From positions 18,351 to 82,350 of the forward strand of contig CAYMWP010000003.1 of NCBI GenBank assembly GCA_964393895.1: a stretch of DNA of 64,000 bases, given 5' to 3'. The stretch's first letter is position 1. Every line of letters starts with the position of its first letter. The notes beneath the pieces were generated by a model. That model was not told the origin of the DNA. It saw nothing but the letters and a program-made list of their open reading frames with translations, and made no database searches. A program made the translations under genes and the position numbers. Shown piece by piece: positions 1-64,000 of this stretch. The stretch is from an uncultured Anaerolineales bacterium (lineage in GTDB: Bacteria > Chloroflexota > Anaerolineae > B4-G1).

Positions 1-326
1 TCGTTCCTATCCAGACTGAATACTACGCCGCCCACACGCTGCTCTACTTTATCAGGCTGGTGCAGCGCGTGCGAGAAAAGACCAACCCGCGCCTGCAATA
101 TCGCGTGTTGGTGACGATGTACGACCGGCGCAACAAGATCTACCGGGTCATATTGGACCAGATGCAGCGTGGGCTGAGCAAGGTGCTCTTCAAGACGATT
201 ATCGAGGTAGATACCAAGTTGCGGGAAAGCCCGGTGTTTGGCCAGCCGATCACGCTCTACGCGCCGCGCACTCGTGGCGCCATGCAGTACCGCGCTCTGG
301 CCGAGGAGCTGATAAACTATGAGTGA
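1..326 (+). CDS. ParA/Soj-family partition ATPase, C-terminal part (5' end outside window)
   Basis: The frame is open from the window edge. Translation VPIQTEYYAAHTLLYFIRLVQRVREKTNPRLQYRVLVTMYDRRN... resembles the C-terminal half of ParA/Soj ATPases. The stop overlaps the next start by 8 nt. Confidence 0.7.
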   Translation, partial: VPIQTEYYAAHTLLYFIRLVQRVREKTNPRLQYRVLVTMYDRRNKIYRVILDQMQRGLSKVLFKTIIEVDTKLRESPVFGQPITLYAPRTRGAMQYRALAEELINYE

Positions 327-2052
327 TAATGACCTCAGAGATCATCTCAGTGGATTGTTCTCCGACATCGTTCCCGAACCGGATTTGGAGACGGAGGCTG
401 AGGCTGAGGAGGAGGAATTCCTCCCGCTAGAGGAAAGGGTCGTTTTCGGCCTCCTCGAAGATGATGTTGCCTTTGCCGCACCTGAGCGAACGGCGGCGGA
501 ACCAGCGCTATCGGCCCCGGTCGGGCCGGAAGGGAGCGGAGTAGAGGTAGACGTCTCCTCGAGGCGCGTGAAGAGAAGCGCAGCGACTCCTTCCTGGAGG
601 ATAACGCTGGGGAAACGGAGCATCAGTATTCTCAGCCTCCTGCTGTACGGAGTGCTTATTCTCGGAGGCGCCCCTCTCGTTTTCTTACTGGTCCGCTTCA
701 TTTGGCAGGGAGAGGTGGCCTGGTCGAGTTTGCCTTTCTGTCTCACGTTCTATACGCTGGCTGTCGTGGTAACGCTGGTACAATGGTTTTTTAATTCTTC
801 CCTGTCGAAAACTGCCCAGGAGGTAGAGGAGCGGCTCGGCGAGGCGCTGCGCTTGCGGACGTTTCTCGAGGGTCGGGTGCAGGAGATAGCCACCGCCAAC
901 GCTTCGTTGCAGAGACGGGTCTTGCAACTCCAGGCCGGAACCGAGATTTCCCGCTCGGTCATTGCGATACTGGAACTAGACAGATTGCTGCCAGAGACGG
1001 TCAGCTTGATCCGTGACCGCTTTGATCTCTATCACGTTGGCCTCTTTTTGATTGACCAGGCCGTCGAGAGCGCCGATGGGATGTGGGCAGTATTGCAGGC
1101 GGGTACGGGTGAGGTGGGCTTCCAGATGTTGGCGCAGGGCCATAGGTTTGCGGTAAACGACGAGTCGCTGGTGGGGCGTTGCATCCTCGACGCTCGGGCC
1201 CGTATCGCTCTGGATAACGCTGCGGCGCACGATTGGCTGCGGTACGAGGACGAGTCGCTAGGCCCAGGTGAAGAGGCCCTACATCCTGGCGGCGCGATAG
1301 ACGCCGTCGAGTACAATTCTCTATTGCCGAAAACGCGCTCGCAGATGGTCTTGCCACTGCTTGTTGACGGTCGGGTGATCGGCGCGCTGGACATTCATAG
1401 CACCGAGCGTGAGGCGTTCTCCAAAAGAGATATTCCCGCGTTTCAAGCGCTGGCCGATTACGTGGCGGCGGCCATCGGCAACGCGCGGGTATTTGCAGAG
1501 ACCCGATCTCGCCTGGAGGAACTCGTCCAGAGTAGTATCCGTGAACAGCGATCCAGGCTGGCACCTTCTCGCTCTGTTCCGTTGTACGAGCGCGTGCGAT
1601 CGGGCGTGCGGCCGTTTGGCGACGTCGTGCCGCCCGAAATCGAGCATGCGGTGACCGAGCGAGAGGCAGTGGTACGGTCCGACGTGAGCGCCGGCGGCCG
1701 AGAGTCCACACTGGTGGTGCCGGTTGCGTTGCGTGACCAGGTGTTCGGCGCGTTGGGGTTGCAGGAGGTGGAAACCGGGCGGCAGTGGACGGACGACGAG
1801 GTCGCTCTCATCGAGGCCGTGGCTACCCAGATGGCGCTGGCTATCGAGAACGCCCGCTTGTTAGAGGGCACCCGGCGGCGTGCCGAGCGGGAGCGCCTCA
1901 CCTCCGACATCACCGCCCAGGTCCGAGCTTCGACCGACGTGGACACCATCCTGCGCACGGCGATCCGGGAACTAGGGCAGGCGTTGCGCGCGTCTGATGG
2001 AGCGATTCGGCTGGGCGGCGGTGATGCCGGCTCTCTGCTATCTGAAGAGTGA
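319..2052 (+). CDS. Membrane-anchored GAF-GAF sensor protein with no output domain
   Basis: 577 aa ORF with an acidic N-terminus and two hydrophobic helices (ISILSLLLYGVLILGG..., LPFCLTFYTLAVVVTLV). Two GAF-type modules end in IGNARVF and IENARLL, followed by a conserved about 50 aa C-terminal tail. Confidence 0.8.
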   Translation: MSDNDLRDHLSGLFSDIVPEPDLETEAEAEEEEFLPLEERVVFGLLEDDVAFAAPERTAAEPALSAPVGPEGSGVEVDVSSRRVKRSAATPSWRITLGKRSISILSLLLYGVLILGGAPLVFLLVRFIWQGEVAWSSLPFCLTFYTLAVVVTLVQWFFNSSLSKTAQEVEERLGEALRLRTFLEGRVQEIATANASLQRRVLQLQAGTEISRSVIAILELDRLLPETVSLIRDRFDLYHVGLFLIDQAVESADGMWAVLQAGTGEVGFQMLAQGHRFAVNDESLVGRCILDARARIALDNAAAHDWLRYEDESLGPGEEALHPGGAIDAVEYNSLLPKTRSQMVLPLLVDGRVIGALDIHSTEREAFSKRDIPAFQALADYVAAAIGNARVFAETRSRLEELVQSSIREQRSRLAPSRSVPLYERVRSGVRPFGDVVPPEIEHAVTEREAVVRSDVSAGGRESTLVVPVALRDQVFGALGLQEVETGRQWTDDEVALIEAVATQMALAIENARLLEGTRRRAERERLTSDITAQVRASTDVDTILRTAIRELGQALRASDGAIRLGGGDAGSLLSEE

Positions 2053-2073
2053 CCGTGAAAGGACGCGGCAAAG

Positions 2074-4554
2074 ATGGCGCACATGAACAGAGATACAATG
2101 TCTGAAGAGATACACCAGCCAGTGGTCAGGCGGAGTATTAGAACGCGGCTCGTGGTGCTGCTGTTAGGTTTAGCCACGGTGTCGGTGTTGACCGTCGGTT
2201 ACTTGGGCGTTGACTCGGTACAGGACGTGGGTGAAAGCGCGCAGCGGATCAGCGCGGGGGCATTGCGTTCTCAGGCGGAAGAGTATTTGCGCCAGGTGGT
2301 CGTCGGTGATGCGCGGAGGAACGATCTCATATTGAAGCGGATACAAGGAGATGCCGCCAACCTGGCCCAGTACGCCGCAGGAATCTTTGGACAGCCCGAC
2401 GCTTTCACCAGCGGCGCCTATTGGCGGGCCGAGGACCACATGTTCGTTGGTCCCGATGGCCAGTATATGAACGACGAGACTGGCGCGAGCAGCGTCTTTG
2501 TCCCCGATTTCGCGGACGTGGACGAGGAGCTGCAATCGCTTCTGGAGTTGAGCGCCTACCTGGATTTCGTCTTTGCCCCGACCTACGAGAATGACGCCAA
2601 CACGGTGGCGATCTATCTGGGGATGGAGCGAGAAGTGACCCGCTATTACCCCAACGTCAATCTGGGTACTCTCATTCCGCCGGACTTTCAAATCACCCAG
2701 CGCCCCTGGTACGTCTCTGTCGTCCCGGAGAGCAATCCCGAGCGGGCGGTGGTGTGGTCGCCCGTCTACGTGGATGCCACCGGCCAGGGCCTGATGGTCA
2801 CAGCCGCCGCTCCCGTATACGCCGGCGGGGACGAATTCGTGGGAGCTATTGGCATTGACGTCACCCTCGGCGACATCAGCGTCAGCATCGAAGAGACGCG
2901 GTTGCTTGGCAGCGGCTACTCCTTTTTGCTCGACGAGACAGGGCACGCCATTGTCCTGCCAGAAAGAGGGTATCGAGACATCCTGGGACGTGATCCCGAG
3001 CTCGACGAGGTGTGGGCCGATCTGAGTGGAGTGACGACAGAGTTCGCCCCTGTGCTGGAAGCAATGATGGCCGGCTCGGTTGGCTTTGACACTCTGGAGG
3101 TAGGTGGAACGGAATTGTTAGTCGCTTATGCCCCGTTGGAGAGCACGGGGTGGAGCCTGGCCAACGTCGTTGACGCCGAAGCGGTTCTTCAGACTGTGGG
3201 TACGTTGCAGACCGAGCTGGAAGCTTCATCCAAATCACTGGTGCTGGCGCGCATCTTGCCCCTTGGTGGAGGTATCCTCGCCGTAGCGACCCTGGTTGGC
3301 CTTTTCTTCACCGTCCGGCTGGTTGACCCCATCAAAAAACTGGCGACAGCCGCTGTGCGGGTTGGGGCCGGGGAGTGGGATGTTGCGCTTCCACCGGCGG
3401 GGGATGACGAGATCGGCGCGCTGGCTCGAGTGTTCGGGATGATGGTCGCCCAGATACAGGAATTGGTTTCAGGTCTGGAACAGCGTGTGGCCGAGCGCAC
3501 GCGCACCCTGGAGCGCCGCGCTACTCAGATGGAGGCCGCGGCCCTGGTAGCCCGAGATGCTGCCGAGATCCGTGACGTGAACCAATTGCTCGACGAGACG
3601 GTACGGCTTATTTCTGAACATTTCGGCTTTTACCACGCCGGCATCTTTTTGCTGGATGACCAGGGGGAGTACGCGGTGCTGCAGGCTGCCTCGTCTAGGG
3701 GCGGGCAGCGCATGCTGGCGCGGGCGCACAAGCTAAAAGTGGGCGAGGTGGGCATCGTGGGATATGCGGCGGGGACGGGGAACCCTCGCATTGCGCTGGA
3801 CGTGGGGGCCGACGCCGTCTTTTTCGACAATCCCGATTTGCCCGAAACTCGCTCAGAGATGGCGCTGCCGCTAAAGGTACGAGAGCGAGTGATCGGGGTG
3901 TTGGACGTGCAATCCACGGAAGGCGCGGCCTTTTCCAACGAGGACGTGGCAACCCTCCAGATCATGGCCGACCAGGTGGCGCTGGCCATCGAGAGTGCTC
4001 GTTTGTTGGACGAGAGCCGGTCGGCGCTGCGAGAATTGGAATCTCTCTATGGACGAAGGACGCGCGAGTCCTGGCAAGAGCGTGTAAGTGCCTATCGTTA
4101 CACCGGTGTGAGAGTGGAGCAAGTCCCGTCGTTATCTCTCCCAGAGCTGGAGGACTCACTCTCCCGCCAGCAGCCGGCCGTCGTGCGTGAGGTTGACGGT
4201 CCCCGCTTGGTCGCCCCCATTCGCTTACGTGGGCAGGTTATTGGCTCCATCCTCCTGCGCCAGGAGCCTGACCAGGCCCCCTGGTCGTCGGATGAGCTGG
4301 CGTTGATTGACGAGGTCAGCACGCAGATCGGGCTGGCGCTGGAAAACGCCCGCTTGCTGGAGGAGACGCAGAAACGAGCAGAGCAAGAGCAAATGCTGGG
4401 CGAAATGACCGCCCGCTTTACTCGCTCCCTCGACGTGGATGGGTTGCTACGAGCCGCCGTGCGCGAACTGGGGCGCTTGCTGCCGGTCGAAGAGGTGTCG
4501 GTTCACGTGATCCCTCCCGAAGAGACTCGCTCGGCGCCAGCGGACGAGGAATGA
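2074..4554 (+). CDS. dCache-HAMP-GAF-GAF sensor protein with no output domain
   Basis: 826 aa. N-terminal TM helix, a periplasmic Cache-like region with an RPWY motif, a second TM helix, and a HAMP-like segment (DPIKKLATAAVRVGAGEWD...DEIGALARVF). Two GAF modules end in IESARLL and LENARLL, then the conserved tail. Confidence 0.85.
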   Translation: MAHMNRDTMSEEIHQPVVRRSIRTRLVVLLLGLATVSVLTVGYLGVDSVQDVGESAQRISAGALRSQAEEYLRQVVVGDARRNDLILKRIQGDAANLAQYAAGIFGQPDAFTSGAYWRAEDHMFVGPDGQYMNDETGASSVFVPDFADVDEELQSLLELSAYLDFVFAPTYENDANTVAIYLGMEREVTRYYPNVNLGTLIPPDFQITQRPWYVSVVPESNPERAVVWSPVYVDATGQGLMVTAAAPVYAGGDEFVGAIGIDVTLGDISVSIEETRLLGSGYSFLLDETGHAIVLPERGYRDILGRDPELDEVWADLSGVTTEFAPVLEAMMAGSVGFDTLEVGGTELLVAYAPLESTGWSLANVVDAEAVLQTVGTLQTELEASSKSLVLARILPLGGGILAVATLVGLFFTVRLVDPIKKLATAAVRVGAGEWDVALPPAGDDEIGALARVFGMMVAQIQELVSGLEQRVAERTRTLERRATQMEAAALVARDAAEIRDVNQLLDETVRLISEHFGFYHAGIFLLDDQGEYAVLQAASSRGGQRMLARAHKLKVGEVGIVGYAAGTGNPRIALDVGADAVFFDNPDLPETRSEMALPLKVRERVIGVLDVQSTEGAAFSNEDVATLQIMADQVALAIESARLLDESRSALRELESLYGRRTRESWQERVSAYRYTGVRVEQVPSLSLPELEDSLSRQQPAVVREVDGPRLVAPIRLRGQVIGSILLRQEPDQAPWSSDELALIDEVSTQIGLALENARLLEETQKRAEQEQMLGEMTARFTRSLDVDGLLRAAVRELGRLLPVEEVSVHVIPPEETRSAPADEE

Positions 4555-4560
4555 GGAGGA

Positions 4561-6690
4561 TTGATGACGATGCAGTGGCAATACAACCACTACGTGTTAG
4601 CCTTGGTCATAGTTGCGGCTATGTCGGCTGCCATTGCGTTCTTTGCCTGGAGACGCCGCCCGGCCTCCGGCGCTGCAGCGTTAACCTGGCTCATGCTGGC
4701 TGGGAGCGAGTGGGCACTGGTGTACGCGGTGGAAATGGCGAGTCTGAATCCGCCGATCAAGGTTTTGCTGTCTCAGGTGATGTACATTGGCGTTGTCAGC
4801 GTGCCAACGATGTGGTTCATCCTTACGGTGCAATACACCGGCCGGAAAAGATGGCTGACGCGCCGCAACCTGGTTCTCTTGATGATTATGCCGTTATGTA
4901 CACTGCTGCTTGTCTGGACTAGTGGTGTGAACGATGGACACGGTTTGATCTGGCGCGAAATCGAGATTGATACCAGCGTCTCGCCGGCGATTTGGGACTT
5001 GACTCATGGCGTGTTTTTCTGGGTTTATCTAGCGTATAGCTACTTGTTGGTTCTGTCCGGTTCACTCCTCGTTTTCCAGTCGCTCATCCGTTCGCCCAAG
5101 CTGTATCGCGGACAGGCCGTCGCGTTGTTGATTGCTGCGCTAACGCCGTTGGCGGGGAATGTGTTGTACGTCTCTGGCCTCGTCCCGTTTCCGGGCCTGG
5201 ACATCACGCCCTTTGCCTTTGCCTTGACCGGCTTGGCGATGGCCTGGGCTTTGTTTTACTTCCGGCTGTTGGACGTTGTGCCGGTGGCGCGCGAGGCCGT
5301 CATCGCAGGTTTGGCCGATGGCGTGATCGTGTTGGACGCGCAGGACCGTATCGTGGACCTCAATCCGGCCGCGGCACAAATCATCGGCCACCCGGTCGCA
5401 GAGGTCATCGGACAATCGGCCGGACACGTGTTGTTGGGTTGGGGCGACGAGGTCGGACGCTATAGTGATGTGACAGAGACGCGGGAAGAGATCGTTTTGG
5501 GTACAGGCGAGATGCAGCGCACTTTTGACTTGCGCATCTCTCCCCTGTCTGATAGGTACGGACAACTCACCGGCCGGCTGGTCTTTTTGCACGACATCAC
5601 TGAGCGCAGACGAATTGAGGAGGTGCTGCGACGCCGGGCCGTGCAACTTCAGGCGGCGTCAGAGGTGGCCCGCGACGCCGCTGCCGTGAGCGAGTTGGAC
5701 GAATTGTTGTCCCGAACCGTCAACCTGATACGCGAGCGCTTTGGATTCTACCACGTCTCCATTTTCCTGGTGGACGAGCGGGGCGAGTACGCCGTGTTGC
5801 GGGCGGCGACTGGCGAGATCGGCCGCCAGATGCTGGAGCAAGGGTATCGCTTGAAGGTGGGCCAGGAGGGCAGCGTTGGCTACGTCGCTGCGGTGGGTCT
5901 ATCTCGCATCGCCCTTGACGTGGGCGCCGGCGCGACCCGTTTCGACGATCCGTTCCTGCCAGAGACCCGTTCAGAGATGACGTTGCCGCTGCGTGTGGGC
6001 AAGGACACCGTCGGCGCCTTGGACGTGCGGAGCCGGGAGGCGGAGGCGTTCGACGAGAACGATGTGACCGTCTTGCAGACGATGGCTGACCAGTTGGCAG
6101 TCGCCATTCAGAACGCGCGCCTGCTCGGCGAGATGCAGCACATGTTGCACGAACTCCAGGTGGCCTCCGGCCGCCACACCCGGGAAATGTGGCAGGCCGA
6201 ACGGCCCAGAGGGTATCGCTATCGGGGATTGGGCGTTGAGCAACTCGCCGAGCGCCCCCCTGAGGTTGACCAGGCGTGGCAGTGCGGACGACCCGTAACC
6301 ACTCCCCGGCCTGCAGCGGAAGGCGACGGGGGAGACGCTATCGGCAGCCTGGCCGTGCCTCTGAAGCTGCGCGATCAGGTGCTGGGCGTGCTCAACCTGC
6401 GCTTTAGGGACGAGGCTACTTCGCCCGAGATGGCCTCGCTGGTCGAAGAGTTGGCCGACCGGCTGGCGCTGGCCCTGGAAAGCGCCCGCCTGTTCGAAGA
6501 GACCCAGTCCCGCGCCCGGCGCGAGGAAACCATCCGCCAAATCACCGAGCAGATGCGTCGCGCCGTGGACGTGGAGACTATTTTGCAGACCACCATCGCC
6601 CGCTTGGGAGACGCCCTGGGCGCCCCCCGCGTATACGTCCGCTTGGGTACCGATGTCGAAGAGTTGCCCAACGACGATAGAGCGAGTTGA
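4561..6690 (+). CDS. 7TM (histidine-kinase N-terminal 7TM-like)-PAS-GAF-GAF sensor protein with no output domain
   Basis: 709 aa. Multiple N-terminal hydrophobic helices, a PAS-like segment (ADGVIVLDAQDRIVDLNPAAAQIIG), GAF modules ending in IQNARLL and LESARLF, then the conserved tail. Confidence 0.85.
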   Translation: MMTMQWQYNHYVLALVIVAAMSAAIAFFAWRRRPASGAAALTWLMLAGSEWALVYAVEMASLNPPIKVLLSQVMYIGVVSVPTMWFILTVQYTGRKRWLTRRNLVLLMIMPLCTLLLVWTSGVNDGHGLIWREIEIDTSVSPAIWDLTHGVFFWVYLAYSYLLVLSGSLLVFQSLIRSPKLYRGQAVALLIAALTPLAGNVLYVSGLVPFPGLDITPFAFALTGLAMAWALFYFRLLDVVPVAREAVIAGLADGVIVLDAQDRIVDLNPAAAQIIGHPVAEVIGQSAGHVLLGWGDEVGRYSDVTETREEIVLGTGEMQRTFDLRISPLSDRYGQLTGRLVFLHDITERRRIEEVLRRRAVQLQAASEVARDAAAVSELDELLSRTVNLIRERFGFYHVSIFLVDERGEYAVLRAATGEIGRQMLEQGYRLKVGQEGSVGYVAAVGLSRIALDVGAGATRFDDPFLPETRSEMTLPLRVGKDTVGALDVRSREAEAFDENDVTVLQTMADQLAVAIQNARLLGEMQHMLHELQVASGRHTREMWQAERPRGYRYRGLGVEQLAERPPEVDQAWQCGRPVTTPRPAAEGDGGDAIGSLAVPLKLRDQVLGVLNLRFRDEATSPEMASLVEELADRLALALESARLFEETQSRARREETIRQITEQMRRAVDVETILQTTIARLGDALGAPRVYVRLGTDVEELPNDDRAS

Positions 6691-6737
6691 GAAATGGCAT
6701 ACGGCTCAACAGATACGTCGAGTTATTGATCGAGGAA

Positions 6738-7766
6738 ATGACGATGAGTGAGACTTCTCTCGAAGAATACAAACGGCTGCTGGAAAAACAGGGACGGGCG
6801 TTGGTGCAAGTCATCCAATCCGTGGCCCTGGGAGACCTGGACGTAGAGGTCGAGATTCCGGAGGGAATTCAGATGCTCTCCGAGTTGGCCGCCGGGTTAG
6901 AGATGATGATTGACCGTCTGCGGAAGGAGAAGGCTGAGCAAGAGCGGGCAGCGGAGGGCCAGCGTAAAGCGTTGGCTGAGGCGTTGCAGACGACGCGCGA
7001 GCTGACCGAGGAGCGGGATGAGACCCGGAGGCGACTGGAAGAACAAACCGCTCTGCGGGAAGCGGGCCTCATCCTCACCTCTGCACTGGATCAGAGCACC
7101 GTGTTGACCCGCCTTGCCGAGCAGGTATGTCGGGCGGTAGATGGCACCAGCACCTACATTTCGTCCTACGATCCAGAGACGACGGCCGGCGTCGTCTTGG
7201 CCGAGTATTACGGCCCGGAAGCTTGTGCCAAAGAGCGCGTATCCGATCTGGGGGAATCGTATGGCGTCGAGGAAAGCGTCGCTCTCGTCAACGCCGGCGT
7301 TCCTCACCAATATCACGTGGACGACCCTGACCTGGCCGAGTTCGAACGGGCCGCGCTGCGGCAGTATGGAGGCCAATCAGTATTGATCGTTCCCTTGCAG
7401 CTCCGCGCTCGAACCATTGCCTATGTGGAGTTGTGGGATAGCCGAGGACGAAGGGAGTTCACGCCGGAAGAGATCGCCCTGTGCCAGAGCGTCGTGCAGC
7501 AGGCTGCCATGGCTATAGAGAACGCCCGCTTGATCGAGCAGACCCAGGCCCGCGTCCGCCGCGAGCAGGTGTTGCGCGAAATCACCACCCGTGTGCGTAC
7601 CTTCACTGATTCTGATGTCATCCTGCGCGCCGCCGTGCGCGAGCTGGGCGCTGCCTTGGGACGGCCCGCTTTTGTCCTTTTGGGCAGCGCGGAGGAACTG
7701 TCGCCAGTGCTTGCGGAGGTGAACGACGACGACCAGGGGATGGCTTTGCGACAAGGAGACGAGTAG
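6738..7766 (+). CDS. Coiled-coil single-GAF protein
   Basis: The ORF track starts at TTG 6687. ATG 6738 is preceded by GAGGAA and is preferred. One GAF module ends in IENARLI, followed by the conserved tail. The stop lies 1 nt before the next start. Confidence 0.7.
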   Translation: MTMSETSLEEYKRLLEKQGRALVQVIQSVALGDLDVEVEIPEGIQMLSELAAGLEMMIDRLRKEKAEQERAAEGQRKALAEALQTTRELTEERDETRRRLEEQTALREAGLILTSALDQSTVLTRLAEQVCRAVDGTSTYISSYDPETTAGVVLAEYYGPEACAKERVSDLGESYGVEESVALVNAGVPHQYHVDDPDLAEFERAALRQYGGQSVLIVPLQLRARTIAYVELWDSRGRREFTPEEIALCQSVVQQAAMAIENARLIEQTQARVRREQVLREITTRVRTFTDSDVILRAAVRELGAALGRPAFVLLGSAEELSPVLAEVNDDDQGMALRQGDE

Positions 7767-7767
7767 T

Positions 7768-10700
7768 ATGCAAGAACTCGCAGCCAAGATCAGAGACGAC
7801 CTGGATAGGTTGGCGGAGGAGTACGAACGGCTGTTGCTGGAAATTCCCGGCTATCCCGGTATGGCGCAGCAGGCCAGGAGCGAGGCGGCCCGCAATGCCG
7901 TCCAATTGGTCGCCACCGGCCTAGAGGCCGGGGATCAAGATATGTTCGTGCAGTTCGTCCAAGCTGTGGCGGTCGAACGGGCGGCCCAGGGACTTGAAAT
8001 TGACTCCATACAACAGGCGTTGACCGCCCTGGTCGAGGTCGTAGAGCCTCTGCTCGACACTGTCGAGGCCGCCAGTTTTTTGTGGAAAGCGGTGATCCAA
8101 GTTAACACTACGCTCTCCCAGATGGCGATGGAGCGGGCGCGCTCTACCGAGGAGCGCTTCAAATTCCTCGCCGATAACATCACCGTTGGGGTCTTTGTTC
8201 ACCAGGACGGCATCCTGCGCTACGTTGGGCGCGAGGGGGCGCGCATCCTGGGGTACGACGATCCAGCCCAAGTCGTTGGCCGCTCGATCCTCGATTTTGT
8301 GCATCCGAGCGAGCAGAAGCGCATCGCCGACCTGGCCCGTCGCCGCGTCGCCGGCGAGCCGGTTCCAGACCAGTACGAGTCTCGCTTTATCACCAGGGAT
8401 GGCTCCCCTGTGGACGTGCATCTCTACAATACACTCATCGAGTACGAAGGCCGCGTTGCCACGCAGGGAGCGTTCGTAGACATCACCGCGCGCAAAGAGG
8501 CGAACGAGAGGGCTAGACGAGCACAGGAGGCATTACGGGCGATCGTTGACTCTATGCCGTTTGGCGTCATAGTCATCGGTAGAGACAAGATCGTTCGCCG
8601 CGCCAACCAGGCGGCTTTGGAGTTGATAGGGTGTGAATCGCAAGAGCAGATCGTTGGCAAGATCTGCCACGAGACTCTATGTCCGGCCGAAGTGGACAGA
8701 TGCCCCATCCTCGATCTAGGACAGGAACTCGACAGGTCTGAGCGAGTGCTCGTGACCCGAGAGGGGGAGCGTGTTTCCATTCTGAAGAGCGTCGTTCCCG
8801 TGACGCTGGATGGGGAAGAGGCTTTGCTGGAGACTTTTGTAGATATTACCGAGCGCAAGCAGGCCGAGCAGTCTGTTGCCGAGCAGCAAGCTTTCCTGCA
8901 GCGCGTGATTGATGCTGATCCGAACTTTATCTTTGTAAAGGATCGCGAGAGCCGCTTCGTGTTGGTCAATCAGGCCGTGGCCGATGCTTATGGTTCGACC
9001 CCGGAAGAGCTGATCGGAAAATCGGATGCCGATTTCAACCCTAATAGAGAACAAGTCGAAAACTTTCACCGGGACGACCTCAGAGTCATAGACGACCAGC
9101 AGGAGAAATACATTCCCGAGGAACCGATTACCACAGCCTCGGGCAAAGTGCGCTGGCTGCAAACTATCAAGCGTCCCCTAGTAGACGAGGACGGCGTGGC
9201 CCGGCGTTTGCTGGGGGTTTCCACCGACATCACCGAGCGCAAGCGGCTCGAACAAAGGATTCAAGGGTCGTTGGATCGTCGTGGTCGCCAGGTGCAGACC
9301 AGCACCGAGGTGGCCCAGGAGATCGCCGCCGCCACCGAGTTGGAAGAACTGTTCCGCCGTGTGGTCACGTTGATCAAGGAACGCTTCGATTATTATCACG
9401 CCCAGATATTCCGCTACGAGCCGGCGCTGGATGCCGTGTTGTTGGTGGTAGGCTACGGCGAGACCGGCGAGCGGATGCTGGTCGCCGGCCACCGCCTGGA
9501 GCTGGGGCGCGGCGTGGTTGGCACAGCCGCCTTTACCGGTCAATCTGTGTTAGCCTCAGACGTGGCCCAGGACCCCGATTGGGTCCCCAATCCCTTCTTG
9601 CCGGATTCCCAGGGCGAGTTGGCCGTGCCCATCAAGTGGCGCGACGAGGTGTTGGGCATTCTCGATGTGCAGAGCGAGACCGCCGGTGCTTTGACCGAAG
9701 AGGATCAACTCTTGCTCGAAGGGTTGTGTGGGCAGATAGCCATTGCTATCCAAGACACTCGCTTGCGCTTGGAGATGGAGGAGAACCTGCGTGAGCTCGA
9801 ACGACTCACTCGCGCCTCGATCCGCGAGGGGTGGGAAATCTCCCGGCGCGAGAGCGGTGCTGTGGGCTATCGCTTCGACGGGGCCAGCGTCGTCCCAACC
9901 GACGATTCATGGACGCGGGGACCGCAGGCCGGCGGCCGACCAACTGTCGCCACTCCTCTGGCGGTGCGCGGCGAGGTAATCGGCGCGCTGGGCGTGCAGG
10001 ATGACCCGCGCCATCCCCTTTCTCACGAGGACCTGGCGCTGGTCGAATTGGTCGCGGAGCAGGTGGCCCAGGCGTTGGAGAGCGCCCGCCTGTTCGAGCA
10101 GACCCAGGTTGCGTTGGATCAGACCGACGTTCTATACCGCGTTGGCCAGGCGCTCAACGTCGCTGCCAGCTACGATCAAATCGTCGAGGCTTTGAAACTG
10201 CACCCCATCGTCCACCAGGCCAGCCGAGGCGGTATGGGTCTCTTTAACCGTCCGTGGAGCGCCGCCACTGCCGGGAGTCCGTCCGGTGATAGCGTGCCGG
10301 AGTGGGTCGACATGGTCGCCAGTTGGCACGCGCCCGATCAACAGGCCCTCGCTTCCGTCGGTACGCGCTACGAGTTGGAGGCGTTCCCGGTGGCGCGCCA
10401 TTTTCGGCCGGACGAGCCTTTCATCGTCGAAGACATCGCGGACGATCCGCGGCTGGACGATAACATGCGCCAACTCTACCTGGGGCTCTTTCAGGCCCGC
10501 GGAACGATTTTCGTTCCTCTGGTGGCCGGCGAGCAGTGGATTGGCTGGCTCAACGTGCTGATGAACGAACCGGGCGCCTTTCCTGAGGATCAGGTGCGGA
10601 GCCTGATGACTCTGGCTGGACAGGCCGCCGTAGCTTTGCGAAACTTGAGCCACCTGGAGGAGATACGGACCCGCGCCCTTCACGAGCAATCTCTGCGCGA

Positions 10701-11769
10701 GATCGCGGCCCTCATTGCCGCCAGCCAAGACCTGGTGATGAGCTTGCCCGCTATCACCCAACACTTGCGCCAACTGGTCCCCCTGGACGTACTGACTCTG
10801 GCTACTTATACCCCCGGCGACCAGGAATACGTCCTCTTTGCTCCTTCCACCGGCGCGGATACGGAGGCCGATGACTTTGCCCTACCGGGTACTTATCTGC
10901 CGGTGGAGGGAACTTGTCCCGGTTGGGTCATCACTCACCGGGAGCCGTGGCTGGATGCGGACATTCGCCGGGAGATGCTTTTCCTGGAGGACGAACAGCT
11001 CGTCTCGGAGGGAATGATTTCGCGCTTATCTTTGCCGTTGCTGGTTGGGGAGCGGGTTGTCGGTGCCATCAACCTGGGCAGTAAACAGCCCGGAGTCTTT
11101 ACTACAGAGCAGCTGCCGCTCCTGCATCAGGTGGCTGACCAGATGGCGCTGGCTTTGGAGCGCACTCGTTTGTTGCAAGAAACCCGCAATGCCCTGGCCG
11201 AGGCCGAGGCTACCCACCGCGCCTACCTGCAACGTGGCTGGCGCGACTATTTGCGCCAGCAGGAGGCGTTGCGGCGAGGGGCCTTCCTCTACGACCGGAC
11301 GCAAGGAGCCGCCGTGCTGGACGGCTTGACCGAACCGGTAGCCGATCTCTGGCTGCCAGAGATGGAGCGCGCTTTGGCCCAGGGTCTCCCCACCGTAGCG
11401 GACATCGGTGGTGGCGAGGAGAAGCGAACGGGGTTGGCTATTCCCATCGTCCTGCGCGGTCAGACCATCGGCGTGCTGGGCATGGACGACCCCGCTGGCG
11501 AGCACGCCTGGTCTGAGGAAGACCGGGCCGTGATCGAGGCGGTCGGCCGGCAGTTGGCCCAGGCGCTGGAGAACGCCCGCCTGCTGGGAGAGACCCAATT
11601 GCGCGCGCAACGAGAGCGCATCATCGGCGACATCACCAGCCGCGTTCGCGCCTCTATGGATTTGGATAACATTTTGCGGACCACCGTCCGAGAGTTGGGT
11701 GCGGCCCTCGGCACCGATCGTGCCTTCATACGGCTGAACCCAGATGCGCAGTTACCTGAGAAACCCTAA
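7768..11769 (+). CDS. PAS x3 - GAF x5 sensor protein with no output domain
   Basis: 1333 aa. Three PAS-like units, each followed by DITERK or DITARK junctions. Five GAF-terminal motifs (IQDTRLR, LESARLF, LRNLSHL, LERTRLL, LENARLL), then the conserved tail. Confidence 0.85.
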   Translation: MQELAAKIRDDLDRLAEEYERLLLEIPGYPGMAQQARSEAARNAVQLVATGLEAGDQDMFVQFVQAVAVERAAQGLEIDSIQQALTALVEVVEPLLDTVEAASFLWKAVIQVNTTLSQMAMERARSTEERFKFLADNITVGVFVHQDGILRYVGREGARILGYDDPAQVVGRSILDFVHPSEQKRIADLARRRVAGEPVPDQYESRFITRDGSPVDVHLYNTLIEYEGRVATQGAFVDITARKEANERARRAQEALRAIVDSMPFGVIVIGRDKIVRRANQAALELIGCESQEQIVGKICHETLCPAEVDRCPILDLGQELDRSERVLVTREGERVSILKSVVPVTLDGEEALLETFVDITERKQAEQSVAEQQAFLQRVIDADPNFIFVKDRESRFVLVNQAVADAYGSTPEELIGKSDADFNPNREQVENFHRDDLRVIDDQQEKYIPEEPITTASGKVRWLQTIKRPLVDEDGVARRLLGVSTDITERKRLEQRIQGSLDRRGRQVQTSTEVAQEIAAATELEELFRRVVTLIKERFDYYHAQIFRYEPALDAVLLVVGYGETGERMLVAGHRLELGRGVVGTAAFTGQSVLASDVAQDPDWVPNPFLPDSQGELAVPIKWRDEVLGILDVQSETAGALTEEDQLLLEGLCGQIAIAIQDTRLRLEMEENLRELERLTRASIREGWEISRRESGAVGYRFDGASVVPTDDSWTRGPQAGGRPTVATPLAVRGEVIGALGVQDDPRHPLSHEDLALVELVAEQVAQALESARLFEQTQVALDQTDVLYRVGQALNVAASYDQIVEALKLHPIVHQASRGGMGLFNRPWSAATAGSPSGDSVPEWVDMVASWHAPDQQALASVGTRYELEAFPVARHFRPDEPFIVEDIADDPRLDDNMRQLYLGLFQARGTIFVPLVAGEQWIGWLNVLMNEPGAFPEDQVRSLMTLAGQAAVALRNLSHLEEIRTRALHEQSLREIAALIAASQDLVMSLPAITQHLRQLVPLDVLTLATYTPGDQEYVLFAPSTGADTEADDFALPGTYLPVEGTCPGWVITHREPWLDADIRREMLFLEDEQLVSEGMISRLSLPLLVGERVVGAINLGSKQPGVFTTEQLPLLHQVADQMALALERTRLLQETRNALAEAEATHRAYLQRGWRDYLRQQEALRRGAFLYDRTQGAAVLDGLTEPVADLWLPEMERALAQGLPTVADIGGGEEKRTGLAIPIVLRGQTIGVLGMDDPAGEHAWSEEDRAVIEAVGRQLAQALENARLLGETQLRAQRERIIGDITSRVRASMDLDNILRTTVRELGAALGTDRAFIRLNPDAQLPEKP

Positions 11770-11794
11770 CGGTTTTCTGAAATCTCGGGTTGGG
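11761..11794. repeat. Degenerate copy of the GGTTTCAGAAAACC-core palindromic element (inverted orientation)
   Basis: AAACCCTAACGGTTTTCTGAAATCTCGGGTTGGG. The left arm and core are conserved and the right arm is degraded. It contains the stop of the upstream GAF gene. Confidence 0.55.
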
Positions 11795-11805
11795 AGTAGC
11801 AAGCG

Positions 11806-14800
11806 ATGGTAAAGACTAGCGATAAGCAAAAAACCGAGGTGCAATTGGTCGAAGAGTTGCAAGAGCCGGAGGAGCAGCGCAAGTGGGCCGTAGAGTCCTT
11901 GCAGGCGAGCGAGGAAAAGTATCGCGCGATTCTCGAGAACATTGAGGAAGCCTATTACGAGGTTGACCTGGCTGGCAATTTCACTTTCTTCAACTCTATG
12001 CTGTGCCAGATGCTAGGGTACACGGCCGATGAATTGATGGGCGCGAACTACCGACGTTATACGGACGATGTGTACGCCGATATGGTGTACCGGATTTTCA
12101 ACAAGGTTTACCGCACCGGGGAGCCTACCAGGATATTGGATTGGGAGGTCAACAGTAAGGACGGGGCCAGGAAACTGGTCGAGTCATCCGTGTCGCTGAT
12201 CCGTGACGCTGCGGGCAAGCCCGTCGGGTTCCGTGGTATCGTTCGCGACGTCACCGGGCGCAAGTGGACGGAGGCCGAAATCGTCAAACTCAATCGCGAG
12301 CTGACCACCCTCAATAGGGTTGGTCAGGCCCTCACCTCCGCTCTGGATCTGGAAGAGACGTTGACCCTCATCACCGAGCAAGTGACCAATTTGCTGGGAG
12401 TAGAGGCGACCTCGGTGATCCTTCACGACGAGGTCCAGGATGACTTGTGTTTCGCTGCCGCGTCCGGCAGTGGTGCGGATTTCATACTCAATGCCCGCTT
12501 TGAATTGGGCCAGGGTATCGCCGGCTGGGTCGTACAGCACGGTGAAGCGGCGGTGGTACCCGACGTATCCCGGGACGTGCGTTGGTTTCGTGATTTTGAT
12601 CATAAGAGCGGCTTGGAAACTCGCTCGATCTTGTGTGTTCCCTTGCGAGCCAAAGGACAGATCATTGGCGCTATTGAGGCGGTAAATAAGTGGGATGGCG
12701 ATTTTGACCAGGATGATTTGCGGCTTTTGACCTCACTGGCGGCGCCGGCGGCCACCGCTATCGAAAACGCCCGCTTGTTCGGGCAGTCACAGGCTCGCGC
12801 CGAGGAATTGGCGGTACTGAACGAGTTGGGGCAGGCCCTCACCGCCCACCTCGACGTCGAAGGAGTGCTGGACGAAGCTTACCGGGGTGTCTCGCGCTTG
12901 ATGGATACCACTAATTTTTACGTCGCCCTTTGCGAGCCGGGTGAGGAGGAGGTTACGTTCGCCATAGATGTGCTCGAGGGAGAGGTGCGGAGGTCGCGCG
13001 AAACCCGCAGGGCCGGTCGTGGCCTGACCGAGCACGTCATTCAAACCCGCGAACCCTTGCTCATCGAAGAGGAGCTGCCCGAACGGTTGGAAGAGTTGGG
13101 AATTGCGTTGATTGGACGGATTGCTCTCTCCTGGCTGGGGGTGCCCCTCGTCGTCGGCGACCAGGTGCTAGGCGTGATGGCCGTGCAGAGTTACACCAGG
13201 CCCCGTCTCTACGGCCAGCGCGAGCGAGATTTGCTGGTCTCTGTTGCCAGCCAGGCAGCTATCGCCATTGAGAATGCCCGATCGTACGAGCAGGAACAGG
13301 CCCGCGCCAAAGAACTGGCCGTGCTTAACGAGCTGAGCCAGTCTCTCACCGCCAGCTTGAGCGTGGAGGATGTGTTGGAGGAGGCCTACCGGCAGGCCGC
13401 TCGCCTGGTGGACACGACCAACTTTTACATCGGCCTCTACGACTCGGATAAGGAAGAAGTGGCTATTCCCTTCATCGTCTCCAAGTCGGAGATTGACCGT
13501 CACATCACCGTCGTTCCTGCGGACCAGGGCTTTACCGGCTATATCATCCGCAATCGTACCGCCGTGTTAGTCGAAGAGAACGTGATCGAATGGTTGGAGG
13601 AGAACGGGATTAGCGTGATAGGGGAGCCGGCTCTTTCCTGGCTGGGAGTACCTCTGATCGTCGGCGACCAAGTGCTAGGAGTTATGGCCGTTCAGAGCTA
13701 TATCACCCCCCGCCTCTACGGCGAGCACGACCGCAAGTTGCTGACGGCCATTGCCGGGCCGACGGCTATCGCCATCCAGAACGCCCGGTTGTACGAGCAG
13801 GCGCAGCGCGAAATCGGAGAGCGCAAGCGGGCGGAGGCGGAGGTGCGACGGCGAGCGGAGCAGGCGGCGCTGACCTACAAGGTGGGCCAGCGCGTCAGCG
13901 GCGAACTGGCGTTGGACGAACTGCTATCCGAAATCGTGATTGCTGTGCACGATGCCTTTGATTACTATGGCGTGATGTTGTTGCTCGAGGGAGAAGCAGG
14001 TTTTCTGACCCTGCAATCCGCGGCTGGCGGCTATATTGACGTTCTTCCAACAGATATCGAGATCGCCGTTGGGGAGGGAATGATAGGGCGCGCGGCGGCC
14101 AGTGGTGTGGCCCAAGTCAGCAACGACGTCAGCCAGAACCCCTATTACGTGCGCAACGCGAATGAGGATACAAAATCAGAGTTGGCCGTGCCCATCGAGA
14201 GCGGCGGCAGGGTCATCGGCGTGCTCGATCTCCAGAGTGACGAGCTGGACGCCTTCGACGAGACCGACGTGATGTTGATGGAAACGCTGGCCGATCAAGT
14301 GGGTGTGGTGATCGAGAACGCCCGCCTGTACGAGGAAATCCAGCGTGAGTTGGCCGAGCGCGAGCGGATGGAAGGGGTGTTGCAAGAAACGCACGAGGAG
14401 CTAGAAAAATATACAACCATCCTGGAGCGCCAGACCGCGCGACTGCGAGTGGGGGCCGAGGTGACCCGCAAAGTTTCCGCTATCCTCGATGTGCGACAAC
14501 TTCTCGAAGAGACGGTGCGCCTCATCTCTAATGAATTTGGCTTTTACCACTCGGCAGTCTTCCTGGTGGGCGAGTCCGGCGAGTATGCCATCCTGCGCGC
14601 CGCTTCGTCCGCAGGGGGGCGCCGCATGGTGGAGCGAGGTTACCGGGTGCCGCTTGGTGGGAAAGATGCCGTGGGCTACGTCGCAGCGACAGGTGAACAC
14701 TGCATTGCCCTCGATGTGGGTGAGGGTGCCGCGATGCTTCCCTTTGATCGGGGGGGAGCTGTTGCTTTCAATAACCCCGACTTATCTGACACCCGTTCGG

Positions 14801-17800
14801 AAATGGCGCTGCCCCTGAGGATGCGTGGTCGCACCATCGGCGTGCTGGACATTCAGTCCACTCAAGAGGCTGCTTTCTCCGAGGAGGACGTGGCGGGGTT
14901 TCAGACGCTGGCCGACCAATTGGCCGTTTCCATAGATAACGCCCGCCTGGTAGAGCGCACAGGAGAACAGTTGCGTGAGCAGGAACGTCTCTACGGTGAG
15001 TACAGCGCCTCCGCCTGGGCCGAGTTGCTGTCGCCCGTTCGACCGCTGGGTTACATCTACGATCGCATTGACGTCTCGCCGATATTGGATTCGCCGGCGC
15101 CGCTTGATTTGGCCCCGCAGCGCGTCGAGGCGGAGACGACGGGCGCAATATTGACCATGCCCCTCAAGGTGCGGGGTCGCACGGTCGGCATCCTGGGCGT
15201 AGAAGAGAGCGATGCCGCCCGTGAGTGGTCGTCTGAAGAGGTCGCCATCGTCGAGGCAGTGAGTGACCAGGTAGCCATGGCGCTGGATAGCGCCCGTTTG
15301 TTTGGAGAGGCCCGCACTCGCGCCGAGGAGTTGGCCGTGTTGAACGAGTTGGCTCAATCTCTCACTGCCCGCCTGACCGTGGACGATGTGCTGGAAGAGA
15401 CTTACCAGGGCGTGTCTCGCTTGCTGGATACCACTAACTTTTACATCGGTCTCTACGACCCACAAAAGAACGAAATATCCTTTCCTTTTAACATCACCGA
15501 ATCGGCGGTGGACGAACAGATCGTCGCCATCTCGGCCGATCAGGGGTACGCTGGCTACATAATGCGGAACCGCACGAGCCTGCTCCTCACGGAGGACACC
15601 ATAGAGCAGGTAGTGGAGCGGACGGCCAAGATGGGTATTGAGCATATCGGGCAGTTGGCCCTTTCTTACCTGGGAGTGCCGTTGGTGGTCGGCGACCGGG
15701 TGCTGGGGGTCATGGCGGTTCAAAACTATACCGTGCCCCACGTCTACAGCGAGCACGACCGGAACTTGTTGACGGCCATCGCCAGCCAGGCGGCCATTGC
15801 TCTTCAGAGCGCCCATCTTTTCGAGGAAGCGCAACGGAGGGCGGCTCAGTTGGCGGCGGCTGCCGAGGTCGCCCGGGACGCCACAGCCATCCTGGAAGTG
15901 GACCAGTTGCTAGACGAGACGGTGCACCTCATCTCGGAACAGTTTGGTTTCTACCACGCCGGCGTGTTTTTGCTGGACGAACGGGGCGAGTACGCCGTTC
16001 TGCAAGCGGCCTCTTCCGAGGGCGGGCGCCGCATGTTGGAGCGGGGGCACAGACTGAAGGTCGGCGAGGTTGGCATCGTCGGCTACGCCGCGGCCACGGG
16101 AGAACCTCGCGTCGCTCTGGACGTGGGACAGGATGCCGTGCACTTTGCCCACGACGATCTCCCCGATACCCGTTCGGAGATGGGATTGCCGCTCAAAGTG
16201 CGGGAGAGAGTGATCGGCGTGCTGGACGTTCAATCTGACCAGACGGCCGCTTTCTCCGCTGACGACGTCGCGGCTTTGCAGACGATGGCCGACCAGTTGG
16301 CTATTGCCATTGCCAACGCTCGCTTATTTCAAGAGACCCGCTCCGATGTGTTGCGCCGCGCCCTCATCAACGAGGTGCTCCAGGCCGCTACCGCTTCGCT
16401 GGATCCAGAGGAGTTGCTTCACCAGGCCGGAGAGGTCATCTCCCGGCGACTAGAGTCGCCCACCGCGCTCTTTGTCTGGGAGGCGGAGGATAAAGTGTTC
16501 CGTACGGTCGCCGTCCACGACTCCCAGGCTGCCGACGTCTCGTTACCTGGGGTATTTCAGCAAGTGACTCGCGGGGTAGCCCCGGTTCTCTTTGAGGCGG
16601 CGGAGAGTCGGCGCACTGCCGTTTTGGAGCTGACCTCCGATGCAAGCGGCCCGTTGGTCACTGCGGCCAGGTGGGCGCGGGCGCAATCCATCATTTACGT
16701 TCCTCTGATATCCCGTGATCAGGTACTGGGTTTGCTTGGTATTGGGAAACTCGAGGAGCAGCCTGTCGTGGACGTCGAGTTCACCGAACTCGTGGCCGCC
16801 AACCTGACCGTGGCCGTGGAAAACGCCCGCTTGTACCAGGAGGCAGTGCAAACCGCCGAACGCCTGGCAGAGGTAGACCGGCTCAAGAGCCAATTCCTGG
16901 CTAACATGTCCCACGAACTGCGCACACCGCTCAACTCTATCATTGGTTTCTCGCGGGTCATTCTCAAAGAGATTGATGGCCCGCTTACCGATATGCAGCG
17001 CACTGACCTGCAATCTGTCTACGATAGCGGGCAGCATTTGTTGGGGTTGATCAACGATATCCTGGAAGTGGCCAAGATAGAATCTGGCAGGATGGATTTG
17101 GTCTCGGAAGTGGTGAATTTACAGGATATTATCAGGGGCGTCATGTCAACCGCCATCGCGCTGGTCAAGGACAAGCCCGCCGTCGAATTGCAGCAGTCTG
17201 TTCCCCAAGACCTGCCCACGATTATGGGCGACACGCGGCGTATCCGCCAGGCGATCCTCAATCTCGTCTCGAACGCTGCCAAATTCACCACGGAAGGCTT
17301 TATTCGTGTGGAAGCCGAGGTTGTAGATACCGAGGTGATCGTCTCTGTGGCCGATAGCGGTGTCGGCATCCCGCCAGACAAGATTGATATGATCTTTGAG
17401 CCTTTCACTCAGGCCGACGCATCCACTACCCGCGAGACTGGGGGCACGGGGCTGGGCCTTTCCATCACCAGCAGCTTTGTCGAGATGCACGGCGGTCGTA
17501 TGTGGGTGGAGAGCGAGGTGGGTAAAGGCTCTACATTCTACATGGCATTGCCCATTCATACCCTCTCTTCTATTGAGGAACAAGTGGAGGAGGAACAGCC
17601 AGAGTTAGAGCCTGGACAAAGAGTCGTTCTCTGCGTAGAGGATGACGAAGGAGTCATCACCCTCTTCCGCCGTTACCTGAGCAAGCGGGGCTACAGGGTA
17701 GTCGGTCTCTCCAACAGTATGATGGCGTTGGAACGAGCGCGAGAGTTGCAGCCGTTCGCCATAACGTTGGACGTGATGATGCCCGGCAAGGATGGCTGGC

Positions 17801-18369
17801 AGGTCGTTCAGGAGTTGAAGGCTGATCCTGCGACCAGCGATATTCCCGTTATAATGTGTACCATCGTAGGCGAGGAGGAGCATGGCCTTAGCCTGGGAGC
17901 GGCCGATTACTTGATCAAGCCGATTCTCGAGCAGGACTTGTTGGCTGCGCTGAATCGTCTGGACCGGCAGGATGAGCGACACTTGGTGTTGGTGGTGGAT
18001 GACCTGCCGGAAGATCGAGATCTGTTGAGCCGGATGATCGAGAGCCAAGAGGGATACGAGGTTATGGGGGCCGGCGGCGGCGAGGAGGCCATCGCCATGA
18101 TCCGGCAAACGTTGCCCGATATTATTATTTTGGATCTGATGATGCCAAACGTGGATGGTTTTGCAGTACTCGAGGCGGTCAAGACAGACGAGAACACTCG
18201 CTCTATTCCCATCATCGTTGTAACCGCCAAAGATCTGACCCCAGAGGAGCGCGAGGTCCTGACCGGTGAGGTAGAGTCCCTGCTCCACAAAGGAATCTTT
18301 GACCGGCAAGAGTTACTGGCAGACGTGGCAGGGGCGCTGGAGCGCCTGAGAGGCAAGGTAGGAGACTGA
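11806..18369 (+). CDS. Giant hybrid sensor histidine kinase: PAS - about 9 GAF - HisKA - HATPase_c - REC - REC
   Basis: 2187 aa. Nine GAF-terminal motifs (IENARLF ... VENARLY). H-box FLANMSHELRTPLNSIIGF, G-box GGTGLGLSITSSFVEMHGGRMWVES, and two receiver domains (LDVMMPGKDG and LDLMMPNVDG). Confidence 0.9.
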   Translation: MVKTSDKQKTEVQLVEELQEPEEQRKWAVESLQASEEKYRAILENIEEAYYEVDLAGNFTFFNSMLCQMLGYTADELMGANYRRYTDDVYADMVYRIFNKVYRTGEPTRILDWEVNSKDGARKLVESSVSLIRDAAGKPVGFRGIVRDVTGRKWTEAEIVKLNRELTTLNRVGQALTSALDLEETLTLITEQVTNLLGVEATSVILHDEVQDDLCFAAASGSGADFILNARFELGQGIAGWVVQHGEAAVVPDVSRDVRWFRDFDHKSGLETRSILCVPLRAKGQIIGAIEAVNKWDGDFDQDDLRLLTSLAAPAATAIENARLFGQSQARAEELAVLNELGQALTAHLDVEGVLDEAYRGVSRLMDTTNFYVALCEPGEEEVTFAIDVLEGEVRRSRETRRAGRGLTEHVIQTREPLLIEEELPERLEELGIALIGRIALSWLGVPLVVGDQVLGVMAVQSYTRPRLYGQRERDLLVSVASQAAIAIENARSYEQEQARAKELAVLNELSQSLTASLSVEDVLEEAYRQAARLVDTTNFYIGLYDSDKEEVAIPFIVSKSEIDRHITVVPADQGFTGYIIRNRTAVLVEENVIEWLEENGISVIGEPALSWLGVPLIVGDQVLGVMAVQSYITPRLYGEHDRKLLTAIAGPTAIAIQNARLYEQAQREIGERKRAEAEVRRRAEQAALTYKVGQRVSGELALDELLSEIVIAVHDAFDYYGVMLLLEGEAGFLTLQSAAGGYIDVLPTDIEIAVGEGMIGRAAASGVAQVSNDVSQNPYYVRNANEDTKSELAVPIESGGRVIGVLDLQSDELDAFDETDVMLMETLADQVGVVIENARLYEEIQRELAERERMEGVLQETHEELEKYTTILERQTARLRVGAEVTRKVSAILDVRQLLEETVRLISNEFGFYHSAVFLVGESGEYAILRAASSAGGRRMVERGYRVPLGGKDAVGYVAATGEHCIALDVGEGAAMLPFDRGGAVAFNNPDLSDTRSEMALPLRMRGRTIGVLDIQSTQEAAFSEEDVAGFQTLADQLAVSIDNARLVERTGEQLREQERLYGEYSASAWAELLSPVRPLGYIYDRIDVSPILDSPAPLDLAPQRVEAETTGAILTMPLKVRGRTVGILGVEESDAAREWSSEEVAIVEAVSDQVAMALDSARLFGEARTRAEELAVLNELAQSLTARLTVDDVLEETYQGVSRLLDTTNFYIGLYDPQKNEISFPFNITESAVDEQIVAISADQGYAGYIMRNRTSLLLTEDTIEQVVERTAKMGIEHIGQLALSYLGVPLVVGDRVLGVMAVQNYTVPHVYSEHDRNLLTAIASQAAIALQSAHLFEEAQRRAAQLAAAAEVARDATAILEVDQLLDETVHLISEQFGFYHAGVFLLDERGEYAVLQAASSEGGRRMLERGHRLKVGEVGIVGYAAATGEPRVALDVGQDAVHFAHDDLPDTRSEMGLPLKVRERVIGVLDVQSDQTAAFSADDVAALQTMADQLAIAIANARLFQETRSDVLRRALINEVLQAATASLDPEELLHQAGEVISRRLESPTALFVWEAEDKVFRTVAVHDSQAADVSLPGVFQQVTRGVAPVLFEAAESRRTAVLELTSDASGPLVTAARWARAQSIIYVPLISRDQVLGLLGIGKLEEQPVVDVEFTELVAANLTVAVENARLYQEAVQTAERLAEVDRLKSQFLANMSHELRTPLNSIIGFSRVILKEIDGPLTDMQRTDLQSVYDSGQHLLGLINDILEVAKIESGRMDLVSEVVNLQDIIRGVMSTAIALVKDKPAVELQQSVPQDLPTIMGDTRRIRQAILNLVSNAAKFTTEGFIRVEAEVVDTEVIVSVADSGVGIPPDKIDMIFEPFTQADASTTRETGGTGLGLSITSSFVEMHGGRMWVESEVGKGSTFYMALPIHTLSSIEEQVEEEQPELEPGQRVVLCVEDDEGVITLFRRYLSKRGYRVVGLSNSMMALERARELQPFAITLDVMMPGKDGWQVVQELKADPATSDIPVIMCTIVGEEEHGLSLGAADYLIKPILEQDLLAALNRLDRQDERHLVLVVDDLPEDRDLLSRMIESQEGYEVMGAGGGEEAIAMIRQTLPDIIILDLMMPNVDGFAVLEAVKTDENTRSIPIIVVTAKDLTPEEREVLTGEVESLLHKGIFDRQELLADVAGALERLRGKVGD

Positions 18370-18374
18370 CAAAG

Positions 18375-20042
18375 ATGAAACAGAACGGATTCAACCACCG
18401 GGTTTGGCTGGAATGTGCGGATTGTGGGCACCGCACTTTGTTTGTTCGTCCGCTGAGGGCGTGTGAAAAGTGTGGCGGGCAATGGCTCGACGCGACTTAT
18501 GATTATGACCGTATTCGGGAGCAATGGCCGGCCGTGTTGAGCAAGCGCCCTTTCGACATGTGGCGCTATCGGGAACTCTTGCCTTTGCGCGACGACGTCA
18601 ACAAGGTGACGATGGGGGAGGGTGGAACGCCGCTGCTCCACGCCGTCAACCTGGGAGTGATGCTCGGCGCTCCCCACATCTACTTCAAAGACGAGCGGCA
18701 GGGGCCGACCGGTTCGTTCAAAGACCGGCAGGCGGCGTTGGCTATTTCGGTGATGAAGGAGCACGGTGTGACTGAGGCGATCGTCGCTTCTACAGGCAAC
18801 GTTGCCATTTCCTACTCGGCCTACTCTGCGCTGGCCGGTATCAAGATGTGGACTTTTCTCACCAGCCTGGTGCCATCTGAAAAGATGCGCGAGGTGGCGC
18901 TTTATGGGAGTGAGGTCGTCAAAGTGACCGCCACCTACGATCAGACCAAGCGAGTGGCGGCCGATTTTGCCGAGCGTAAAGGGATCTTTCTCGACCGGGG
19001 TATTCGGAGCATCGCGGCCCGCGAGGCTATGAAGACCGTCGCTTTCGAGATGGCCGAGCAGTTACCCCTGCTGGTTGGCTCCGGCGCTACCCCCTGGCGC
19101 GCGCCCGATTGGTACTTTCAGGCCGTCAGTGGGGGAATGGGGCCGGTAGGTGTGTGGAAAGCTTACCAAGAGTTGATAGAGTTGGGTCTGGTGGACAAGG
19201 CGCCCAAATTAGCTTGCATCCAGGCCGCCGGCTGTGCACCGATGGTACACTCCTTCGACAAGGGCTTGGAGGAGGCCGAGCCGATCCTCAACCCTCAGAC
19301 GTTGGTCATCACCATCGCCACCGGAAACCCCGGCCCGGCCTATTCTTTCTTGGCTCGTGTCGTCCGGGAGCACGGAGGGGCCTTTGAGTCCGTGACCGAC
19401 GAGGAGACTTTCCGCGCTATGCACGTGATGGCCAAGTTGGATGGCGTCTCGATGGAACCGGCGGCGGCGGTCGCTTTCGCCGGGTTGTTCAAGTTGCTCA
19501 GTAAGGGTATAATAAAACGTGACGAGGTCGTGGTCGTCAATTGCTCCGGCCATACCTTCCCGGTCGAAAAGCACCTGCTGGGCGGCGAGTGGGCGAGGAC
19601 GGTGGAGGTGCCCTCTGAGAAGCCTACCGTCGAAGAGGGATTGTTAGGTTCTTTGGAACAACTGGATGGCCGGGTACAGAGCATCGCCATCATTGAGGAT
19701 AACCCTCAGGCTACGCTGTTGTTGCGACGTATCCTGCAAACCAGGGGAGAGCATCGGGTTTTCGAGGCGCACGATGGGGCCGAGGGGTTAGAGTTGGTGC
19801 GCCGCGAGCGGCCTGACTTGGTCTTGTTGGACCTGATGATGCCGGGTATGGATGGCTTTGAAGTGCTGGACGCGCTCAAGGCCGACGAAGACTTGAGAGA
19901 CGTGCCGGTGATTGTCATCACGGCCAAAGAGTTGACCGCCGCCGAGCGGCAGCGCCTCAGTGGAAGGATTGACAAATTGATGCAGAAGGGTTCCTTTACC
20001 GATGAAGAACTGTTGGAGGAGATTCTCAAGCGGGCATCATGA
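18375..20042 (+). CDS. Threonine-synthase-like PLP-dependent enzyme fused to a C-terminal receiver (REC) domain
   Basis: N-terminal Cys4 ribbon (CADCGH...CEKCGG). ThrC-type motifs WRYRELLP, GEGGTPL, and PTGSFKDRQAALAIS carrying the PLP lysine. C-terminal REC (IAIIEDNPQ..., LLDLMMPGMDGF, VIVITAKE). Confidence 0.85.
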   Translation: MKQNGFNHRVWLECADCGHRTLFVRPLRACEKCGGQWLDATYDYDRIREQWPAVLSKRPFDMWRYRELLPLRDDVNKVTMGEGGTPLLHAVNLGVMLGAPHIYFKDERQGPTGSFKDRQAALAISVMKEHGVTEAIVASTGNVAISYSAYSALAGIKMWTFLTSLVPSEKMREVALYGSEVVKVTATYDQTKRVAADFAERKGIFLDRGIRSIAAREAMKTVAFEMAEQLPLLVGSGATPWRAPDWYFQAVSGGMGPVGVWKAYQELIELGLVDKAPKLACIQAAGCAPMVHSFDKGLEEAEPILNPQTLVITIATGNPGPAYSFLARVVREHGGAFESVTDEETFRAMHVMAKLDGVSMEPAAAVAFAGLFKLLSKGIIKRDEVVVVNCSGHTFPVEKHLLGGEWARTVEVPSEKPTVEEGLLGSLEQLDGRVQSIAIIEDNPQATLLLRRILQTRGEHRVFEAHDGAEGLELVRRERPDLVLLDLMMPGMDGFEVLDALKADEDLRDVPVIVITAKELTAAERQRLSGRIDKLMQKGSFTDEELLEEILKRAS

Positions 20043-21385
20043 TCGCTAAGGACAGTACAAAGATTCTCTACGTAGAGGACGATCCATCTAGCGCGACTTT
20101 GATGCGTCGCCTGCTCGAAAGCGAGGGCTACCGGGTCGTGCACGCCTCGGATGGCCTCTCCGCCATAGAGGTTGCCAGGTGCGAGTCGCCTGACCTGATC
20201 CTGATGGATATAAACATCGGTGGATTAGATGGCTACGAGTTGACCACTCTCCTGCGCTCCATCGAGGAACTGGAGCACGTGCCCATCGTGGCCGTTACTG
20301 CCGCCACGTTGGATGGCGACCGAGAGCGTGCGCTCATTGCCGGATGCACCGGCTACATCCCCAAGCCGATCAACGTGGACGAATTCCCGAGCCAGGTGTA
20401 TTCCTTTCTCCAGGGGACGAAGGAAGAGATCGAGTCTGCGGAGGAGAAGAGCGAGTACCTGGTCGAGTACAGCCGTAGCCTGGTGGATCGGTTGGAGAGC
20501 AAGATCCGCGAGCTGGAGGGGGCGCATGCCGAGTTGCAGCGCATCGAGAAGGTAAAGTCGGACTTTATCATCCTGGCCAGCCACGAGCTGCGCACGCCGA
20601 TGACGTGCGTCTATGGTTACATCCAGATGTTGCTCGCCAACCCGGATATTCCCGGCGATGCCGACGAGGAGGGCAGCGCCCGCAACTTGCTCCACCGCAT
20701 CGCCTCCGCCACACACCGGCTTGGGCTGGTCTTTGACGAGATCCGCAACGTTTCCCTCATTGACGCCGATCGCCTGGATCTGGCCTGGGAGCCGGTGCCC
20801 CTCAGGTCGCTGATCCGCAACGTGGTGAACAGTCTGGAGAAGGTTGATCCAATGCGGGATTTGAAATTCGATTTTGAGGGAGTTGATGATCTACCGGTGC
20901 TCTATGGGGACGATAAGCGTTTGCACCAGGCGCTATGGAATGTCATCAGTAACTCGATAAAGTACACGCCCGACGGCGGACACATACGCATCGTGGGCCG
21001 TCAAATTCAGGATACGGTGCATCTATCTATCCAGGACAGCGGCGTGGGTATTCCTCCGGGGGAGCAGGAGCACATATTCGATCACTTCTACGTGTTGGAG
21101 GATACCAGCTTTCACCACACCAGTAAAACGGCGTTCAAGGGGGGAGGGTTAGGGCTGGGGCTTACCGTGGCTCGAGGCATCATCGAGAATCACGGCGGCA
21201 AGATTTGGGTGGAAAGCGAAGGGTACGACGAGGAGCGGTTGCCGGGCAGCACCTTTCACATTCTCCTGCCGTTGCGTGAAGCTTCGCTCTCGTTGTACGA
21301 TACATCTATTCCAGCTTCCATTCCAGGGGAACATTACCCTCTGCCAGATGCATCCCTGGATCGCGAGACATCAGAATCAGACTGA
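20039..21385 (+). CDS. Response-regulator receiver - HisKA - HATPase_c hybrid histidine kinase
   Basis: ATGA overlap with the upstream stop. REC (ILYVEDDPSS..., ILMDINIGGLDG), H-box LASHELRTPMTCVYGY, and an ATPase G-box GGGLGLGLTVARGIIENHGGKIWVES. Confidence 0.9.
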   Translation: MIAKDSTKILYVEDDPSSATLMRRLLESEGYRVVHASDGLSAIEVARCESPDLILMDINIGGLDGYELTTLLRSIEELEHVPIVAVTAATLDGDRERALIAGCTGYIPKPINVDEFPSQVYSFLQGTKEEIESAEEKSEYLVEYSRSLVDRLESKIRELEGAHAELQRIEKVKSDFIILASHELRTPMTCVYGYIQMLLANPDIPGDADEEGSARNLLHRIASATHRLGLVFDEIRNVSLIDADRLDLAWEPVPLRSLIRNVVNSLEKVDPMRDLKFDFEGVDDLPVLYGDDKRLHQALWNVISNSIKYTPDGGHIRIVGRQIQDTVHLSIQDSGVGIPPGEQEHIFDHFYVLEDTSFHHTSKTAFKGGGLGLGLTVARGIIENHGGKIWVESEGYDEERLPGSTFHILLPLREASLSLYDTSIPASIPGEHYPLPDASLDRETSESD

Positions 21386-22223
21386 CCCCCAGCAGCCCGC
21401 TCCCCAGCCACTGCACGAGTGTCATCCGCTCGCCCAGCAACAAGAAGGCCAGCACCAGGCTGACTGTGAGTTCCAGTAGGCCGGCCAACGCCGTCTCAAT
21501 TCCTCCCAGCCGCTCCAGCGCGAAAAACATTGTCAACCGAGATAGGGCGGTCGTCAGGCCCAGCGCCAGTATAGCCTCCCATCCGGTGGTCGTTATAGTC
21601 TCCAGCGGCTCCGCTTGTATCACCCGCGCGATGCCGACTATGCAGGCCATGGTCGTCAGGATGTAGAGCGCCGCCTTGCGCGCCGGCACGTCGGTCAGCA
21701 CCCATTGACCCAGCACCAGATGCCAGCCATAAGTCGCTGCCGAGGCGACCATCAGCGTCACCCCTAGCCAGTTCAGTTCTCCGGTACCGGCGCGCGTCAG
21801 CAAATAGATGCCCAGTGTGGAGAGCCCAAGCCGCGCTACGGTGAGGCGCGTCAATGGCTGCCCGGACGCAAAGAGGAAAAGCACCACCCACAACGGGTAG
21901 AGAGTGTTGAGCAAAGAGGCGCGGGAGGCATCTATGTGTAGGAGGCCCGTGTAGTAGAGCAGCGACCCAAAGCCGTTGACTGCGCCTACTCCGATACAGC
22001 CGATGAGATCACGCCAGGATATGATGATTTCGCGGCGCCAAAAGATCACGAAAGCCAGCCAGAGAAGCAATGCTGCTACCACTGTGCGGAAGGCCACCAG
22101 CGTATATGGCGTGACGCCATAGGCATAGGCCATCTTGCCCAGAATGGGCGCCCAGCCCAAAAAGAAGCTGGCCACAACCGTGGCTGCGACTCCCTGACGT
22201 TGTTCACGGCTTAGACTAGACAT
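21306..22223 (-). CDS. EamA/DMT-family transporter
   Basis: About 10 hydrophobic helices and duplicated EamA-like halves. The start was moved to the internal ATG at 22223 (MSSLSREQRQ...), because the longer ORF N-terminus is not transporter-like. Confidence 0.75.
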   Translation of the reverse strand: MSSLSREQRQGVAATVVASFFLGWAPILGKMAYAYGVTPYTLVAFRTVVAALLLWLAFVIFWRREIIISWRDLIGCIGVGAVNGFGSLLYYTGLLHIDASRASLLNTLYPLWVVLFLFASGQPLTRLTVARLGLSTLGIYLLTRAGTGELNWLGVTLMVASAATYGWHLVLGQWVLTDVPARKAALYILTTMACIVGIARVIQAEPLETITTTGWEAILALGLTTALSRLTMFFALERLGGIETALAGLLELTVSLVLAFLLLGERMTLVQWLGSGLLGVSLILMSRDPGMHLAEGNVPLEWKLE

Positions 22224-22281
22224 TTCATCTCCGGCCGGCTCTGCTTCCGTGTTGTGTTGTTGACCTACCTGTGTTACACTC

Positions 22282-22824
22282 TTGGCGATGAGCGGGAAAC
22301 AAAAACTAATCGTAGCAGTTTTGGCAATTGCCAACGCTGTCTTGATCCTGGCTCTGGCGAGGCTGATGCTACGCCCATTCGATGCCGTTACCTCGCCTCT
22401 GCCTACGCCCTGGATCAAGGCTTCCGCGTCGCCTCCTGGATCCGAGGGAGGGGCCGCATCGTTCCCTCACGAGGTCTGCCGATGGGAGGCGGCTCAGATG
22501 CTGGCCCAGGCCGGGCTGGCCGGTACGGCGGCGCTTGTTTCCGATGGCTCACTTTGTTTCGAGATCACACATTCTCTCCCGCCAGGCGCAGAGGCCGACT
22601 CGGCCGCTCAGTCAATTTGGGCGGTCTTTGACGTCGCACTGGCCTTGCAAGAGCGCGATTGCGCGTTCACCCAGATCGAGGTCACTGTCCTGGCTCGGGG
22701 GGCTCAATCCGACGTGCGGGTCGAAGCGAGCGTCGGCGCGGCCGACCTGGCGGCCTTTGGCGCTGGCGAGTTGAGCGAGGATGAACTCATCGAGCGCGTG
22801 ACGTACACTGTTTTTGTTCAATGA
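22282..22824 (+). CDS. Hypothetical protein with an N-terminal membrane anchor
   Basis: 180 aa ORF with N-terminal helix LIVAVLAIANAVLILALARLML. No recognisable domain. Confidence 0.4.
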   Translation: MAMSGKQKLIVAVLAIANAVLILALARLMLRPFDAVTSPLPTPWIKASASPPGSEGGAASFPHEVCRWEAAQMLAQAGLAGTAALVSDGSLCFEITHSLPPGAEADSAAQSIWAVFDVALALQERDCAFTQIEVTVLARGAQSDVRVEASVGAADLAAFGAGELSEDELIERVTYTVFVQ

Positions 22825-24223
22825 CCAGCTCCCGGTCAAATATCTGTTCCAACAGCGACCCCTTGGCTAGCGCCTGCTCTCGCTCCGCTTCCGCGTACCC
22901 GCGCGTGGCGCAGCGCACGGTTATCTGCTGGGGCGAGAGCTCGCACGTGAGTTCTTCCACGACGTTGCGATGGGTGCGATCCAGCCCATCGGCCACCCGC
23001 AGGAGCGCGGCCAAAATGGTCACGCTGCGCCGCTCCTCTGCGTCCAGTGCGGCAAAGTGCTCGTGCTTATCTTTTGGGAGTGCTCCGCGATGGTAGCGGG
23101 CGATTGAGCCAATGATGTGTCGCTCTTGCCTGTCGAATGGCAGGTGGGGTGTTTCGAGAATGATGCGCAAGCTGGTTTTGTGATGCCGCTGCTGTCCCTC
23201 GATCCAGCCGATGTCGTGCAGCAGGGCGCCGCATCTCAGCCAGAAGCGTTCCTCCGCGCCGAGGCCGTGCAGGGATTGCAGCTCGTCGAACAGCTGCAGG
23301 GCCAGCCGCGTCACCTGGTAGGAGTGTTCCACCTCGTAATCGCAGCGCTCTGCCAGTTGCAACACTGCCTTTAGGCGACGCTCTTGCTCCTCCTGCCACA
23401 GAGATGCGCCCGCAGCGGACGTAGCCCGCGTTTCCGGCGTTTCTCTGGGATGTCGTTTATCCACCATGACCGTGTCCAGATCGCGGCCCTGGAGCAGCAT
23501 TTGGGCGAACGCTTCCGGCAACCCACACTCGCGGATTGCGGCCGCTGCCCCGTCCACGTCGTACGCCAGCCGAAAATGCTCCACGTGGACGTCTGGCCCT
23601 GCTTTGCCTGGCCCTATTTCCAGGACGGCGTAGCAAGCGCGAGGGTCGCCGTCGTCGGGCCGGCCCACGCTGCCGGTATTGACGAACCACACGCCCTCCA
23701 CCTGACGTGTGAGGGGCCGGTGCGAGTGCCCGCAGACGATCACGTCGGCGCTCGCCGCGTGCGCCAGTTCGCGCAGCCGCTCATCCGGGGTATCGGAGGT
23801 GATGGGTTCCTCGTTCGAGACGGGACTTGCGTGTGTCAGCAGGATGTGCAGCCCTTTTACTTGCAATCGTATTTCCTGGGGCAGGGAGCGCAGGTAGTCG
23901 TGGTTCTCTGGTGAGAGATGGTCGTGGGTCCATTGGAAGGCCAGGAATTTTTCTGCCCGTTTGCTCTTTTGCCACTTTTGCCTTTTTTCCTCGAACTCCA
24001 GCACTTTGAGGTCATAGTTGCCCACGATGCTGACCACTCGTTCCTGTCGCAGCAACCGTATCACCTGGTTGGGAAAAGCGCCATAGCCGACCAGATCGCC
24101 CACGTTCCAGATTGCCTCTACGTTGCGCTGGCGTGCGTGTTCCAGCACCACTTCCAGCGCCGGCAAGTTAGCGTGGACGTCTCCGATCAGGGCTAACCTG
24201 GCGCGCGAGTCATTCTTCACCAT
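22787..24223 (-). CDS. Calcineurin-like metallophosphoesterase fused to an HD domain resembling the Ppx/GppA C-terminus
   Basis: N-terminus has LALIGDVHANLPALE, NVGDLVGYG, LLTHASP and VCGHSH. C-terminus has HSYQVTRLALQLFDEL...LLHDIGW...HHKTSLRII...IARYHRG. Confidence 0.8.
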   Translation of the reverse strand: MVKNDSRARLALIGDVHANLPALEVVLEHARQRNVEAIWNVGDLVGYGAFPNQVIRLLRQERVVSIVGNYDLKVLEFEEKRQKWQKSKRAEKFLAFQWTHDHLSPENHDYLRSLPQEIRLQVKGLHILLTHASPVSNEEPITSDTPDERLRELAHAASADVIVCGHSHRPLTRQVEGVWFVNTGSVGRPDDGDPRACYAVLEIGPGKAGPDVHVEHFRLAYDVDGAAAAIRECGLPEAFAQMLLQGRDLDTVMVDKRHPRETPETRATSAAGASLWQEEQERRLKAVLQLAERCDYEVEHSYQVTRLALQLFDELQSLHGLGAEERFWLRCGALLHDIGWIEGQQRHHKTSLRIILETPHLPFDRQERHIIGSIARYHRGALPKDKHEHFAALDAEERRSVTILAALLRVADGLDRTHRNVVEELTCELSPQQITVRCATRGYAEAEREQALAKGSLLEQIFDRELVIEQKQCTSRAR

Positions 24224-26372
24224 GCCATATTCCCCGCTGCTCGATCATCCACATCTGAGAATTTAGCTTCGGCCCGTCAGGTTGCGGACGCGCGCGTCTG
24301 TAGCTGCCATCGGGCAACAGTCGCCGGGCTTGCACGTTATCCCTCAGGTGAACACCGAGAATGTGGTCGCGCAATGCGTCCCGCAAATTGGGGTCATCCA
24401 CCGGAAACAACTGCTCTACTCTGCGGTCGAGGTTGCGGGGCATCAGGTCGGCGCTGCCCACAAAGATCTCTTCCTCGCCATCGTTACGGAAGTAGAATAT
24501 GCGGGGATGCTCCAGAAAGCGCCCCACGATAGAGGTGACGGTGATGTTCTCGCTTACTCCTGGCACTCCTGGCCGTAGGCAACAGATGCCCCGTACCTGC
24601 AAATCCACCTTCACCCCTGCCTGTGAGGCCCGGTAGAGCGCCTGGATGCACTCTTTATCCACCAGGGAATTCATCTTGAAGGCCAGGTAGCCCTCCCCGT
24701 GCTGCTCGTGCCGCTCGATCTCGCGCTCGATGCGCGCCAGAATCTCTTGCCGCATCGTCCCTGGGGCCACCAATAGCTTGCGGTATTCTTGCTTGGTGGA
24801 ATAGCCGGTGAGGGCGTTGAACAGATCCGACACGTCCGCGCCGATCTCGGGGTCACATGTAAAAAAGCCAATGTCCGAATAAAGCCGGGCGGTGACGTCG
24901 TTGTAATTACCCGTGCTCATGTGGACGTAGCGCGTGATGCCGTCTCCCTCGCGACGCACCACCATGAGGAGCTTGCAGTGCGTCTTGAGCCCCACCAAGC
25001 CATAGACTATGTGTACCCCCGCCTGTTCCAGCGCCCGCGCCCACACGATGTTGTTCTCCTCGTCGAAACGGGCCTTTAACTCCACCAGCACGGCCACCTG
25101 TTTCCCATTCTCGCGCGCTTTCATCAGCGCTGCCACGATCGGCGAATTCGGGCCGACCCGGTACAACGTTTGCTTGATCGCCAGCACGTCGGGGTCCCGT
25201 GCTGCTTGATGGACGAAATCTATTACCGGGTCAAAGCTGTCGTAGGGGTGGTAGAGTAAAATATCGCGGCGGCGGATCACGGAAAAGATGTTCTCCTCCG
25301 GGGCCAGAGCCGGCGGCACCGACGGTTGGAAGGGCGGATCCTTCAATTCGGGGCGGTTTACGCGGGTCAACTCCATCAGGGCAGCCAGCCCGATGGGGCC
25401 ATCCGCCGTGTATACCTGGTAGGGCGCCAGGCCCAGGTTGGCGACCAGGATGTTGCGCACCTGTTCCGGCATGGTATTATCCACCTCTAGCCGTACCGCC
25501 GAACCAAAGTGACGCATGCGTACACTCTCTTGAATGGCGATCAGCAGGTCGGCGGCCTCGTCCTCTTCGATTTCCGGGTCGGCGTCGCGGGTGACACGGA
25601 AAGGATAGGCGTTCACGATTTCCAGGCCGGGGAAGAGCTTGTCCAGATTAGCGACCACCACTTTCTCCAACCACACAAAGTTGTTGGACGTAGCTTCCGT
25701 CACCAACCCCAGTTTTTGATATTCGTCGGCCGTCTCCTCGCTGGGGATGCGCAGCAGGCGGGGGAACATGTTGGGCACCTTCAAACGGGCGAACCGCTGG
25801 CCGTTCACTGGATCGTTGATCACTACCGCCAGGTTGATGCTGAGGTTGGAGATGTGGGGGAAGGGATGACCTGGGTCGAAGGCCAGCGGTGTGAGGGCGG
25901 GGAATATCTCTTGCTCAAAGTGCTTGCGGAGCAGCTTGCGCTGCTTGCGCTTCAGTTCGTCGTAAGTGAGCACTTTGATCCCGGCCTCGCGGAGTTTCGG
26001 CAACAGGTCATAGTGCCAGCAATCGTATTGCCGCGCCAGTTCCGGGAGCAATTCTCGACGAATAGCGGCCAATTGCTCCGCCGGTGTCATGCTCTCGAGA
26101 GGCGCTGCCAGGGGGCCGGCCTCCAATTGCCTCCGCAAGCCGGAGACGCGGATCATAAAGAACTCGTCCAGGTTGCTGGAAACGATGGACAGGAACTTTA
26201 CCCGTTCCAACAGGGGATGGCGCTCATCCAGCGCCTCCTCCAGAACCCGGTGGTTGAACTGGAGAAAGCTCAGCTCGCGATTTATATAAAGATCAGGGTC
26301 GTTCAGATTTGGGCCCTTTTTGTCTTTCTGGGAGCTGGTTTGCGGCTGGCGGTTCTCTTTTTTTTTCGGCAT
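24210..26372 (-). CDS. ppk1: Polyphosphate kinase 1
   Basis: YINRELSFLQFNHRVLEEA...LERVKFLSIVSSNLDEFFMIRV and the full-length PPK1 architecture. Start chosen at ATG 26372 (MPKKKENRQ), preceded by GAGGA. The ORF track extends to 26420. Confidence 0.95.
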   Translation of the reverse strand: MPKKKENRQPQTSSQKDKKGPNLNDPDLYINRELSFLQFNHRVLEEALDERHPLLERVKFLSIVSSNLDEFFMIRVSGLRRQLEAGPLAAPLESMTPAEQLAAIRRELLPELARQYDCWHYDLLPKLREAGIKVLTYDELKRKQRKLLRKHFEQEIFPALTPLAFDPGHPFPHISNLSINLAVVINDPVNGQRFARLKVPNMFPRLLRIPSEETADEYQKLGLVTEATSNNFVWLEKVVVANLDKLFPGLEIVNAYPFRVTRDADPEIEEDEAADLLIAIQESVRMRHFGSAVRLEVDNTMPEQVRNILVANLGLAPYQVYTADGPIGLAALMELTRVNRPELKDPPFQPSVPPALAPEENIFSVIRRRDILLYHPYDSFDPVIDFVHQAARDPDVLAIKQTLYRVGPNSPIVAALMKARENGKQVAVLVELKARFDEENNIVWARALEQAGVHIVYGLVGLKTHCKLLMVVRREGDGITRYVHMSTGNYNDVTARLYSDIGFFTCDPEIGADVSDLFNALTGYSTKQEYRKLLVAPGTMRQEILARIEREIERHEQHGEGYLAFKMNSLVDKECIQALYRASQAGVKVDLQVRGICCLRPGVPGVSENITVTSIVGRFLEHPRIFYFRNDGEEEIFVGSADLMPRNLDRRVEQLFPVDDPNLRDALRDHILGVHLRDNVQARRLLPDGSYRRARPQPDGPKLNSQMWMIEQRGIWHGEE

Positions 26373-26479
26373 TGCTCTGTCCTCGGCTGGGGGTGGCAGA
26401 CGGTAGACAGGGGAAGACAATTCCCAGTCTCGAGAGAAAAGGCCGGGGTATTCTCTGTTTACCGTCTGCCGTTCGCGGT

Positions 26480-26533
26480 CTACTTCTTTTTCTTCTTCTT
26501 ATCTTTCTTGTTCTTATCTTTCTTCTTGCTCAT
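26480..26533 (-). CDS. Candidate 17-aa Lys-rich micro-ORF (MSKKKDKNKKDKKKKKK)
   Basis: An ATG preceded by GGAGGT with a 7-nt spacer, and a TAG stop. It lies between a PPK2 gene and ppk1. It is too short for the ORF track. Confidence 0.35.
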   Translation of the reverse strand: MSKKKDKNKKDKKKKKK

Positions 26534-26564
26534 AGCTTTGACCTCCGTAGATTAATAGAGTTCC

Positions 26565-27350
26565 CTAATTGGAACCCTCAGCGCTACTTGCTTTTTTCTT
26601 CTTTTTGGTTCTCTTGACTTTTGGAGTCGCGGGTTGATAGTCGAGTTCCTTGCTCAAGACCTGGACGAGCGTGCGCAACGCTTTGACTCTGGCGAACCAC
26701 TTGTCATTCCCCTCCACCACCGTCCAGGGAGCCGTAGCCGTGCTGGTTTTGAGCAGCATGTCCTCCACGGCCAATTTGTACTGATCCCACTTCTCACGGT
26801 TGCGCCAATCCTCGTCGGTGAGCTTCCATTTTTTGTGGGGGGTGTTCTGACGCTCCTGGAAGCGGCGCATCTGTTCATCCTGGCTGATGTGGATCCAGAA
26901 CTTGACCATGATCATTCCAAAATCGACCAACTGGCGCTCAAACTCGTTGATCTCGCGGAAAGCGCGCTTCCACTCGTCTTCGGTGCAGAACCCCTCGATC
27001 CGCTCCACCATGACGCGCCCATACCAGCTTCGGTCGAGGATGAGGATCTGTTTCTCGTCCGGCGGCTTGAGCCGCCGCCAAAAGCGCCACAGGTAGTGAT
27101 GGGTGGCGTCCTCACCCTTGGGCGCGGCGATGGAGAATACTTCATAGCCGCGCGGGTCCAACCGCTCGGTGACGCGCTTGATGTTGCCCCCCTTGCCCCC
27201 GGCGTCCCAGCCTTCGTACACTACCACCAACGTTCGCTGTTGGACGTAGAGTTGGTAGGCCAGTTCTCGTAACTGCAACTGGTAGCGGATCAGGTTCTCG
27301 ATGTACTCCTCTCTCGTGAGACTCTTGCTCAGGTCCACTGTGTCCAGCAT
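26565..27350 (-). CDS. Polyphosphate kinase 2 family protein
   Basis: 261 aa single-domain PPK2. Motifs VVYEGWDAGGKGGNIKRV, RFWRRLPP-type and DRSWYGRV. Lys-rich C-terminal tail KVKRTKKKKKA. Confidence 0.9.
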   Translation of the reverse strand: MLDTVDLSKSLTREEYIENLIRYQLQLRELAYQLYVQQRTLVVVYEGWDAGGKGGNIKRVTERLDPRGYEVFSIAAPKGEDATHHYLWRFWRRLKPPDEKQILILDRSWYGRVMVERIEGFCTEDEWKRAFREINEFERQLVDFGMIMVKFWIHISQDEQMRRFQERQNTPHKKWKLTDEDWRNREKWDQYKLAVEDMLLKTSTATAPWTVVEGNDKWFARVKALRTLVQVLSKELDYQPATPKVKRTKKKKKASSAEGSN

Positions 27351-27359
27351 AATTTCCCC

Positions 27360-28139
27360 CTATCCTTGTGGCTCGGCCTGGAGTTCTTGCTCGGCGTGGG
27401 CTTCTAGTTCTTCCGGCAGCGGGAAGCCGCGATTCACCAGCGCCTCTTCCAGGGCGCGGATGATCGTCTCAAAGACCTTGACCCGCGCCCAGCGGTAGTT
27501 GGTCGCCTCCACGATCGTCCACGGGCCCCACTCGGTTTCGGTACGCTCCAGCATCTCCTCGACGGCGAGCAGGTATTCGTCGTATTTGCGGTGATGCTCC
27601 CAGTCCTCCGGTTGGACGTGCCAGCTCTCGAGCGGATCTTTTTCCAATTTCTTAAAGCGCTTTTTCTGTTCTTTCTTGCTGATGTGCAGCCAGAACTTTA
27701 TAATGACGTAACCATCGTCGGCGATGGTGCGCTCAAAATTCACAATGTCCCGATAGGCCTTGCGCCACTTTTCCTCGGGCGTAAAACCCTCCACCCGCTC
27801 GACCACCACGCGGCCATACCAACTGCGGTCGAAAATGGCCATCTCGCCATAGTTGGGCAGCTTTTGCCAAAAGCGCCACAGCCAGGGCATGTGCGTCTCG
27901 AACGTGCGCGGGGCCTGGATGGGGTAGAGCTTGAAGCCACGCGGCTCGAGTCTCTGGGTAAGCGCCTTGATGGACGTTCCCTTGCCGGCCGCGTCCCAGC
28001 CTTCAAAGACGATGATGCTGGGAATGTTGGCATCCCAGCACGCCTTTTGTAGGTCGTACAGCCGGGAGCGCAGACCGGGCATCACTTCTTTGTACTGCTT
28101 CTTTTTCAGCTTTTTGGTCAAGTCTACTTTTTCTAACAC
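27360..28139 (-). CDS. Polyphosphate kinase 2 family protein (second tandem copy)
   Basis: 259 aa. Motifs IVFEGWDAAGKGTSIKAL and DRSWYGRVVVERVEGF. Paralogous to the adjacent gene. Confidence 0.9.
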   Translation of the reverse strand: MLEKVDLTKKLKKKQYKEVMPGLRSRLYDLQKACWDANIPSIIVFEGWDAAGKGTSIKALTQRLEPRGFKLYPIQAPRTFETHMPWLWRFWQKLPNYGEMAIFDRSWYGRVVVERVEGFTPEEKWRKAYRDIVNFERTIADDGYVIIKFWLHISKKEQKKRFKKLEKDPLESWHVQPEDWEHHRKYDEYLLAVEEMLERTETEWGPWTIVEATNYRWARVKVFETIIRALEEALVNRGFPLPEELEAHAEQELQAEPQG

Positions 28140-28159
28140 TTTTCGCCTCCCCCGATTGA

Positions 28160-28190
28160 GACCCTGGGGGTTTCAGAAAACCCTAGAGTC
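28160..28190. repeat. Palindromic element copy (imperfect)
   Basis: GACCCTGGGGGTTTCAGAAAACCCTAGAGTC lies between PPK2 and adk. The adk stop codon lies inside it. Confidence 0.75.
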
Positions 28191-28851
28191 TGTTTACAAC
28201 AGCACGCAGTTCGGCCTGCACTGTCTCTATGGATTGGTCGCCATTGACCTCGACCAGCACACCCTGGTCTCGATAGTAATCAATCAGCGGGCTGGTCTGT
28301 TCCCAATAGACTTGGAGTCGCTTACGAACTGTCTCTGGTTTGTCGTCGTCGCGCTGGTACAGCTCGCCCCCGTCTCTATCACACACCCCTTCCTCTCGGG
28401 ATGGGTTGAACTGGACGTGGTAGGATTCACCACACGTACGGCAGATGCGGCGTCCACTCACCCGCTCGACCAGCACCTCGTCTGGCACGGCGATGTTGGG
28501 TACCAGCTTGATCCTGTGCCCCTGGGCGGCCAGCGCCTCGTCGAGCGCCTCCGCCTGAGCGATGGTGCGGGGGAAGCCATCCAGCAGCGCGCCGCCGGCG
28601 CAATCCGGCCGGCTCAGGCGATCCATGACCATAGCTATGGTGATGTCGTCGGGCACCAGTTCGCCGCGATCCATGTACTTTTTGGCCTCTAGGCCTAATT
28701 CGGTCTCGCCCTTGAGGTTCTCCCGGAATAGATCGCCGCTGGCGACGTGGGGCAGGTCGAGCGCCTGGCGCAATTGGGCCGCCTGAGTCCCCTTGCCCGA
28801 GGCCGGCGGGCCGAGAAGAACGATGAACGTAGGCTCTTTTGCCATAATCAC
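28183..28851 (-). CDS. adk: Adenylate kinase with a Zn-ribbon lid
   Basis: LLGPPASGKGTQAAQL, GDLFRE, and a lid with RRICRTCGESYH...CDRDGG. Confidence 0.95.
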   Translation of the reverse strand: MIMAKEPTFIVLLGPPASGKGTQAAQLRQALDLPHVASGDLFRENLKGETELGLEAKKYMDRGELVPDDITIAMVMDRLSRPDCAGGALLDGFPRTIAQAEALDEALAAQGHRIKLVPNIAVPDEVLVERVSGRRICRTCGESYHVQFNPSREEGVCDRDGGELYQRDDDKPETVRKRLQVYWEQTSPLIDYYRDQGVLVEVNGDQSIETVQAELRAVVNRL

Positions 28852-28882
28852 ACCTCCATTGGGGTTATGTCTTGGAATGTAA

Positions 28883-30796
28883 TCACGATGGCGTCGCTGC
28901 CAATGCCACCGTGCGACTAAAATCGGCGCTATGAAAGTACGCCCAGGCCCGGGGGAAGGTGTCCAACAGATGTTGGATCTCGGATTGCCGGGCTGCCAGA
29001 TAAGCGGCTACGCCGGGCGCTACGATCGTCTCTGTGGGCGAGGTGGTCGCATTGCTGCCGGCCTGGGTGTGGCCCCACGTACCCCAGGTCAAAAAATCGC
29101 GCAGCAGATTACTGGCCACCACCGCATCCTGGAGATCCCCCAGGTGATCTTGCAGCCCCTTTATCTCTTTGATCACCCCCTTGGTTTCGGGCGCCAGTAC
29201 CTCCTCGAAGAATTCGAGCGTGTAGCGCAACCGCTTGGCAGCGATGCGGAGCAGATGCAATCGCTCTAACGGAACGTCGGACTTGGTCACCCACTCGTCA
29301 TAAGCCAGGAAAGCGGCCAATCGCTGGTACACGGCCACCGGCGCGACGTGCCGCAGTCGGTGGGGCAATGGCTCGCCTTTCTCCGAGAGTACAGGGAGCG
29401 CCGCATTGCCCGGATTCTCCAATAACTCGGCGAACCGCTTTTTGAACTGGGCGTAGCGATCGCTATCCAGGTAGGCCAGCATCTTTTCTCTGGCCTTTTC
29501 CCGCTCCGTTTCCCAGGCCGCCCGCAGCGGAGATAGATCGCTCTCCTGTTCTGGAGGCAACGTATCCAGGTAGCGTTCGGTTTTTTCCCAGAACACGTCC
29601 AGGTCTCGCACATTCCCCAGTGCCCGGCCGGTGCGTCGCAAGTCCTTGAGGGTTGGCCTCAACTGCTTCATATCCAGATGATGACCAAACACCCGGAAGG
29701 CGGCCCGCATCCGCCGGGTGGCTACCCGCATGTCGTGCAGTTCTTCGATGTCCTCGCCCAGCCGGGTGCCCGGCTCGTGGTACAGCATGTGCTGGAAGTG
29801 GAAGTGGAACGTCTTGCGCGCTGCCTCGGCCATCGAGTCGTTCGCTTTTAGCCCTGGCTCTTTGGGTGGTTTTTTGAGCTTGGGAGTTGGACGAACCGGA
29901 CGCGCGACCGGAGGGCGGGCTGGTTCTTTTGATTCTGTGGGGAGGGGATCTGGGGCAACTGGCCCAGTCTTGTCCAGGGCGGCGCCGGAAAAGATGTCCA
30001 GTCGTTCTCGCTGAAAAGCCGCCAGCCAACGCCGCACCGTGCGCGCCGATCTCTGAGCCTGCTCGCCGGCCTCCGCCTGCGTCGCTCCCCCGTCCAGCGC
30101 CAGGAGCGCGCGTGCCCGGAGACCATCCAGATCGTCCCGTCCGGCCACCTGCTGGCAGATAGCGCGCTCCTGAGGCGTCAGCAACCGCTCTTCCAGGAAG
30201 GCCAGCGCCCGCTCGAACTTGGAGCGAGGCTCAGGCTCCAGTCCCCATTCCTCCTGCAGGCAGGCCACGATCGTCGCCAACTCTTCCTCGCTCCCTTGGG
30301 CCGCCAACTCTACCTCCAGCTCCAGATAGGTTTGCTCGGCTCCCTCGCTGGTCAGGCGCACGTCGTCCAGGCTCAACTCGGCCATCGTTTGCCGGCCCCG
30401 TTTCACCTGGCGCACGCTTCGTGTCTGTTGGAGGGAGAAAAGCGGCCGGAGTGGAGCCTGCCCGATCAATGCGAGTACCCGTTCACGCACGGGGCCGGCG
30501 GGCCACTCGGTGGGCGGCGCGGCGGCGGGCAGCAGTATCTCTAACTCCTCCCGCCGGTGGACGGCGCCCTCGGCTCCTCCCAGACCCTTGAGGGTGATCA
30601 GTATCCCTCCCTCCTGTTCTCGCTGGCGGCAGGCGTAACCGGCGGCCAGGATCGGCCGGTCAGCCGCGTCCAGGTAGGTATCGCGCACCTGTTTGACCTG
30701 GCGCGCCGCGAGCGCGAACCCGGCCAGGCGGTCGGCCGCCTGCAAGCGTTGGAAGATTCCCATCGTGGGGACAACGAACTTGGCTTCGATTTCCAT
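28883..30796 (-). CDS. CYTH (triphosphate tunnel) - HTH-like insert - CHAD domain protein
   Basis: N-terminal MEIEAKFVV CYTH start. A central HTH-like stretch (GGATQAEAGEQAQRSARTVRRWLAAF) and a Pro/Lys-rich linker. C-terminal CHAD (LHDMRVATRRMRAAFRVFG ... LHLLRIAAKRLRYTLEFF). Confidence 0.85.
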   Translation of the reverse strand: MEIEAKFVVPTMGIFQRLQAADRLAGFALAARQVKQVRDTYLDAADRPILAAGYACRQREQEGGILITLKGLGGAEGAVHRREELEILLPAAAPPTEWPAGPVRERVLALIGQAPLRPLFSLQQTRSVRQVKRGRQTMAELSLDDVRLTSEGAEQTYLELEVELAAQGSEEELATIVACLQEEWGLEPEPRSKFERALAFLEERLLTPQERAICQQVAGRDDLDGLRARALLALDGGATQAEAGEQAQRSARTVRRWLAAFQRERLDIFSGAALDKTGPVAPDPLPTESKEPARPPVARPVRPTPKLKKPPKEPGLKANDSMAEAARKTFHFHFQHMLYHEPGTRLGEDIEELHDMRVATRRMRAAFRVFGHHLDMKQLRPTLKDLRRTGRALGNVRDLDVFWEKTERYLDTLPPEQESDLSPLRAAWETEREKAREKMLAYLDSDRYAQFKKRFAELLENPGNAALPVLSEKGEPLPHRLRHVAPVAVYQRLAAFLAYDEWVTKSDVPLERLHLLRIAAKRLRYTLEFFEEVLAPETKGVIKEIKGLQDHLGDLQDAVVASNLLRDFLTWGTWGHTQAGSNATTSPTETIVAPGVAAYLAARQSEIQHLLDTFPRAWAYFHSADFSRTVALAATPS

Positions 30797-30951
30797 CTTC
30801 TATACCTCGCGAGTCAAAGATAGGCGGGCTGTTGGAGAGATGTAGTTTAGCCCCTCGTGGGCGGCAAAGTAGTTCAAAAACAGGCACGAGGCTCCATATT
30901 ACCAGGTTCTCCGACGAGCTGCTAGATACGAGTATATACTATCTGGCCGGA

Positions 30952-31176
30952 TTAGCAAAGTTGGCTTGGGGCGTATTCTAACGCCCTGTAGCGTGCTGCT
31001 AACTTTATCCAATCGTGTAGCTCCCAGCCCGGCGGCTCTTCCAGGTACCCGGCGATTTCTTCGGTGACTATCACGACCTCGCCGGTTTCCAGGTCTAGAT
31101 AGCACTGCATCTCCCAGGAACTGTTTTGGAAAGCGCTCTCTAGCTCTATCCAGTCAATCTCGAGTTTGCGGGTCAT
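30952..31176 (-). CDS. Small acidic protein, possibly UPF0158-like
   Basis: 74 aa ORF overlapping the recQ stop by 23 nt. The family assignment rests on weak recollection only. Confidence 0.4.
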   Translation of the reverse strand: MTRKLEIDWIELESAFQNSSWEMQCYLDLETGEVVIVTEEIAGYLEEPPGWELHDWIKLAARYRALEYAPSQLC

Positions 31177-34100
31177 TCGCCCCTTCTTCCTGGCGCTCGT
31201 GCACCAATTCGATCAATTCTGCTCCATACCGCTCCAGCTTGCGCGGGCCGACTCCCTTCAACTCAGCCAGAGCCTCCAGCGTGACAGGCCGGTGCGCGGC
31301 GATGGCCCTCAGGTGGCTATCGTGAAAGATGACGTAGGGCGCGACCTTTTGCGCGCGAGCCTGCTCCAGCCGCCAGGCGCGCAACTTTTGGAACAGCGCT
31401 TCGTCCACGTCCGGCCCTGCGCTCTCTTCTGGGGATGGTTTGCGTGACTGCGGCTCCCTCACCGGAGCGACCAGGCTATCCAACGCGGCCGGGTCTTGCA
31501 GCGCCGCCCGGCCTGCGGGGGCGAGCTCGAGCACATCGCCGCCGTGATAGAGCCGCCGCGCTTGCAGGAACTCGCCGCTTTCCAGGAGGCCCAGCATGCG
31601 CTCGACGGCCGCCGCCGAGCGAAAGGCCAGCTTTCCGAAACAGGCGTTCTCACGGGCTTTTTCCTTGAGGGGCTGCCTACCGTGACGCGCCTCATCGTCG
31701 CCGCGCAGGATGCGGGCCAGCGTGAGCCGTCCCCAGCTCCATTCCGCGTCCGCCACGCAGCGCAGAACGGTCAGCAGTTGCTCCCGCTCGCCGGGCAGGC
31801 CGGTGTCCGGCGGTGGCTGAATCTCGACGCAGTTATCACAGGCGTCGCAACGCTCGATGGCGCGCCCGCCCAGGTAAGAGTTGATGTAGCCGTGACGGCA
31901 GCGACGGGTGCGGGCGTAAGCCGTGATCTCGTCCACCCGCTGGGCCTGCACCGTCTCATACCGCTCCAGCAGCGTCTCGACCCGTTCGGCGGCGTCTGCG
32001 GGCGGCGGCGGCAGCTCCAGCAGCCAGTCCCGCCCGGCCGGGTAATAGTTCAGCCAGCCCGCGTCGGCCCACTCCAACATCCGCCGCTCCACGCCGTCGA
32101 GGGGCAGGTCGGCCCGCCGCGCCACGTCCGCCAGGTCGAGCGTCAGGGATTGGTCGGGCCGCAGGTGGGCGGCCTGGCGGAAGGCGTCAAACTCGTCTGG
32201 CAGGATACTGGCGATCTGTAGGGTCGTATCTTGCCTGACGGCGGCTGTCAGGCGGACGGTCCCGCTGCGGGGAAAATCGGGGCCGCGCCGTAGTAGACCT
32301 GCCTCCTCCAGCAAGCTCAGAGCGACCCGGATGCGCGTTCTGTCGGTTCGCAGGTCGCGCTCCAGGTTCGCCGCCACGATCCGGCCGGACGAGTGCTCAC
32401 CCAAACGGCGCTTGACGGCCCCGTAGACGGCCCGCAGGAACTCGACCGGCAGCGCGTCCCGGCGGATGCGACGGGACAGCACAGCTCGGTCCGACAGGGC
32501 GTACATCAACAGGCAGCGGGCGGGCAACCCATCGCGCCCGGCCCGTCCGGCCTCCTGGTAGTACGCTTCCAGCGAGTTGGCGGGGACAAAGTGAACGATG
32601 AAGCGAATGTCGGCCTTGTCAATGCCCAGGCCAAAAGCGATGGTCGCCACGACGACGCGGATGCGGCCGGCCATAAAGTCATCCTGCACCTCGGCCCGGT
32701 TGGAGATGCCGGCGTGGTAGTGACCGGCGTTGACGCCGTGAGAGCGCAGCAGCGCGGCCAGTTCCTCGCAGCGGGCGCGGGCGCCGGCGTAGATGATGCC
32801 GCTGCCCGGTTCGCTTTTGCAGAAGGACAGCAGGTGACGCAGTTTATCGTCGCTGGCGCGGGCGTAAAAGACCTCCAGTTGCAGGTTGGGGCGGGTCACG
32901 TCGCCGGCGACGACGCGCATGTTGCCCAGGTGGCGGATGATGTCGCGCCGCACGCGGGGCGGGGCGGTCGCCGTCATCGCCAGGAGCGGCGGGTTGCCCA
33001 GCGCCTGCCGCGCTCGCCCGATGGTGAGATAGTCGGGCCGAAAGTCGTGGCCCCACACACTGACGCAGTGGGCCTCGTCAATCACCAGCCGGTTGACGCC
33101 CGCCCGTCGCAGCGCGTGCAGAAAGGGGGGCTGGCGCAGCCGCTCCGGGGCGGCATAGAGCAGGCGGTAGCCGCCGTCGGTGACTTGCCCCAGCCGGGTG
33201 CGCAGCGCGTCCCGTTCCAGGCTGCTGTTGATGGTGGCGGCCCGGCCCCGCACCCCGGCCGGCAGCGAGTCCACCTGATCCTTCATCAGCGCGATGAGGG
33301 GCGAGATGACGAGCGTCGTGCCGCGCTCGGCCAGCAGGGCGGGGAGTTGGTAGCACAACGATTTGCCGCCGCCGGTCGGCAGGACGGTCAGCACGTCCTC
33401 GCCGCGCAGGACGCTGGCGATGGTCTCCAACTGGCCGGGCAGGAGGCTCTCGAAACCAAAGAGCCGCCGGATGGCTTCTGTGATGCGCTCCCGCTCCGCG
33501 TCGGAGACGGGGATTTGGTCAAAGGTGGGGAGGGGTTCGGTGGGTGGGGGTCCCTCCTCCTCCACGGGGCGCGGCGCAGGAGGCGGGCGGTAGTCCGGGG
33601 ACAGGGCGGCCCGCAGTTCGGCCAGTTCATCGGCGTGGCGGCGGGATAGCTCCGCCTCCAGGTCGGCGATGCGAGTCTCCTCGCCGCTGGCCCGAAAGTG
33701 ATCGCGCAACCGGCGCAGGTAGACGGCGGAGAGGGGGCTTTCGTCGGTCGCGGTACGCAGCAAGCGCACGGCGTAGCCGCTGGCCGTAATCCAGTCGTCG
33801 AGCAAGCGGTAGAGCGCGGCCATTCCCAGCAGATAGGCGCGGCTCTGAGGGCGCAGTTCGTTCAGGCGACGGTAGGCGGCCAGCGCGGCGTCGGTATCTC
33901 CCCGCTCCAGCTCGACCTCGCCCAGCAGTCCCCAGGCAGTCACGCTCTCTGGTTGTTCCCTGACCAAGTCGCGGGCGATCCGGTGGGCGGCATCCGAGTC
34001 GGTCCGGGCCAGGTGGACGCGGGCCAGCAGTGCGCGAGCGGTCATGGATGTCCTGATCTGCAACCGCTTTTCCATCACCATCAGCGCGTCGTCGGGCCGC

Positions 34101-34333
34101 TCCTGGGCCAGGAAGGCGCGCGCCCGCAGGTCTAGCAGCGAGACCAGGGAGGGGCGGGCCGGGATGAGCACGTCCAGGCAAGCGTGCAGGGTCTCCAGTT
34201 GCTCCCAGCGCAGGAGAAAGTTGAGCAGCCGGCTGCGCTCGCTGCCCGTCAGCCCGACCATCTGTCGCGGGGCTATCGCCAACTCGGCCAGCACGTCGCC
34301 ATTCGCAGATTCGCTATTCGTAAATTCGTTCAT
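31154..34333 (-). CDS. recQ: RecQ-family DNA helicase with an N-terminal TPR region and a C-terminal HRDC domain
   Basis: LPGQLETIASVLRGEDVLTVLPTGGGKSLCYQLPAL, DEAHCVSVWGHDFRPDY, YYQEAGRAGRDG, the Zn motif CRHGYINSYLGG...CDACDNC, and an HRDC-like C-terminus (LFQKLRAWRLEQA...). The N-terminal 290 aa or so are TPR-like. Confidence 0.9.
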   Translation of the reverse strand: MNEFTNSESANGDVLAELAIAPRQMVGLTGSERSRLLNFLLRWEQLETLHACLDVLIPARPSLVSLLDLRARAFLAQERPDDALMVMEKRLQIRTSMTARALLARVHLARTDSDAAHRIARDLVREQPESVTAWGLLGEVELERGDTDAALAAYRRLNELRPQSRAYLLGMAALYRLLDDWITASGYAVRLLRTATDESPLSAVYLRRLRDHFRASGEETRIADLEAELSRRHADELAELRAALSPDYRPPPAPRPVEEEGPPPTEPLPTFDQIPVSDAERERITEAIRRLFGFESLLPGQLETIASVLRGEDVLTVLPTGGGKSLCYQLPALLAERGTTLVISPLIALMKDQVDSLPAGVRGRAATINSSLERDALRTRLGQVTDGGYRLLYAAPERLRQPPFLHALRRAGVNRLVIDEAHCVSVWGHDFRPDYLTIGRARQALGNPPLLAMTATAPPRVRRDIIRHLGNMRVVAGDVTRPNLQLEVFYARASDDKLRHLLSFCKSEPGSGIIYAGARARCEELAALLRSHGVNAGHYHAGISNRAEVQDDFMAGRIRVVVATIAFGLGIDKADIRFIVHFVPANSLEAYYQEAGRAGRDGLPARCLLMYALSDRAVLSRRIRRDALPVEFLRAVYGAVKRRLGEHSSGRIVAANLERDLRTDRTRIRVALSLLEEAGLLRRGPDFPRSGTVRLTAAVRQDTTLQIASILPDEFDAFRQAAHLRPDQSLTLDLADVARRADLPLDGVERRMLEWADAGWLNYYPAGRDWLLELPPPPADAAERVETLLERYETVQAQRVDEITAYARTRRCRHGYINSYLGGRAIERCDACDNCVEIQPPPDTGLPGEREQLLTVLRCVADAEWSWGRLTLARILRGDDEARHGRQPLKEKARENACFGKLAFRSAAAVERMLGLLESGEFLQARRLYHGGDVLELAPAGRAALQDPAALDSLVAPVREPQSRKPSPEESAGPDVDEALFQKLRAWRLEQARAQKVAPYVIFHDSHLRAIAAHRPVTLEALAELKGVGPRKLERYGAELIELVHERQEEGANDPQTRD

Positions 34334-34337
34334 TCGC

Positions 34338-35048
34338 TCATTCGCTCCCGTAATCTGGTATCACGTGCACTCCGACGACGAGGGGCCAATACTCGCCCCG
34401 CCACTTGCGCCCCAGCCCCAGCGCCAGGTAGAGGGCCTCGGTCTCCAGGCGTTCGAAGAGTTCATCGTGCTCCAATGTCAGGTGGCCGCCTCTTGCGCCC
34501 AGCCAGGCCCGGCCCAGTGATTCCCATTTCAGGTCGGTGACGGTGATGCCGCGCTTGCCGGCGGCGCGGTGGCGGTTGTCCTCGCCCGCCAGCAGAAAGC
34601 CCATCCGCGCTTCGTACTTGCCAGAGTAGGCGTCCAGCGAGAAGTTGGCCCAGACGCGCTCCGGCTGCACCAGGCAGAGCGAGCGGGTGTGGTGGACAAG
34701 CACTTCCTCCGGGGCGCGGTCGAGATAGCGGGGGAAGAAACTGGCGCGCTTTTTCCCTTCCAGGCGGCGCAGCAGGCGCGGCCGGTGATGCACAAAGTCG
34801 GTGAGCCAGTCCTCGACGTGGGGTGGGTTGGGACGCGGCTCGATTAGATTCAGCTCGATCACGTCGCCGCACTGCACCAGCCGGCCATCGGCGTCGGTCA
34901 TGTCGCCCGGTTGGATGGTGTCAAAGTCGCGGATCGGGCGCACCCAGCGCAGGCCGGTCACCGGGTCGGGGTCGGTGGTGAAACCGGCGGTGCAGATGCC
35001 GCTGAGCATTTTGGTCATTGCCAGGATGAGGACTGGTTTAGGTGGCAT
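34338..35048 (-). CDS. Uncharacterised protein, possibly of the dual-OB-fold type
   Basis: Start moved to ATG 35048 (MPPKPVLILAMTKMLSGICTAGF...), because the longer ORF N-terminus is Pro/Arg-rich junk. It lies 4 nt from the recQ start. The family call is tentative. Confidence 0.5.
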   Translation of the reverse strand: MPPKPVLILAMTKMLSGICTAGFTTDPDPVTGLRWVRPIRDFDTIQPGDMTDADGRLVQCGDVIELNLIEPRPNPPHVEDWLTDFVHHRPRLLRRLEGKKRASFFPRYLDRAPEEVLVHHTRSLCLVQPERVWANFSLDAYSGKYEARMGFLLAGEDNRHRAAGKRGITVTDLKWESLGRAWLGARGGHLTLEHDELFERLETEALYLALGLGRKWRGEYWPLVVGVHVIPDYGSE

Positions 35049-35083
35049 GGCTAGAACACGGATTGCAGGACGGTAACGGATTC

Positions 35084-35524
35084 TTACAGATGCGCGACGG
35101 TCAGCGCCGGCAGGTGCTTGGTCCAGTATTCGGCCACCAGGCGGCGGTGGCAGTGGTCGGCGGTCGGCTCGGCGCAGAGGAGACACGGGGCGCGGCGGCG
35201 GGCCAGGATGTCGCGCCCTATTTCCTCGGCGGACCGTTTCTTTAACAGCTGGAGGAAGCCGGTCACATAAGCGGCCCAATCCTCGTCCTCGCGGTAGGCG
35301 TCGAGGATCTCGGGCGTGGGGGACAGTTCGGGATGGTGCTCGTAGGCGATGTGGAACCCCTCGCGCAGCAGGAAATCCAGCGTGTCCCGCTTGGTGTAGC
35401 CGGCCAGGTGGGAGGTGTTGCGCAACCGCACGTCAATCACCGCGTCCACGCCGGCCCGGCGCAGTTGATTGATGAACTTTTCCAGGGGTTTCTCTTTGTA
35501 ACCGATGGTGTAGATGGTTGGCAT
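35084..35524 (-). CDS. DUF488 family protein
   Basis: MPTIYTIGYKEKPLEKFINQLRRAGVDAVIDVR... and CLLCAEPTADHCHRRLVAEY, the typical DUF488 layout. Start at ATG 35524. Confidence 0.8.
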   Translation of the reverse strand: MPTIYTIGYKEKPLEKFINQLRRAGVDAVIDVRLRNTSHLAGYTKRDTLDFLLREGFHIAYEHHPELSPTPEILDAYREDEDWAAYVTGFLQLLKKRSAEEIGRDILARRRAPCLLCAEPTADHCHRRLVAEYWTKHLPALTVAHL

Positions 35525-35570
35525 AGCTGTCTCCTGGGCAAGCACGGGCTGCAAGTTTGCAAGTCGCGAG

Positions 35571-36077
35571 TTAGAAGAGGGAGAGTTGTTGGGCGATGGG
35601 TTCTCCCTCGATTTTCGCACCGTCGGGCTGGATGTGAAGCACGCGCACCCCGCGCGCCAGCAGGGTTTGGCTGATCAGCAGATGGCGGTGGCATTGACGG
35701 TGATCGCCCTCGCTGCACATGACGGCTACTCGCTCGGTGCGGGCCAGTTCGAGCAACCGGTCAATGCCGGCCTGGTATTCGTCGCTCTGCTCCACGCGCC
35801 GGTAGTCGGGGCGCTCCTGGCCGGGATCGTACAGGATCGGGTCGGACGGCCGTCCGCCGAGCGCGTCACCCATAAAGCGGTAGGCTATGCCGGCCTCTTC
35901 CAGGTCGCGGCCCAGCGTCTCCCGGTTGAACTGGTGTGTCCAACGGCTGTAGGGCTGACTGCGCACATCGGCCACGAGGGTTACCTCGTGCTGGCGCAAC
36001 AGATCAATAAAGGCCATCGTGTCGTGGTCGCTGTGGCCGATGGTGTAGACGAGTAGGTTGTTGCTCGGTTGTTCCAT
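35571..36077 (-). CDS. DUF488 family protein (second tandem copy)
   Basis: LVYTIGHSDHDTMAFIDLLRQHEVTLVADVRSQP... and VMCSEGDHRQCHRHLLIS. Confidence 0.8.
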   Translation of the reverse strand: MEQPSNNLLVYTIGHSDHDTMAFIDLLRQHEVTLVADVRSQPYSRWTHQFNRETLGRDLEEAGIAYRFMGDALGGRPSDPILYDPGQERPDYRRVEQSDEYQAGIDRLLELARTERVAVMCSEGDHRQCHRHLLISQTLLARGVRVLHIQPDGAKIEGEPIAQQLSLF

Positions 36078-36095
36078 TCGCGTCCTTGATGCTGC

Positions 36096-36251
36096 TCAGG
36101 TTTCTTGCTGCGCCAGGTGCTTTTGATAAGCTTTCCATCCCGGGCACCATTTGATGTGCCAGTGCCAGAATCGGCCAAACAGCGATTTGGGACTGGCTTC
36201 CGCTCTTTTGCGCATAGGACAATCCTCGCAGCGGATCTGGCTTTTGCTCAT
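36096..36251 (-). CDS. Cys/Trp-rich miniprotein (51 aa) of unknown function
   Basis: ATG 36251 is preceded by GAGGAGG. Translation MSKSQIRCEDCPMRKRAEASPKSLFGRFWHWHIKWCPGWKAYQKHLAQQET carries paired CxxC-like and CPGW motifs. Confidence 0.55.
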   Translation of the reverse strand: MSKSQIRCEDCPMRKRAEASPKSLFGRFWHWHIKWCPGWKAYQKHLAQQET

Positions 36252-36267
36252 GACGGTTCCTCCTCTT

Positions 36268-36909
36268 TCAAATCGTTGGATCACGCGGTTCCAGTGCGGC
36301 TACTCCGGCGATGAACTTGCGTTTTCCTCCGTGAGATGGATGTCTGATGTAGGGAGCCGGCCGGCCGATCTTGGCCAGCGCCCGCTCCGCCACGCGCCCG
36401 ACGGCGTAGGGTCGCGCCGACGGGAACAGGGCCAGGAAGCAACGCAGCACTTTTAGCCCGTCGCCTAAATCCTGACCTGGGGCGCGGTTGGAGAGCGGGC
36501 CTTGCTCGCCGAACGGGTGCCAGGGAAAGGCGTTCCACAATATGCAGTCCGCCCGTTCGCTCAAAGGCTGCCACACGATCTTGGCCGAACGCTCGACCCA
36601 CAGGCTTGCCGCCGTGCTGCTGCGGGCCAGGTCTTGACCCCGCGTCCAGTTCAATCGCTCCGGGCCGACCAGTTGCGCTTCGCAGGTGAACGGAATGCCG
36701 GAAAAGCGGCAACCGGCGTAGCCGGCTCCCTCGCCTACCAGCACGTAGCGCGCGCCGGAGAATATCTCCAGGTAACGGCGTAGGTTGCGGCGGCGTATCT
36801 CTGCCCCGTTAGGGACATCCAGTTCGTGATCAACGTCGCGGTACTGGTTGAACGCCCTGGGGTTGCTGTAGGCGTTCAGTAGCCCAAATAGCTCATCACT
36901 GTCAGTCAC
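36268..36909 (-). CDS. Uracil-DNA glycosylase superfamily protein (non-canonical family)
   Basis: VLVGEGAGYAGCRFSGIPFT matches the UDG-superfamily motif A region. HPSHGG lies near the C-terminus. ATGA overlap with the recJ stop. Confidence 0.75.
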   Translation of the reverse strand: MTDSDELFGLLNAYSNPRAFNQYRDVDHELDVPNGAEIRRRNLRRYLEIFSGARYVLVGEGAGYAGCRFSGIPFTCEAQLVGPERLNWTRGQDLARSSTAASLWVERSAKIVWQPLSERADCILWNAFPWHPFGEQGPLSNRAPGQDLGDGLKVLRCFLALFPSARPYAVGRVAERALAKIGRPAPYIRHPSHGGKRKFIAGVAALEPRDPTI

Positions 36910-39233
36910 GATGTTATCAACGTCTCCTTGGCGGCGCGGGCAAAGTGAGCGCGGTAGGCGGCTGTCTCTCTCAGCAGTTTCTCCAAGCGAGCGGCCGCTT
37001 GGTTCAGCCCTGCGCCTGATTTCTGGTCGCCGATCGTCAGATGTGCCTCGTCGTCTGTGCCTTGAGCCTTCAGGATCCCCTTGGCCTCCAGCCAGGCTAA
37101 CCCGGCCCGCACGGTCGCCTCTCGCTGAGCGGTGGCCGCCGCCAGGGTGGAGATGCTGACCCGGCCTCGATTGGCGTTAAGCGCACGTTTGGTCAGTCCG
37201 AGCAACCGTTTCAGGAACGCCTCGAAATCGTCCAGCCCCGGCTCTGTACCAAAGAGATAGATCGTCTCCGGCGAGACCTTGTCCAGCGCGGCCTGCAATT
37301 CTTTGGGGCCGGGGGGCGTGGTCCAGATGGCGAGAGCTTGTGATGGCTCTAGCTCTCGCCTATCGCGACCCGCGACTTGCGCTCTGGCCTCCGCTTCGCT
37401 CCACACTTGCACTTGCTTCTGCTCTCGCAACTGTTCCAGCAACGTATGCGGGTGAGATTCTTGCCTATAGTCCACCACCTGCAACCTGCGACCGGAGATT
37501 GGGGGATGGAGATCGGGGATGGGAGATCTGACGCGGGCATCTACCCACACCACCTGCACCTCTCGCTGACCGCGATAGTCGCTGGCCTGCACGGCGTAGG
37601 CCAGATCGAACTGACCCTGCGGCAACGAGGACTCGTCCCCCCGCCACCAGAGCACTTTTTGCGTCGCGCCAGCCTCGTCCTCCACGACCAGCCGCAGATG
37701 CTCGCCGGTACGGCCTATGGTGGTGTGGCTTTCCAGCCTCAGCCCCTTGCTCGCCAGAGTCAGCGCGGGATTGCCCGGCCCGAAAGGAGCCAGCCGCTCC
37801 AACTGCTCCACCAGGTCGAGTGACAGGTCGGAGAGCGGCAGGTAGCCATCTATGGGGAGTGTGTTAGACCCCAAGGGTCTCAGAAGACCCTTGGGGTCTC
37901 TCGTTAGCGCGCGACTGAATTCGGGGATGCGCTCTGGCTCGATGCTCAACCCGGCCGCCATTGGATGGCCGCCGAAACGGACCAGCATCTCGCGCTGGGC
38001 GGCTATGGCGGCGTGAATGTCACAGCCTGGGATGGAACGAGCTGATCCCCGGCCCAGCTTGCCGGGAGGGGTGGCGATGAGGATCGTGGGGCGGTTGTAC
38101 TGCTCGGCCAAGCGCCCGGCCACGATGCCGATGACGCCAGCCGGCCAATCGGGATGGCTCAGCACCAGCGCCTTGTACTCCAGCAATGAGGGATCGCGCT
38201 CGATCTGCGTCTGTGCTCCTTGAAGGACCTGATCGCATAGCAGCTTGCGCTGGGCGTTCAACCCGTCCATCTCGGCGGCCAGGATACGGGCGCGGGCCAG
38301 GTCGGCGGTGGTCAGAAACTCGACGGCAATGGTGGCGTCGGCCAACCGGGCCAGGGCGTTGAGGCGGGGAGCCAATGCAAAGCCGATGTGCTCCTCAGTG
38401 AGCCGCTCAGGGTTGAGACCGGCGGCCTCTATCATTGCCTGGAGGCCCAACCGCTCGGTGTGACGCAACGCCTCCAGGCCGCGTTGGAGCAGGTGGCGGG
38501 TGTCGCCGGTTTGGGTCGCCACGTCGGCCACGATGCCCAGGGCCACCAGATCGAGGTATTGTGCTGCCTCTTCCGCTCGGCTCGCTCGCTCGTACAGGGC
38601 CTCGGCCAGTTTGTAGGCCACGCCCACTCCCGGAAGTTCGCGCAATGGATGGGTTTCTGGCAGCAGTTTGGGATTGACCACAGCGTGGGCTTCCGGCAGG
38701 GTCGGGGGCAGATCGTGATGGTCGGTGACGATCACGTCCACGCCCTGCGAGCGGGCGTAGGCAATCGCTGCGTGGGCGGTGACGCCGGTATCGCAGGTCA
38801 GCACCAGTTGCACCCCCTCGGCGATGAGCCGTTCCAGTATGGGAGTGTGAAGCCCGTGCCCCCCTTCCTCACGGTTGGGGATGTAGTAGGTGACGGCCGT
38901 GCCCTGCGGCGAGCCTCGTCGAGCCACCAGCTCCCGCAGTGTGGAGACCAGGATAGTCGTCGCCGTCTGGCCGTCCACGTCAAAGTCGCCCCAAACGCAG
39001 ATCGCCTCGCCCTGGCGGATGGCGCGCTCCAATCGCTCTGCGGCTCGAACCAGGTGCGGCAGTTCGGCCGGCGGGGTGGGCTGATAGCGGGCGGGGTCGA
39101 GGAAGGCGCGGGCCGTTTCCACGTCGGTGAACCCGCGTCGGGCCAGTGTCTCTGCCACCAGCGGGTGCCCGCCGACGGCAGAGCGCAGCGCGTCAGGTAC
39201 TCGCACTTTCTGTGGTTCGATCCAATCTTTCAC
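36906..39233 (-). CDS. recJ: Single-stranded-DNA-specific exonuclease RecJ
   Basis: DHH motifs (WGDFDVDGQTATTIL, TCDTG, VIVTDHH) and DHHA1 (FGGHPMAAGLSI), plus a long C-terminal extension. Confidence 0.9.
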   Translation of the reverse strand: MKDWIEPQKVRVPDALRSAVGGHPLVAETLARRGFTDVETARAFLDPARYQPTPPAELPHLVRAAERLERAIRQGEAICVWGDFDVDGQTATTILVSTLRELVARRGSPQGTAVTYYIPNREEGGHGLHTPILERLIAEGVQLVLTCDTGVTAHAAIAYARSQGVDVIVTDHHDLPPTLPEAHAVVNPKLLPETHPLRELPGVGVAYKLAEALYERASRAEEAAQYLDLVALGIVADVATQTGDTRHLLQRGLEALRHTERLGLQAMIEAAGLNPERLTEEHIGFALAPRLNALARLADATIAVEFLTTADLARARILAAEMDGLNAQRKLLCDQVLQGAQTQIERDPSLLEYKALVLSHPDWPAGVIGIVAGRLAEQYNRPTILIATPPGKLGRGSARSIPGCDIHAAIAAQREMLVRFGGHPMAAGLSIEPERIPEFSRALTRDPKGLLRPLGSNTLPIDGYLPLSDLSLDLVEQLERLAPFGPGNPALTLASKGLRLESHTTIGRTGEHLRLVVEDEAGATQKVLWWRGDESSLPQGQFDLAYAVQASDYRGQREVQVVWVDARVRSPIPDLHPPISGRRLQVVDYRQESHPHTLLEQLREQKQVQVWSEAEARAQVAGRDRRELEPSQALAIWTTPPGPKELQAALDKVSPETIYLFGTEPGLDDFEAFLKRLLGLTKRALNANRGRVSISTLAAATAQREATVRAGLAWLEAKGILKAQGTDDEAHLTIGDQKSGAGLNQAAARLEKLLRETAAYRAHFARAAKETLITS
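37866..37897. repeat. Palindromic element copy inside the recJ coding sequence
   Basis: GACCCCAAGGGTC tcagaa GACCCTTGGGGTC has perfect 13-bp arms. It is read in frame as DPKGLLRPLGS. Confidence 0.85.
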
Positions 39234-39236
39234 GTC

Positions 39237-40088
39237 TCAGTACTCGATCTCTGCGATCTGCTCAAAGTCAAGCGATATGTCGAAATCTTGGGTCAATTCG
39301 TCCTCCATCTTGTCCAACGGGCCGGCCTCGACCCCGCGCTGGCACAGCGAGCGGTAGCGGCAGTAGCGGCAGTTCCGCTCGTCGGACGTGCGCGGGTAGG
39401 GAGGATCGCCGATCTGCCCTACGAGCGAGGTCAGGTAAGCCTCGTCCGCCTTGTACTGGGCCGCGCTGTAGGGGAAGCGGGCGGGATCGTCTGGAAAGTT
39501 GGCGAACCAGTAGACCATCTCCACCTGTTCGGGCGCGAGCGGCTGCCCGCCGTTGAGGTGGTCGCCCGCCAGCACCAGCAGGTAGGGGTAGACCTTGGTC
39601 TGCAACCGCTCGGCCAGGTATTTGCGCTTGGGTCGTCTGCGGGACGTCTTCCAGTCCAGGATGACGGCCCGGCGCCCAGGGTCTACTGTGACGAGGTCGT
39701 ACTTGGCGACCAGGCGGTAGTCGCCCAGCGGCGCGGACAGGACGATCTCTGGATGGCGAGACGCGGGTAGATTCTCTGGCCCGTGCGTCAAATAGTTGTG
39801 CCACCAGCGGCGCAGGTCGGCGTCGGTTGCGGCGCACGCGAGTTGTTCTTCTGGGATGCCCAGCAGGTGTTGGTGCATCAGGCGGTGGAAGGCGGCTCCT
39901 TGCTGCATGTGGCGCTCGTTTTCCAGGGCGGGTTGCGCCTCGTGGGCGGGCCAGTCCACGTGCTCCACGTAGCCGAGTTGGAAGCGGCGCGGGCAGTCGG
40001 CGTAATCCTGGAGGCTGGCCTGATTGTATGAAGTAGGGAGTAGGGAGTAGGGAGTAGGGGGAGTGGAGGGAGTAGGTGTTGTTGTCAT
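39237..40088 (-). CDS. PD-(D/E)XK (Cas4/AddB-like) nuclease with a C-terminal Cys cluster
   Basis: Start at ATG 40088 (MTTTPTPS...). YADCPRRFQL at the N-terminus, DLV...ILDWKT in the core, and CRYCRYRSLC at the C-terminus, typical of Fe-S PD-(D/E)XK nucleases. Confidence 0.8.
   Translation of the reverse strand: MTTTPTPSTPPTPYSLLPTSYNQASLQDYADCPRRFQLGYVEHVDWPAHEAQPALENERHMQQGAAFHRLMHQHLLGIPEEQLACAATDADLRRWWHNYLTHGPENLPASRHPEIVLSAPLGDYRLVAKYDLVTVDPGRRAVILDWKTSRRRPKRKYLAERLQTKVYPYLLVLAGDHLNGGQPLAPEQVEMVYWFANFPDDPARFPYSAAQYKADEAYLTSLVGQIGDPPYPRTSDERNCRYCRYRSLCQRGVEAGPLDKMEDELTQDFDISLDFEQIAEIEY
40032..40059. repeat. Tandem heptamer array (AGTAGGG x4)
   Basis: Four perfect AGTAGGG units, followed by degenerate units up to about 40077. 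They encode the nuclease N-terminus on the minus strand. Confidence 0.9.
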
Positions 40089-40540
40089 TGGCGGCGCTCC
40101 GTGCTGGCGACGAGGCCGTTGAGCAGGCGGCCTACTGTCTCTGATTGGGCCATCAAATCGGTATAGGATGGAATGTATTTCAGGTCTTGGGATGACTTTC
40201 CTGAAAAAAGGTGTTGGTTTGTTCGTCGGTGGGGATAAAATGCCCAAAAACCAGGTTTTTTGGTGAGATATTCCCACAAACACGTCAATTTTGAGCCAAA
40301 AGTGGGACGCTGTCCCATAAAACCATTGAAAAACCTGGTTTTTTCAGTGGGGTCTTGGGATAGGATGAAAAAGTATTCTAGCTCTTCCAGAGAGCCTTCC
40401 GAGATGTTGTAGAAGCGGATCTTGTCTCGAACCCCGCGTCGTTTGAACCCCTCGGCGATGTTGGCCGGTACTGAGACCGCCGCCCGTTTATGAGCTTCCT
40501 GCCACGTCTCTAGTTGTCGAAAATGCGAGATCTTCCCCAT
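40085..40540 (-). CDS. Four-helix-bundle protein (23S rRNA intervening-sequence protein family), apparently decayed
   Basis: RAAVSVPANIAEGFKRR...GSLEELEYFFILSQD...VGRLLNGLV matches the family. About 28 aa are missing after WQEAHK, and 56 unrelated codons are inserted. The ORF is still open. Confidence 0.55.
   Translation of the reverse strand: MGKISHFRQLETWQEAHKRAAVSVPANIAEGFKRRGVRDKIRFYNISEGSLEELEYFFILSQDPTEKTRFFNGFMGQRPTFGSKLTCLWEYLTKKPGFWAFYPHRRTNQHLFSGKSSQDLKYIPSYTDLMAQSETVGRLLNGLVASTERRQ
40194..40350. mobile_element. MITE-like 157-bp insertion flanked by an 11-bp direct repeat
   Basis: GGTCTTGGGAT occurs at 40183-40193 and 40351-40361. The insert carries the palindromes AAAAACCAGGTTTTT and AAAAACCTGGTTTTT, and its ends are CTGAAAAAA and TTTTTTCAG. 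Confidence 0.45.
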
Positions 40541-40545
40541 ACTCT

Positions 40546-40566
40546 CTACTCCTTACTCCCTACCCC
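40546..40566. repeat. Tandem heptamer array (TACTCCY x3), inverted relative to 40032-40059
   Basis: TACTCCT TACTCCC TACCCCC, the reverse complement of the permuted AGTAGGG unit. It encodes the helicase C-terminus and stop. Confidence 0.8.
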
Positions 40567-42819
40567 CTCTTCCTCCCAGAACGTCTGCAAAGCAATGAAC
40601 GGCGCTGCCGGCTGCTGGTCGCCGCGCCGGCCGGTGTTCCAGGTGACGATCAGTTCCTTCTTGGCGCGCGTGATGCCCACGTAGAGCAGGCGCAGCCGCT
40701 CGGCGGCGTATTCCTGCCGCGCCTCCTGGGTCACTTGGCGCTCCTGGTATTCGTACACGGGCAGGTCGCCCTCGGCCAGGACCGCCTCCAACTGGGCCAG
40801 GGCCTCCGCCTCCAGGTTTATCCGCTCGCGCACGAACCATTTCTCCGAGATGAACTGGTCGTGGGGGCGGGCGGAGGGAAAGTTATAGTTGTTGACCGAC
40901 ATCAGGTAGACCCGGTCCCATTCCAGCCCCTTGGCCTTGTGGATGGTGGCGATCACGACCTTGCCCTTGTGCCTTTCGGGGTCAAAGCCTCTGTCGTCGG
41001 CGCTCAGCCCCAGGAAGCGGCGCTCGTTGCGGGCCACGACCGCCAGTTCCTCGACCAGCTCCGGCAGTCGCCAATCGGGATGGCTGGCGCTCATGCGCCG
41101 CAGGACGCCGGCCAGTTTGTGAGCCACGGCCAGGTCGGCCGGTTCCTCGAACAGGTCTTGGGCCAACGTGAGGATCAGTTGATCCACCGGCAGCAGGGTG
41201 CCCCCCTGCCAGCGCCGAATCAATACGCGGAACTCGGCCAGTTGCTCGTGGATCCTTCGGCCATACTCAGGACAGGTATTGGGGAACTCGGCGGCCATCT
41301 CCAGCCCGGCCAGCCAGTCCCGATCCACCTGGGGCCACACGAAATCCTCCACCCGCCGACATTTGCTCAACCTCCTGGCAATCCACTCGAGTTGTTCCCT
41401 GGTCTCTTTGTCCTCGCGGTCGTCTCGCCGCCACACTTTGTAGGCGGTCGCCAGTTTACTGGGGGAGGCGGGGTCGGCCAGGTACTTGAGGACATTGCCC
41501 AGAGCGCCGGCCGTCTCGCGGGTCTCTCGCGTGCTGCGCAGGAGCTCGACGTATTCCAGGCCGCGTCTCTTCAACTCGGCCGCCAGCTCAAAGCCGCGAT
41601 TGTTGCGCGGCACGAGCACGGCCACCGTCTGGTCGGGGCGGTCTGGCAGCCAGCTTGATAGGGAATCGGCCACGGCCCGCAGCTCTTCCTGGGGTGTGAA
41701 CTTTTGAGCGACGATGCGCACTTTGTCGGGGTCGTCGGGCGGGTTGGGCTGGGGGTCGCCGGGCGGGGCCGGCTCGATGTGCGGTGGGGTGAGCGCCTCC
41801 CGCACTGCCTCCACCGGGTGCCGGGTTTGCGTCCAGTCAATGAGATAGTTGGCCAGCGCGATGATGCTGCGGGTGGAGCGGCCAGAGTTGGGCAACTCGC
41901 GGGCTTCCACCTCCTCCTCTTCCAGGAAGGTGCGCAGGTATTTCGGATCGGCGGTGGTAAAGGTCTCATAGATGGCCTGGTTGGGGTCGCCGACGCGCAC
42001 CCAGTTGCCGCCTGGCCCGCAGAGGAGGCGCAGGATTTGCTCCTGCAGGCGGCTGCTATCCTGGGCCTCGTCCTCCAGGATAAAGGGCCATTGGTGCTGC
42101 AAGCGTTCCAGCAGGTCACGGTCCATCTCCAGGGCTTGCAGCGCCAGGCGGATCAGGTCGTCGAAATCCACCGCGCCGCGATAGCGCAGCGCGCGCTGGT
42201 AGTCGGCATAGATGGCGGCTCCCATCTCGACCAACGGGAACGAGGGCGAGCGTCGTTCCAGGCGGCCCTGGATTTTATCCGGCGTGCCCTCCAGGTCCTT
42301 GGCCCGCTTGATAAAGCTGCGGGCGACGCCGGTCACCAGGTCGGGCCACTGACCGCGGCGCACCCAGTTCTGTTTTCCCTCTTCCAGGTCTGGCGATATG
42401 AACTCGTCGGCGACGTGAGGGTTGGCCCGCAGCCAGGCGGCCGCCGCCTCCTGTAGGATCCCGTCCGCCTCCCGCTCGTCCACGATCTGGAAATCGTCCG
42501 CGAGGCCGACCAGCGCCGGCCGCTCGCGGACGATGTCGTGGGCCAGGCCGTGCAGTGTGCGCACCCGGTAGCCCAGGTTGGGCAGCAGCCCGCGCTCCTG
42601 GACAAAGGCGGCCACGCGGCCGGCGAAATTATCCACGGCCGAGTTGACCAGCGTCACGACCAACACTTCTTGATCGTCCGCGAGCCGTCCGCTGGCGACG
42701 ATTTGCGCGGCCAGGGCGGAAAGCGTGAGCGTCTTGCCGCTGCCGGGCACGGCCGCGACGCCCATCTTGCCGCCGATATAGTCGAGAACTTGCTGCTGTT
42801 TGGGTCGTGGTTTAAACAT
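40546..42819 (-). CDS. UvrD/PcrA/AddA-like superfamily 1 DNA helicase
   Basis: Walker A AVPGSGKTLTLSA, FILEDEAQDSS, VIATIHKAKGLEWDRVYL and LLYVGITRAKKEL. Confidence 0.9.
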   Translation of the reverse strand: MFKPRPKQQQVLDYIGGKMGVAAVPGSGKTLTLSALAAQIVASGRLADDQEVLVVTLVNSAVDNFAGRVAAFVQERGLLPNLGYRVRTLHGLAHDIVRERPALVGLADDFQIVDEREADGILQEAAAAWLRANPHVADEFISPDLEEGKQNWVRRGQWPDLVTGVARSFIKRAKDLEGTPDKIQGRLERRSPSFPLVEMGAAIYADYQRALRYRGAVDFDDLIRLALQALEMDRDLLERLQHQWPFILEDEAQDSSRLQEQILRLLCGPGGNWVRVGDPNQAIYETFTTADPKYLRTFLEEEEVEARELPNSGRSTRSIIALANYLIDWTQTRHPVEAVREALTPPHIEPAPPGDPQPNPPDDPDKVRIVAQKFTPQEELRAVADSLSSWLPDRPDQTVAVLVPRNNRGFELAAELKRRGLEYVELLRSTRETRETAGALGNVLKYLADPASPSKLATAYKVWRRDDREDKETREQLEWIARRLSKCRRVEDFVWPQVDRDWLAGLEMAAEFPNTCPEYGRRIHEQLAEFRVLIRRWQGGTLLPVDQLILTLAQDLFEEPADLAVAHKLAGVLRRMSASHPDWRLPELVEELAVVARNERRFLGLSADDRGFDPERHKGKVVIATIHKAKGLEWDRVYLMSVNNYNFPSARPHDQFISEKWFVRERINLEAEALAQLEAVLAEGDLPVYEYQERQVTQEARQEYAAERLRLLYVGITRAKKELIVTWNTGRRGDQQPAAPFIALQTFWEEEGVGSKE

Positions 42820-42829
42820 TGTTCCTCAA

Positions 42830-42857
42830 ACGTAAGACGTAAAACGTGAAACGTAAT
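42830..42857. repeat. Tandem degenerate heptamer array (ACGTRAN x4)
   Basis: ACGTAAG ACGTAAA ACGTGAA ACGTAAT, immediately upstream of the helicase start at 42819. Confidence 0.85.
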
Positions 42858-43000
42858 GATTGGGGTGTGTTTCAAACGAGTTGTGGATTGGGTGGCATAG
42901 CCCCTCGTGGGCACCTTATAGGCCATTTAACGGGCACAAGGCCCTACACTACAACCGAAATGAAACACGCCCTAATGATTTTCGGGCCACTCTCTTGCGC

Positions 43001-43029
43001 ATTACGTATTACGCATTACGCAATTACGT
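43001..43029. repeat. Tandem degenerate heptamer array (ATTACGY x4), inverted relative to 42830-42857
   Basis: ATTACGT ATTACGC ATTACGC AATTACGT, overlapping the 3' end of the upstream helicase gene. Confidence 0.85.
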
Positions 43030-45127
43030 TATCACGGAGGACACGCTGGATGGCTTGCAGCAGCGGCCCTTTTTGCTCGCGGCCGTTCTCGCCTAGCTCG
43101 CTCAACCCCAGGTAGACCCGGCGGCGGCAGCGGCGGACGAGGCCCTGGACGAGGCGGTGCAGTGTCTCCTGGCGAGCCTCGTGCTCGGCGGCGTCAGTCC
43201 AGACGTCGCCCCTCGGCCAGCCCCGGCTGAGCACGTAGGGCTGGGTGAGCGGTTGGTACAGCCTCTCCCACCAGCCGCGGCTGCCGACGTCGAGCCAGAA
43301 CTGGACGTCCACCGGACGGTTGCTCATCAGAAAGGTGTAGGCCGGGGCCAGGAGCACCGCGTCCTGGGGGCGGAGCTGCCAACTGTGGATGTATTGGGCG
43401 GCGATGACGCCGTCCTGAACCATCTCGATGTACTCTTGTCCCAGTGGTTTGTCGTCGTCGCACCGCGCCACCCAGCGGAATTTTTGCACCGATTCGATCA
43501 GGTTGAACGCCACCCGTCCGGCATCATAATTGCGGTGGAAGCCGAATCCGGCCTGTGAGAGCACTTCGCCGAACAGGCCGCTCAGGAAATGATCCAGTTC
43601 CGCCGCCAGGCCCGCAGCGTATTCCTCGACCCAGGTGCGCAGCCACTCGTACCGCTCGCCCAACACAAAAGTGAGGCGCTCCTTCATCTCTGGCACGATC
43701 TGGTCGAAGGAGGTCAGCGCGGGACGGCCATCAGTGGGGCGGTAGACGATCTGGGTCAGCAGTTGCGCCCGCACCAGGTCCAGGCCGTCAATCGCCTGCA
43801 TCAGGGCGTAGGCCACGTCAAAGCTGGTGGGGCAGATACCCCAATCCGGGTGGGCGATGGCGGTCAGCGTCAGCAGGCAGCGGGTGGCGGGTTCATCTCG
43901 CAGGGCGCGCGAGGGGCGGTGGGAGCGGGTGGGGACGTCCCGCGCTTCCAACCGGTTGGTCAGCGCAAAGCGCAGCGCGTCCGGTAGGAAGGGAGCCAGC
44001 ACGACGATCTCCTGCGGCGGGACGCCTTCGTCCTGCACCAGCTTGGCGATTTCGTCGGTGACCCAGTCGAGCATTTCGGGGTAGTAGCGGTGATAGGCGT
44101 ATGAGAGTGGAGATTGGGGCGACGCCTGATGGGCCGCTTGGGAGATTGGAGAATGTTCTCTGGGCCGGTTCAGGCTGCGGGCCAACTCTGCTCCGAGGGC
44201 CTCCATATCCGGCGAGGTGACGAATGACTTGGTGAAGGCGATCCGCTCGTCGCACAGCTCGCGCAGGGCGTGACCGCTCTCGGTGTCGGCGCCCAGGAAG
44301 CGACGGTAGCCGGCCTCGCGGTCATAGATCAGCAGCGCCGATTGGCAGTGGGGCAGCCAATCCCGCAGCAGGTCGTGGGCCACGGGGGTATCTTCCTCGA
44401 CGTTGTCGGCGATGACGTGGGTGTAGGTCTCCAGCAAATAGTTGCGGCACAGCGGCATGGTCCACAGGTGGTTGCGGAACAGCTCGAGCTGGAGCGAAAA
44501 GTCGAGCAGGTTGTGGGTCAGGCAGTAGCGGCGGAAGAGCGCGGCGCACTCCTGGGCTTCGTCGTAGATGCGGCGCTGGCTCGATTCACCCCCCCATGCT
44601 GCCTTGAGCCGCCGGCCGATCTCGGCGTGGGGAAAGCCGACCACGGCGGCCTTGTTGAGGTTATCCAGAATCTGGCTGTAGAGGCGATTGTGGTCAATAG
44701 TGATGGTCTCAAAATAGCCCTGGTCGAGCAGGGGGCGCACCAGGCGGGCCATATAGTACTGGGCCGTCTCCAAAGTGAGAAAGGTGGGCGGGTCCTCGGG
44801 ATGGCCAAAGCCGCCCTCCTCGACCACCAGCGGCCAGAAGAGATCAACCGTGCGCTGGGCCAGGCCGCCCACGGTCGAGACGGTCACCTCCCCGCCCGCG
44901 CGGACGGTCGCGCGGCGCAGCGCCTCGTAGTAGGGGGAGGCCAGCGTGCGCTGGGGCACGATGACCAGGATGGCATCGGCCGGGACGCCCGCTTCGATCA
45001 GGTGCAGGAGGCGGGCCACGCCGGCGGTGGTTTTGCCGGCGCCGGCTGGCCCTTCGAGGAAGAGCTTGCGCTCGATGGACCGCTCAATGAGAGAGCGCTG
45101 GTGGTCTGTGGGAACAAATTCTGGCAT
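43016..45127 (-). CDS. UvrD/AddB-like helicase-related ATPase (second subunit candidate)
   Basis: Walker A LEGPAGAGKTTAGV and VIADNVEEDTP (DExx-like). Large and divergent. Adjacent to the UvrD-like helicase and the PD-(D/E)XK nuclease. Confidence 0.75.
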   Translation of the reverse strand: MPEFVPTDHQRSLIERSIERKLFLEGPAGAGKTTAGVARLLHLIEAGVPADAILVIVPQRTLASPYYEALRRATVRAGGEVTVSTVGGLAQRTVDLFWPLVVEEGGFGHPEDPPTFLTLETAQYYMARLVRPLLDQGYFETITIDHNRLYSQILDNLNKAAVVGFPHAEIGRRLKAAWGGESSQRRIYDEAQECAALFRRYCLTHNLLDFSLQLELFRNHLWTMPLCRNYLLETYTHVIADNVEEDTPVAHDLLRDWLPHCQSALLIYDREAGYRRFLGADTESGHALRELCDERIAFTKSFVTSPDMEALGAELARSLNRPREHSPISQAAHQASPQSPLSYAYHRYYPEMLDWVTDEIAKLVQDEGVPPQEIVVLAPFLPDALRFALTNRLEARDVPTRSHRPSRALRDEPATRCLLTLTAIAHPDWGICPTSFDVAYALMQAIDGLDLVRAQLLTQIVYRPTDGRPALTSFDQIVPEMKERLTFVLGERYEWLRTWVEEYAAGLAAELDHFLSGLFGEVLSQAGFGFHRNYDAGRVAFNLIESVQKFRWVARCDDDKPLGQEYIEMVQDGVIAAQYIHSWQLRPQDAVLLAPAYTFLMSNRPVDVQFWLDVGSRGWWERLYQPLTQPYVLSRGWPRGDVWTDAAEHEARQETLHRLVQGLVRRCRRRVYLGLSELGENGREQKGPLLQAIQRVLRDNVIA

Positions 45128-45134
45128 ATTTGAC

Positions 45135-45485
45135 TCAACACGTCAAATGGAGCGCGGCGGCGACGGCTCGCTCTTCGCGCAGGCGGTTGTACGTCTCCAC
45201 GGCTTCCTCGGTAGGCAGGGCAACGAGTTCGATGTCGGCGGCCTGGAGCGCCTGCCTGGTTTCCGCCGTCACTCTCATTCGGCTAAAAGTGCCCTGCCCC
45301 ACGACGAGCAGTTCTGGCGCGGCCTCGAATACCGGCCCAAGGTCGCCGGGGTGTAGCCGATGCCCCTCCTGGCGCCACCACCCACCGACCACTCGATCTG
45401 GCAAGATGATGACGTCCAGGGTGTGAGCCTGCCCATCAATGACGATGTGCCCAGAACGGTAGGACTCTATCTGTGGGTTGGACAT
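45135..45485 (-). CDS. Mth938-like (DUF498) domain protein
   Basis: 116 aa. IESYRSGHIVIDGQAHTLDVIILPDRVV...LLVVGQG... resembles the Mth938/NDUFAF3 fold family. Confidence 0.65.
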   Translation of the reverse strand: MSNPQIESYRSGHIVIDGQAHTLDVIILPDRVVGGWWRQEGHRLHPGDLGPVFEAAPELLVVGQGTFSRMRVTAETRQALQAADIELVALPTEEAVETYNRLREERAVAAALHLTC

Positions 45486-45539
45486 ATCCTGTCAAGGGTT
45501 GGTAGTAAGCCACGAAGCGCAGCGGAGTGGCGTCGATCA

Positions 45540-46100
45540 TTACTGCTCGATCTCTCTAATCACCCTGGCCGGATTCCCCGCCACGACCGTATTCGCTGGA
45601 ACGCTGCGGGAGACGACTGCCCCTGCGCCCACCACGGCATTCCGGCCTATCCTCACCCCTGGCAAGGGGACGGCGCTGCCCCCTAACCACACATTGTCCT
45701 CGATCACTATCGGTTTGGCTACTTCCCAGCCCTGGATCCGGGGTTGCGCCTGAAGGAGATGGGCGGCGGTATAGATCTGGACGCCAGGCCCGATCATGAC
45801 ATGGTGGCCAATACGCACCTCATTGCAATCCAGAATGGTGCACAAGTAATTCAAAAAGACGTGATCGCCGATATAAATGTTCTGACCGTAGGCACAGTAG
45901 AAGGGTGGCTCGATGATCGAGTTCTGACCGATTTGTCCCAGCAATTGCTCGAGGATGGCCTGCCGTTCGGGCGCGGCTTTGGTCAGATTGTAGAGGCGGA
46001 GCAATCGCTTGGTCTCTTGGCGTTCGGCTTCCAGGTCGGGATCAAGGCAGTTGTAGGTTTCCCCGGCCAACATTTTCTCTTTTTCGGTTCTTACGAGCAT
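45540..46100 (-). CDS. Maltose/galactoside O-acetyltransferase-like hexapeptide-repeat acetyltransferase
   Basis: N-terminal EKEKMLAGETYNCLDPDL plus left-handed beta-helix hexapeptide repeats (IGDHVFLN, IGHHVMIGPGVQI, IGRNAVVGAGAVV). Confidence 0.85.
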   Translation of the reverse strand: MLVRTEKEKMLAGETYNCLDPDLEAERQETKRLLRLYNLTKAAPERQAILEQLLGQIGQNSIIEPPFYCAYGQNIYIGDHVFLNYLCTILDCNEVRIGHHVMIGPGVQIYTAAHLLQAQPRIQGWEVAKPIVIEDNVWLGGSAVPLPGVRIGRNAVVGAGAVVSRSVPANTVVAGNPARVIREIEQ

Positions 46101-46362
46101 CTCGTGCCTCCTGTTTGACTTTTGCCGCCCAACTGACTAACAGAAGTCCGCTCACTCGCCTATATACGGAAACAACACCCCATCCATAATTATACACAAC
46201 AACGTCTCCCGCACAATTGCCAAAAGCTGCCACATCCCCTCGCACATCGGCTTTGCCGCCATCGCATGTGGACGGGGCCACTCCTCCATAGCATAACAGG
46301 GCCAGACATCACATCCGACCCTGTTGTGCTTGTGCTACGGAAGTTCAACAGACAAGCGTGCC

Positions 46363-46776
46363 CTAACCAGCCTGCGGCAGCCAGTGGATGCGTAGAACCT
46401 TCTCCAGCAGGTGGAACTCGGGGTCGCCGGTTACCAACGCGGCGTCGGTCTGCATTGCCAGAGCGGCGGCAAAGGCATCGGCGTAGGCCAACGGGTGAGT
46501 CGCCTTGATGCGGGCCGCTGCCAGCGCCAATGCTCGCTCCACCGGGACCATTTCAATGGTCGTTGCCTCCAGTGTCCCCAACACCTGATGCAGCCGCGTC
46601 TGTCCCCAGCGGTGTTCCACTATGTAGGCTACTTCTCCCACGTTGACCCAGGTCATCAGAAGGCGCGCGTCACCGCTCTGCGCCTGCCTTAGGAGGCGGG
46701 CCACATCTTCCCCGCCCGGCTCGCTGCCAAGCAGAGCGAGAAGAGCAAAGCTATCCAAGACCCAGGTATCACTCAT
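46363..46776 (-). CDS. vapC: PIN-domain toxin VapC
   Basis: 137 aa with acidic PIN residues (VLDSFALLALL, ...DAFAAALA...TGDPEF). Overlaps the upstream antitoxin gene by 8 nt. Confidence 0.85.
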   Translation of the reverse strand: MSDTWVLDSFALLALLGSEPGGEDVARLLRQAQSGDARLLMTWVNVGEVAYIVEHRWGQTRLHQVLGTLEATTIEMVPVERALALAAARIKATHPLAYADAFAAALAMQTDAALVTGDPEFHLLEKVLRIHWLPQAG

Positions 46777-47017
46777 AGGGGGCTTCCTCTCGCGTTCGCT
46801 CTCGCGCCCGTTCAGCCAGTAGCTCCTCTGTCAGCGACGGCCCGCCCTTCAACATCCCATGCAGCATCTCCACCGGGTCTTCGGGCAGCGGCAGCAGAGC
46901 CAGCACGTCGCCGTAATCCACCACCTGCACCTGCATTCCGGTCTTGAGGCCGTATTTCTCCCGCAGAGGCTTGGGAATGACCACCCATCCCTTGGTCGAG
47001 ACCTTTGCTGTGTACAC
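46769..47017 (-). CDS. AbrB/MazE/SpoVT-family antitoxin (VapB-like)
   Basis: YTAKVSTKGWVVIPKPLREKYGLKTGMQVQVVDYG is a swapped-hairpin AbrB motif. GTG 47017 is the likely start; the ORF track extends to 47092. Confidence 0.7.
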   Translation of the reverse strand: MYTAKVSTKGWVVIPKPLREKYGLKTGMQVQVVDYGDVLALLPLPEDPVEMLHGMLKGGPSLTEELLAERARERTREEAPYE

Positions 47018-47196
47018 CTGATCCTCCTCCTGTGGTATGTCAATCGCCTTCAGTATACCACATATCCGTTGCAAGTGCAACAGATGCATCATTGGTATTA
47101 CTGCGCCTCTGGTAAGTTACCCTCAACTGTATAAAGGTGGATCAAGGCGGCATCTCCTGTCAGGCCTCGAAGGTTTCCTCAGACAAACCTCCCCAT

Positions 47197-47340
47197 TCAG
47201 GCAGCCAGTTCCTCCAGCAGCGCGGCGATGTAGCGCGTCTGGGCGCTAAAGTCGGGGATGCGGATGTGCTCGTTGGGGGCGTGGGCGCGCGAGCCGGCGT
47301 AACCCACGCCGGCGGTGACCAACGGCCCTCGCACAAAAAA
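47197..47340 (-). pseudogene. 3' remnant of an M20-family peptidase/deacylase gene
   Basis: Only the C-terminal 45 aa or so look M20-like (GPLVTAGVGYAGSRAHAPNEHIRIPDFSAQTRYIAALLEELAA). The upstream part of the ORF is unrelated. Confidence 0.45.
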
Positions 47341-47574
47341 AGCGGGCTGATACTCCCAAACCTGGTGGTAGTACCTTACCAGTGAAATTCTGGCACATTG
47401 GGCAGGAAAATTCACCACCACGAAGAACAAAGAGCACAAAGGAGGTCTCTTCGTGTACTTGGTGTCCTTTGTGGTTCTGGTTTATCCAGGTTAGGGCATT
47501 ACGCGTAACACGCCGTGTTGTCGGCACAACAACGGCGTGTTTGAATCACCCCAATTTGCGGGCTTGTAAACTCG

Positions 47575-48798
47575 CTAACACATAGAGCGCCAGCGGTCGG
47601 CCAGGCTTTGCGATTGGGTGGCCTGCTGTATCAGCGTTTTGGCCGAGGGCCTGGCCCACGAGGGGGTTGGCGTGTCATAGTCGAACCCCGGCAGGGTCTC
47701 GCGCTCAATCTTGCGGCCCAGCAGGTACTCGATGCGATGGATCAGCGGCTCGTCGTCGGGGGTGGTGAGCGTGATGGCGTCGCCGTCGGCCTCGGCGCGG
47801 GCGGTGCGTCCGATACGGTGCACGTAATCCTCGGGGTGTTCCGGCACGTCATAGTTGATCACGTGCGAGATCCCTTCCACGTCCAACCCTCGCGCGGCGA
47901 TGTTGGTGGCGACCAGGACGCGGTGCTTGCCCGACCTGAACCCCTCCAGCGCGGATATCCGTTCGCGCTGTTTGAAATCCCCGTGAATGCAGGCCACGGC
48001 GACTTTGGCCTGGCGCAAGTGGCGGGTTACGACGTCGGCCCCTTGCTTGGTCCTGGTAAAGACCAGCATACTGTTGACCTCCATCTGCTCAAGTATAGCC
48101 AGGAGCAGTTGAAGCTTGAGGTGCTTGGGTACCGGATAGAGGGCCTGTTGGATCGCCTCGGGAGGCTGGGCCATGTCTATCTCGATATTCACCGGGTCGC
48201 GTTGGAACTGGCGGGCGAGGTCTGCAACCGTCGAAGGTATCGTGGCCGAGTAGAGCATAGTTTGGCGCTGGCGCGGCATGCGATTGATGATCTGTTTGAT
48301 GTCGGGCAGAAAGCCCATGTCCAACATCCGGTCGGCCTCGTCCAACACGAGGACCTCCAAGTCTCCAAAGTTGACGTTCTTGCGGCGCATGTGATCCATC
48401 AGGCGGCCTGGCGTGGCGACGACGACGTCTACGCCCCGGCGCAGCTTGTTGGTCTGTTTTTTCATCCCGGCTCCACCGTATATGGGGGCGACGCGCAGTG
48501 ACGTGCGAGCGGTCAGTTTCCGGGCCTCCCCGGCGATCTGGATAGCCAGCTCGCGGGTCGGCTCCAGGACCACCACTCGGGGGCGACTGGTCTCGGTTTG
48601 ATTCCGCAGCAAACGGTCCAACGCCGGCAGAAGAAAGGCCAACGTTTTGCCGGTGCCAGTCTGGGCGCAACCGACGATGTCGCGTCCCTGCAAACCAGGC
48701 GAGATGGCCTGGGTCTGGATGGGGGTCGTTTCCTCGTACCCCAATCCGCTGATTGCCTCTTGCAAAGGCTTGCTTAAATCTAGTTCTGTGAAACGCAT
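47575..48798 (-). CDS. DEAD-box ATP-dependent RNA helicase
   Basis: Q-motif region FTELDLSKPLQEAISGLGYEETTPIQ, AQTGTGKT, DEAD (VLDEADRMLDMGF), SAT and HRIGRTARA. Start at ATG 48798. Confidence 0.9.
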   Translation of the reverse strand: MRFTELDLSKPLQEAISGLGYEETTPIQTQAISPGLQGRDIVGCAQTGTGKTLAFLLPALDRLLRNQTETSRPRVVVLEPTRELAIQIAGEARKLTARTSLRVAPIYGGAGMKKQTNKLRRGVDVVVATPGRLMDHMRRKNVNFGDLEVLVLDEADRMLDMGFLPDIKQIINRMPRQRQTMLYSATIPSTVADLARQFQRDPVNIEIDMAQPPEAIQQALYPVPKHLKLQLLLAILEQMEVNSMLVFTRTKQGADVVTRHLRQAKVAVACIHGDFKQRERISALEGFRSGKHRVLVATNIAARGLDVEGISHVINYDVPEHPEDYVHRIGRTARAEADGDAITLTTPDDEPLIHRIEYLLGRKIERETLPGFDYDTPTPSWARPSAKTLIQQATQSQSLADRWRSMC

Positions 48799-49028
48799 TA
48801 AACTCCTGTGTTGTGCTACTTGACGTGGGTTTGGGTCATCATAAAAAACCGCCCCGATTGCGCGAATCGGAGCGGTGAAAGATGCCAAACCGATTGTTCT
48901 AACAGTGGCAATTATACCAGCGAACGGGGTTTGTGTCAAATCGCGGTTAGTGCGTGGTTGATTTCAATCGCTAGCCCGATCTCGAGGGAGTGATTTGGGC
49001 AGACGATCTTGGCGCTTCCAGGTCAACG

Positions 49029-50057
49029 TCAACTGGGAGCATCGAAGGCGCTGAATCCCCATCCTCTCACCTCCGCCGCCCGGCTGACGATGACAAAGGC
49101 GTGCGGATCGGCCTGGTGCACGATCTCTCTCAGGTGGCCCGTTTGCACGTCGGTCATGGCGCACAGCAGCACGTCCCGCACCTCGCCGGTGTACATCCCC
49201 GTCCCTTGCAGCGCCGTTACCCCCCGTCCCACTTCCTCCATGAGCCGGGAGGCGACTTTCTTCCCGCGACTGGTGATGATGGTCGCCATCCGCTCTTGGA
49301 GACGGGGCTTGGGCGCCAATGGGCCGGCTGCCCTCTGGAACGTCGTCGCCAGCCGGCGCAACGGCTGTGGCAGAGCCTCCCCCCACGCAGTCGGCATACC
49401 CGCAGCGACTGCCAGTGCTACCAGCGCTCCGTATACCACCCCGACGGCGGCCATCATCCAAGCTCCGGGAATCGCTCCGACGGCGGCTCGCTCGACCGCC
49501 GTGGCCACATCCGGCACTGTCGCCGGGTGGAGGGCCAGTTTGCCTACCCAACTGACGAGCAGCAGAGTGATCAGCCAGATGTAGGTGCGGCGGAATCGCA
49601 GGCCAATTGCCTTCCACTGGGTGAGAGGGAAAGTGGGGCGAAGCAGACTTTCCGCCAAGAGGTCGGCCCAGTCTGCGGAGGGTTGAAAGGGCGGTGCAAG
49701 CATCGCGGCGAGAAATTCGCTTTCCATCAAACGCACCCGGTATGACCAGAGGGCATAGTAGCGGTAGCGGCGGGCCTCGATATACAGGAAAGTGAGCACC
49801 AGCAGAAGCACCAACAGGAGCACAAAGTGAGGGTTCTGCTGCGCGCTGAAGGAAAAGGTAAGCGCGCCACCCACGGTTACTACGGCCCAGTTGGTGGTGG
49901 TGTCCAACCGGGTGCGCCAGGTGGTGGCCCGTTGTATCTCCCCCCGGTAGAAATGGATCATCGCCGTGGCAAAGTCGGCCAGGTCCAATTGGCCGCCTCG
50001 GAAGGTCCACGCGCGGGCACCTTGTTCGTCACTCAATGATTCGGTCTGCTCAGTCAT
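49029..50057 (-). CDS. Membrane protein, DUF2270-like N-terminus fused to a DUF2179 (YitT C-terminal)-like domain
   Basis: Four or so TM helices after FYRGEIQRATTWRTRLDTTTNWAVV. C-terminus GRGVTALQGTGMYTGEVRDVLLCAMTDVQTGHLREIV...FVIVS. Preferred over the overlapping Arg-rich ORF at 48964-50010. Confidence 0.65.
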   Translation of the reverse strand: MTEQTESLSDEQGARAWTFRGGQLDLADFATAMIHFYRGEIQRATTWRTRLDTTTNWAVVTVGGALTFSFSAQQNPHFVLLLVLLLVLTFLYIEARRYRYYALWSYRVRLMESEFLAAMLAPPFQPSADWADLLAESLLRPTFPLTQWKAIGLRFRRTYIWLITLLLVSWVGKLALHPATVPDVATAVERAAVGAIPGAWMMAAVGVVYGALVALAVAAGMPTAWGEALPQPLRRLATTFQRAAGPLAPKPRLQERMATIITSRGKKVASRLMEEVGRGVTALQGTGMYTGEVRDVLLCAMTDVQTGHLREIVHQADPHAFVIVSRAAEVRGWGFSAFDAPS

Positions 50058-50116
50058 TAGTCCTCACCTTCTTCCACTACTCTGGTACGGAGAGGCAAGT
50101 TGCTCGCGCAATCACC

Positions 50117-51802
50117 TTATCTCCCAACCACTATCTCCTTCTGCCGCTCTTTCCTGGCCGTTTCTTTTTCCACAAAGATGCGCTCGCCGCTGAACGGGTC
50201 CGTCTCGGTGTGGTACATCAGGCTGGAATAGGTGGACGGGGTGGGGGTAAAGACCTGCACCTGCTCTGGATTGATCTTTAGCTCGCGGCTGGTGAACCGC
50301 TTCAGCGCTCGCATGTCCTGCTCGGTGCAGCCGGGGTGGGCGGCGATCAGATAGTAGGTGAGGAATTGCTTCTTGCGGGCAGCCTTTGTCAGCCTGTAGA
50401 ACAACTCTTTGAACTTGAGCAGGGCTTTTCCGCCCGGCTTGCCCATCAGCCGCAGGACGCGATCAACCGTGTGCTCGGGGGCCACCTTCATCTGGCCCGA
50501 GACGTGATACCGCACGACCTCCCTCAGGTAGGCGACCCCGTGCTTTCTATCGGCGAGCAGCAGGTCGTAGCGGACGCCCGAGGCCACAAAGACCTTCTTG
50601 ACCCCCTTCACCTTGCGCAGCCGCTTGAGCAGACTGAGCTGCCTGCTGTGGTCGGGGTTCAGTTGCGGGCAAATTTCGGGATAGACACAGCGCCTATCCT
50701 CGCAGCTTCCTTTGGTCAGTTTTTTCTGGCACTCGAACCCGTACATATTGGCCGTCGGGCCGCCCACGTCCTGGATGTATCCTTTGAAATCGGGGTGCGC
50801 GGCCAGCCGCCGCGTCTCTCTCACCACAGAGTCCGCGCTGCGCCACCTCACCGTCCGCCCCTGGTGGACGGCGATGGAGCAAAAGTTGCACTCGCCGTAG
50901 CAGCCCCGGTGTGTGGTGATGGAGAACTTGATCGTCTCCAGCGCCTTGACCGGGCCCAGTCTCTCGTAGAATGGATGCTGGGCGCGTTCAAAGTCCATCT
51001 CGTATACTTGGTCCAGCTCCTGCTGCGTCAGGTAGGGTGCGGGTGGATTCTGGATCAGGTAGCGCGTGTCCTGCTGCTGGCATAATCCCTGGGCGGTAAG
51101 TGGATCGTTGTTGCGGTAGAAAGCGTGAAACATCTCGGCGAAGGCGCGCTTGTCTCGCGCCACCTCTGCGTAGGAGAGAAGCTCGATACAGCCAGGTCTC
51201 TTCTCCGGGGAGATGTAGCAGATGGACCTCAGATCCTCGATCCCCGCTTCCGTTCTCAAACGCTCGGCCAGCTCCACCACGGTCTTTTCCGCCATGCCGT
51301 AGACGAGCACGTCCGCCTTGGCGTCGAACAGAATGGACCGGCGCACGCTATTCGACCAAAAATCATAGTGGGCGATGCGTCGCAGGCTGGCCTCGACGCC
51401 GCCCAGCACGATCGGCTTTGTCTCCTTAAAGTACCTGCGGATCAGGTTGGCATAGGCGATGACGGCGCGATTGGGGCGGCGGTCGTTTCGCCCGCCGGGG
51501 GTGAGGTCGTCCGATCTTTTGCGCTTCTTGGTGGCCGTATAGTTGGCGACCATAGAGTCAATACAGCCGCCGCTGACGCCCCAGAACAGCTCTGGCTCCC
51601 CCAGCCGCCCGATGTCCTTCTCCGAGTGGACGTCGGGCTGGGCGATGATGCCCACCCGGTATCCGGCCTTTAGCAGCACCTGGCCGACGACGGCCACGCC
51701 GACGAAGGGGCTATCCACGTAGCTATCCCCCGTGACGAGGATGACGTCGAGGGTTTGCCAACCTAGTTGGTCTAGTTCCTGTCTCGTGGTGGGGATGAAC
51801 AT
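50117..51802 (-). CDS. ygiQ: YgiQ-family (UPF0313) radical SAM protein
   Basis: MFIPTTRQELDQLGWQTLDVILVTGDSYVDSPF and the radical SAM cluster HRGCYGECNFCSI. Start at ATG 51802. Confidence 0.85.
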   Translation of the reverse strand: MFIPTTRQELDQLGWQTLDVILVTGDSYVDSPFVGVAVVGQVLLKAGYRVGIIAQPDVHSEKDIGRLGEPELFWGVSGGCIDSMVANYTATKKRKRSDDLTPGGRNDRRPNRAVIAYANLIRRYFKETKPIVLGGVEASLRRIAHYDFWSNSVRRSILFDAKADVLVYGMAEKTVVELAERLRTEAGIEDLRSICYISPEKRPGCIELLSYAEVARDKRAFAEMFHAFYRNNDPLTAQGLCQQQDTRYLIQNPPAPYLTQQELDQVYEMDFERAQHPFYERLGPVKALETIKFSITTHRGCYGECNFCSIAVHQGRTVRWRSADSVVRETRRLAAHPDFKGYIQDVGGPTANMYGFECQKKLTKGSCEDRRCVYPEICPQLNPDHSRQLSLLKRLRKVKGVKKVFVASGVRYDLLLADRKHGVAYLREVVRYHVSGQMKVAPEHTVDRVLRLMGKPGGKALLKFKELFYRLTKAARKKQFLTYYLIAAHPGCTEQDMRALKRFTSRELKINPEQVQVFTPTPSTYSSLMYHTETDPFSGERIFVEKETARKERQKEIVVGR

Positions 51803-51930
51803 CTTGATCCTGCGTAACTGCTCAGCTTGGTAGCTGTTTAGACCTCCGAGGTCTGACTGAGCAGTTACCACTGTTCTTGGCATTTTTTATCACAAATGGC
51901 GCGAAATAAGAACGCCCTCCACGGTTCACT

Positions 51931-53181
51931 CTAGGGAGCGACGGCGAATAGACATTTGAGATACTCGCCCTCTTTGAAACCGACCGGATGATCCAGCGGA
52001 TGCCCGGTGCGTTCGATCTCGCGCAGCGGGCGGCCCGCCTGTGCGGCGGCGCGGTTGACTTCCTCGAAGAACGGTTCCGCGCCGACCCGGCTGGAGCAGG
52101 AAGCCTGCACCAGCGTCCCGCCCGGACGCAGCACGCCCAGGCTCATGCGGGTCAGACGGGCGTAGGCCGCGAGCGCCGGCACCACCTGCGTCTGTCTCCT
52201 CGCGAAAGCGGGCGGATCCACGATCACCACATCAAAGCGGCGGCGGCTTTTCCCCAGCCGGGCCAGCCCCTCGAAAGCGTCCTCGACCAACATCTCGTGG
52301 GAGGCGGCCGCCACCGACGGATGATGGCGGTTGAGCGCCAGGTTGCGGGCCGCCGATTCCAGCGCGGGCGCGCTCGCGTCCAGGCTGACGACAACCCGCG
52401 CCCCGCCTCGCGCCGCGTACAGCGAGAACCCGCCCGTGTAGGCGAAAACGTCCAACACGCTCTTGCCCGCCGCCAATTCTTCCACCCGCGCCCGGTTCTC
52501 TCGCTGATCCAGAAAAAAGCCCGTCTTTTGCCCGCGAACTGGATCGGCCTCGAAGCGTAGCCCGTTCTCCGAGAACAACACAGCGCCCTCCAGCGGTGGG
52601 CCGGAGAGGATCATACCATCGCGTAGGGGCGAGGCATCGCCTCGCCCTAACGTCCGTCCCAGCCGCAGCACCACCCGCTCGGCCGGCGCAGCTTTAGCCA
52701 ATGCGGGCAGCAGGTCGCGCAGGCGGGGAAGCCAGGCGGACGTGTAGAGTTTCAACACCAACGTCCGCTCGTACCGGTCAACGACCAGCCCCGGCAGCCC
52801 GTCGTTCCCGCCGTGGACGAGCCGGTAGCCGGTGGTCTCTTGTGCGAGCAGGGGGGCGCGCAACCGGGCCGCCTCCGCCAGCCGGGCCGCGAACCAGGCC
52901 CGGTTGATGGCGGCCGGTTCCCCGCGCTGCAAGATGCGCGCGCGGATCGTCGAATGGGGATCGTACAACCCCACGGCCAGGAAGCGGTCCTTGCGGTCAA
53001 AGACGACGGCCAGATCGCCGGCTTGTCCCTCGTGGCTCTGCCGCGTGATCGCCCGCTCGAACAGCCAGGGATGCCCGCCCCGCAGCGCCCGCTCCGCTTC
53101 TGGGGTCACGCGCAGGGCAATGCGCCGGTCGGATGGCTCAACCAGGTGCGACATTCGCACATTCGCTCTGTTCGTGTTCAA
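51931..53181 (-). CDS. rlmI: Class I SAM-dependent rRNA (cytosine-C5) methyltransferase, RlmI-like (PUA + MTase)
   Basis: GHPWLF PUA-like N-terminus, VLDVFAYTGGFSLYAA SAM motif, and DVVIVDPPAFA. Confidence 0.8.
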   Translation of the reverse strand: MNTNRANVRMSHLVEPSDRRIALRVTPEAERALRGGHPWLFERAITRQSHEGQAGDLAVVFDRKDRFLAVGLYDPHSTIRARILQRGEPAAINRAWFAARLAEAARLRAPLLAQETTGYRLVHGGNDGLPGLVVDRYERTLVLKLYTSAWLPRLRDLLPALAKAAPAERVVLRLGRTLGRGDASPLRDGMILSGPPLEGAVLFSENGLRFEADPVRGQKTGFFLDQRENRARVEELAAGKSVLDVFAYTGGFSLYAARGGARVVVSLDASAPALESAARNLALNRHHPSVAAASHEMLVEDAFEGLARLGKSRRRFDVVIVDPPAFARRQTQVVPALAAYARLTRMSLGVLRPGGTLVQASCSSRVGAEPFFEEVNRAAAQAGRPLREIERTGHPLDHPVGFKEGEYLKCLFAVAP

Positions 53182-55144
53182 AGAACTGTCTCACGTCGGC
53201 GATTCTGCGCGTGCGGCGGGCGCGAGGCAGGCTGGCGACGATCTGCTGGCCGTACCGCTTGGTGTTGATGCGCGAGTCGAGGATGGCGATCACGCCCCGG
53301 TCGGTCTCGGTGCGGATGAGGCGACCCACTCCCTGCTTTAGCGCCAGGATCGCCTCGGGCAGCGTCATCTCGTTGAAGGGGTTGCCGCCCTGATCTCGGA
53401 TGTGTTGCTGGCGATGTTGCACCACCGGGTCAAAATGAGGTGTGAAGGGGAGCTTGTCAATGATGACCAGCGACAGCGATTCGCCGGGCACGTCCACCCC
53501 TTCCCAAAAACTCTTGGTGGCAAAGAGCACCGCGCCGCCGGCGTCATTCTGGAACAGTTCGAGCAACTCGGCGCGGGAGAGCCCGTCACCCTGGCAGTAG
53601 CAGGCGTACTCCAGATGCGGGCTGATCAGTTCGTGCAACTCGTTCATACGCCGCCGGCTGGTGCACAGCACGAACGCCCGCCCCCGGCTGGCCTGGATCA
53701 AGCGCCAAATCTCGCGGCCCAGGTTGAGCGCGTACGTCTCCTCGCCCTCTCCGTATTGGGGTATCAATCCGTTGGGCGTGTAGAGGAGGGCCTGGTTGGC
53801 ATAGTCGAAAGGGCTTTCTATCACCCGCTCGATGGCGCGCTCGCGTGGGGCGCCGGTCTGCTGGCAAAAGTAGCCAAAGCCGCCTGCCACCGCGAGCGTC
53901 GCGCCGGTGCAGATTGTCCGTTTGACCGGCTCGAACAGCGCCTCCTGCAAAAAGTCGGCCACCTGGATCGGTTCTCGGTAGAGGATGATGTTGCCCGGCC
54001 CGGTCAGTCTCCCTCGCTCCTCGCAATAGCGCACGTGGTCGGCGGGTGGTTCCTCGGCCAAGTCGTGGATCATGTCGGCCAGCTCGGCCGCCCAGGCGAT
54101 GGTCGCCTGGTGACGGGCGTTTTCCTCGTTTTCCTCGTCCCCCTCCACCGGTGGGTAGGCGCGCAGCAAAGCCTTGTGGATTTTGTTGATCCGGTCGGCC
54201 AGCGATAGTCCCTCTTCGAGCTCGCCTGGCACGGCCCAACGCCGTTCCCGCTCCGATGGCTTGTGAGAGAGGGCCTCGAACAGGGAACTGTTGAGGAGCA
54301 CCGCCCCCTGACGCAGTCTGTCGGGGGCGTGGCGGAGCACCACGCTATCGTTGATGAACTGGGGGATCGTGTCGTACTCCATCCCCAAGCGCAGCGCGTT
54401 GACGACGTACCTTTCCAACTCGTGCGCCTCATCCACGACGATCACCGGGCGGGGCGAGAGGAACGGCACGATCAGGTTGAACGCCAGCAGCGCGTGGTTG
54501 ACGACGACGATGTCGGCCTTTTCCGCCCGCAGCTTGGCCCATTCGTAGTAGCAGCGGTCGTGGAGCGGGCACTCGCGCCCCAGGCAATCGTGTCGCCCGG
54601 CGGTCACGGCCTCGCGCAAGCGTCCAGAGAGGCGCATCTCCCCCACATCGCCAGAGATGGCGCCGTCCTCGGCCTCGTAGATGCGGGCCGCCAGATCGGC
54701 GATGGTTTGCTCCTGACCGGGCAGCGTCAACTGCTGCCTCGCCTTTTGCAGCTTGAGGTGGCAGATATAGTTCGCGCGCCCCTTGAGCAGCGCGACCGTG
54801 AACGGGCGCGGCGAGACCTTTTGCAACGTGGGGATGTCCTTCTCCCACAACTGGGTCTGCAGGGTCTTGTTGGCCGTGGAGACAAAGGCCCTGGCCCCCG
54901 ACGCGATCAGCGGGATCAGGTAGGCGAAGGACTTGCCGCAGCCGGTGCCCGCTTCGAGCAGCGCGGGCCGCTCTTCGACCAACGCCTGGCGGACGAGTTG
55001 CGCCATCTCCACCTGGCCGGCCCGGTAGCGGTACCTCTGGCCCAACGCGCGGGCGACCATGCCGTCGCGGGCAAAGGCCGGCGTGACGTCGGGCACCTTG
55101 ATGCGCTCTTCTTCCGTTTCCAGGGGATGGCGTGCTTCAGGCAT
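53138..55144 (-). CDS. dinG: DinG/XPD(Rad3)-like Fe-S DNA helicase
   Basis: EAGTGCGKSFAYLIP, four Cys (ANYICH..., HDCLGRECPLHDRCYY), DEAHELE, and the C-terminal motif GVGRLIRTETDRGV. Start taken at ATG 55144; the ORF track extends to 55225. Confidence 0.85.
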   Translation of the reverse strand: MPEARHPLETEEERIKVPDVTPAFARDGMVARALGQRYRYRAGQVEMAQLVRQALVEERPALLEAGTGCGKSFAYLIPLIASGARAFVSTANKTLQTQLWEKDIPTLQKVSPRPFTVALLKGRANYICHLKLQKARQQLTLPGQEQTIADLAARIYEAEDGAISGDVGEMRLSGRLREAVTAGRHDCLGRECPLHDRCYYEWAKLRAEKADIVVVNHALLAFNLIVPFLSPRPVIVVDEAHELERYVVNALRLGMEYDTIPQFINDSVVLRHAPDRLRQGAVLLNSSLFEALSHKPSERERRWAVPGELEEGLSLADRINKIHKALLRAYPPVEGDEENEENARHQATIAWAAELADMIHDLAEEPPADHVRYCEERGRLTGPGNIILYREPIQVADFLQEALFEPVKRTICTGATLAVAGGFGYFCQQTGAPRERAIERVIESPFDYANQALLYTPNGLIPQYGEGEETYALNLGREIWRLIQASRGRAFVLCTSRRRMNELHELISPHLEYACYCQGDGLSRAELLELFQNDAGGAVLFATKSFWEGVDVPGESLSLVIIDKLPFTPHFDPVVQHRQQHIRDQGGNPFNEMTLPEAILALKQGVGRLIRTETDRGVIAILDSRINTKRYGQQIVASLPRARRTRRIADVRQFFEHEQSECANVAPG

Positions 55145-55279
55145 ATCGTCGAGTATATTACGTCGGATGCCGATATAAGTCAAGCTCCGCGCGTGCTCTT
55201 GCCAGACACTTGACAGGCCGAACACCTGTTCGTATAATGGGGCAGTGTAGGTATCCTCTCAATAACCTGGGGTTTGAAA

Positions 55280-55320
55280 GGCAAGAAACCAGGTTTTTTT
55301 GAAAAACCTGGTTTCTTGCC
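55280..55320. repeat. Perfect 19-bp inverted repeat with a 3-nt loop in a divergent intergenic region
   Basis: GGCAAGAAACCAGGTTTTT ttg AAAAACCTGGTTTCTTGCC, read directly from the sequence. It shares the AAACCAGGTTTTT/AAAAACCTGGTTT core with the insertion at 40194-40350. Confidence 0.9.
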
Positions 55321-55417
55321 CCGAACTATTGAGATGATACCAGTGTAGGGTGTCGTTGGTTTGATCTCACCTGCTCGATCAGTCGTCGGGCGCAGACCAC
55401 AACCCAGGAGGCCGCGT

Positions 55418-56134
55418 ATGAAAACCAAAAAAGCCAGGGAATTGGGCGCACGAATCGCCGCGCTCGTTCGGGTCGGGCGGATGGACCAAGCCTGCGCTCT
55501 TCTATCCCCAGTGCTGGCCGAACGCACGCCCTTTCGCTTGTTGGGGCTGATCGGTGAGGCGGTCGGCGCGGGGCCGCTGGGGGAGGTGAACCGTTTCCTG
55601 GAGCGCGTGGCGGCCGCAAGGACCGAGGGCGGCTGGGTGGTCATCGGCAAGGCTCTGGGCCAACAGCTAGAGCGTGACGCAGCGGGCGCTTTCGACCGCT
55701 GCCGGGGCTACATCGTCGCCGCCGACGTCTGGTATGGCGCGGACATCCTGGGAGAGCGGGTGCCCGGCCCGGCGTTGGTGGCCGACTTTCGACCGGCCCT
55801 AGAGTTGCTCGCCCCCTGGCGGGAGGATGCCAACCCCTGGGTGCGGCGGACGGTCGGCGTCGCCGTGCACTTTTGGGCCAAGCGTGCACGCGGAGAACGC
55901 GCTGCCGAGGCGGAAACGCTGCTGGCCTTCCTGGAGCCGATGTTCGGCGAGTGGGAGATGGACGCCGTCAAAGGCGTGGGTTGGGGGTTAAAGACGTTGG
56001 GCAAGTATTATCCTGACTTGGTGGCAGGCTGGTTGCCACACCAGGTTGGCCGGCCTCATCGGGCGTTGATGTTGCGCAAGGCGCTGACGTATCTTGCGGA
56101 GGAACAGACCCTAAAGGTTTCAGAAAACCTTTAG
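55418..56134 (+). CDS. HEAT-repeat DNA alkylation repair (AlkC/AlkD-like) protein
   Basis: ATG 55418 is preceded by AGGAG. Helical repeats include ANPWVRRTVGVAVHFW. The family call is moderate. The C-terminus TLKVSENL and the stop are encoded by a palindromic repeat. Confidence 0.6.
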   Translation: MKTKKARELGARIAALVRVGRMDQACALLSPVLAERTPFRLLGLIGEAVGAGPLGEVNRFLERVAAARTEGGWVVIGKALGQQLERDAAGAFDRCRGYIVAADVWYGADILGERVPGPALVADFRPALELLAPWREDANPWVRRTVGVAVHFWAKRARGERAAEAETLLAFLEPMFGEWEMDAVKGVGWGLKTLGKYYPDLVAGWLPHQVGRPHRALMLRKALTYLAEEQTLKVSENL

Positions 56135-56139
56135 GGTCT
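56106..56139. repeat. Palindromic element copy (perfect 15-bp stem, 4-nt loop)
   Basis: AGACCCTAAAGGTTT caga AAACCTTTAGGGTCT spans the stop of the AlkD-like gene. Confidence 0.9.
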
Positions 56140-56146
56140 TGGAATA

Positions 56147-57277
56147 ATGATGGAACTCGAGTTCCAAGAATACCGCGCCCGCAAGATTCTCAACGTCCAC
56201 AAGCACGTGGACGGCCCCTGGTTCTGGGGCAAGTACACGGCGCATCCCTACGTCGGTTGCCGCAGCGGGTGCGAGTTTTGTTACTCGCGGGGCAGCCGTT
56301 ACCTGGGACGGCGCGATCCAGATACCTTTGACATGCTGATCGGGGTCAAGGTCAACGCGGTGGAATTGCTGCGCGGCGAGCTTTTTGGCCGGGAGGACGA
56401 GATCGTCTCCGTAGGCGATTGGCAGCAGCCGGCCGAGAGCCGCTACCGACTCTCGCGCGGTATGTTGGAGGTGGTGCGCGACCTGGGCTTTCCTCTGTTC
56501 ATCGTCGAACGCTCACCGCTCCTCACCCGCGATCTGGACTTGCTCGTGGAAATCAACCGCCAATCCTGGGTGGGCGTGCTCTTTAGCATCAGCAACGTGG
56601 ACCCGGCCCTGAAGCGAGCGTTCGAGCCGCGCAGCCCAGGCGTCAAGCGCCGCCTGCGGGCAATGGAAAAGCTGGCGAGCGCCGGTATCCTGGTCGGCAG
56701 CTCGATGATGCCCGTAATTCCCTTCGTGGGCGACGACGAAAAACACCTGGAGGACCTGATCCGCGCCACCAAAGATCACGGCGGCTCGTGCGTGCTGGCC
56801 GGCGGGCTGACGATGGACGGCGTCCAGGCCCAACGTAGCCTGGTGGCGGCCCGGCGGCTCGACCCGGCGCTGGAACCCCGCTGGCGGGAGTTGTACGGCT
56901 GGGAGGAGGGCGGGAAGCCGAACTATAGCCCGCCGCAGGGGTACAGCGCCTGGCTGGGGCTGCTGGTGCGCGAGTTGTGCGCCCGCCACGGCCTGCTGGA
57001 TCGTATGCCGCGCTACGTGAGGCCAGGGCCGTTGGCGGTCAACAAACGGGTCGCCGAGTGGCTGTTCCTCAAGACCTACGACCTGGAATTGGAGCAGGCG
57101 AAAGAATATCGCATCTGGGCCTATCGCAAGGCAGCCTGGACGGTGGACGAGTGGCCGCAGAGCGTGGCCGAGATATACCAGGCCCAAGGCGAGGCAGGCT
57201 TGCGGGAACTGCCGGGCATCGGCAAGAGTTTGGCGGCGCAGATTATCGAGACCCTAAAGGTTTCAGAAAACCCTTAG
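56147..57277 (+). CDS. SplB-like radical SAM DNA repair photolyase fused to a PolX-type helix-hairpin-helix tail
   Basis: The radical SAM motif is HPYVGCRSGCEFCYSR. The C-terminus YRIWAYRKAAWTVDEW...GLRELPGIGKSLAAQIIE resembles the Pol X N-terminal HhH module. Confidence 0.8.
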   Translation: MMELEFQEYRARKILNVHKHVDGPWFWGKYTAHPYVGCRSGCEFCYSRGSRYLGRRDPDTFDMLIGVKVNAVELLRGELFGREDEIVSVGDWQQPAESRYRLSRGMLEVVRDLGFPLFIVERSPLLTRDLDLLVEINRQSWVGVLFSISNVDPALKRAFEPRSPGVKRRLRAMEKLASAGILVGSSMMPVIPFVGDDEKHLEDLIRATKDHGGSCVLAGGLTMDGVQAQRSLVAARRLDPALEPRWRELYGWEEGGKPNYSPPQGYSAWLGLLVRELCARHGLLDRMPRYVRPGPLAVNKRVAEWLFLKTYDLELEQAKEYRIWAYRKAAWTVDEWPQSVAEIYQAQGEAGLRELPGIGKSLAAQIIETLKVSENP

Positions 57278-57281
57278 GGTC
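57250..57281. repeat. Palindromic element copy (one mismatch)
   Basis: GACCCTAAAGGTTTCAGAAAACCCTTAGGGTC spans the stop of the radical SAM gene. Confidence 0.9.
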
Positions 57282-57301
57282 TGGGAAGTTAAAGGAGCGA
57301 C

Positions 57302-58108
57302 ATGCCCGAACTGCCAGAGATAACGGCTCGCGCCCGCGAGATGCAAGGGTTGGTGGGCAAGAGGATCGCCCGTATTGAGGTGCTGCAACCCAAGTGCCTC
57401 AACGTCCCGCCGGAGACGTTCGTCGAGGCGCTGACCGGCGCGCGCGTGCTCGCCGTGACCCATCGTGGCAAGTGGATTTTCGTCGAGACGACCCAGGGGT
57501 GGTTGTTGCTCAATCTGGGGATGGGGGGCGAGCTTTTGCTCGTCACGCGCGATGCGCTTCCGGAGAAACGTCGCCTCGTTTTTGACTTTGACGATGGCGC
57601 CTGCCTGACCGTCAATTTCTGGTGGTTTGGCTATGCTCACCACGTTCCTGCTGGCGAGTTGGATAGCCACGCCATGACGGCCAAGCTCGGCCCAAACGCG
57701 CTCGACTTGACGGCCAACGATCTGTGGGATCTGCTCCAAGGCCGGCGCGGGCGGATCAAATCGTACCTGTTGGATCAATCTCACGTTGCCGGTATCGGCA
57801 ACGCCTACATCCACGACATTCTCTTCATGGCGCGGCTGCATCCCTTACGCAAGGCAAACACGCTGACCGATGCTGAGGTGGATGCGCTGGCTGAGGCGAT
57901 TCGGGCCGGGCTTGAGCCTAGCATCGAGAAGGGTGGGGCCTTCTACGAGATGAACCTCTACGGGCAGAAGGGCGGCTTTGCGATGGATGACATCCTGGTT
58001 GGCTACAAGGAAGGCAAGCCCTGCCCGGTCTGCGGCGCGCCGATTGAAAAGATCAAGACCGGGAGCAACAGCAGTTTCGTCTGCCCTCGTTGCCAACCCC
58101 TGGAATGA
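57302..58108 (+). CDS. mutM: Formamidopyrimidine-DNA glycosylase (Fpg/Nei family)
   Basis: N-terminal MPELPEI, an H2TH region (LLDQSHVAGIGNAYIHDILF), and the zinc finger CPVCGAPI...FVCPRCQ. Confidence 0.9.
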   Translation: MPELPEITARAREMQGLVGKRIARIEVLQPKCLNVPPETFVEALTGARVLAVTHRGKWIFVETTQGWLLLNLGMGGELLLVTRDALPEKRRLVFDFDDGACLTVNFWWFGYAHHVPAGELDSHAMTAKLGPNALDLTANDLWDLLQGRRGRIKSYLLDQSHVAGIGNAYIHDILFMARLHPLRKANTLTDAEVDALAEAIRAGLEPSIEKGGAFYEMNLYGQKGGFAMDDILVGYKEGKPCPVCGAPIEKIKTGSNSSFVCPRCQPLE

Positions 58109-58242
58109 GGGTGGGCGGTAGCGACCGACTCAGAATCCGAGTTCAAACCGGTTGGCGCCAGTGATGACAGAGCACTGACCCCGGCCAGAGCCGCGCTGCG
58201 CCATCCTCGTGGCGACGGGAACGGCCGCTCGGCGCCCCACAT

Positions 58243-58271
58243 TTGCCCTTCTCCACCCATCATGCTAAAAT
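58243..58271 (+). promoter_or_regulatory. Candidate sigma-70-type promoter for hsdM
   Basis: TTGCCC (58243-58248), a 17-nt spacer ending in TGC, then TAAAAT (58266-58271), which gives an extended -10 TGCTAAAAT. It lies about 80 nt upstream of the hsdM start. Confidence 0.45.
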
Positions 58272-58349
58272 CCTTACACAAGACAAAACGCCTCGCGTCA
58301 AGATGCGGCCGGCTTTGTTTTACTTGCATTGCTCACAAGGAGCCATTCA

Positions 58350-59918
58350 TTGCCCGCCAACAACAACGACCTCGAAAAACGTCTGTGGGACGCCGCCGAC
58401 GAGCTGCGCGCCAACTCGCGCCTGCGCGCCGCCGAGTACTCGGTCCCCGTCCTGGGGCTGATATTTTTGCGCTACGCCGACCACCGCTTTGCCGCAGCCG
58501 GTGCGGCGATCCAGGCCGAGCGGGCCACGGCTACCGAGGCGGGCGGCCGGCAGCGCCCGGTCTCGCCGCTGGACTACCAGGCCCGCGGCGTGCTCTACCT
58601 GCCCCAGGAAGCCCGCTTCGCCCACCTGGTGGCGCTGCCCGAGGGGAGCGACATCGGCCGCGCCATCGGCGACGCGATGAAGGCGGTTGAGACCCACAAC
58701 CCCGACCTCAAGGATGTGCTGCCCAAGACCTACAATCGCTTCGAGAACGCCACCCTGCGCGAACTGCTGCGCATCTTTAACGGTATCTCGATGGACGTCC
58801 AGGGGGACGTCTTTGGCAAGATTTACGAGTACTTTTTGAGCAACTTTGCCAGAGCCGAGGGCCAGCGCGGCGGCGAGTTCTTTACCCCCACCGCCCTCGT
58901 GCGGTTGATCGTCGAGATCATCGAGCCTTTCCACGGCTACATCTTCGACCCGGCCTGCGGGTCGGGCGGCATGTTCGTGCAGAGCGCGCGCTTTGTGCAG
59001 CGCCACCAGGGGCAGACGACCGACGTCTCCATCTACGGCCAGGAGCGGGTGGCCGGCACGGTGCGGCTGTGCAAGATGAACCTGGCCGTCCACGGTTTGG
59101 CCGGCGATGTGCGCCAGGGCAACACCTACTACGAGGACATCCACCAATCCCGAGGGCGCTTTGATTTCGTGATGGCGAATCCCCCCTTCAACGTCAACCG
59201 GGTGGACAAGGACCGCCTCAAGGACAGCCCCCGCTTCCCCTTTGGCCTGCCGCGGGTGGACAACGCCAACTACCTTTGGATCCAGCTCTTTTACAGCGCG
59301 TTGAACGAGATGGGCCGGGCGGGGTTTGTGATGGCCAACTCGGCCAGCGACGCCCGCGGCTCGGAGTTAGAGATCCGCCGGCAGTTGATCCAGAGCGGCG
59401 CGGTGGACGTGATGGTGGCCGTAGGCTCGAATTTCTTTTACACGGTGACCCTGCCCTGCACGCTGTGGTTCCTCGACCGGGGCAAGCCGGAGGAGCGGCG
59501 GGACAAGGTGCTGTTCATCGATGCGCGCCACGTCTATACCCAAGTGGACCGCGCCCACCGCGAGTTCACGCCCGCGCAGATCGAGTTCCTGGCCAACATT
59601 GTGCGGTTGTACCGCGGGCGCGAGGCAGAGACGGACCAGGGCAGCGCGGAGCTGATGGCCGAGCACTTTCCGGAGGGCGCGTACCGGGACGTGGCGGGCT
59701 TGTGCAAGGCGGCCACCCTGGACGAGATCGAGGGCCAGGGCTGGAGCCTCAACCCCGGCCGGTACGTGGGCGTGGCCGAGCGGGAGGTGGACCCCGACTT
59801 TGACTTTGCCGAGCAACTGGAGACGCTGCACGAGGAGTTGGAGGTGCTCAACGCCGAGGCGCACGAGTTGGAGGAGCGGATCGCGGAGAATGTGGCGCAG
59901 TTGTTGAACAGCCTGTGA
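58350..59918 (+). CDS. hsdM: Type I restriction-modification system methyltransferase subunit HsdM
   Basis: The N-terminus [19 protein letters not shown] is HsdM_N-like. Also [22 protein letters not shown] and NPPFN. TTG 58350 after AAGGAG is the likely start; the ORF track starts at 58329. Confidence 0.9.
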
Positions 59919-59935
59919 TAACTGGAGCAAGAATA

Positions 59936-60751
59936 ATGGTCAACTATGACTATACAGAGAAGCAGGGCCAGTACCTGGCCTTTATCTACAACTATACCGT
60001 GATCCACGGCCAGCCCCCATCGGAAGCGGATATGCAGCGCTTTTTCCGCGTGACGCCCCCTTCCGTCCACCAGATGGTGCTCAAGCTGGAGGAAAAGGGG
60101 TTCATCAGCCGGGTGCCGAGGAAAGCCCGCACCATCCAGGTGCTGGTGGAACCCGAACAACTCCCAATACTCAGGAGGCAGGAAATACCCAAAAAGACAG
60201 TTTCAAAAGCGCCCATCTACCAGATCAAGGTCACGCTGGAAGAAAGCAAGCCGCCCATCTGGCGGCGACTGTTGGTGCCCGGCGACGTCACGCTGGAAAA
60301 GCTACACTACATCATCCAGGTGGCGATGGGCTGGACCAACTCTCACCTGCACCAGTTCATCGTTGATGGCATCTACTTTGGCGAGCCAAATCCCGACTAT
60401 GGCCCCACTATGCATGACGAACGGCGCATCCGGCTAAATGGGGTCACGACTGAGGAAGGGTTCAAGTTCACGTACGAGTATGACTTTGGCGATGGCTGGA
60501 TGCACACGCTGCTGGTGGAAAAGATTCTGGAGCCAGAGCCGGACCAGCAATACCCGGTGTGCGTCAAGGGCAAGCGCGCCTGCCCGCCGGAGGACGTGGG
60601 CGGCGTGTGGGGCTACGAAGAGTTCCTGGAGGCCATCCGGGACCCCGACCACGCCGAGCACCAGGTGTACCTGGAGTGGATCGGCGGCGAGTTCGACCCG
60701 GAGGAGTTTGACCTGGAGGAGACGAACGAGATTCTGCTGGACCTGCGGTGA
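59936..60751 (+). CDS. LexA-like winged-HTH fused to a pRiA4b ORF-3-like (PRiA4_ORF3) domain protein
   Basis: N-terminus TEKQGQYLAFIYNYTVIHGQPPSEADMQRFFRVTPPSVHQMVLKLEEKGFISR. C-terminus IYQIKVTLEESKPPIWRRLLVP...MGWTNSHLHQF...YEYDFGDGWMHTLLVE...CPPEDVGGVWGYEEF. Confidence 0.8.
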   Translation: MVNYDYTEKQGQYLAFIYNYTVIHGQPPSEADMQRFFRVTPPSVHQMVLKLEEKGFISRVPRKARTIQVLVEPEQLPILRRQEIPKKTVSKAPIYQIKVTLEESKPPIWRRLLVPGDVTLEKLHYIIQVAMGWTNSHLHQFIVDGIYFGEPNPDYGPTMHDERRIRLNGVTTEEGFKFTYEYDFGDGWMHTLLVEKILEPEPDQQYPVCVKGKRACPPEDVGGVWGYEEFLEAIRDPDHAEHQVYLEWIGGEFDPEEFDLEETNEILLDLR

Positions 60752-60765
60752 GGTCCGGTGCGCCT

Positions 60766-60834
60766 AACGCCGAGGCGCACGAGCTGGAGAAACGGATCGG
60801 GAAGAATGTGATTGAAATTCTGGAGGCAAACTAG
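60766..60834 (+). pseudogene. Orphan duplicate of the hsdM 3' end (23 codons including the stop)
   Basis: It encodes [22 protein letters not shown], against [22 protein letters not shown] at 59850-59918. By hand alignment, 40 of the first 45 nt are identical. It ends 3 nt before the hsdS ATG. Confidence 0.65.
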
Positions 60835-60837
60835 TAG

Positions 60838-62097
60838 ATGTTTCCAAATTTACCGCCTACTTGGACCACAAAGAAAATTGGCGAACTATGTGATGTGAGC
60901 CGTGGAGCATCCCCTAGGCCAATACATGACCAACGCTATTTCGAAGAGGGAACAATCCCCTGGATAAAAATTGCAGATGCAACAAAGTCTGGAAAATACT
61001 TGTATGAAACCAAGCAGTATGTGAACGAATTTGGGGCGTCATTTAGTAAACTATTGCCACCAGGAACAATTCTGGTTGCAGCAAGTGGTACTTTGGGTTA
61101 TACACAAATTCTCGGGGTCGAAGGCTGCGCTCATGATGGGTGGCTAATACTCCAGAACCTTCGCGAATTCGACCGAGACTACGCTTACTACACTCTTCAA
61201 TGGATGGAACGGCATTTTTACAACAGTGCTTATGGTGCTGCTATTCAGAACATCAATACAACCATTCTTAAAGAAACTGAAATACCATATCCCCCCCTCC
61301 CCACCCAGCGCAAGATCGCCGCCGTGCTCTCCGCCTACGACGACCTGATCGAGAACAACACCCGCCGCATCGCCGTGCTGGAGGAGATGGCGCGGCTGCT
61401 GTACCGTGAGTGGTTCGTCCGCTTCCGCTTCCCCGGCCATGAGGACGTGGCGATGGTCGATTCGGAGCTGGGGCCGGTGCCGCAGGGGTGGGAGGTGAAG
61501 CCGCTGGGTGACTTTGGCGAGGTCATCACTGGCAAGACGCCGAGCAAGAAAGTAGCGGAGTATTACGACGACTACATGCCATTTATCAAGATCCCTGATA
61601 TGCATGGCAAGATATTCTGCATCCAAACCGCTGACAATCTCTCGGAAGCAGGTGCAGATTCACAGAAGCAAAAAACTCTGCCCCCAGACAGCTTATGTGT
61701 AAGCTGTATCGGTTCTGCTGGCTTGGTCACGATTACCACGGTTCCTTCTCAAACCAATCAGCAGATTAACTCGATTATTTTGAAAAATAAAGTGGATCGT
61801 GAGTTTCTCTATTTTGCACTTGTAGGGCTAAAAGAGACCATCAACCAATATGGTGCGACAGGCGCTACAATGGTCAATCTTAGCAGAGGTAAGTTTGTTG
61901 GCTTGCAGGTCATCTATCCTGACCAGGAAACCCTGGTTGCTTTCCACGGAATGACTTTTCCTCTTTTTGAACAGATCAGGGTAGCACAACTCAAGAACGA
62001 GGTTCTCCGTCGCACCCGCGATTTGCTGCTGCCGCGCCTCGTCTCCGGCCAGGTGGACATATCAGAGCTGGAGATTGACGCAGGACAAGTGGGATAA
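60838..62097 (+). CDS. hsdS: Type I restriction-modification specificity subunit HsdS
   Basis: Two TRD halves are separated by a central conserved region (LPPLPTQRKIAAVLSAYDDLIENNTRRIAVLEEMARLLYREWFVRFRFPG). The distal conserved region is LRRTRDLLLPRLVSGQVD. Confidence 0.9.
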   Translation: MFPNLPPTWTTKKIGELCDVSRGASPRPIHDQRYFEEGTIPWIKIADATKSGKYLYETKQYVNEFGASFSKLLPPGTILVAASGTLGYTQILGVEGCAHDGWLILQNLREFDRDYAYYTLQWMERHFYNSAYGAAIQNINTTILKETEIPYPPLPTQRKIAAVLSAYDDLIENNTRRIAVLEEMARLLYREWFVRFRFPGHEDVAMVDSELGPVPQGWEVKPLGDFGEVITGKTPSKKVAEYYDDYMPFIKIPDMHGKIFCIQTADNLSEAGADSQKQKTLPPDSLCVSCIGSAGLVTITTVPSQTNQQINSIILKNKVDREFLYFALVGLKETINQYGATGATMVNLSRGKFVGLQVIYPDQETLVAFHGMTFPLFEQIRVAQLKNEVLRRTRDLLLPRLVSGQVDISELEIDAGQVG

Positions 62098-62160
62098 TAG
62101 TCACGATTGTTCACTCCCTACTATCGCGGACTACAAAACAATTGATTCAGGGAATATGCA

Positions 62161-63201
62161 ATGAATATCAACACAACACTGCTTGACGAGACCAGAGGTC
62201 AAACTGACGCAGAGACTTTGGAATCGCAAGATGATCTCCTTGAGAAATACGATTGTTGGCGCAATCAAATCGAGCAATTTATTACCTATGAAGGGCCATT
62301 TCTTGATAGACAAAAAAAAGCCATCAATATCGTCGAAGAGATAATGATGCGTCATGGCAAGGCAAAAATCCTGAAATGTGTGACGGAGCTAGCACGAGTA
62401 GAATACGGCATCCGTGATATAGAACCTTGGGTCCGTGACCATGTAGTCCACGCTCTGCTCAGCTTTGTGCTGGGTATTTTCCTCAACGAGAGATTCCTCA
62501 GGCCCAAAAATGCAGTTGGTGTTTTTCAGTGGAAACTTGCTGGTTTGCTGCATGACGTCGGCTACCCAGTTCAGATTGCTAAAGATATTCTAGAGTCCTT
62601 TGGAGCCAAGATGAACGAGATAAAGCAACTCTTGGATGTACCTGCTCCAGATATCGGATTTAGGATAGTACCAGTGGGTCTAGCGCGTCTGGCAAATGGA
62701 GCCGACAGTTTGAACTTGATCCAGGATTGTCTTGAACAATGGGATCTAGACATCGATGCTAAGCGCGAATATTCGATGATGATGGAAACTGGCCAAGTCT
62801 GCCACGGTATGATTAGCGCGCTCTCAGTTTTGTATTTGCTCGATCTCATGTACGCAGCGCACAATTCTGCCAGAGCGTATACCGATGCACTGGACGAAAA
62901 TACAGGCATCGATTGGAGCCAAGATTTCTTCGATCAAGATATCGTACCTGCCTGCTCTGCCATCTTCACCCATAACCTGCCTGAGGAATGCTTTACAAAA
63001 GCCAAGATCAGACGGGACGTAGCACCTCTGCCTTTTCTCCTTAGATTGGCAGATTGCCTACAGGATTGGGAAAGGCCAAAGAAGAAGAATCCTAAAGGAA
63101 CACCCGCCACTCGATACAACATCGAGGTTACTCCCAATGGCTTGATAGTGTCAAGTAGTCTTGACATTTGGTGGCAGAGCCATCTGTACTCTCACCTGTA
63201 G
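62161..63201 (+). CDS. HD-domain-like protein of unknown function
   Basis: Low-GC 346 aa ORF. H...HD-type spacing: DHVVHALLSF, LAGLLHDVGYP, CHGMISA, LLRLADCLQDWER. The 3' end overlaps the transposase gene by 51 nt. Confidence 0.5.
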   Translation: MNINTTLLDETRGQTDAETLESQDDLLEKYDCWRNQIEQFITYEGPFLDRQKKAINIVEEIMMRHGKAKILKCVTELARVEYGIRDIEPWVRDHVVHALLSFVLGIFLNERFLRPKNAVGVFQWKLAGLLHDVGYPVQIAKDILESFGAKMNEIKQLLDVPAPDIGFRIVPVGLARLANGADSLNLIQDCLEQWDLDIDAKREYSMMMETGQVCHGMISALSVLYLLDLMYAAHNSARAYTDALDENTGIDWSQDFFDQDIVPACSAIFTHNLPEECFTKAKIRRDVAPLPFLLRLADCLQDWERPKKKNPKGTPATRYNIEVTPNGLIVSSSLDIWWQSHLYSHL

Positions 63202-64000
63202 TTTTACAATCGAATATTCGGGGCAGTCCGGCTGTGGCAAATGCCACAGGGTGGCCCACTGTGCAGAATCAAAGCGACGTACGAGATCCAAGCCAATCAG
63301 ATTTCGTACTCCCGGTGTGCTCCATCTCACTCCCACATCTGTCCGACGGTTGATCTCGCGCATCTGCCTTTCCAACGGACTGGTTGAACTGATAGCGCGG
63401 GGTTCCATTCTTCGATCATCGAAGAACATACCGTCTGGCTGCTCGCGGTAAGTGAAGACGTAGGGAGCAGCGGCTTCCAAGTAACCCGCAGCATTGGTGA
63501 GTCCTTCTTGATGCAGTTGGGTGATCAAGCTCTCCATCTCGGCTCGGGAACGTGGCACAGTGTACCTTGGGTGATAGATGATCTTGCCCAATCGTCCCAT
63601 CCACACCCTGGCTTGCATCTTGCTCAACCCATCTTCCCACAGAGGCCAGTAGAGTTGAGAAACTACGTGCCACACGCCACGTTGCTTATGTGTATCTGGA
63701 AACATGCTCTCCAGCCAATTGACAAGCCCTTCATCGCCATCAAACAGGATGCGAGCAGGTTCAGTTTCAGCCAAGGCCTGACCAGTTTTGGACCAGCTTT
63801 CGCCTACCCCAAAGCACACGGGGGCGACCTTCAAGCGCGGACGTCCTCCTATCCAGCACCGGCCTTGGATACTCAACCCCAGGTTGAGGGAGCAGCCCCG
63901 TCGTTTATCACCAGATCGCACCTTGGTGGAATCTAGGAGGAGCGGATGGCCGTTGGTTTGTTCGGTTGTAAAGGCAACCTCCTGGCCCTTGTCTTGGACC
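63151..64000 (-). mobile_element. DDE transposase gene (ISLre2/ISKra4-like pattern), 5' end outside window
   Basis: The frame stays open to the window edge (…LLLDSTKVRSGDKRRG…). Motifs are FDGDEGLVNWLESMFP...WHVVSQL and SPLERQMREINRRTDVGVRWSTPGVRNLI. The family assignment is tentative. Confidence 0.7.

Follow-up and report, generated by a model that had tools for sequence, protein, structure and literature searches.

In two-component signalling, sensor and kinase are usually described as sharing one protein; the chief exception is chemotaxis, where many receptors use a common kinase. The 64,000-nucleotide stretch of DNA from an uncultured Anaerolineales bacterium analysed here (the window) encodes a row of large GAF-containing sensors followed by a hybrid histidine kinase, and raises the question of how sensors that carry no recognised output could pass on a signal.

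Gene organisation of the array

By ORF analysis, eight closely packed genes (g1 to g8) lie on the same strand at positions 319-21385 (+) of the window, separated by gaps of 21, 6, -4, 1, 36, 5 and -4 nt. At the g4/g5 junction the stop codon TAG (7764-7766) is followed by an ATG at 7768, and g7 and g8 share an ATGA overlap at 20039; the tight co-directional row of the original prediction is thus present, together with both of these junctions. In the public annotation g3 begins at 4564 and g4 at 6744, the latter making the g3-g4 gap +53 nt, and with these starts and the ParA-like gene described below the gaps range from -8 to +53 nt. Promoters or terminators between the genes, which had been named as evidence against a single operon, were found at no junction in a scan with consensus sigma-70 and intrinsic-terminator patterns, which may not fit Chloroflexota. 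The sequence of the locus suggests that the array genes are co-transcribed.

The array is larger than the eight genes first proposed, since on the source contig the row begins left of 319. There the operon extends leftward by four more sensors with the C-terminal tail described below and by a ParA/MinD-like ATPase, and the contig holds at least nine sensors, five of which are inside the window. The 3' end of the ATPase gene occupies 1..326 (+), cut at the window edge, and runs with its stop codon into the start of g1, the overlap being 8 nt; the full gene (source contig L089, 9247-10008) encodes 253 aa, of which the window contains the C-terminal 108 codons. The protein matches AAA_31 (175 bits) and CbiA (67 bits) and displays the Walker A motif KGGVAKTT. 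Three related arrays contain the gene at 88-91% identity, and two more distant arrays have it as well. Of the distinct arrays examined, only 5 showed it (window contig, L002, L086, L087, L022, L024), in part owing to limited flanks.

Input modules and GAF domains

Pfam and hydropathy analyses of the five sensors bear out the predicted input modules (2TM, dCache-HAMP, 7TM-PAS, coiled coil and PAS x3). The first protein, g1 (319..2052, +; 577 aa), is a 2-TM sensor with a type A GAF, a short type B GAF and the tail, while g2 (2074..4554, +; 826 aa) is arranged as TM-dCache_1-TM-HAMP, GAF A, GAF B and tail, and g3 (4561..6690, +; 709 aa, likely start ATG 4564) as HisKA_7TM-PAS, GAF A, GAF B and tail. 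The fourth protein, g4 (6687..7766, +), is soluble and according to Pfam consists of a HAMP-like coiled coil, which is a weak match, one GAF and the tail; it measures 359 aa from a TTG and 340 aa from the publicly called ATG 6744. The soluble g5 (7768..11769, +; 1333 aa) displays a helical N-terminal domain, three PAS domains, five GAF domains and the tail. Hydropathy gives two TM segments each for g1 and g2, approximately seven for g3 and none for g4 and g5. The sole chemoreceptor-related match among the eight proteins is MCP-like_PDC_1, in the input domain of g2.

The reading frames of the sensor genes are intact. Neither HisKA nor HATPase_c, nor any enzymatic or DNA-binding domain, was found in g1-g5 with Pfam and NCBIfam, and to this extent the claim of five proteins without output holds; what it had overlooked is a conserved, type-specific C-terminal tail. 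A known output domain hidden in g1-g5 was rejected, as Pfam searches with the tails and N-termini taken separately (E<=10), together with NCBIfam, returned only partial GAF/HAMP matches.

GAF stretches in g1 to g6 number 2+2+2+1+5+9 = 21 (Pfam E-values down to 4e-132), which matches exactly the approximately 21 modules first counted from a recurrent terminal motif. All 21 pass the gathering threshold, with whole-protein scores of 38-435 bits compared to cut-offs of 22-29 (PF01590/PF13185/PF13492), and six of them are of the reduced "short" type B, aligning to the C-terminal half of the Pfam models only. The xENARLx helix closes every module (21/21) and is visible in the DNA of the window as a 58-71 nt repeat, detected in 13 copies with 60-79% identity. 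Modules g6.5/g6.6 and g6.8 of the kinase are of the sensor-like A and B types, g2.1 and g6.8 being 75% identical. Both the comparison of modules and the DNA repeats show that the array genes are paralogous. Foldseek searches with the g1 model retrieved generic GAF and tandem-GAF folds only. The top match, 3mmh (TM 0.80), points to free methionine sulfoxide reductase for the type A GAF; this function was rejected, the A modules being cysteine-free by inspection of the translations.

A common C-terminal tail

All five sensors (5/5) end in a common unannotated C-terminal module of ~57 aa. Its core is located, on the + strand, at 1846..2016 in g1 (residues 510-566), 4342..4512 in g2 (residues 757-813), 6478..6648 in g3 (residues 640-696), 7518..7688 in g4 (residues 278-334) and 11569..11739 in g5 (residues 1268-1324). 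In this tail a long helix prolongs the last GAF helix; beyond a turn lie a helix of 15 residues and a short hydrophobic segment, and the module is followed by a short, acidic and disordered end. The tail is found behind any GAF type.

No Pfam or NCBIfam family was obtained for the tail, which gave only a sub-threshold GAF match over positions 1-26 or 1-38 (15-17 bits compared to a cut-off of 22.4). In a PDB sequence comparison it aligns with the start of phytochrome-type GAF/PHY domains, and in multi-GAF proteins it is matched by the beginning of the following GAF, for instance at the junction from g6.6 to g6.7. The tail is thus homologous to the opening helix and strand of an additional GAF domain. 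It does not contain a complete GAF domain, AF2 giving two helices with the sheet absent. Indeed, a helical hairpin is predicted for the tails of g1 (model of residues 165-577, mean pLDDT 86.5) and g4 (a low-quality model, mean pLDDT 69). Both monomer models leave the C-terminal ~20 residues, and with them the conserved hydrophobic stretch, without structure, which counts against the docking model discussed below.

The tail is unlikely to be a helix-turn-helix DNA binder, given that a match to an HTH family is absent and that its carriers are mostly membrane proteins. Recent gene conversion was also rejected as the source of tail similarity, since the DNA repeats within the window are just 60-79% identical. 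The tail is the kind of cryptic module that the original prediction had named as speaking against it, yet it is no recognised output domain.

Distribution and conservation of the tail

A tail HMM scores C-terminal tails at 50-98 bits compared to 15-35 bits for internal GAF-GAF junctions, and a broader tail HMM gives a median of 53.5 bits for tails against a maximum of 24.6 for internal junctions. Among 328 retrieved relatives, 200 end in the tail under a strict criterion and 211 under a looser one, some of these proteins reaching 2,697 aa; they are currently annotated only as "GAF domain-containing protein", with the tail unrecognised. In a set of the 150 best multi-GAF representatives, 54 are tail-ended and 57 contain a kinase, the two never occurring together, and in 120 g1 homologues the tail ends 114 and a kinase is present in 1. 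The tail hence replaces an output domain and is mutually exclusive with kinase domains. At E<=1e-3 the tail profile reaches 23,145 representative clusters, a number inflated by internal GAF junctions. Tailed proteins far outnumber the cassettes with the PALP-REC protein (g7, described below), so the tail may serve a more general role; this counts against the docking model.

Tails in orthologous positions are 77-93% identical between genomes compared to 40-72% for the sensor bodies, and tails of different types are 32-60% identical to each other. The g2-type tail is 84% identical in array L086 and 77% in L002, there attached to g1-like bodies; the g3-type tail is 93% and 89% identical in the same two arrays and is carried there by a different sensor body. 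The g4 tail is 82% identical in L002, and the g5 tail 91% in L086, where the protein body is 48% identical, and 88% in L002. Mosaics thus occur, one combining a g2-type tail with a g1-like body and another a g3-type tail with a different sensor body. By these comparisons the tail is more strongly constrained than the sensor bodies, and type-specific.

Kinases and PLP enzyme

As predicted, Pfam finds HisKA-HATPase-REC-REC in g6 (11806..18369, +), a hybrid kinase of 2187 aa without tail in which these domains follow one PAS and nine GAF domains. The H-box SHELRTP is at 1702 and the G-box at 1850. A pattern search reported the phospho-acceptor Asp motif in the second REC; in the first REC the Asp, unreported by the search, was seen by eye in the translation (LDVMMPGKDG).

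Pfam and NCBIfam describe g7 (18375..20042, +; 555 aa) as a Zn-ribbon and threonine-synthase-like PLP enzyme with a C-terminal receiver (Pfam PALP 203 bits, Response_reg 76 bits). Its scores are below the threonine synthase equivalog cut-offs (NF006050, 267.5 compared to 303; TIGR00260, 155.5 compared to 167.1) while the PALP fold and the SFKDR lysine motif are present, and g7 is therefore termed threonine-synthase-like. Both the SFKDR motif and the receiver Asp are intact. The literature covered, which is sparse for subscription journals, gave no description of a threonine synthase-receiver fusion.

The last gene, g8 (20039..21385, +; 448 aa; Pfam, NCBIfam), encodes a second kinase, REC-HisKA-HATPase. 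The histidine-kinase signature (SHELRTP and DSGVGI motifs together with Pfam) is found within the operon in g6 and g8 only, and the claim that only the sixth protein has HisKA-HATPase was wrong, as g8 carries it too (Pfam). Nor is there a single kinase output, given this second kinase and the fusion of a PLP enzyme with REC in g7. Pfam locates four REC domains in the operon, a pair in g6 and single ones in g7 and g8, and the Asp motif was detected by pattern in the second one of g6 and in those of g7 and g8. Overall, the kinases and the PLP enzyme have intact catalytic motifs, as do the receivers of g7 and g8 and the second one of g6. An Hpt domain was not found in the operon with Pfam, which counts against the proposed route from g6 to g7 and g8. 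The likeliest end point of the signalling route is g7.

Conservation of the array in relatives

Full-length copies of g7 (PALP-REC) come from Chloroflexota in 23/23 cases, and of the 23 species in which g7 has a full-length orthologue, 18 gave informative loci, whose domains were labelled with our own BLAST and HMM probes and not with curated models. The order of tailed GAF proteins, kinase and PALP-REC is observed in 18/18 informative genomes, the kinase being immediately preceded at each locus by 1-3 tailed GAF genes, and g7 is only 47-58% identical among these 18. A relative whose g4 orthologue is 71% identical keeps the order of tailed sensors, g4, g5, g6 and PALP-REC. Gene order is hence kept in relatives, from the g4-g5-g6-g7 core of this genome to all 18 informative ones, and the array layout recurs across Anaerolineae. 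Small versions of the array consist of a kinase-less membrane sensor followed by a soluble GAF kinase of 620-634 aa with no recognisable input domain. MCPsignal, CheA and CheW are absent from the eight window proteins and from the gene calls of related arrays.

Models of signal transfer

We consider the chances about even that the locus is one copy of a conserved Anaerolineae/Thermoflexia cassette with sensing and kinase on separate proteins, i.e. a split receptor-kinase system in which interchangeable sensors contact the kinase through their tails. Each sensor would consist of its own input module (2TM, dCache-HAMP, 7TM-PAS, HAMP-like or PAS), then GAFs, then the tail, and the latter would be the output of the sensors, as a type-specific docking or assembly element. 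The state of the sensor would be passed by direct tail contact to the GAF-rich hybrid kinase g6, which has the same A/B GAF types, and the kinase or kinases would phosphorylate the receivers of g7 and g8, resulting in altered enzyme activity and not in a transcriptional response. The ParA-like ATPase within the array may organise the assembly. Within this scheme the tail-kinase contact is putative, and both the direction of phosphotransfer and the part played by the ATPase are presumptive. As originally proposed, the sensors may form a hetero-oligomeric assembly.

A bolder form of the split receptor-kinase reading, which we regard as possible though doubtful, is that the tailed GAF proteins are the receptors of a previously unrecognised Chloroflexota-specific system, chemosensory-like but built from unrelated parts. 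Interchangeable inputs would converge on a few tail "channels", each docking at its own site on the giant multi-GAF kinase or in a ParA-organised lattice, and the integrated signal would control the PLP enzyme by phosphorylation.

The tail could instead be a structural cap only, the end of a four-helix bundle or coiled coil stabilising a parallel dimer of the last GAF, with the signal transmitted by A/B GAF heterodimerisation between sensor and kinase or by a common diffusible ligand. The tail directly prolongs the helix of the last GAF, AF2 predicts it as a hairpin, it follows GAFs of any type, and in its A/B modules g6 shares up to 75% identity with the sensors; however, a generic cap should neither form distinct types that stay 77-93% identical while bodies drift to 40-72%, nor swap between bodies as a unit, and we regard this explanation as unlikely. 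By analogy with chemoreceptor arrays, the tails might also drive the assembly of a lattice or bind the ParA-like positioning ATPase, without controlling the kinase one to one. In some bacteria, chemoreceptor clusters are positioned by ParA-like proteins, and the array shares with such clusters many receptors with varied periplasmic or membrane inputs and HAMP, one conserved cytoplasmic end and an ATPase gene conserved like the tails (88-91%). Given the lack of MCPsignal, CheA and CheW in the window proteins and in the gene calls of related arrays, and a ParA-like gene seen in just those 5 arrays, partly from limited flanks, a receptor cluster of this kind seems quite unlikely.

The split receptor-kinase reading also has to be weighed against autonomous sensors, whose ligands and targets would lie outside the operon and which would be found beside the kinase merely through tandem duplication of GAF-encoding DNA. 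The genes are paralogous, arrays change through recombination and tailed proteins greatly exceed the cassettes found, all of which would be expected of such sensors. Against this, the order from sensors to kinase to PALP-REC persists in 18/18 informative genomes even though g7 is only 47-58% identical, and the minimal versions consist of a membrane sensor lacking a kinase together with a soluble kinase lacking a sensor, making autonomy very unlikely. Finally, that the tail is homologous to the beginning of the following GAF in multi-GAF proteins (g6.6 to g6.7) is what would be expected of decayed or split remnants of larger multi-GAF kinases. Such a pseudogene or gene-fission origin is hardly credible and was rejected: the frames are intact, the cut falls at the same position in 200 or more proteins, the tail is better conserved than internal junctions, and downstream genes open with their own membrane or PAS input module and not with a leftover GAF.

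Comparison with known systems

Both g6 and g8 resemble the multi-GAF/PAS hybrid histidine kinase phosphorelays of cyanobacteria and Chloroflexota in their ordinary HisKA/HATPase domains with intact H-box, G-box and receiver Asp, and the GAFs of the array are joined by long helices as are the tandem GAFs of PDE2, PDE5 and phytochromes. Unlike in those phosphorelays, most sensing resides here on separate transmitter-less proteins, and the operon has neither an Hpt protein nor a DNA-binding response regulator. As a receiver with intact Asp joined to an enzyme domain, g7 is similar to the REC-enzyme regulators CheB, PleD and RpfG, but its enzyme is a threonine-synthase-like PLP enzyme and its REC is C-terminal. 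MCP-CheW-CheA arrays likewise combine diverse inputs and HAMP with one conserved cytoplasmic end, a separate kinase and a ParA-like ATPase in the gene cluster. The likeness is one of analogy only, as there is no sequence relationship, MCPsignal, CheW, CheA, CheR and CheB are absent here, and the conserved end is a GAF-derived hairpin of ~57 aa, unlike in MCP arrays.

In Staphylococcus carnosus, the stand-alone GAF nitrate sensor NreA modulates the separately encoded kinase NreB (PMC12423327, PMC8139620). There as here, an output-less GAF protein is encoded beside a histidine kinase and is presumed to act by protein contact, an interaction that is putative for the array sensors. NreA is however a single soluble GAF without a tail, whereas the array proteins, of 340-1333 aa, are mostly multi-GAF membrane receptors with a dedicated conserved C-terminal tail, many per kinase. 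Searches of the literature on GAF proteins in Anaerolineae/Chloroflexota, output-less sensors and MASE11, with sparse coverage of subscription journals, gave no description of the system.

The array would represent a second many-receptors-one-kinase layout, of independent origin, which appears to be widespread in a major, little-studied phylum, and the tail profile reaches thousands of protein clusters. If the tail is an output element, it would constitute a new signalling module explaining how output-less sensors could work, the array would offer a naturally occurring case of exchangeable inputs on constant output channels, and the PLP enzyme-receiver fusion would suggest direct metabolic control via a phosphorelay. 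Split-GAF complementation, in which the tail would complete a truncated GAF of the next protein or of the kinase, received no support, as TM, dCache, 7TM or PAS modules open the downstream genes. In the small kinases of relatives, which bear on the same idea, ~77 residues lie ahead of the GAF match, leaving room for a whole domain.

Gene content of the row

ORF calling placed eight plus-strand genes (g1-g8) at window 319-21385, with successive junctions of 21, 6, -4, 1, 36, 5 and -4 nt; the TAG/ATG at 7766/7768 and the ATGA overlap at 20039, both quoted in the original prediction, are present in the sequence. No consensus promoter or terminator signals were found at these tight junctions, and the row may form one transcription unit. 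Pfam matched the predicted domain reading of the sensors g1-g5 and of the giant hybrid kinase g6 almost item by item, and likewise gave 21 GAF modules (2+2+2+1+5+9). Indeed, g1 carries GAF x2 with two TM segments by hydropathy, g2 dCache_1-HAMP-GAF x2, g3 HisKA_7TM-PAS-GAF x2, g4 a weak HAMP-like coiled coil and one GAF, g5 PAS x3-GAF x5, and g6 PAS-GAF x9-HisKA-HATPase-REC-REC. Residues 1-125 of g5 (window 7768-8140) form a helical N-terminal domain with no Pfam match, which is kept in the orthologue of the related array L002.

An xENARLx-type helix closes each of the 21 GAF modules, and its trace in the DNA is a diverged repeat of 58-71 nt. Numbering the modules within each gene, type A ('FGFYH' motif) comprises g1.1, g2.1, g3.1, g6.5 and g6.8, with 75% identity between g2.1 and g6.8; type B, a reduced 'short' GAF, comprises g1.2, g2.2, g3.2, g5.2, g5.5 and g6.6; g6.2, g6.3 and g6.7 make up type C, and several modules are singletons outside these types.

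As for the output, the kinase domains predicted for g6 are there, but g7 and g8 had been left undescribed, and by Pfam g8 is REC-HisKA-HATPase, a second kinase. The g7 product combines a Zn-ribbon, a threonine-synthase-like PLP enzyme (PALP, 203 bits) and a C-terminal receiver, and scores 267.5 bits on NF006050, under the cut-off of 303. At its N-terminus (window 18375-18500) a CxxC...CxxC zinc-ribbon-like motif (CADCGH...CEKCGG) precedes the PLP domain, together with a weak DUF7129 match. A pattern search recovered the H-boxes and G-boxes, the lysine motif of the PLP enzyme and, for g7, g8 and the second receiver of g6, the receiver Asp; in the first g6 receiver the Asp was read directly from the translation. 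No Hpt domain was seen in the operon.

A C-terminal module shared by the sensors

The reading of g1-g5 as output-less misses a shared C-terminal module, here called the tail, of about 57 residues past the last ENARL helix in each protein. Its consensus is ENARLLEETQRRAERERLLREITARVRASTDVDTILRTAVRELGQALGASRAFVRLG, followed by a short acidic, Gly/Ser/Pro-rich end. The tail shows homology to the linker and the first helix and strand of another GAF domain, gives sub-threshold matches to the GAF profile at positions 1-38, resembles the B-to-C junctions within g6 and aligns with the start of phytochrome-type GAF/PHY domains among PDB sequences; it is not covered by any model in Pfam or NCBIfam. An AF2 model of g1 residues 165-577 (97-sequence alignment, mean pLDDT 86.5) predicts a helix of 46 residues that extends the last GAF, then a turn and a second helix of 15 residues (pLDDT 77-90), with the final ~20 residues disordered. 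The same hairpin appears in a weaker model of g4, and Foldseek matched GAF and tandem-GAF folds only. Past the tail core, 211 homologues carry an extension that is disordered, acidic and rich in Gly/Glu/Ser/Asp/Pro, with a median length of 17 aa. It ends in Glu in 60 of them, with '...GGE' recurring in the samples shown, and may loosely recall the tethering peptides at chemoreceptor C-termini.

A tail HMM scored C-terminal tails at 50-98 bits versus 15-35 bits for internal GAF-GAF junctions, and a broader one gave a tail median of 53.5 bits versus an internal-junction maximum of 24.6. In an exhaustive search of 1.84 billion representatives the profile matched 23,145 clusters at a threshold of E<=1e-3 and 709 when this was set to E<=1e-30, counts that internal GAF junctions inflate; the best match lies at the extreme C-terminus of many multi-GAF giants, which reach 2,697 aa. 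Among the best 150 representatives, 54 end in a tail, 57 have HisKA/HATPase and none has both, and of 120 g1 homologues 114 are tailed and 1 has a kinase. Hence tail and kinase are mutually exclusive in the sampled proteins. The homologues' input modules are TM only, dCache-HAMP, CHASE3-HAMP, MASE11, 7TM-PAS or a periplasmic-binding-like domain, and every homologue with a named source is from Anaerolineae, Thermoflexia or Chloroflexota. We regard the tail as a distinct entity under selection.

Conservation of the array

The eight predicted genes stand, but the row begins earlier and the window start falls inside the operon. Window 1-326 covers the last part of a ParA/MinD-like ATPase gene, whose 3' end overlaps g1 by 8 nt. 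Another four genes for tailed GAF sensors lie further upstream in the source contig (L089; JGI metagenome 3300017989), together with an epimerase gene; all of them run in the same direction, and the gaps range from -8 to +53 nt. With the five of the window, the source contig therefore has at least nine tailed sensors. The NAD-dependent epimerase/dehydratase gene (L089 1394-2353) is read in the same direction as the sensor genes among which it lies and shares 1 nt with the GAF gene that follows.

Gene order is conserved in related genomes, as the original prediction proposed to check, in 18/18 informative loci. A g7-query scan of one genome per species gave 23 full-length orthologues of this PALP-REC fusion, all from Chloroflexota and mostly Anaerolineae. 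All 18 loci with sequence upstream of the kinase have 1-3 tailed GAF genes directly before it, a count bounded by the 10-kb flank; downstream come PALP-REC, usually 1-2 single receivers and, in some cases, another PALP gene (behind the receiver genes in L013, L019, L020, L022 and L023). The Thermoflexia array L086 combines nine tailed genes with one ParA-like and one STAS-like gene and a giant of 2,350 aa; a giant of 3,279 aa closes L087, and L088 has two single receivers, then eight consecutive GAF sensor genes with the tail detected in 6/8. A small STAS/SpoIIAA-like protein gene (L086 13767-14129) stands ahead of a g5-type gene, and a periplasmic solute-binding protein gene (SBP_bac_1; L002 6578-7681) immediately ahead of a HAMP-GAF sensor.

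Tail types of the window were compared with those of L002, L086 and L087, three related arrays. Identity at corresponding positions is 77-93% for tails and 40-72% for protein bodies, versus just 32-60% between tail types, and the order of types before the kinase is preserved. Bodies and tails are also recombined: a g1-like body bears a g2-type tail in L086 (body 62%, tail 84%) and L002 (body 53%, tail 77%), the g3-type tail of L002 (89%) sits on the HAMP sensor beside the solute-binding protein gene and not on a 7TM-PAS sensor, and L087 has a g5-type tail (79%) on a g2-like body. Since universal and type-specific conserved positions move as one unit, this pattern is as expected of a partner-specific interaction element.

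Proposed mechanism and alternatives

We have high confidence in the descriptive findings (domain content, the tail and its conservation, kinase exclusivity, gene order, intact catalytic motifs). Through its tail, each sensor would contact the GAF-rich kinase directly and so act on it, a mechanism to which we give an even chance. The kinase or kinases would then phosphorylate the receivers of g7 and g8, and the end response would be a changed activity of the threonine-synthase-like enzyme, because the operon encodes no DNA-binding regulator.

The tail could instead be a structural cap, with GAF heterodimerisation between the proteins; however, type-specific conserved positions swapped as a unit are hard to square with a mere cap. 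A receptor lattice might also be organised by ParA, the ParA-like protein being 88-91% identical in L002, L086 and L087 and 45-53% in two more distant cassettes. The sensors might otherwise be autonomous. Where the row is smallest, a membrane protein of the form dCache-HAMP-GAF-GAF-tail is followed by a soluble GAF-HisKA-HATPase kinase of 620-634 aa with no recognisable input domain, so that sensor and kinase are separate proteins. That the sensors are decayed kinases is close to excluded, the sole rival we place so low.

The GAF, PAS, HAMP, HisKA, HATPase, REC, PALP and ParA parts are ordinary, unlike their arrangement. As functional precedents, chemoreceptor-CheA arrays and NreA-NreB come closest. 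In chemoreceptor arrays a single kinase serves many receptors that share a conserved cytoplasmic end; every domain defining that family is absent from the eight proteins by Pfam, so the resemblance is analogy only. In NreA-NreB one GAF protein, NreA, acts on the adjoining kinase (PMC12423327, PMC8139620). Neither the tail nor the arrays nor the PALP-REC fusion is described in the literature searched, whose coverage is incomplete, so that an earlier description is possible. We rate the system as two-component signalling with a previously unrecognised conserved module; the observation originally made is confirmed, and its interpretation is upheld in part and substantially extended.

Neighbourhood of the operon

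Just downstream, on the minus strand, lies a polyphosphate/nucleotide cluster (window 22787-30796) with gene calls for a Metallophos-Ppx/GppA-HD protein, PPK1, two PPK2, adenylate kinase and a CYTH-CHAD protein. A row of DNA repair and helicase genes is found on the same strand at window 31154-45127, with a TPR-RecQ-like helicase with HRDC (1059 aa), a DuOB protein, RecJ, a PD-(D/E)XK nuclease and two UvrD-like helicases. The GC content peaks at 0.70 around 32-34 kb (32001-34000), is 0.50-0.53 at 60001-64000 and about 0.60 elsewhere; the low-GC right end of the window could be foreign DNA.

Follow-up and report, generated by a model that had tools for sequence, protein, structure and literature searches.

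Genome annotations contain many sensor proteins that lack an output domain, and their mode of signalling is in most cases not understood. The described proteins closest to those reported here carry GAF domains of the phytochrome and cyanobacteriochrome type (SyB-Cph1, 8w26/2lb5; 6oap; NpR6012g4, 6bhn), in which a linker helix, a return helix and strand β1 follow one another at the N-terminus. The C-terminal tails of five sensors in the window (the whole stretch of DNA analysed, 64,000 nucleotides) show the same order of elements, are homologous to these N-termini over about 45 residues (E 3.5e-14 to 1e-7) and share with them the pattern RERL..IT..IR.SLD...IL.T.V.E....L..DRV.V. Unlike the phytochrome GAFs, the tails lack some 100 residues of the fold, and with them the ligand or bilin pocket, since members of the tail family end 1-65 residues (median 16) past β1. 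Domain databases overlook the tail, which is left unannotated or under the generic label "GAF domain-containing protein": no Pfam or NCBIfam model covers it, and literature searches found no description of such a module.

Five tail-bearing sensors and their neighboring genes

The tails belong to O1-O5, five co-directional open reading frames on the + strand (window 319-11769). They are preceded by a ParA/MinD-like ATPase gene, whose end overlaps the start of O1 by 8 nt, and followed by a giant kinase and two further genes, of which O8 starts 4 nt inside the end of O7:

3..326, +, C-terminal part of the ParA/MinD-like ATPase gene, truncated at the edge of the window; 51% identity (tblastn) to the ParA-like gene of locus L016
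319..2052, +, O1, 577 aa: hydrophobic N-terminal region, GAF, miniGAF (nt 1513-1845), tail
2074..4554, +, O2, 826 aa: dCache, HAMP, GAF, miniGAF (nt 4027-4341), tail
4561..6690, +, O3, 709 aa: HisKA_7TM membrane region, PAS, GAF, miniGAF (nt 6145-6477), tail
6687..7766, +, O4, 359 aa from TTG 6687 or 340 aa from ATG 6744 (public gene call, P0236): weak HAMP-like coiled coil, one full GAF, tail
7768..11769, +, O5, 1333 aa: three PAS and five domains of GAF type, two of them miniGAFs (nt 9787-10077 and 11194-11568), tail
11806..18369, +, O6, 2187 aa, giant hybrid histidine kinase: PAS, nine GAFs, one of them a miniGAF (nt 14971-15285), HisKA, HATPase, two REC; no tail
18375..20042, +, O7, 555 aa: threonine-synthase-like PLP enzyme with a fused receiver domain
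20039..21385, +, O8, 448 aa: REC, HisKA, HATPase; orthologs in L001 and L007

Pfam assigns only sensor domains to O1-O5 (GAF, PAS, HAMP, dCache and HisKA_7TM) and no output domain, in agreement with the description of these proteins as output-less in the original prediction. Sensors and kinase have one type of GAF in common, with 48-75% identity to one GAF of O6; the O2 GAF is 75% identical to O6 residues 1345-1507. With regard to how the sensors may be coupled to the kinase, this common GAF is an alternative route that does not involve the tail.

Each of the five proteins ends in a module of about 58 aa, in which the ENARL exit helix is followed by a short return helix and a β1-like strap; a variable acidic extension closes the protein. 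Counting 58 aa from ENARL as the tail core, and scoring each core by leave-one-out (a profile built from four tails, restricted to a 39-aa core without the ENARL linker, applied to the fifth), the modules are as follows:

1846..2019, +, O1 tail core, 58 aa, ENARLLEGTRRRAERERLTSDITAQVRASTDVDTILRTAIRELGQALRASDGAIRLGG; tail HMM 97 bits, leave-one-out 49.4 bits; then an acidic extension of 10 aa that ends at the stop codon, 2050-2052
4342..4515, +, O2 tail core, 58 aa; leave-one-out 23.6 bits; 84.5% identity to the L001 ortholog, dN/dS 0.11; then an extension of 12 aa, PEETRSAPADEE
6478..6651, +, O3 tail core, 58 aa; leave-one-out 31.7 bits; 93.1% identity to the L001 ortholog, dN/dS 0.045; then an extension of 12 aa, DVEELPNDDRAS
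7518..7691, +, O4 tail core, 58 aa, preceded by a full GAF and not a miniGAF; leave-one-out 36.5 bits; AlphaFold2 (AF2) pLDDT 86-92 over the tail; then an extension of 24 aa, its first part predicted helical
11569..11742, +, O5 tail core, 58 aa; leave-one-out 54.2 bits; AF2 pLDDT ~93; 91.4% identity to the L001 ortholog, dN/dS 0.074; then an extension of 8 aa, DAQLPEKP

All five peptides quoted in the original prediction are found at these C-termini; the positions given there as their ends are the stops of the reading frames, and the peptides end 8-25 residues before them. A search with the tail HMM found no further copy in the remaining 52 kb of the window.

GAF origin of the tail

Taken alone, the tails match positions 1-26 or 1-38 of the 133 positions of the Pfam GAF profile, with 15-17 bits at a cut-off of 22.4. 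The nearest solved relatives of the tail profile are the first helices and strand of phytochrome-type GAFs, with residues 10-53 of 8w26 (E=3.5e-14) followed by residues 134-181 of 6oap (E=7e-13), and the tail aligns collinearly with GAF starts inside O6. The segment is therefore homologous to a bona fide GAF start and resembles the first helix and strand of that domain. The tails give no whole-fold GAF match (PF01590, PF13185 or PF13492, about 130 residues that form a sheet of five or six strands flanked by helices), and the proteins stop 8-24 residues past β1. Judged from sequence, the tail is only the first quarter of a GAF domain.

The other families compared do not account for the segment. 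HisKA matches are absent from O1-O5 and from the tails, no column holds a conserved histidine of the kind that accepts the phosphoryl group in the H-box of a dimerization and histidine phosphotransfer (DHp) domain, and the proteins end behind the tail, where a DHp domain would be followed by an ATPase domain. HAMP, for which a Pfam match and two helices with a connector of about 14 residues between them were required, has no match on the tails, whose helices are separated by a turn of only 3-4 residues. MCPsignal, the profile of a long antiparallel coiled-coil hairpin, was found neither in the window proteins nor in 53 tail carriers or the tails themselves. A superficial similarity of "LGVSRALVRL" to a DNA-binding helix-turn-helix was discarded in view of the GAF α-β1 homology, the coil in the AF2 models and the lack of any match to a helix-turn-helix family.

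Are the tails simply GAF starts that happen to be terminal? At the tail position, the internal junctions of O5 and O6 do run on into a full GAF. In the leave-one-out comparison, the left-out tail scores 23.6-54.2 bits, and no internal GAF start of the six proteins exceeds 2.0 bits, bearing out the claim that the tails are closer to each other than to internal GAF starts. Across 15 related loci, copies at the C-terminus reach 45-102 bits and are followed by no more than 59 residues, and internal GAF starts reach at most 37 bits. A signature of A13, R15, E16 and E42-L43-G44 sets the tails apart from true GAF starts; R12 and R15 are highly conserved arginines of the tail helix, and A13, V/I54 and L56 are conserved small or hydrophobic columns.

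Within this group, tail matches in databases sort into the same five types as the window tails. Such paralog-specific types would fit specific rather than generic contacts, because identity is 41-52% among the window tails and 84-93% between them and their L001 orthologs, and because the five types recur in the database.

Distribution and constraint

In the sampled Chloroflexota, 245 distinct C-terminal copies were counted, spread across classes of the phylum. The tail is C-terminal in all 83 matches of the first search, in 76-78 of the best 150 representatives and in 45 of 50 O4 homologs. None of the 53 full-length carriers scanned has an output domain; they hold only GAF, HAMP, PAS, dCache or MASE11, and the three O4 homologs with REC, GGDEF or histidine kinase domains all lack the tail. 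Two short proteins that resembled free-standing versions (P0046 and P0065, 129-142 aa, on long contigs) were set aside as fragments of frameshifted genes in long-read assemblies. If the family is defined by a tail-profile score of at least 45 bits, a start at ENARL, an end within about 70 residues of the C-terminus and the absence of an output domain, all five window proteins and the 245 distinct copies belong to it, and we propose it as a new family, the GAF-stub C-terminal module of Chloroflexota sensors. This family is large and undescribed.

The tail is also the most constrained segment of these proteins. It is 84-93% identical to the orthologs of L001, a Thermoflexia relative, versus 41-73% over the rest of the proteins, and its dN/dS is 0.045-0.11, versus 0.21-0.30. 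The acidic extension behind the core is poorly conserved. Conservation far beyond the locus under strong purifying selection supports a dedicated module and speaks against a generic coiled coil conserved nowhere else. It also bears on whether the tail might be the relic of a truncated terminal GAF with no function of its own, as its collinearity with a GAF start and its stop right past β1 could suggest. However, a relic would scarcely evolve under lower dN/dS than the rest of its protein or keep the same end point in 245 distinct copies across Chloroflexota classes, and on these sequence data the relic is strongly disfavoured, with hardly any probability left to it.

Predicted structure

AF2 models of O4 and O5, which have different GAFs before the tail (the O5 alignment was built from trimmed representatives, a homolog search with the O5 miniGAF plus tail having given only two matches), show the tail as a confident helical hairpin with pLDDT of ~81-93. 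A long helix is followed by a return helix of 16 residues and an extended strap; no strand and no β-pairing are formed in either protein, each modelled alone. A hairpin folded back in this way could be purely structural, which is to be kept in mind for any role in signal transmission.

The models bear directly on the suggestion that the tail is one piece of a split domain, giving its first helix and strand in trans to an incomplete GAF elsewhere, much as in the donor-strand exchange of pili; the untailed O6 miniGAF or the first O5 miniGAF could be recipients. The tail does correspond to GAF profile positions 1 to ~45, and a miniGAF that alone matches positions 55/85-133 gives a full match (1-133), 10-16 bits higher, when a tail is placed in front of it. 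This gain is weak evidence, since any GAF start before a miniGAF would lengthen the alignment likewise. Natural proteins with a tail followed by a miniGAF exist (P0105, P0207, P0218 and P0183), and cluster kinases usually bear one miniGAF without a tail. Yet AF2 predicts that the compact miniGAF folds completely without the tail, into five strands preceded by a helix of its own (pLDDT >90), neither model shows the strap as a strand, and only ~43% of carriers have a miniGAF next to the tail. Neither feature of a split or permuted GAF, an inserted strand or a partner incomplete alone, is seen in these models of single proteins, and complementation in trans appears improbable. The tails and miniGAFs are also unequal in number, and a simple pairing of one tail per orphan miniGAF was dropped on these counts (five and six in the window, four and five in L005).

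The same elements could be joined in cis, with the tail folding back to complete the preceding miniGAF as a single, circularly permuted GAF. The permuted order yields a full-length Pfam GAF match, which made this arrangement attractive, and a miniGAF stands directly before the tail in O1, O2, O3 and O5. It was abandoned in view of the AF2 model, in which no strand is added, the ordinary full GAF before the tail in O4 and in ~57% of carriers, and the miniGAFs without a tail in O5 and O6. We regard it as very unlikely. Overall, the original prediction was right about the GAF-start likeness, the separate group and the dedicated module, and its split-domain alternative is not supported.

The folded-back hairpin also suits a passive role, in which the tail merely caps the last GAF, ending or stabilizing its exit helix or the dimer coiled coil. 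The sensors would then act otherwise, as ligand buffers or in mixed dimers with the kinase through near-identical GAF/miniGAF modules, to which the similarity of the O2 GAF to O6 1345-1507 (75%) would lend itself. In both O5 and O4 the predicted hairpin folds onto the helix from which it emerges and no strands pair, the strap should geometrically reach the ENARL region of its own GAF, A13, V/I54 and L56 suit packing, and the tail occurs behind many different GAF types. A mere cap would not be expected, however, to be conserved above every other segment of its protein or to be kept as five paralog-specific types across genomes, and kinases and other output-bearing GAF proteins manage without it. 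A cap is a serious possibility, if a somewhat doubtful one.

Gene cluster context and proposed function

In every locus with the downstream gene fully visible, the gene that comes after an array of 2-8 tail genes has the same orientation and encodes a multi-GAF kinase without a tail. A kinase of the O6 type stands behind the array in L001, L003, L004, L005, L007, L011, L013, L016 and L021, although the apparent link to the kinase is biased, the loci having mostly been found by a single O5-like tail whose gene lies just before the kinase, and look-ups from other tail types lower this bias only partly. A gene for a threonine-synthase (ThrC)-like enzyme fused to a receiver is found in six loci, directly behind the kinase in L001, L005, L007, L016 and L021. 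A ParA-like ATPase gene occurs in eight loci, with homologs inside or beside the array in L001, L003, L007, L013, L016, L020 and L021.

This last association, together with the overlap of the window copy with O1 and the conserved R12 and R15 in the helix, raises the question of whether the tail or its extension is a handle for the ParA-like ATPase that would tie the sensors into a positioning system instead of the kinase. The partners known for ParA/MinD proteins act through basic peptides at their N-termini, with which an acidic, poorly conserved C-terminal extension does not agree. A ParA handle has little probability.

The tail exists as a GAF-derived, terminal module that excludes output domains; it is strongly constrained, its predicted fold is a hairpin, and its genes belong to a conserved cluster. 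Docking or signalling-helix roles, as first suggested, are plausible readings drawn from gene context only. Tentatively, and ahead of the other readings considered, we propose that the hairpin of this dedicated module may be a shared transmitter surface linking many sensors with one kinase complex; both the docking or transmitter role and the identity of the partner are what we infer. The tail would have arisen by keeping the first three elements of a phytochrome-type GAF, namely the inter-domain helix that continues the ENARL exit helix of the last GAF, the 16-residue return helix and the β1-like strap, with a short acidic, disordered end behind them. The hairpin would pack back along the exit helix, and it marks the C-terminus of a large family of Chloroflexota sensors with neither enzymatic nor DNA-binding output. 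Input domains (dCache, 7TM, PAS, HAMP, GAF) may shift the helical spine of the sensor, and the terminal hairpin may relay the state of this spine to a partner from the same operon. O6 is the candidate partner of the five window sensors, and a giant multi-GAF hybrid kinase of this kind would most likely collect the signals of many sensors. The kinase would in turn phosphorylate the ThrC-like receiver protein; O7 is the likely downstream response regulator of the cluster. A larger assembly, placed by the ParA-like ATPase, may house the signalling.

A bolder version, which we consider unlikely, would make the tails assembly elements of an unrecognised multi-sensor complex. Each paralog-specific hairpin, possibly donating its β1 strap, would have a separate docking site on the giant kinase or a neighboring sensor, and the resulting body, like a chemoreceptor array and positioned by the ParA-like ATPase, would control the threonine-synthase-like enzyme via phosphorylation.

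A fragment of a common domain can turn into a module of its own. Here, one small, strongly constrained terminal module is common to thousands of output-less sensors whose genes share a conserved operon with one giant kinase, and it offers a testable handle on how many inputs might be wired to one kinase in Chloroflexota, where signalling has barely been studied.

Comparison with known systems

In overall shape, the model is closest to tandem-GAF proteins. Its best overlay is with the tandem-GAF phytochrome Cph2 (4bwi; TMq 0.50 over 171 columns), and PDE5/6 overlay with TMq 0.38-0.42. In PDE2A, PDE5/6 and Cph2 the overlay spans the GAF, the long connecting helix and the start of the next domain; unlike in the tail proteins, that next domain is complete and an output domain lies behind it. 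The DHp (HisKA) domain is likewise a helical hairpin that directly continues a coiled-coil signalling helix, and in a dimer the tail hairpin could form a DHp-like four-helix cap. The tail differs from it in having no HisKA match, no conserved histidine, a return helix of only 16 residues and no ATPase domain behind it.

The signalling hairpin tip of methyl-accepting chemotaxis proteins (MCPs) offers a likeness in the manner of working only. The tail has no sequence relation to it, its hairpin is far shorter, and its cluster lacks CheA and CheW. Some chemosensory clusters also hold a ParA-like ATPase gene (PMC11407121, PMC3964821). What the two have in common is a set of variable sensors with a highly conserved helical hairpin at the end, of which many could feed one kinase.

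Sensor Array and Tail Architecture

Six co-directional, tightly packed ORFs, O1 to O6, lie in the signalling cluster, separated by intergenic gaps of -4 to 36 nt. The first five contain sensor domains only, and each ends in a tail consisting of an exit helix that bears the ENARL motif, a return helix and a β1-like strap. O6 is a hybrid kinase of 2187 aa with nine GAFs, HisKA, HATPase and two REC domains.

319-18369, + strand: ORFs O1 to O6
1846-2019, + strand: tail core of O1 (hydrophobic N-terminal region, GAF)
4342-4515, + strand: tail core of O2 (dCache, HAMP, GAF)
6478-6651, + strand: tail core of O3 (HisKA_7TM, PAS, GAF)
7518-7691, + strand: tail core of O4 (weak HAMP-like region, GAF)
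11569-11742, + strand: tail core of O5 (three PAS and five GAF-type domains)

Counted from the last ENARL motif, the core spans 58 residues in O1-O5 and is followed by an acidic extension of 8-24 residues. Conservation is highest at columns E1, R4, L5, A13, R15, E16, I22, T23, D31, L36, A39, E42, L43, L47, V/I54 and L56. The peptides quoted in the original prediction are indeed found at the C-terminal end of each of O1-O5, but the end positions assigned to them are those of the ORF stops and not of the peptides. The start of O4 is uncertain: the longest ORF begins at a TTG (6687) overlapping the O3 stop, while in the public annotation the gene (P0236, 340 aa) begins at an ATG (6744).

Are these tails anything other than truncated GAF starts? 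When a profile of four tails, limited to the 39 residues past the ENARL linker, is scored on the fifth, the left-out tail reaches 23.6-54.2 bits. No internal GAF start in the six proteins exceeds 2.0 bits, so that the tails do resemble each other more than they resemble internal GAF starts, as had been proposed. No additional copies were found in the remainder of the 64-kb window. Alone, the tails give sub-threshold matches to the Pfam GAF profile, confined to positions 1-26 or 1-38 of 133, and no specific match in NCBIfam. Compared with solved structures, the tail profile matches phytochrome and cyanobacteriochrome GAFs over their N-terminal helices and first strand, best in 8w26 (residues 10-53, E=3.5e-14), then in 6oap (7e-13) and several cyanobacteriochromes, which bears out the description of the tail as a first GAF helix and strand. 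Neither Pfam nor NCBIfam nor the searchable literature describes the tail.

Distribution and Exclusion of Output Domains

The tail recurs well outside this locus. Searching with the tail alignment retrieves 83 proteins, and in all of them no more than 0-50 residues separate the match from the C-terminus. Species-representative genomes, when scanned, yield 15 loci, nearly all from Anaerolineae, Thermoflexia or Chloroflexia MAGs; in their six-frame translations, C-terminal tails reach 45-102 bits and are followed by no more than 59 residues, and internal GAF starts reach at most 37 bits. HMMER over 1.84 billion representatives returns 14,971 proteins at E<=1e-3. Numerous weak matches at GAF junctions inflate these whole-protein scores, and matches were therefore rescored per domain, which leaves a C-terminal tail in 76-78 of the best 150. 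Some high-scoring internal matches among the representatives are GAF starts of the tail type that run on into full domains. Overall, 245 distinct C-terminal copies were collected; past the core they carry an extension of median length 16 residues with abundant E, G, P, A, S and D, and 78% of these extensions bear a net negative charge.

The carriers lack outputs of their own. All 53 full-length carriers scanned contain only GAF, HAMP, PAS, dCache or MASE11 domains, with no kinase, cyclase, phosphodiesterase, receiver or DNA-binding domain. Among 50 O4 homologs, 45 have the tail, and the five without it include all three homologs that contain REC, GGDEF or kinase domains.

In two long-read metagenome contigs (L020, L021), what appear to be frameshift errors split the array genes into short ORFs. 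The tail-carrying "proteins" of 129-142 aa, P0046 and P0065, are therefore set aside as assembly artefacts; a similar frameshift may separate a tail from its gene in locus L010 (16663-18418).

Selection on the Tail

Between the window and the Thermoflexia relative L001, the tail core shows 84.5-93.1% identity and a dN/dS of 0.045-0.11, whereas over the remainder of each protein identity is 41-73% and dN/dS, where measurable, 0.21-0.30. The extension past the core is only 33-62% identical. No other part of these proteins is thus as constrained as the core, and a functionless relic is effectively excluded. Within the window the tails are 41-52% identical pairwise, each being 84-93% identical to its own L001 ortholog, and database matches sort into the same five types; the tail types are thus paralog-specific and maintained. 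With its C-terminal position in relatives and its distinctness from internal GAF starts, this constraint upholds the reading of a dedicated module: the tail is a real, GAF-derived terminal module.

Gene Cluster and Proposed Role

Tail genes form same-strand arrays of two to eight. Wherever the following gene is fully visible (the window, L001, L003, L004, L005, L007, L011, L013, L016 and L021), the next gene after the array encodes a tail-less multi-GAF histidine kinase, a link biased by the fact that most of L001-L015 were reached via an O5-like tail. Four look-ups begun from other tail types lead to the same cluster.

3-326, + strand: C-terminal part of a ParA/MinD-like ATPase, running off the window start, 8-nt overlap with the O1 start
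18375-20042, + strand: O7, threonine-synthase-like PLP enzyme (267 bits for ThrC, cut-off 303 bits) with C-terminal receiver domain
20039-21385, + strand: O8, REC-HisKA-HATPase protein, 4-nt overlap with the previous gene
21306-22418, - strand: EamA transporter
22787-24223, - strand: fusion of metallophosphoesterase, Ppx/GppA domain III and HD domain
24210-26420, - strand: polyphosphate kinase

The ATPase has a deviant Walker A motif, and its gene is found within or next to the array in the window, L001, L003, L007, L013, L016, L020 and L021, suggesting that the cluster products form a positioned assembly. That the tail itself is a handle for this ATPase would fit such proximity and is nonetheless very improbable. 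The ThrC-like-receiver gene directly follows the kinase in the window, L001, L005, L007, L016 and L021; such a fusion makes an unusual response regulator, and the EamA gene is often close to it. Orthologs of O8 occupy the equivalent place in L001 and L007, and its presence indicates that the cluster encodes a multi-step phosphorelay. Just downstream of the signalling cluster lies the polyphosphate gene pair (22787-26420, - strand). G+C is 0.70 at 32001-34000, 0.50-0.53 at 60001-64000 and ~0.60 elsewhere in the window.

Why would sensors without an output keep such a terminus? In the best-supported mechanism, the tail would be their common transmitter end, a helical hairpin carried by the exit helix, and the cluster's kinase complex may read its state or surface. 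We infer this readout, tentatively, from the constraint, the paralog specificity, the exclusion of output domains and the synteny. A tail acting purely as a structural cap is the main rival, and only a little less likely. Mixed GAF dimers or a shared ligand offer a rival route for coupling sensors to kinase, as the sensors' main GAF shares 48-75% identity with one of the GAFs of O6 (residues 1345-1507). The upper value is that of O2 (aa 482-644), compared with 32-58% for sensor-sensor GAF pairs; this closeness suggests a shared ligand, mixed dimers or a recent exchange between sensor and kinase.

The MiniGAF and the Predicted Structure of the Tail

In O1, O2, O3 and O5 the tail is directly preceded by a compact GAF variant of 97-125 residues (miniGAF), with a tryptophan-bearing N-terminal helix and then a "GYRYDG..V.P" hairpin. 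A "FGFYH"-type GAF always precedes it in the six window copies.

1513-1845, + strand: miniGAF
4027-4341, + strand: miniGAF
6145-6477, + strand: miniGAF
9787-10077, + strand: miniGAF
11194-11568, + strand: miniGAF
14971-15285, + strand: miniGAF

Within the miniGAF, Pfam matches only GAF profile positions 55/85-133 (the last 40-60%). Placing the tail before it gives a single full 1-133 match, 10-16 bits higher, and natural proteins in this order exist, which suggested a circular permutation or split domain. The predicted structures disfavour both. In an AlphaFold2 model of O5 (residues 1132-1333, 40-sequence alignment; pLDDT 89.2, pTM 0.72) the miniGAF folds completely, with five strands. One helix (119-164) takes in α5, ENARL and the linker, a return helix covers 168-183, and the strap "GTDRAFIRL" has no strand assignment despite a pLDDT of ~90. 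O4, in which a full GAF precedes the tail, agrees locally (helix 241-285, return helix 290-305, strap "PAFVLLG" as coil), the tail being the most confident part (pLDDT 86-92) of a weaker model (70.6). Moreover, the miniGAF adjoins the tail in only ~43% of carriers, and tail and miniGAF counts do not match. The split-domain mechanism originally proposed is therefore not sustained; complementation of a split GAF in trans is improbable, and circular permutation in cis still more so.

In seven relatives (P0183, P0189, P0106, P0105, P0207, P0217 and P0218) the tail is also internal; behind it come a short linker and then a miniGAF or a still shorter GAF remnant, and units repeat as tail-miniGAF-tail. 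The family thus shuffles these two half-units.

In Foldseek the O5 model falls among GAF proteins. Its best overlay is with the tandem-GAF phytochrome Cph2 (4bwi; TMq 0.50 over 171 columns), and this predicted similarity is consistent with a hairpin placed as a following GAF would begin.

Follow-up and report, generated by a model that had tools for sequence, protein, structure and literature searches.

The window, a stretch of 64,000 nucleotides from an uncultured Anaerolineales bacterium, contains five copies of a short hairpin repeat that we call family A, three of them intact, one imperfect and one decayed. It also carries one hairpin of a sister family, family B (Table 1). According to the gene map, the family-A copies lie at gene junctions or inside a gene, as had been stated in the original prediction, which was made from the DNA sequence of the window. 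The core GGTTTCAGAAAACC, with up to two mismatches, was found five times in the window against 0.32 expected, and five copies were reached in none of 100 shuffles. According to the original prediction, a lack of further copies would suggest chance similarity. In the genome of the window (G000), an assembly of 294 contigs, a genome-wide pattern search gave 26 exact cores, and a covariance model gave about 65 separate hairpin loci. The palindromic family is therefore real.

Table 1. Hairpins of the window and the genes that adjoin or contain them
Feature	Position	Strand	Scores
Family-A hairpin, perfect 15-bp stem, CAGA loop	56106-56139	+	62.5 bits, -22.6 kcal/mol, z -5.9
Family-A hairpin, one A.C mismatch	57249-57282	+	56.3 bits
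Family-A hairpin, GGTCTC-AGAA-GACC subtype (GGTCTC..GAAGACC), perfect 15-bp stem	37866-37899	+	56.9 bits, -29.6 kcal/mol
Imperfect family-A hairpin, one 3'-arm base lost	28159-28191	+	38.4 bits, z -1.9
Decayed family-A copy, core with one mismatch, arms no longer pair	11761-11794	-	z -0.11
Family-B hairpin CAAGAAACCAGGTTTTT-TTG-AAAAACCTGGTTTCTTG, 17 bp, 3-nt loop	55282-55318		-22.2 kcal/mol, z -6.3
AlkD-like gene	55361-56134		
Radical-SAM/HhH gene	56147-57277		
recJ	36906-39233	-	
adk	28183-28851	-	
PPK2 gene	27360-28139	-	
PAS/GAF sensor-kinase gene	7768-11769		
PAS/GAF sensor-kinase gene	11806-18369		

The hairpins and their sites in the window

The consensus of family A is AGACC-N5-GGTTT-C(A/G)GA-AAACC-N5-GGTCT, which gives 34 nt with a 15-bp stem and a 4-nt loop; its wider form reads AGACC-N5-GGTYT-loop-ARACC-N5-GGTCT. 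The centre of the stem is variable and its changes are paired. In an alignment of copies that had been chosen for pairing at 8 or more of 10 arm positions, 97.6% of the stem cells were paired and both-sided changes occurred at 9 of the 15 pairs. The loop and the bases next to it are the best-conserved part, and the conserved bases, the AGACC foot and the GGTYT near the loop, all lie within the stem. Folding of the three intact window copies gave -21 to -29.6 kcal/mol with z values of -4.7 to -6.9. The copies are single units and not REPIN or BIME doublets. In the flanks of 44 aligned family-A copies, no conserved base was found outside the 34-nt palindrome, and the flanks held no terminal inverted repeats beyond the hairpin. 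A GT[AG]G or CGTC tag was absent from the 15-nt flanks of the 44 copies and likewise from the 3-nt flanks of the copies adjacent to a RAYT gene. Rfam gave no match at the gathering score across the window and none at E <= 1 over 56050-57350. A search of the literature found the core sequence in no paper and no description of RAYT or REP in Anaerolineae.

The perfect hairpin with the CAGA loop overlaps the end of the AlkD-like gene. The last residues of this gene (..TLKVSENL) and its TAG stop lie inside the hairpin, and 7 nt separate the end of the hairpin from the next start codon. The relative G002 has this site filled; in the relative G001 it is empty, and the stop and the next start share bases there (ATGA). 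The following radical-SAM/HhH gene takes its C-terminus (..ETLKVSENP) and its TAG stop from the hairpin with one mismatch, which ends 19 nt ahead of the fpg start (57302); this site is also filled in G002, and in G001 and a third relative, G003, it is occupied by non-hairpin sequence. The third intact copy lies in frame within recJ, in the linker after the DHHA1 domain, and is translated as ..TRDPKGLLRPLGSN... In an alignment of RecJ to 8y30 the length was unchanged at the hairpin. At this site G002 has a GGTTTC..GAAAACC copy, and G001 has a sequence of the same length that is not a hairpin. The imperfect copy lies between adk and the PPK2 gene, with the adk stop inside it and the PPK2 start 19 nt away; G002 has an imperfect copy at this site and G003 has none. 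The decayed copy lies between the two PAS/GAF sensor-kinase genes.

The perfect 15-bp stem at 56106-56139 stood as originally predicted, and the other coordinates needed mending. The copy with one mismatch, listed as 57250-57281, had been drawn one base short at either end. The copy listed as 37866-37897 has the perfect variant arms that were claimed, with a stem of 15 bp instead of 13 and an end at 37899. The copy at 28160-28190 is indeed imperfect and now has a slightly wider span. The description of 11761-11794 as inverted and degraded was borne out, since this copy has the opposite orientation, does not fold and was not reported by the covariance model. The family-B hairpin was missing from the earlier list. 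It stands in a spacer between divergent genes, with the AlkD-like gene downstream of it and a consensus promoter-like site on its upstream side.

Gene context, distribution and turnover of family A

The position of 58 family-A copies of G000 was tallied with genes from a simple purpose-made caller. Thirty copies lie between co-directional genes, 13 between convergent genes and one between divergent genes, 11 are in genes and 3 are at contig ends; divergent spacers make up 19% of the intergenic DNA. Where a gene end adjoins a copy (n=56), the stop codon is inside the hairpin in 24 cases and 0-25 nt before it in 21. Half of the copies between tandem genes lie in tight operons, shortly before the next start codon (about 3-24 nt), and the orientation relative to transcription is 15:15. 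The TAA and TAG triplets in the hairpin arms serve as new stops and create new protein tails, such as TLKVSEN, and stop-free variants occur as in-frame parts of proteins, in the surface loops or linkers of RecJ and LigA (recJ, ligA). No copy is followed by a U-tract, as was originally claimed: a T-run was found neither in the composition of the flanks nor by a terminator scan.

Of the 301 genomes sampled in the class Anaerolineae, 133 had family-A matches, among the matches listed; of 301 genomes sampled across the phylum, only 3 from other classes had any. MAGs labelled Litorilinea aerophila and Thermoflexus sp. are among the carriers. The number of matches per relative ranges from 0 to more than 140. 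When G000 was compared with its congener G002, most likely Thermoflexia bacterium G79, roughly 40% of the informative sites were private to one species in both directions: G002 lacks about 8 of 17 sites of G000, and G000 lacks about 10 of 25 sites of G002, counts that cannot be polarised without a close outgroup. About a third of the shared sites have the loop flipped, the stem variant is often different, and at two sites one copy is the exact reverse complement of the other. At the orthologous site of L224, G002 holds an unrelated GC-rich hairpin in place of family A. Approximate empty sites were seen for C22:7209, C100:4097, C6:49537 and, in G001, for the window copy at 56106. They show no duplication, and a clean target site or target-site duplication is unreadable because the intergenic DNA is too diverged (78-84% identity).

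A RAYT gene linked to the hairpin in relatives

In G002, contig C115 carries a RAYT-like gene for a protein of 196 aa, with two hairpins upstream and one inverted hairpin downstream. Its product matches NF047646 (REP_Tyr_transpos) with E 2e-15 and 56.8 bits, which is below the curated cut-off of 80. A single-sequence search of the PDB gave a best E of only 0.58, which made it necessary to search by profile and by fold. The profile of 15 RAYT orthologues had 4ER8 as its sole PDB match (E 1.5e-6). The AF2 model (pLDDT 90.7) had 4ER8, the E. coli TnpA-REP, as the top Foldseek match with E 1.6e-7 and TM 0.69, followed by the TnpA proteins of IS200, IS608 and ISDra2. The model also shows about 45 aa of helical extension at the C-terminus. 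The HUH histidines H58 and H60 and the tyrosine Y126 of YIHxNP are invariant among the orthologues. HuH motif, Y---NP motif and predicted fold place the protein in the RAYT/TnpA-REP class (HUH-Y1, class 2 of Quentin et al. 2018).

Among the matches listed, orthologous RAYT loci of many families have hairpins on both sides of the gene, close to its start and close to its end, in 28 of 30 cases, and in 16 of the 30 there is an in-frame hairpin inside the RAYT coding sequence. The hairpins take three positions, just before the start, in one fixed protein loop and just after the stop, and most copies of one locus share the same N5 variant or its reverse complement. The hairpin was present in 29 of 32 genomes with a close RAYT orthologue and in 104 of 269 without (odds ratio 15, p 1e-8), with each genome counted as independent of kinship and the counts taken among the matches listed. 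A RAYT homologue was not detected in 69 of the 133 hairpin-positive genomes, many of which are incomplete MAGs.

In G000, the sequences on either side of the G002 RAYT locus correspond to C54:4590-5891 and 5876-7380. The junction on C54 reads GATGTGAG-AGACCCTAAGGGTTT-TTGAATTATAAGG, which is half a hairpin with no gene. Judged from this junction, the family-A RAYT locus is deleted in G000 and half a hairpin is left. With the G002 RAYT as query, tblastn found in G000 only a 41%-identical homologue, on C5. This gene (C5:50655-51116) is the only RAYT of the clade in G000, and it is bracketed by hairpins of family B, which has 44 copies in this genome. The C5 gene was rejected as a family-A-flanked enzyme, and its location between hairpins of family B instead of family A speaks for a specific match between enzyme and hairpin. 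PF01797 has three matches in G000, on C274, C41 and C5. The C274 protein is an ordinary IS200-type TnpA (115 bits to PF01797) and the family-A hairpin is absent from its 2.2-kb contig; the C41 gene is flanked by GTAG-type REPs of another family. None of the three is flanked by family A. A single-copy RAYT gene flanked by its own REP family, the arrangement of a REPtron, is therefore found for family A in relatives, and in G000 not for family A but for family B on C5. The cognate tyrosine transposase that the original prediction had proposed to look for exists in the congener and in most of the orthologous loci, while in the window's genome its gene is lost. The copies of family A in G000 are then probably orphans, unless the C5 RAYT moves them too. 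The idea that a genome without the RAYT gene should have no private insertions was not supported, given the private sites of G000. These private copies fit a recent loss of the gene, cross-mobilisation or deletions in the other lineage, and a dependence on RAYT is not demonstrated by them.

Relation to REP/RAYT systems and rival readings

To our knowledge, detailed studies of REP/RAYT systems come almost exclusively from Proteobacteria. There, the site of cleavage is believed to be set by an unpaired GTAG guide. In IS200/IS605 elements, sub-terminal DNA hairpins are the recognised substrate of TnpA. Family A has the size and copy number of REPs (a palindrome of 20-40 nt, many copies per genome) and their position (extragenic, downstream, rare at promoters), and it lacks the unpaired GT[AG]G or CGTC at the foot of the hairpin. 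Systems of REP and TnpA-REP/RAYT are known from E. coli, Stenotrophomonas, Marinomonas and Pseudomonas (PMC3333891, PMC8266576 and PMC6006769; PDB 4ER8), and one REP group described in PMC8266576 also consists of perfect palindromes. Like these REPtrons, family A consists of short palindromes in tens to hundreds of copies, mostly 3' of genes and some intragenic, with a copy number that varies widely among relatives, and it goes with a single small HUH-Y1 gene that is flanked by its own repeat and can be deleted with orphan repeats remaining. Unlike in REPtrons, the 5' GT[AG]G guide is missing and the conserved bases are inside the stem, the sequence frame is kept across a class and not a genus, and the RAYT gene carries an in-frame repeat in its own coding sequence (16/30 loci, among the matches listed). 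GTAG REPs are listed with stems of 5-13 bp (PMC3733652), a range that the 15-bp stem of family A exceeds.

Repeats tagged by GTAG or CGTC, which include intragenic REPs in replication and repair genes, and the Rickettsia RPE have been described by Di Nocera et al. 2013 (PMC3733652). Family A resembles the tagged repeats in its location downstream of coding regions, its G-T pairs, its compensated sub-families and its intragenic units, which occur notably in genes for replication and repair (recJ and ligA in this case). It has neither tag and, unlike the CGTC repeats, it has an associated tyrosine-transposase gene. Like RPEs it is tolerated in frame, but with 34 nt it is much shorter. Of the REP/RPE likeness first proposed, the REP part stood, and the RPE part only for the in-frame insertion into genes. 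The IS200/IS605 TnpA proteins of IS608 and ISDra2, the second-ranked fold matches, have the HUH-Y1 fold in common with RAYT and also have DNA hairpins as substrate; however, the RAYT-like gene does not belong to an IS with many copies, and the hairpins are dispersed without it.

We consider it very probable that family A consists of REP-like, non-autonomous palindromic hairpins of a REP/RAYT system, in a GTAG-less variant. The original reading as REP-type repeats and not terminators agrees with the genome-wide dispersal, the location at gene 3' ends or in frame, the lack of a U-tract and the occurrence in both orientations; placement and RAYT link speak for it, with the two qualifications that the window's genome has deleted the RAYT gene and that the GT[AG]G tag of canonical REPs is absent. 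If it works like E. coli TnpA-REP and the transposases of IS200/IS605, the RAYT protein would bind the folded single-stranded hairpin and then cut and rejoin it, which would spread, replace and perhaps invert copies. As the GT[AG]G guide is absent, recognition and cleavage must differ, or the enzyme may not cut family-A hairpins. The upkeep of the palindrome and the flipping of the loop may come from processes at the DNA level, either arm-to-arm exchange or template switching, or replacement by another copy. Chloroplast non-coding DNA has minute hairpin-associated inversions (Kelchner & Wendel 1996, reviewed in PMC12371153). In them, the loop likewise flips between close relatives while stem and flanks stay; this is a general property of organelle hairpins, without a repeat family or enzyme, whereas here many members of one dispersed family flip and stem variants can be replaced too.

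Three other readings were weighed against the REP/RAYT system. That the hairpins are RNA elements selected by the host, for 3' exonuclease protection, as processing sites or to tune translation, and not driven by a transposase, seems unlikely to us. The very stable stems (-21 to -30 kcal/mol), their tight placement after stops and 3-24 nt ahead of the next start, the compensated stem changes, the many copies kept at the same site in two species and the stabilisation of upstream mRNA by E. coli REPs (PMC6006769) would suit such a role. However, the orientation is 15:15 although the loop and loop-proximal bases are best conserved, close relatives have from 0 to more than 140 copies, about 40% of the sites are private between congeners, and copies occur in frame inside genes. 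Selection on one RNA orientation cannot explain the maintained palindromy, and the linkage to RAYT in 28/30 loci would be left unexplained. As a secondary effect an RNA role fits the REP/RAYT model, and the transcribed stem of -21 to -30 kcal/mol is probably a barrier to 3' exonucleases or a modulator of cistron coupling. Intrinsic terminators or attenuators of a lineage without U-tracts are hardly credible and were rejected. The GC-containing perfect stems at gene 3' ends and between convergent genes, together with the unrelated GC-rich hairpin at the L224 site of G002, are what one would expect of them, but T is not enriched in the 3' flank and a consensus terminator scan passes over the hairpins. 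Moreover, half of the tandem cases lie in tight operons near the next start and 11 copies inside coding sequences, and one sequence is kept across the class, whereas termination would need only a conserved structure. The RAYT gene linkage also speaks against them.

It is also very unlikely that the copies are miniature inverted-repeat elements or binding palindromes that depend on a DDE transposase, a dimer binding double-stranded DNA or self-propagation by template switching, with the RAYT gene as a mere landing place. The hairpin does occur inside RAYT and many other genes, which could explain part of the adjacency by insertion preference, 69 hairpin-positive genomes have no detectable RAYT, and the hairpin loops of chloroplast DNA flip without a dedicated enzyme (PMC12371153). 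Against this stand the same three positions in RAYT orthologues of many families, where the hairpins of a locus usually share a single N5 variant, the pairing of the sister RAYT with the sister family and not with family A, and flanks that are neither conserved nor carry terminal inverted repeats beyond the hairpin.

As a type of element, REP/RAYT is known; the variant features of family A are undescribed, and its value lies in these and not in the category. A RAYT-type enzyme together with a tag-less, perfectly paired hairpin, conserved across a class of the Chloroflexota, would represent a different mode of recognition. The two congeners, one retaining the RAYT gene and one in which it is deleted, form a natural pair with and without the enzyme. 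Effects on proteins are visible as new stops, common C-terminal tails and in-frame repeats in RecJ, LigA and RAYT, and recognition of the family averts miscalled gene ends, terminators and small RNAs in the annotation of Anaerolineae MAGs.

More speculatively, and with considerable doubt, the RAYT clade may edit hairpins as well as insert them. The enzyme would recognise the GTAG-less, fully paired 15-bp hairpin by its AGACC foot and GGTYT top and overwrite or invert resident hairpins, including the one that lies in frame in the enzyme's own catalytic domain, within a surface loop. If true, this would account for the N5 variant, or its reverse complement, shared by most copies of a RAYT locus, for the flipped or different variants at orthologous sites of sister species, and for one sequence frame lasting across the whole class. 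The hairpin inside the RAYT gene could be an autoregulatory site.

Hairpins in the window and the genome

With up to two mismatches allowed, the window contains the 14-nt core GGTTTCAGAAAACC five times (0.32 expected), which bears out the original prediction of a dispersed palindrome family. Direct reading showed that every core caps a longer palindrome (family A). The predicted coordinates were correct within 1-2 bases, but the stem at 37866 has 15 bp and not 13. The three intact copies folded with -21 to -29.6 kcal/mol (z -4.7 to -6.9), and the decayed copy gave no fold in the folding-energy test. Two hairpins, at the 3' ends of the AlkD-like and radical-SAM/HhH genes ahead of fpg, provide the C-terminal residues together with the stop codon (..TLKVSENL*, ..TLKVSENP*). 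One is located between adk and the PPK2 gene and one within recJ.

Coordinates of hairpins, RAYT-type genes and neighbouring features (window positions unless a contig, C, or fetched locus, L, is named; contigs are of G000, the genome carrying the window, unless stated)
Feature	Position	Remarks
Family-A copy	56106-56139	perfect 15-bp stem, CAGA loop
Family-A copy	57249-57282	single A.C mismatch
Family-A copy	37866-37899	perfect; compensated variant GGTCTC..GAAGACC
Family-A copy	28159-28191	3' arm one base short
Family-A copy	11761-11794	decayed
Sigma-70-like promoter match	55210-55238 (+)	TTGACA-17-TATAAT, 12/12 match; upstream of AlkD-like/radical-SAM/fpg row
Family-B copy	55282-55318	between this promoter-like site and first start codon
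RAYT homologue	C5:50661-51110	
Family-B hairpins beside it	C5:50579-50610, about C5:51206-51258	
Third RAYT-like gene	C41:248-1027 (L118)	NF047646 84.5 bits, above cut-off
Hairpins within RAYT genes (examples)	L139 1859-1897, L158 1734-1773, L141 1686-1725	
Tandem arrays	L029 2102-2235, G004:C172:4967-5477 (L133)	other genomes
Arms split by unrelated loop insert	L150, L155, L163, C22 ~24320-24432	insert 25-78 nt; some copies adjoin RAYT genes
Flipped loops (examples)	C106:8826, C73:6086, C105:12786, C4:62706, C111:4801, ligA, C65:10687, C107:12805	
Tandem repeats in one species, hairpin in the other	C10 ~32240-32260; C190 region in G002 (L221)	G002 has the hairpin at the C10 site
Other recurrent hairpins	C7:4096-4134, C7:6775-6811, C133:88-124, C151:4233-4265	GTTAGCGCGG-(A/G)ACGC..GCGT-CCGCGCTAAC; hairpin census

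The genome-wide search proposed earlier found 26 exact cores in the G000 assembly (4.9 Mb, 294 contigs, 61% G+C), in which the window spans C3:18351-82350, and a covariance model built from 45 aligned copies found about 65 separate loci. The consensus is nnnAGACCCTAAGGGTTTCAGAAAACCCTTAGGGTCTnnn, with a conserved foot (AGACC/GGTCT), a conserved top (GGTTT/AAACC) and a conserved loop, C(A/G)GA. The middle five pairs are variable and both sides change together; 97.6% of the cells are paired and double changes occur at 9 of the 15 stem pairs, in an alignment of copies preselected for mostly paired arms. The family-A flanks contained neither conserved bases outside the 34 nt nor a GTAG or CGTC tag, and Rfam gave no match. 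No T-run follows the hairpins and their positions are REP-like, in agreement with the earlier view that they are REP-like elements rather than terminators.

Genes were called with a simple codon-bias caller written for this analysis (3814 genes, 87% coding). Among 58 good copies, 30 lay between co-directional and 13 between convergent genes, 11 were well inside genes, 3 at contig ends and 1 in a divergent spacer; divergent spacers make up 19% of the intergenic DNA in G000. At 24 of 56 adjacent gene ends the hairpin contains the stop codon, a TAA or TAG provided by the common CTAAG/CTTAG arms; at a further 21 the stop precedes it by 0-25 nt. The following start codon is mostly 3-24 nt past the hairpin. 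Intragenic copies are translated in all three frames, with arm variants free of stop codons, and encode the peptides DPxGFxKPxGS, RPPRSQKTSEVS or TPGVSENPWGL. The hairpin inserts 13 residues into LigA, compared with the E. coli protein, and in RecJ it substitutes for a linker without altering the length. Taken together, family A is a dispersed, structurally maintained palindrome family in REP-like positions. The bases of loop and top are conserved even though the asymmetric loop is oriented randomly to transcription (15:15), which makes recognition at the RNA level an unlikely cause of the conservation. A secondary effect of so stable a stem on the mRNA is likely.

A RAYT-type gene flanked by family A in relatives

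The original prediction also proposed a search for a cognate REP-associated tyrosine transposase (RAYT), and family-A hairpins do flank a RAYT-type gene in relatives. On contig C115 of the congener G002, an ORF of 196 amino acids has two hairpins upstream and one downstream in opposite orientation. The ORF matched NCBIfam REP_Tyr_transpos with an E value of 2e-15, under the curated cut-off, and PF01797 weakly. When a profile from 15 orthologues was compared with the PDB, the sole match was E. coli TnpA-REP (4ER8, E 1.5e-6). The same structure was the top fold match of the AlphaFold model (pLDDT 90.7; E 1.6e-7, TM 0.69), followed by the IS200, IS608 and ISDra2 transposases. The two histidines of the HUH motif and the YIHxNP tyrosine do not vary among the orthologues.

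The model search placed hairpins 10-90 nt upstream of the start and directly past the stop at 28 of 30 fetched RAYT loci (L138-L167). At 16 of the 30, the gene contains its own hairpin in frame, always in the loop that joins the HUH strand to the helix after it, and usually in the same N5 variant as the hairpins on either side of the gene or in the reverse complement of that variant. Within a RAYT locus, the N5 variant of most copies is the same or reverse-complemented. Since foot and top are conserved, whereas N5 variants and loops differ between lineages, the superfamily frame is AGACC-N5-GGTYT-loop-ARACC-N5-GGTCT.

With one genome per species, the pattern GACC-N5-GGTTTCRGAAAACC-N5-GGTC returned >115 loci, almost all in MAGs labelled Ardenticatenaceae, Caldilineaceae, Thermoflexia, Anaerolineales, Litorilinea, Promineifilum and the like. 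Close relatives had from 0 to >140 covariance-model matches. At E <= 1e-6, matches were present in 133 of 301 genomes and 93 of 176 genera of the class Anaerolineae, and in only 3 genomes outside it among 301 sampled across the phylum. A RAYT homologue was found in 84 of the 301 class genomes and a close one in 32. The hairpin occurs in 29 of the 32 genomes with a close orthologue versus 104 of the 269 without (odds ratio 15, p 1e-8, uncorrected for phylogeny). Family A is therefore linked to a RAYT-type gene in relatives both by physical position and by statistical association, and this gene is lost in G000. In other genomes, hairpin and flank also form tandem arrays (3 copies with a 51-nt period; 4 copies with a 157-nt period).

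Loss of the gene and turnover of the hairpins

A tblastn search of G000 with the G002 RAYT protein gave a single homologue with 41% identity, the only RAYT of the clade in this genome. It is bracketed by a hairpin of the sister family B, AGAAACCAGGTTTTT-loop-AAAAACCTGGTTTCT. Family B (GAAACC-N-GGTTTTT-loop-AAAAACC-N-GGTTTC) has 44 copies in G000, one of them in the window, occupies the same kinds of positions as family A and has its AGA..TCT foot and TTTC(A/G)GAAAA top in common with it. The family-B RAYT is without the loop that holds the in-frame hairpin in family-A RAYTs. On G000 contig C54, the sequences that flank the RAYT locus of G002 map side by side; the junction between them, ..GATGTGAG-AGACCCTAAGGGTTT-TTGAATTATAAGGAGG.., is half a hairpin, and the gene is absent. 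This empty locus and a homologue of only 41% identity indicate that family A is most likely orphaned in G000. However, the C5 enzyme may also serve family A, or the missing 6% of the assembly may contain a second copy.

The four intact or imperfect window copies were all found in G002 too. In the more distant congener G001, the site at 56106 is empty, with stop and following start codon overlapping as ATGA; the sequence found there at 57249 and in recJ is not a hairpin. G000 had hairpins at about 14 of 25 syntenic G002 sites, and G002 at about 9 of about 17 informative G000 sites. Because both species have private copies, their comparison lends no support to RAYT dependence. The loop was flipped at roughly one third of the shared sites, at two of which the copies are exact reverse complements. 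N5 variants differ at some (L190, L202), and a compensated T-A to C-G pair distinguishes the recJ copies. Decayed copies included half hairpins, a remnant consisting of the foot alone (AGAC-AA-GGTCT) and one with a 78-nt loop insert. No clean target-site duplication was readable at the orthologous sites. At some of these, short tandem repeats (GAAACGT or CAATGTCCAATTAC) in one species stand in place of the hairpin of the other.

By analogy with E. coli TnpA-REP and IS200/IS605 (PMC3333891, PMC8266576, PMC6006769), the RAYT would act on the folded single strand, and copies would thereby spread or be replaced. The flipping of the loop may be independent of any enzyme, as inversion of hairpin loops is known from chloroplast DNA (PMC12371153).

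Comparison with known REPs

Family A and its RAYT work like a REPtron, a RAYT gene flanked by its own REPs. However, the unpaired GT[AG]G guide, one of the features that define REPs (PMC3733652, PMC6006769), is missing, the stem length differs and the copies are single units, not doublets. Further differences are the class-wide conservation of the frame and the in-frame hairpin within the RAYT gene. A literature search found no paper describing this hairpin/RAYT system; the kind of element is known and the variant is new.

The surroundings of the third RAYT-like gene, on C41, translate as repeated GRNAIPTY-like peptides, which suggests a separate classical GTAG-type REP family, e.g. GTAAGGCGGAATGCCATTCCGCCTTAC, which the hairpin census contained at least 4 times.
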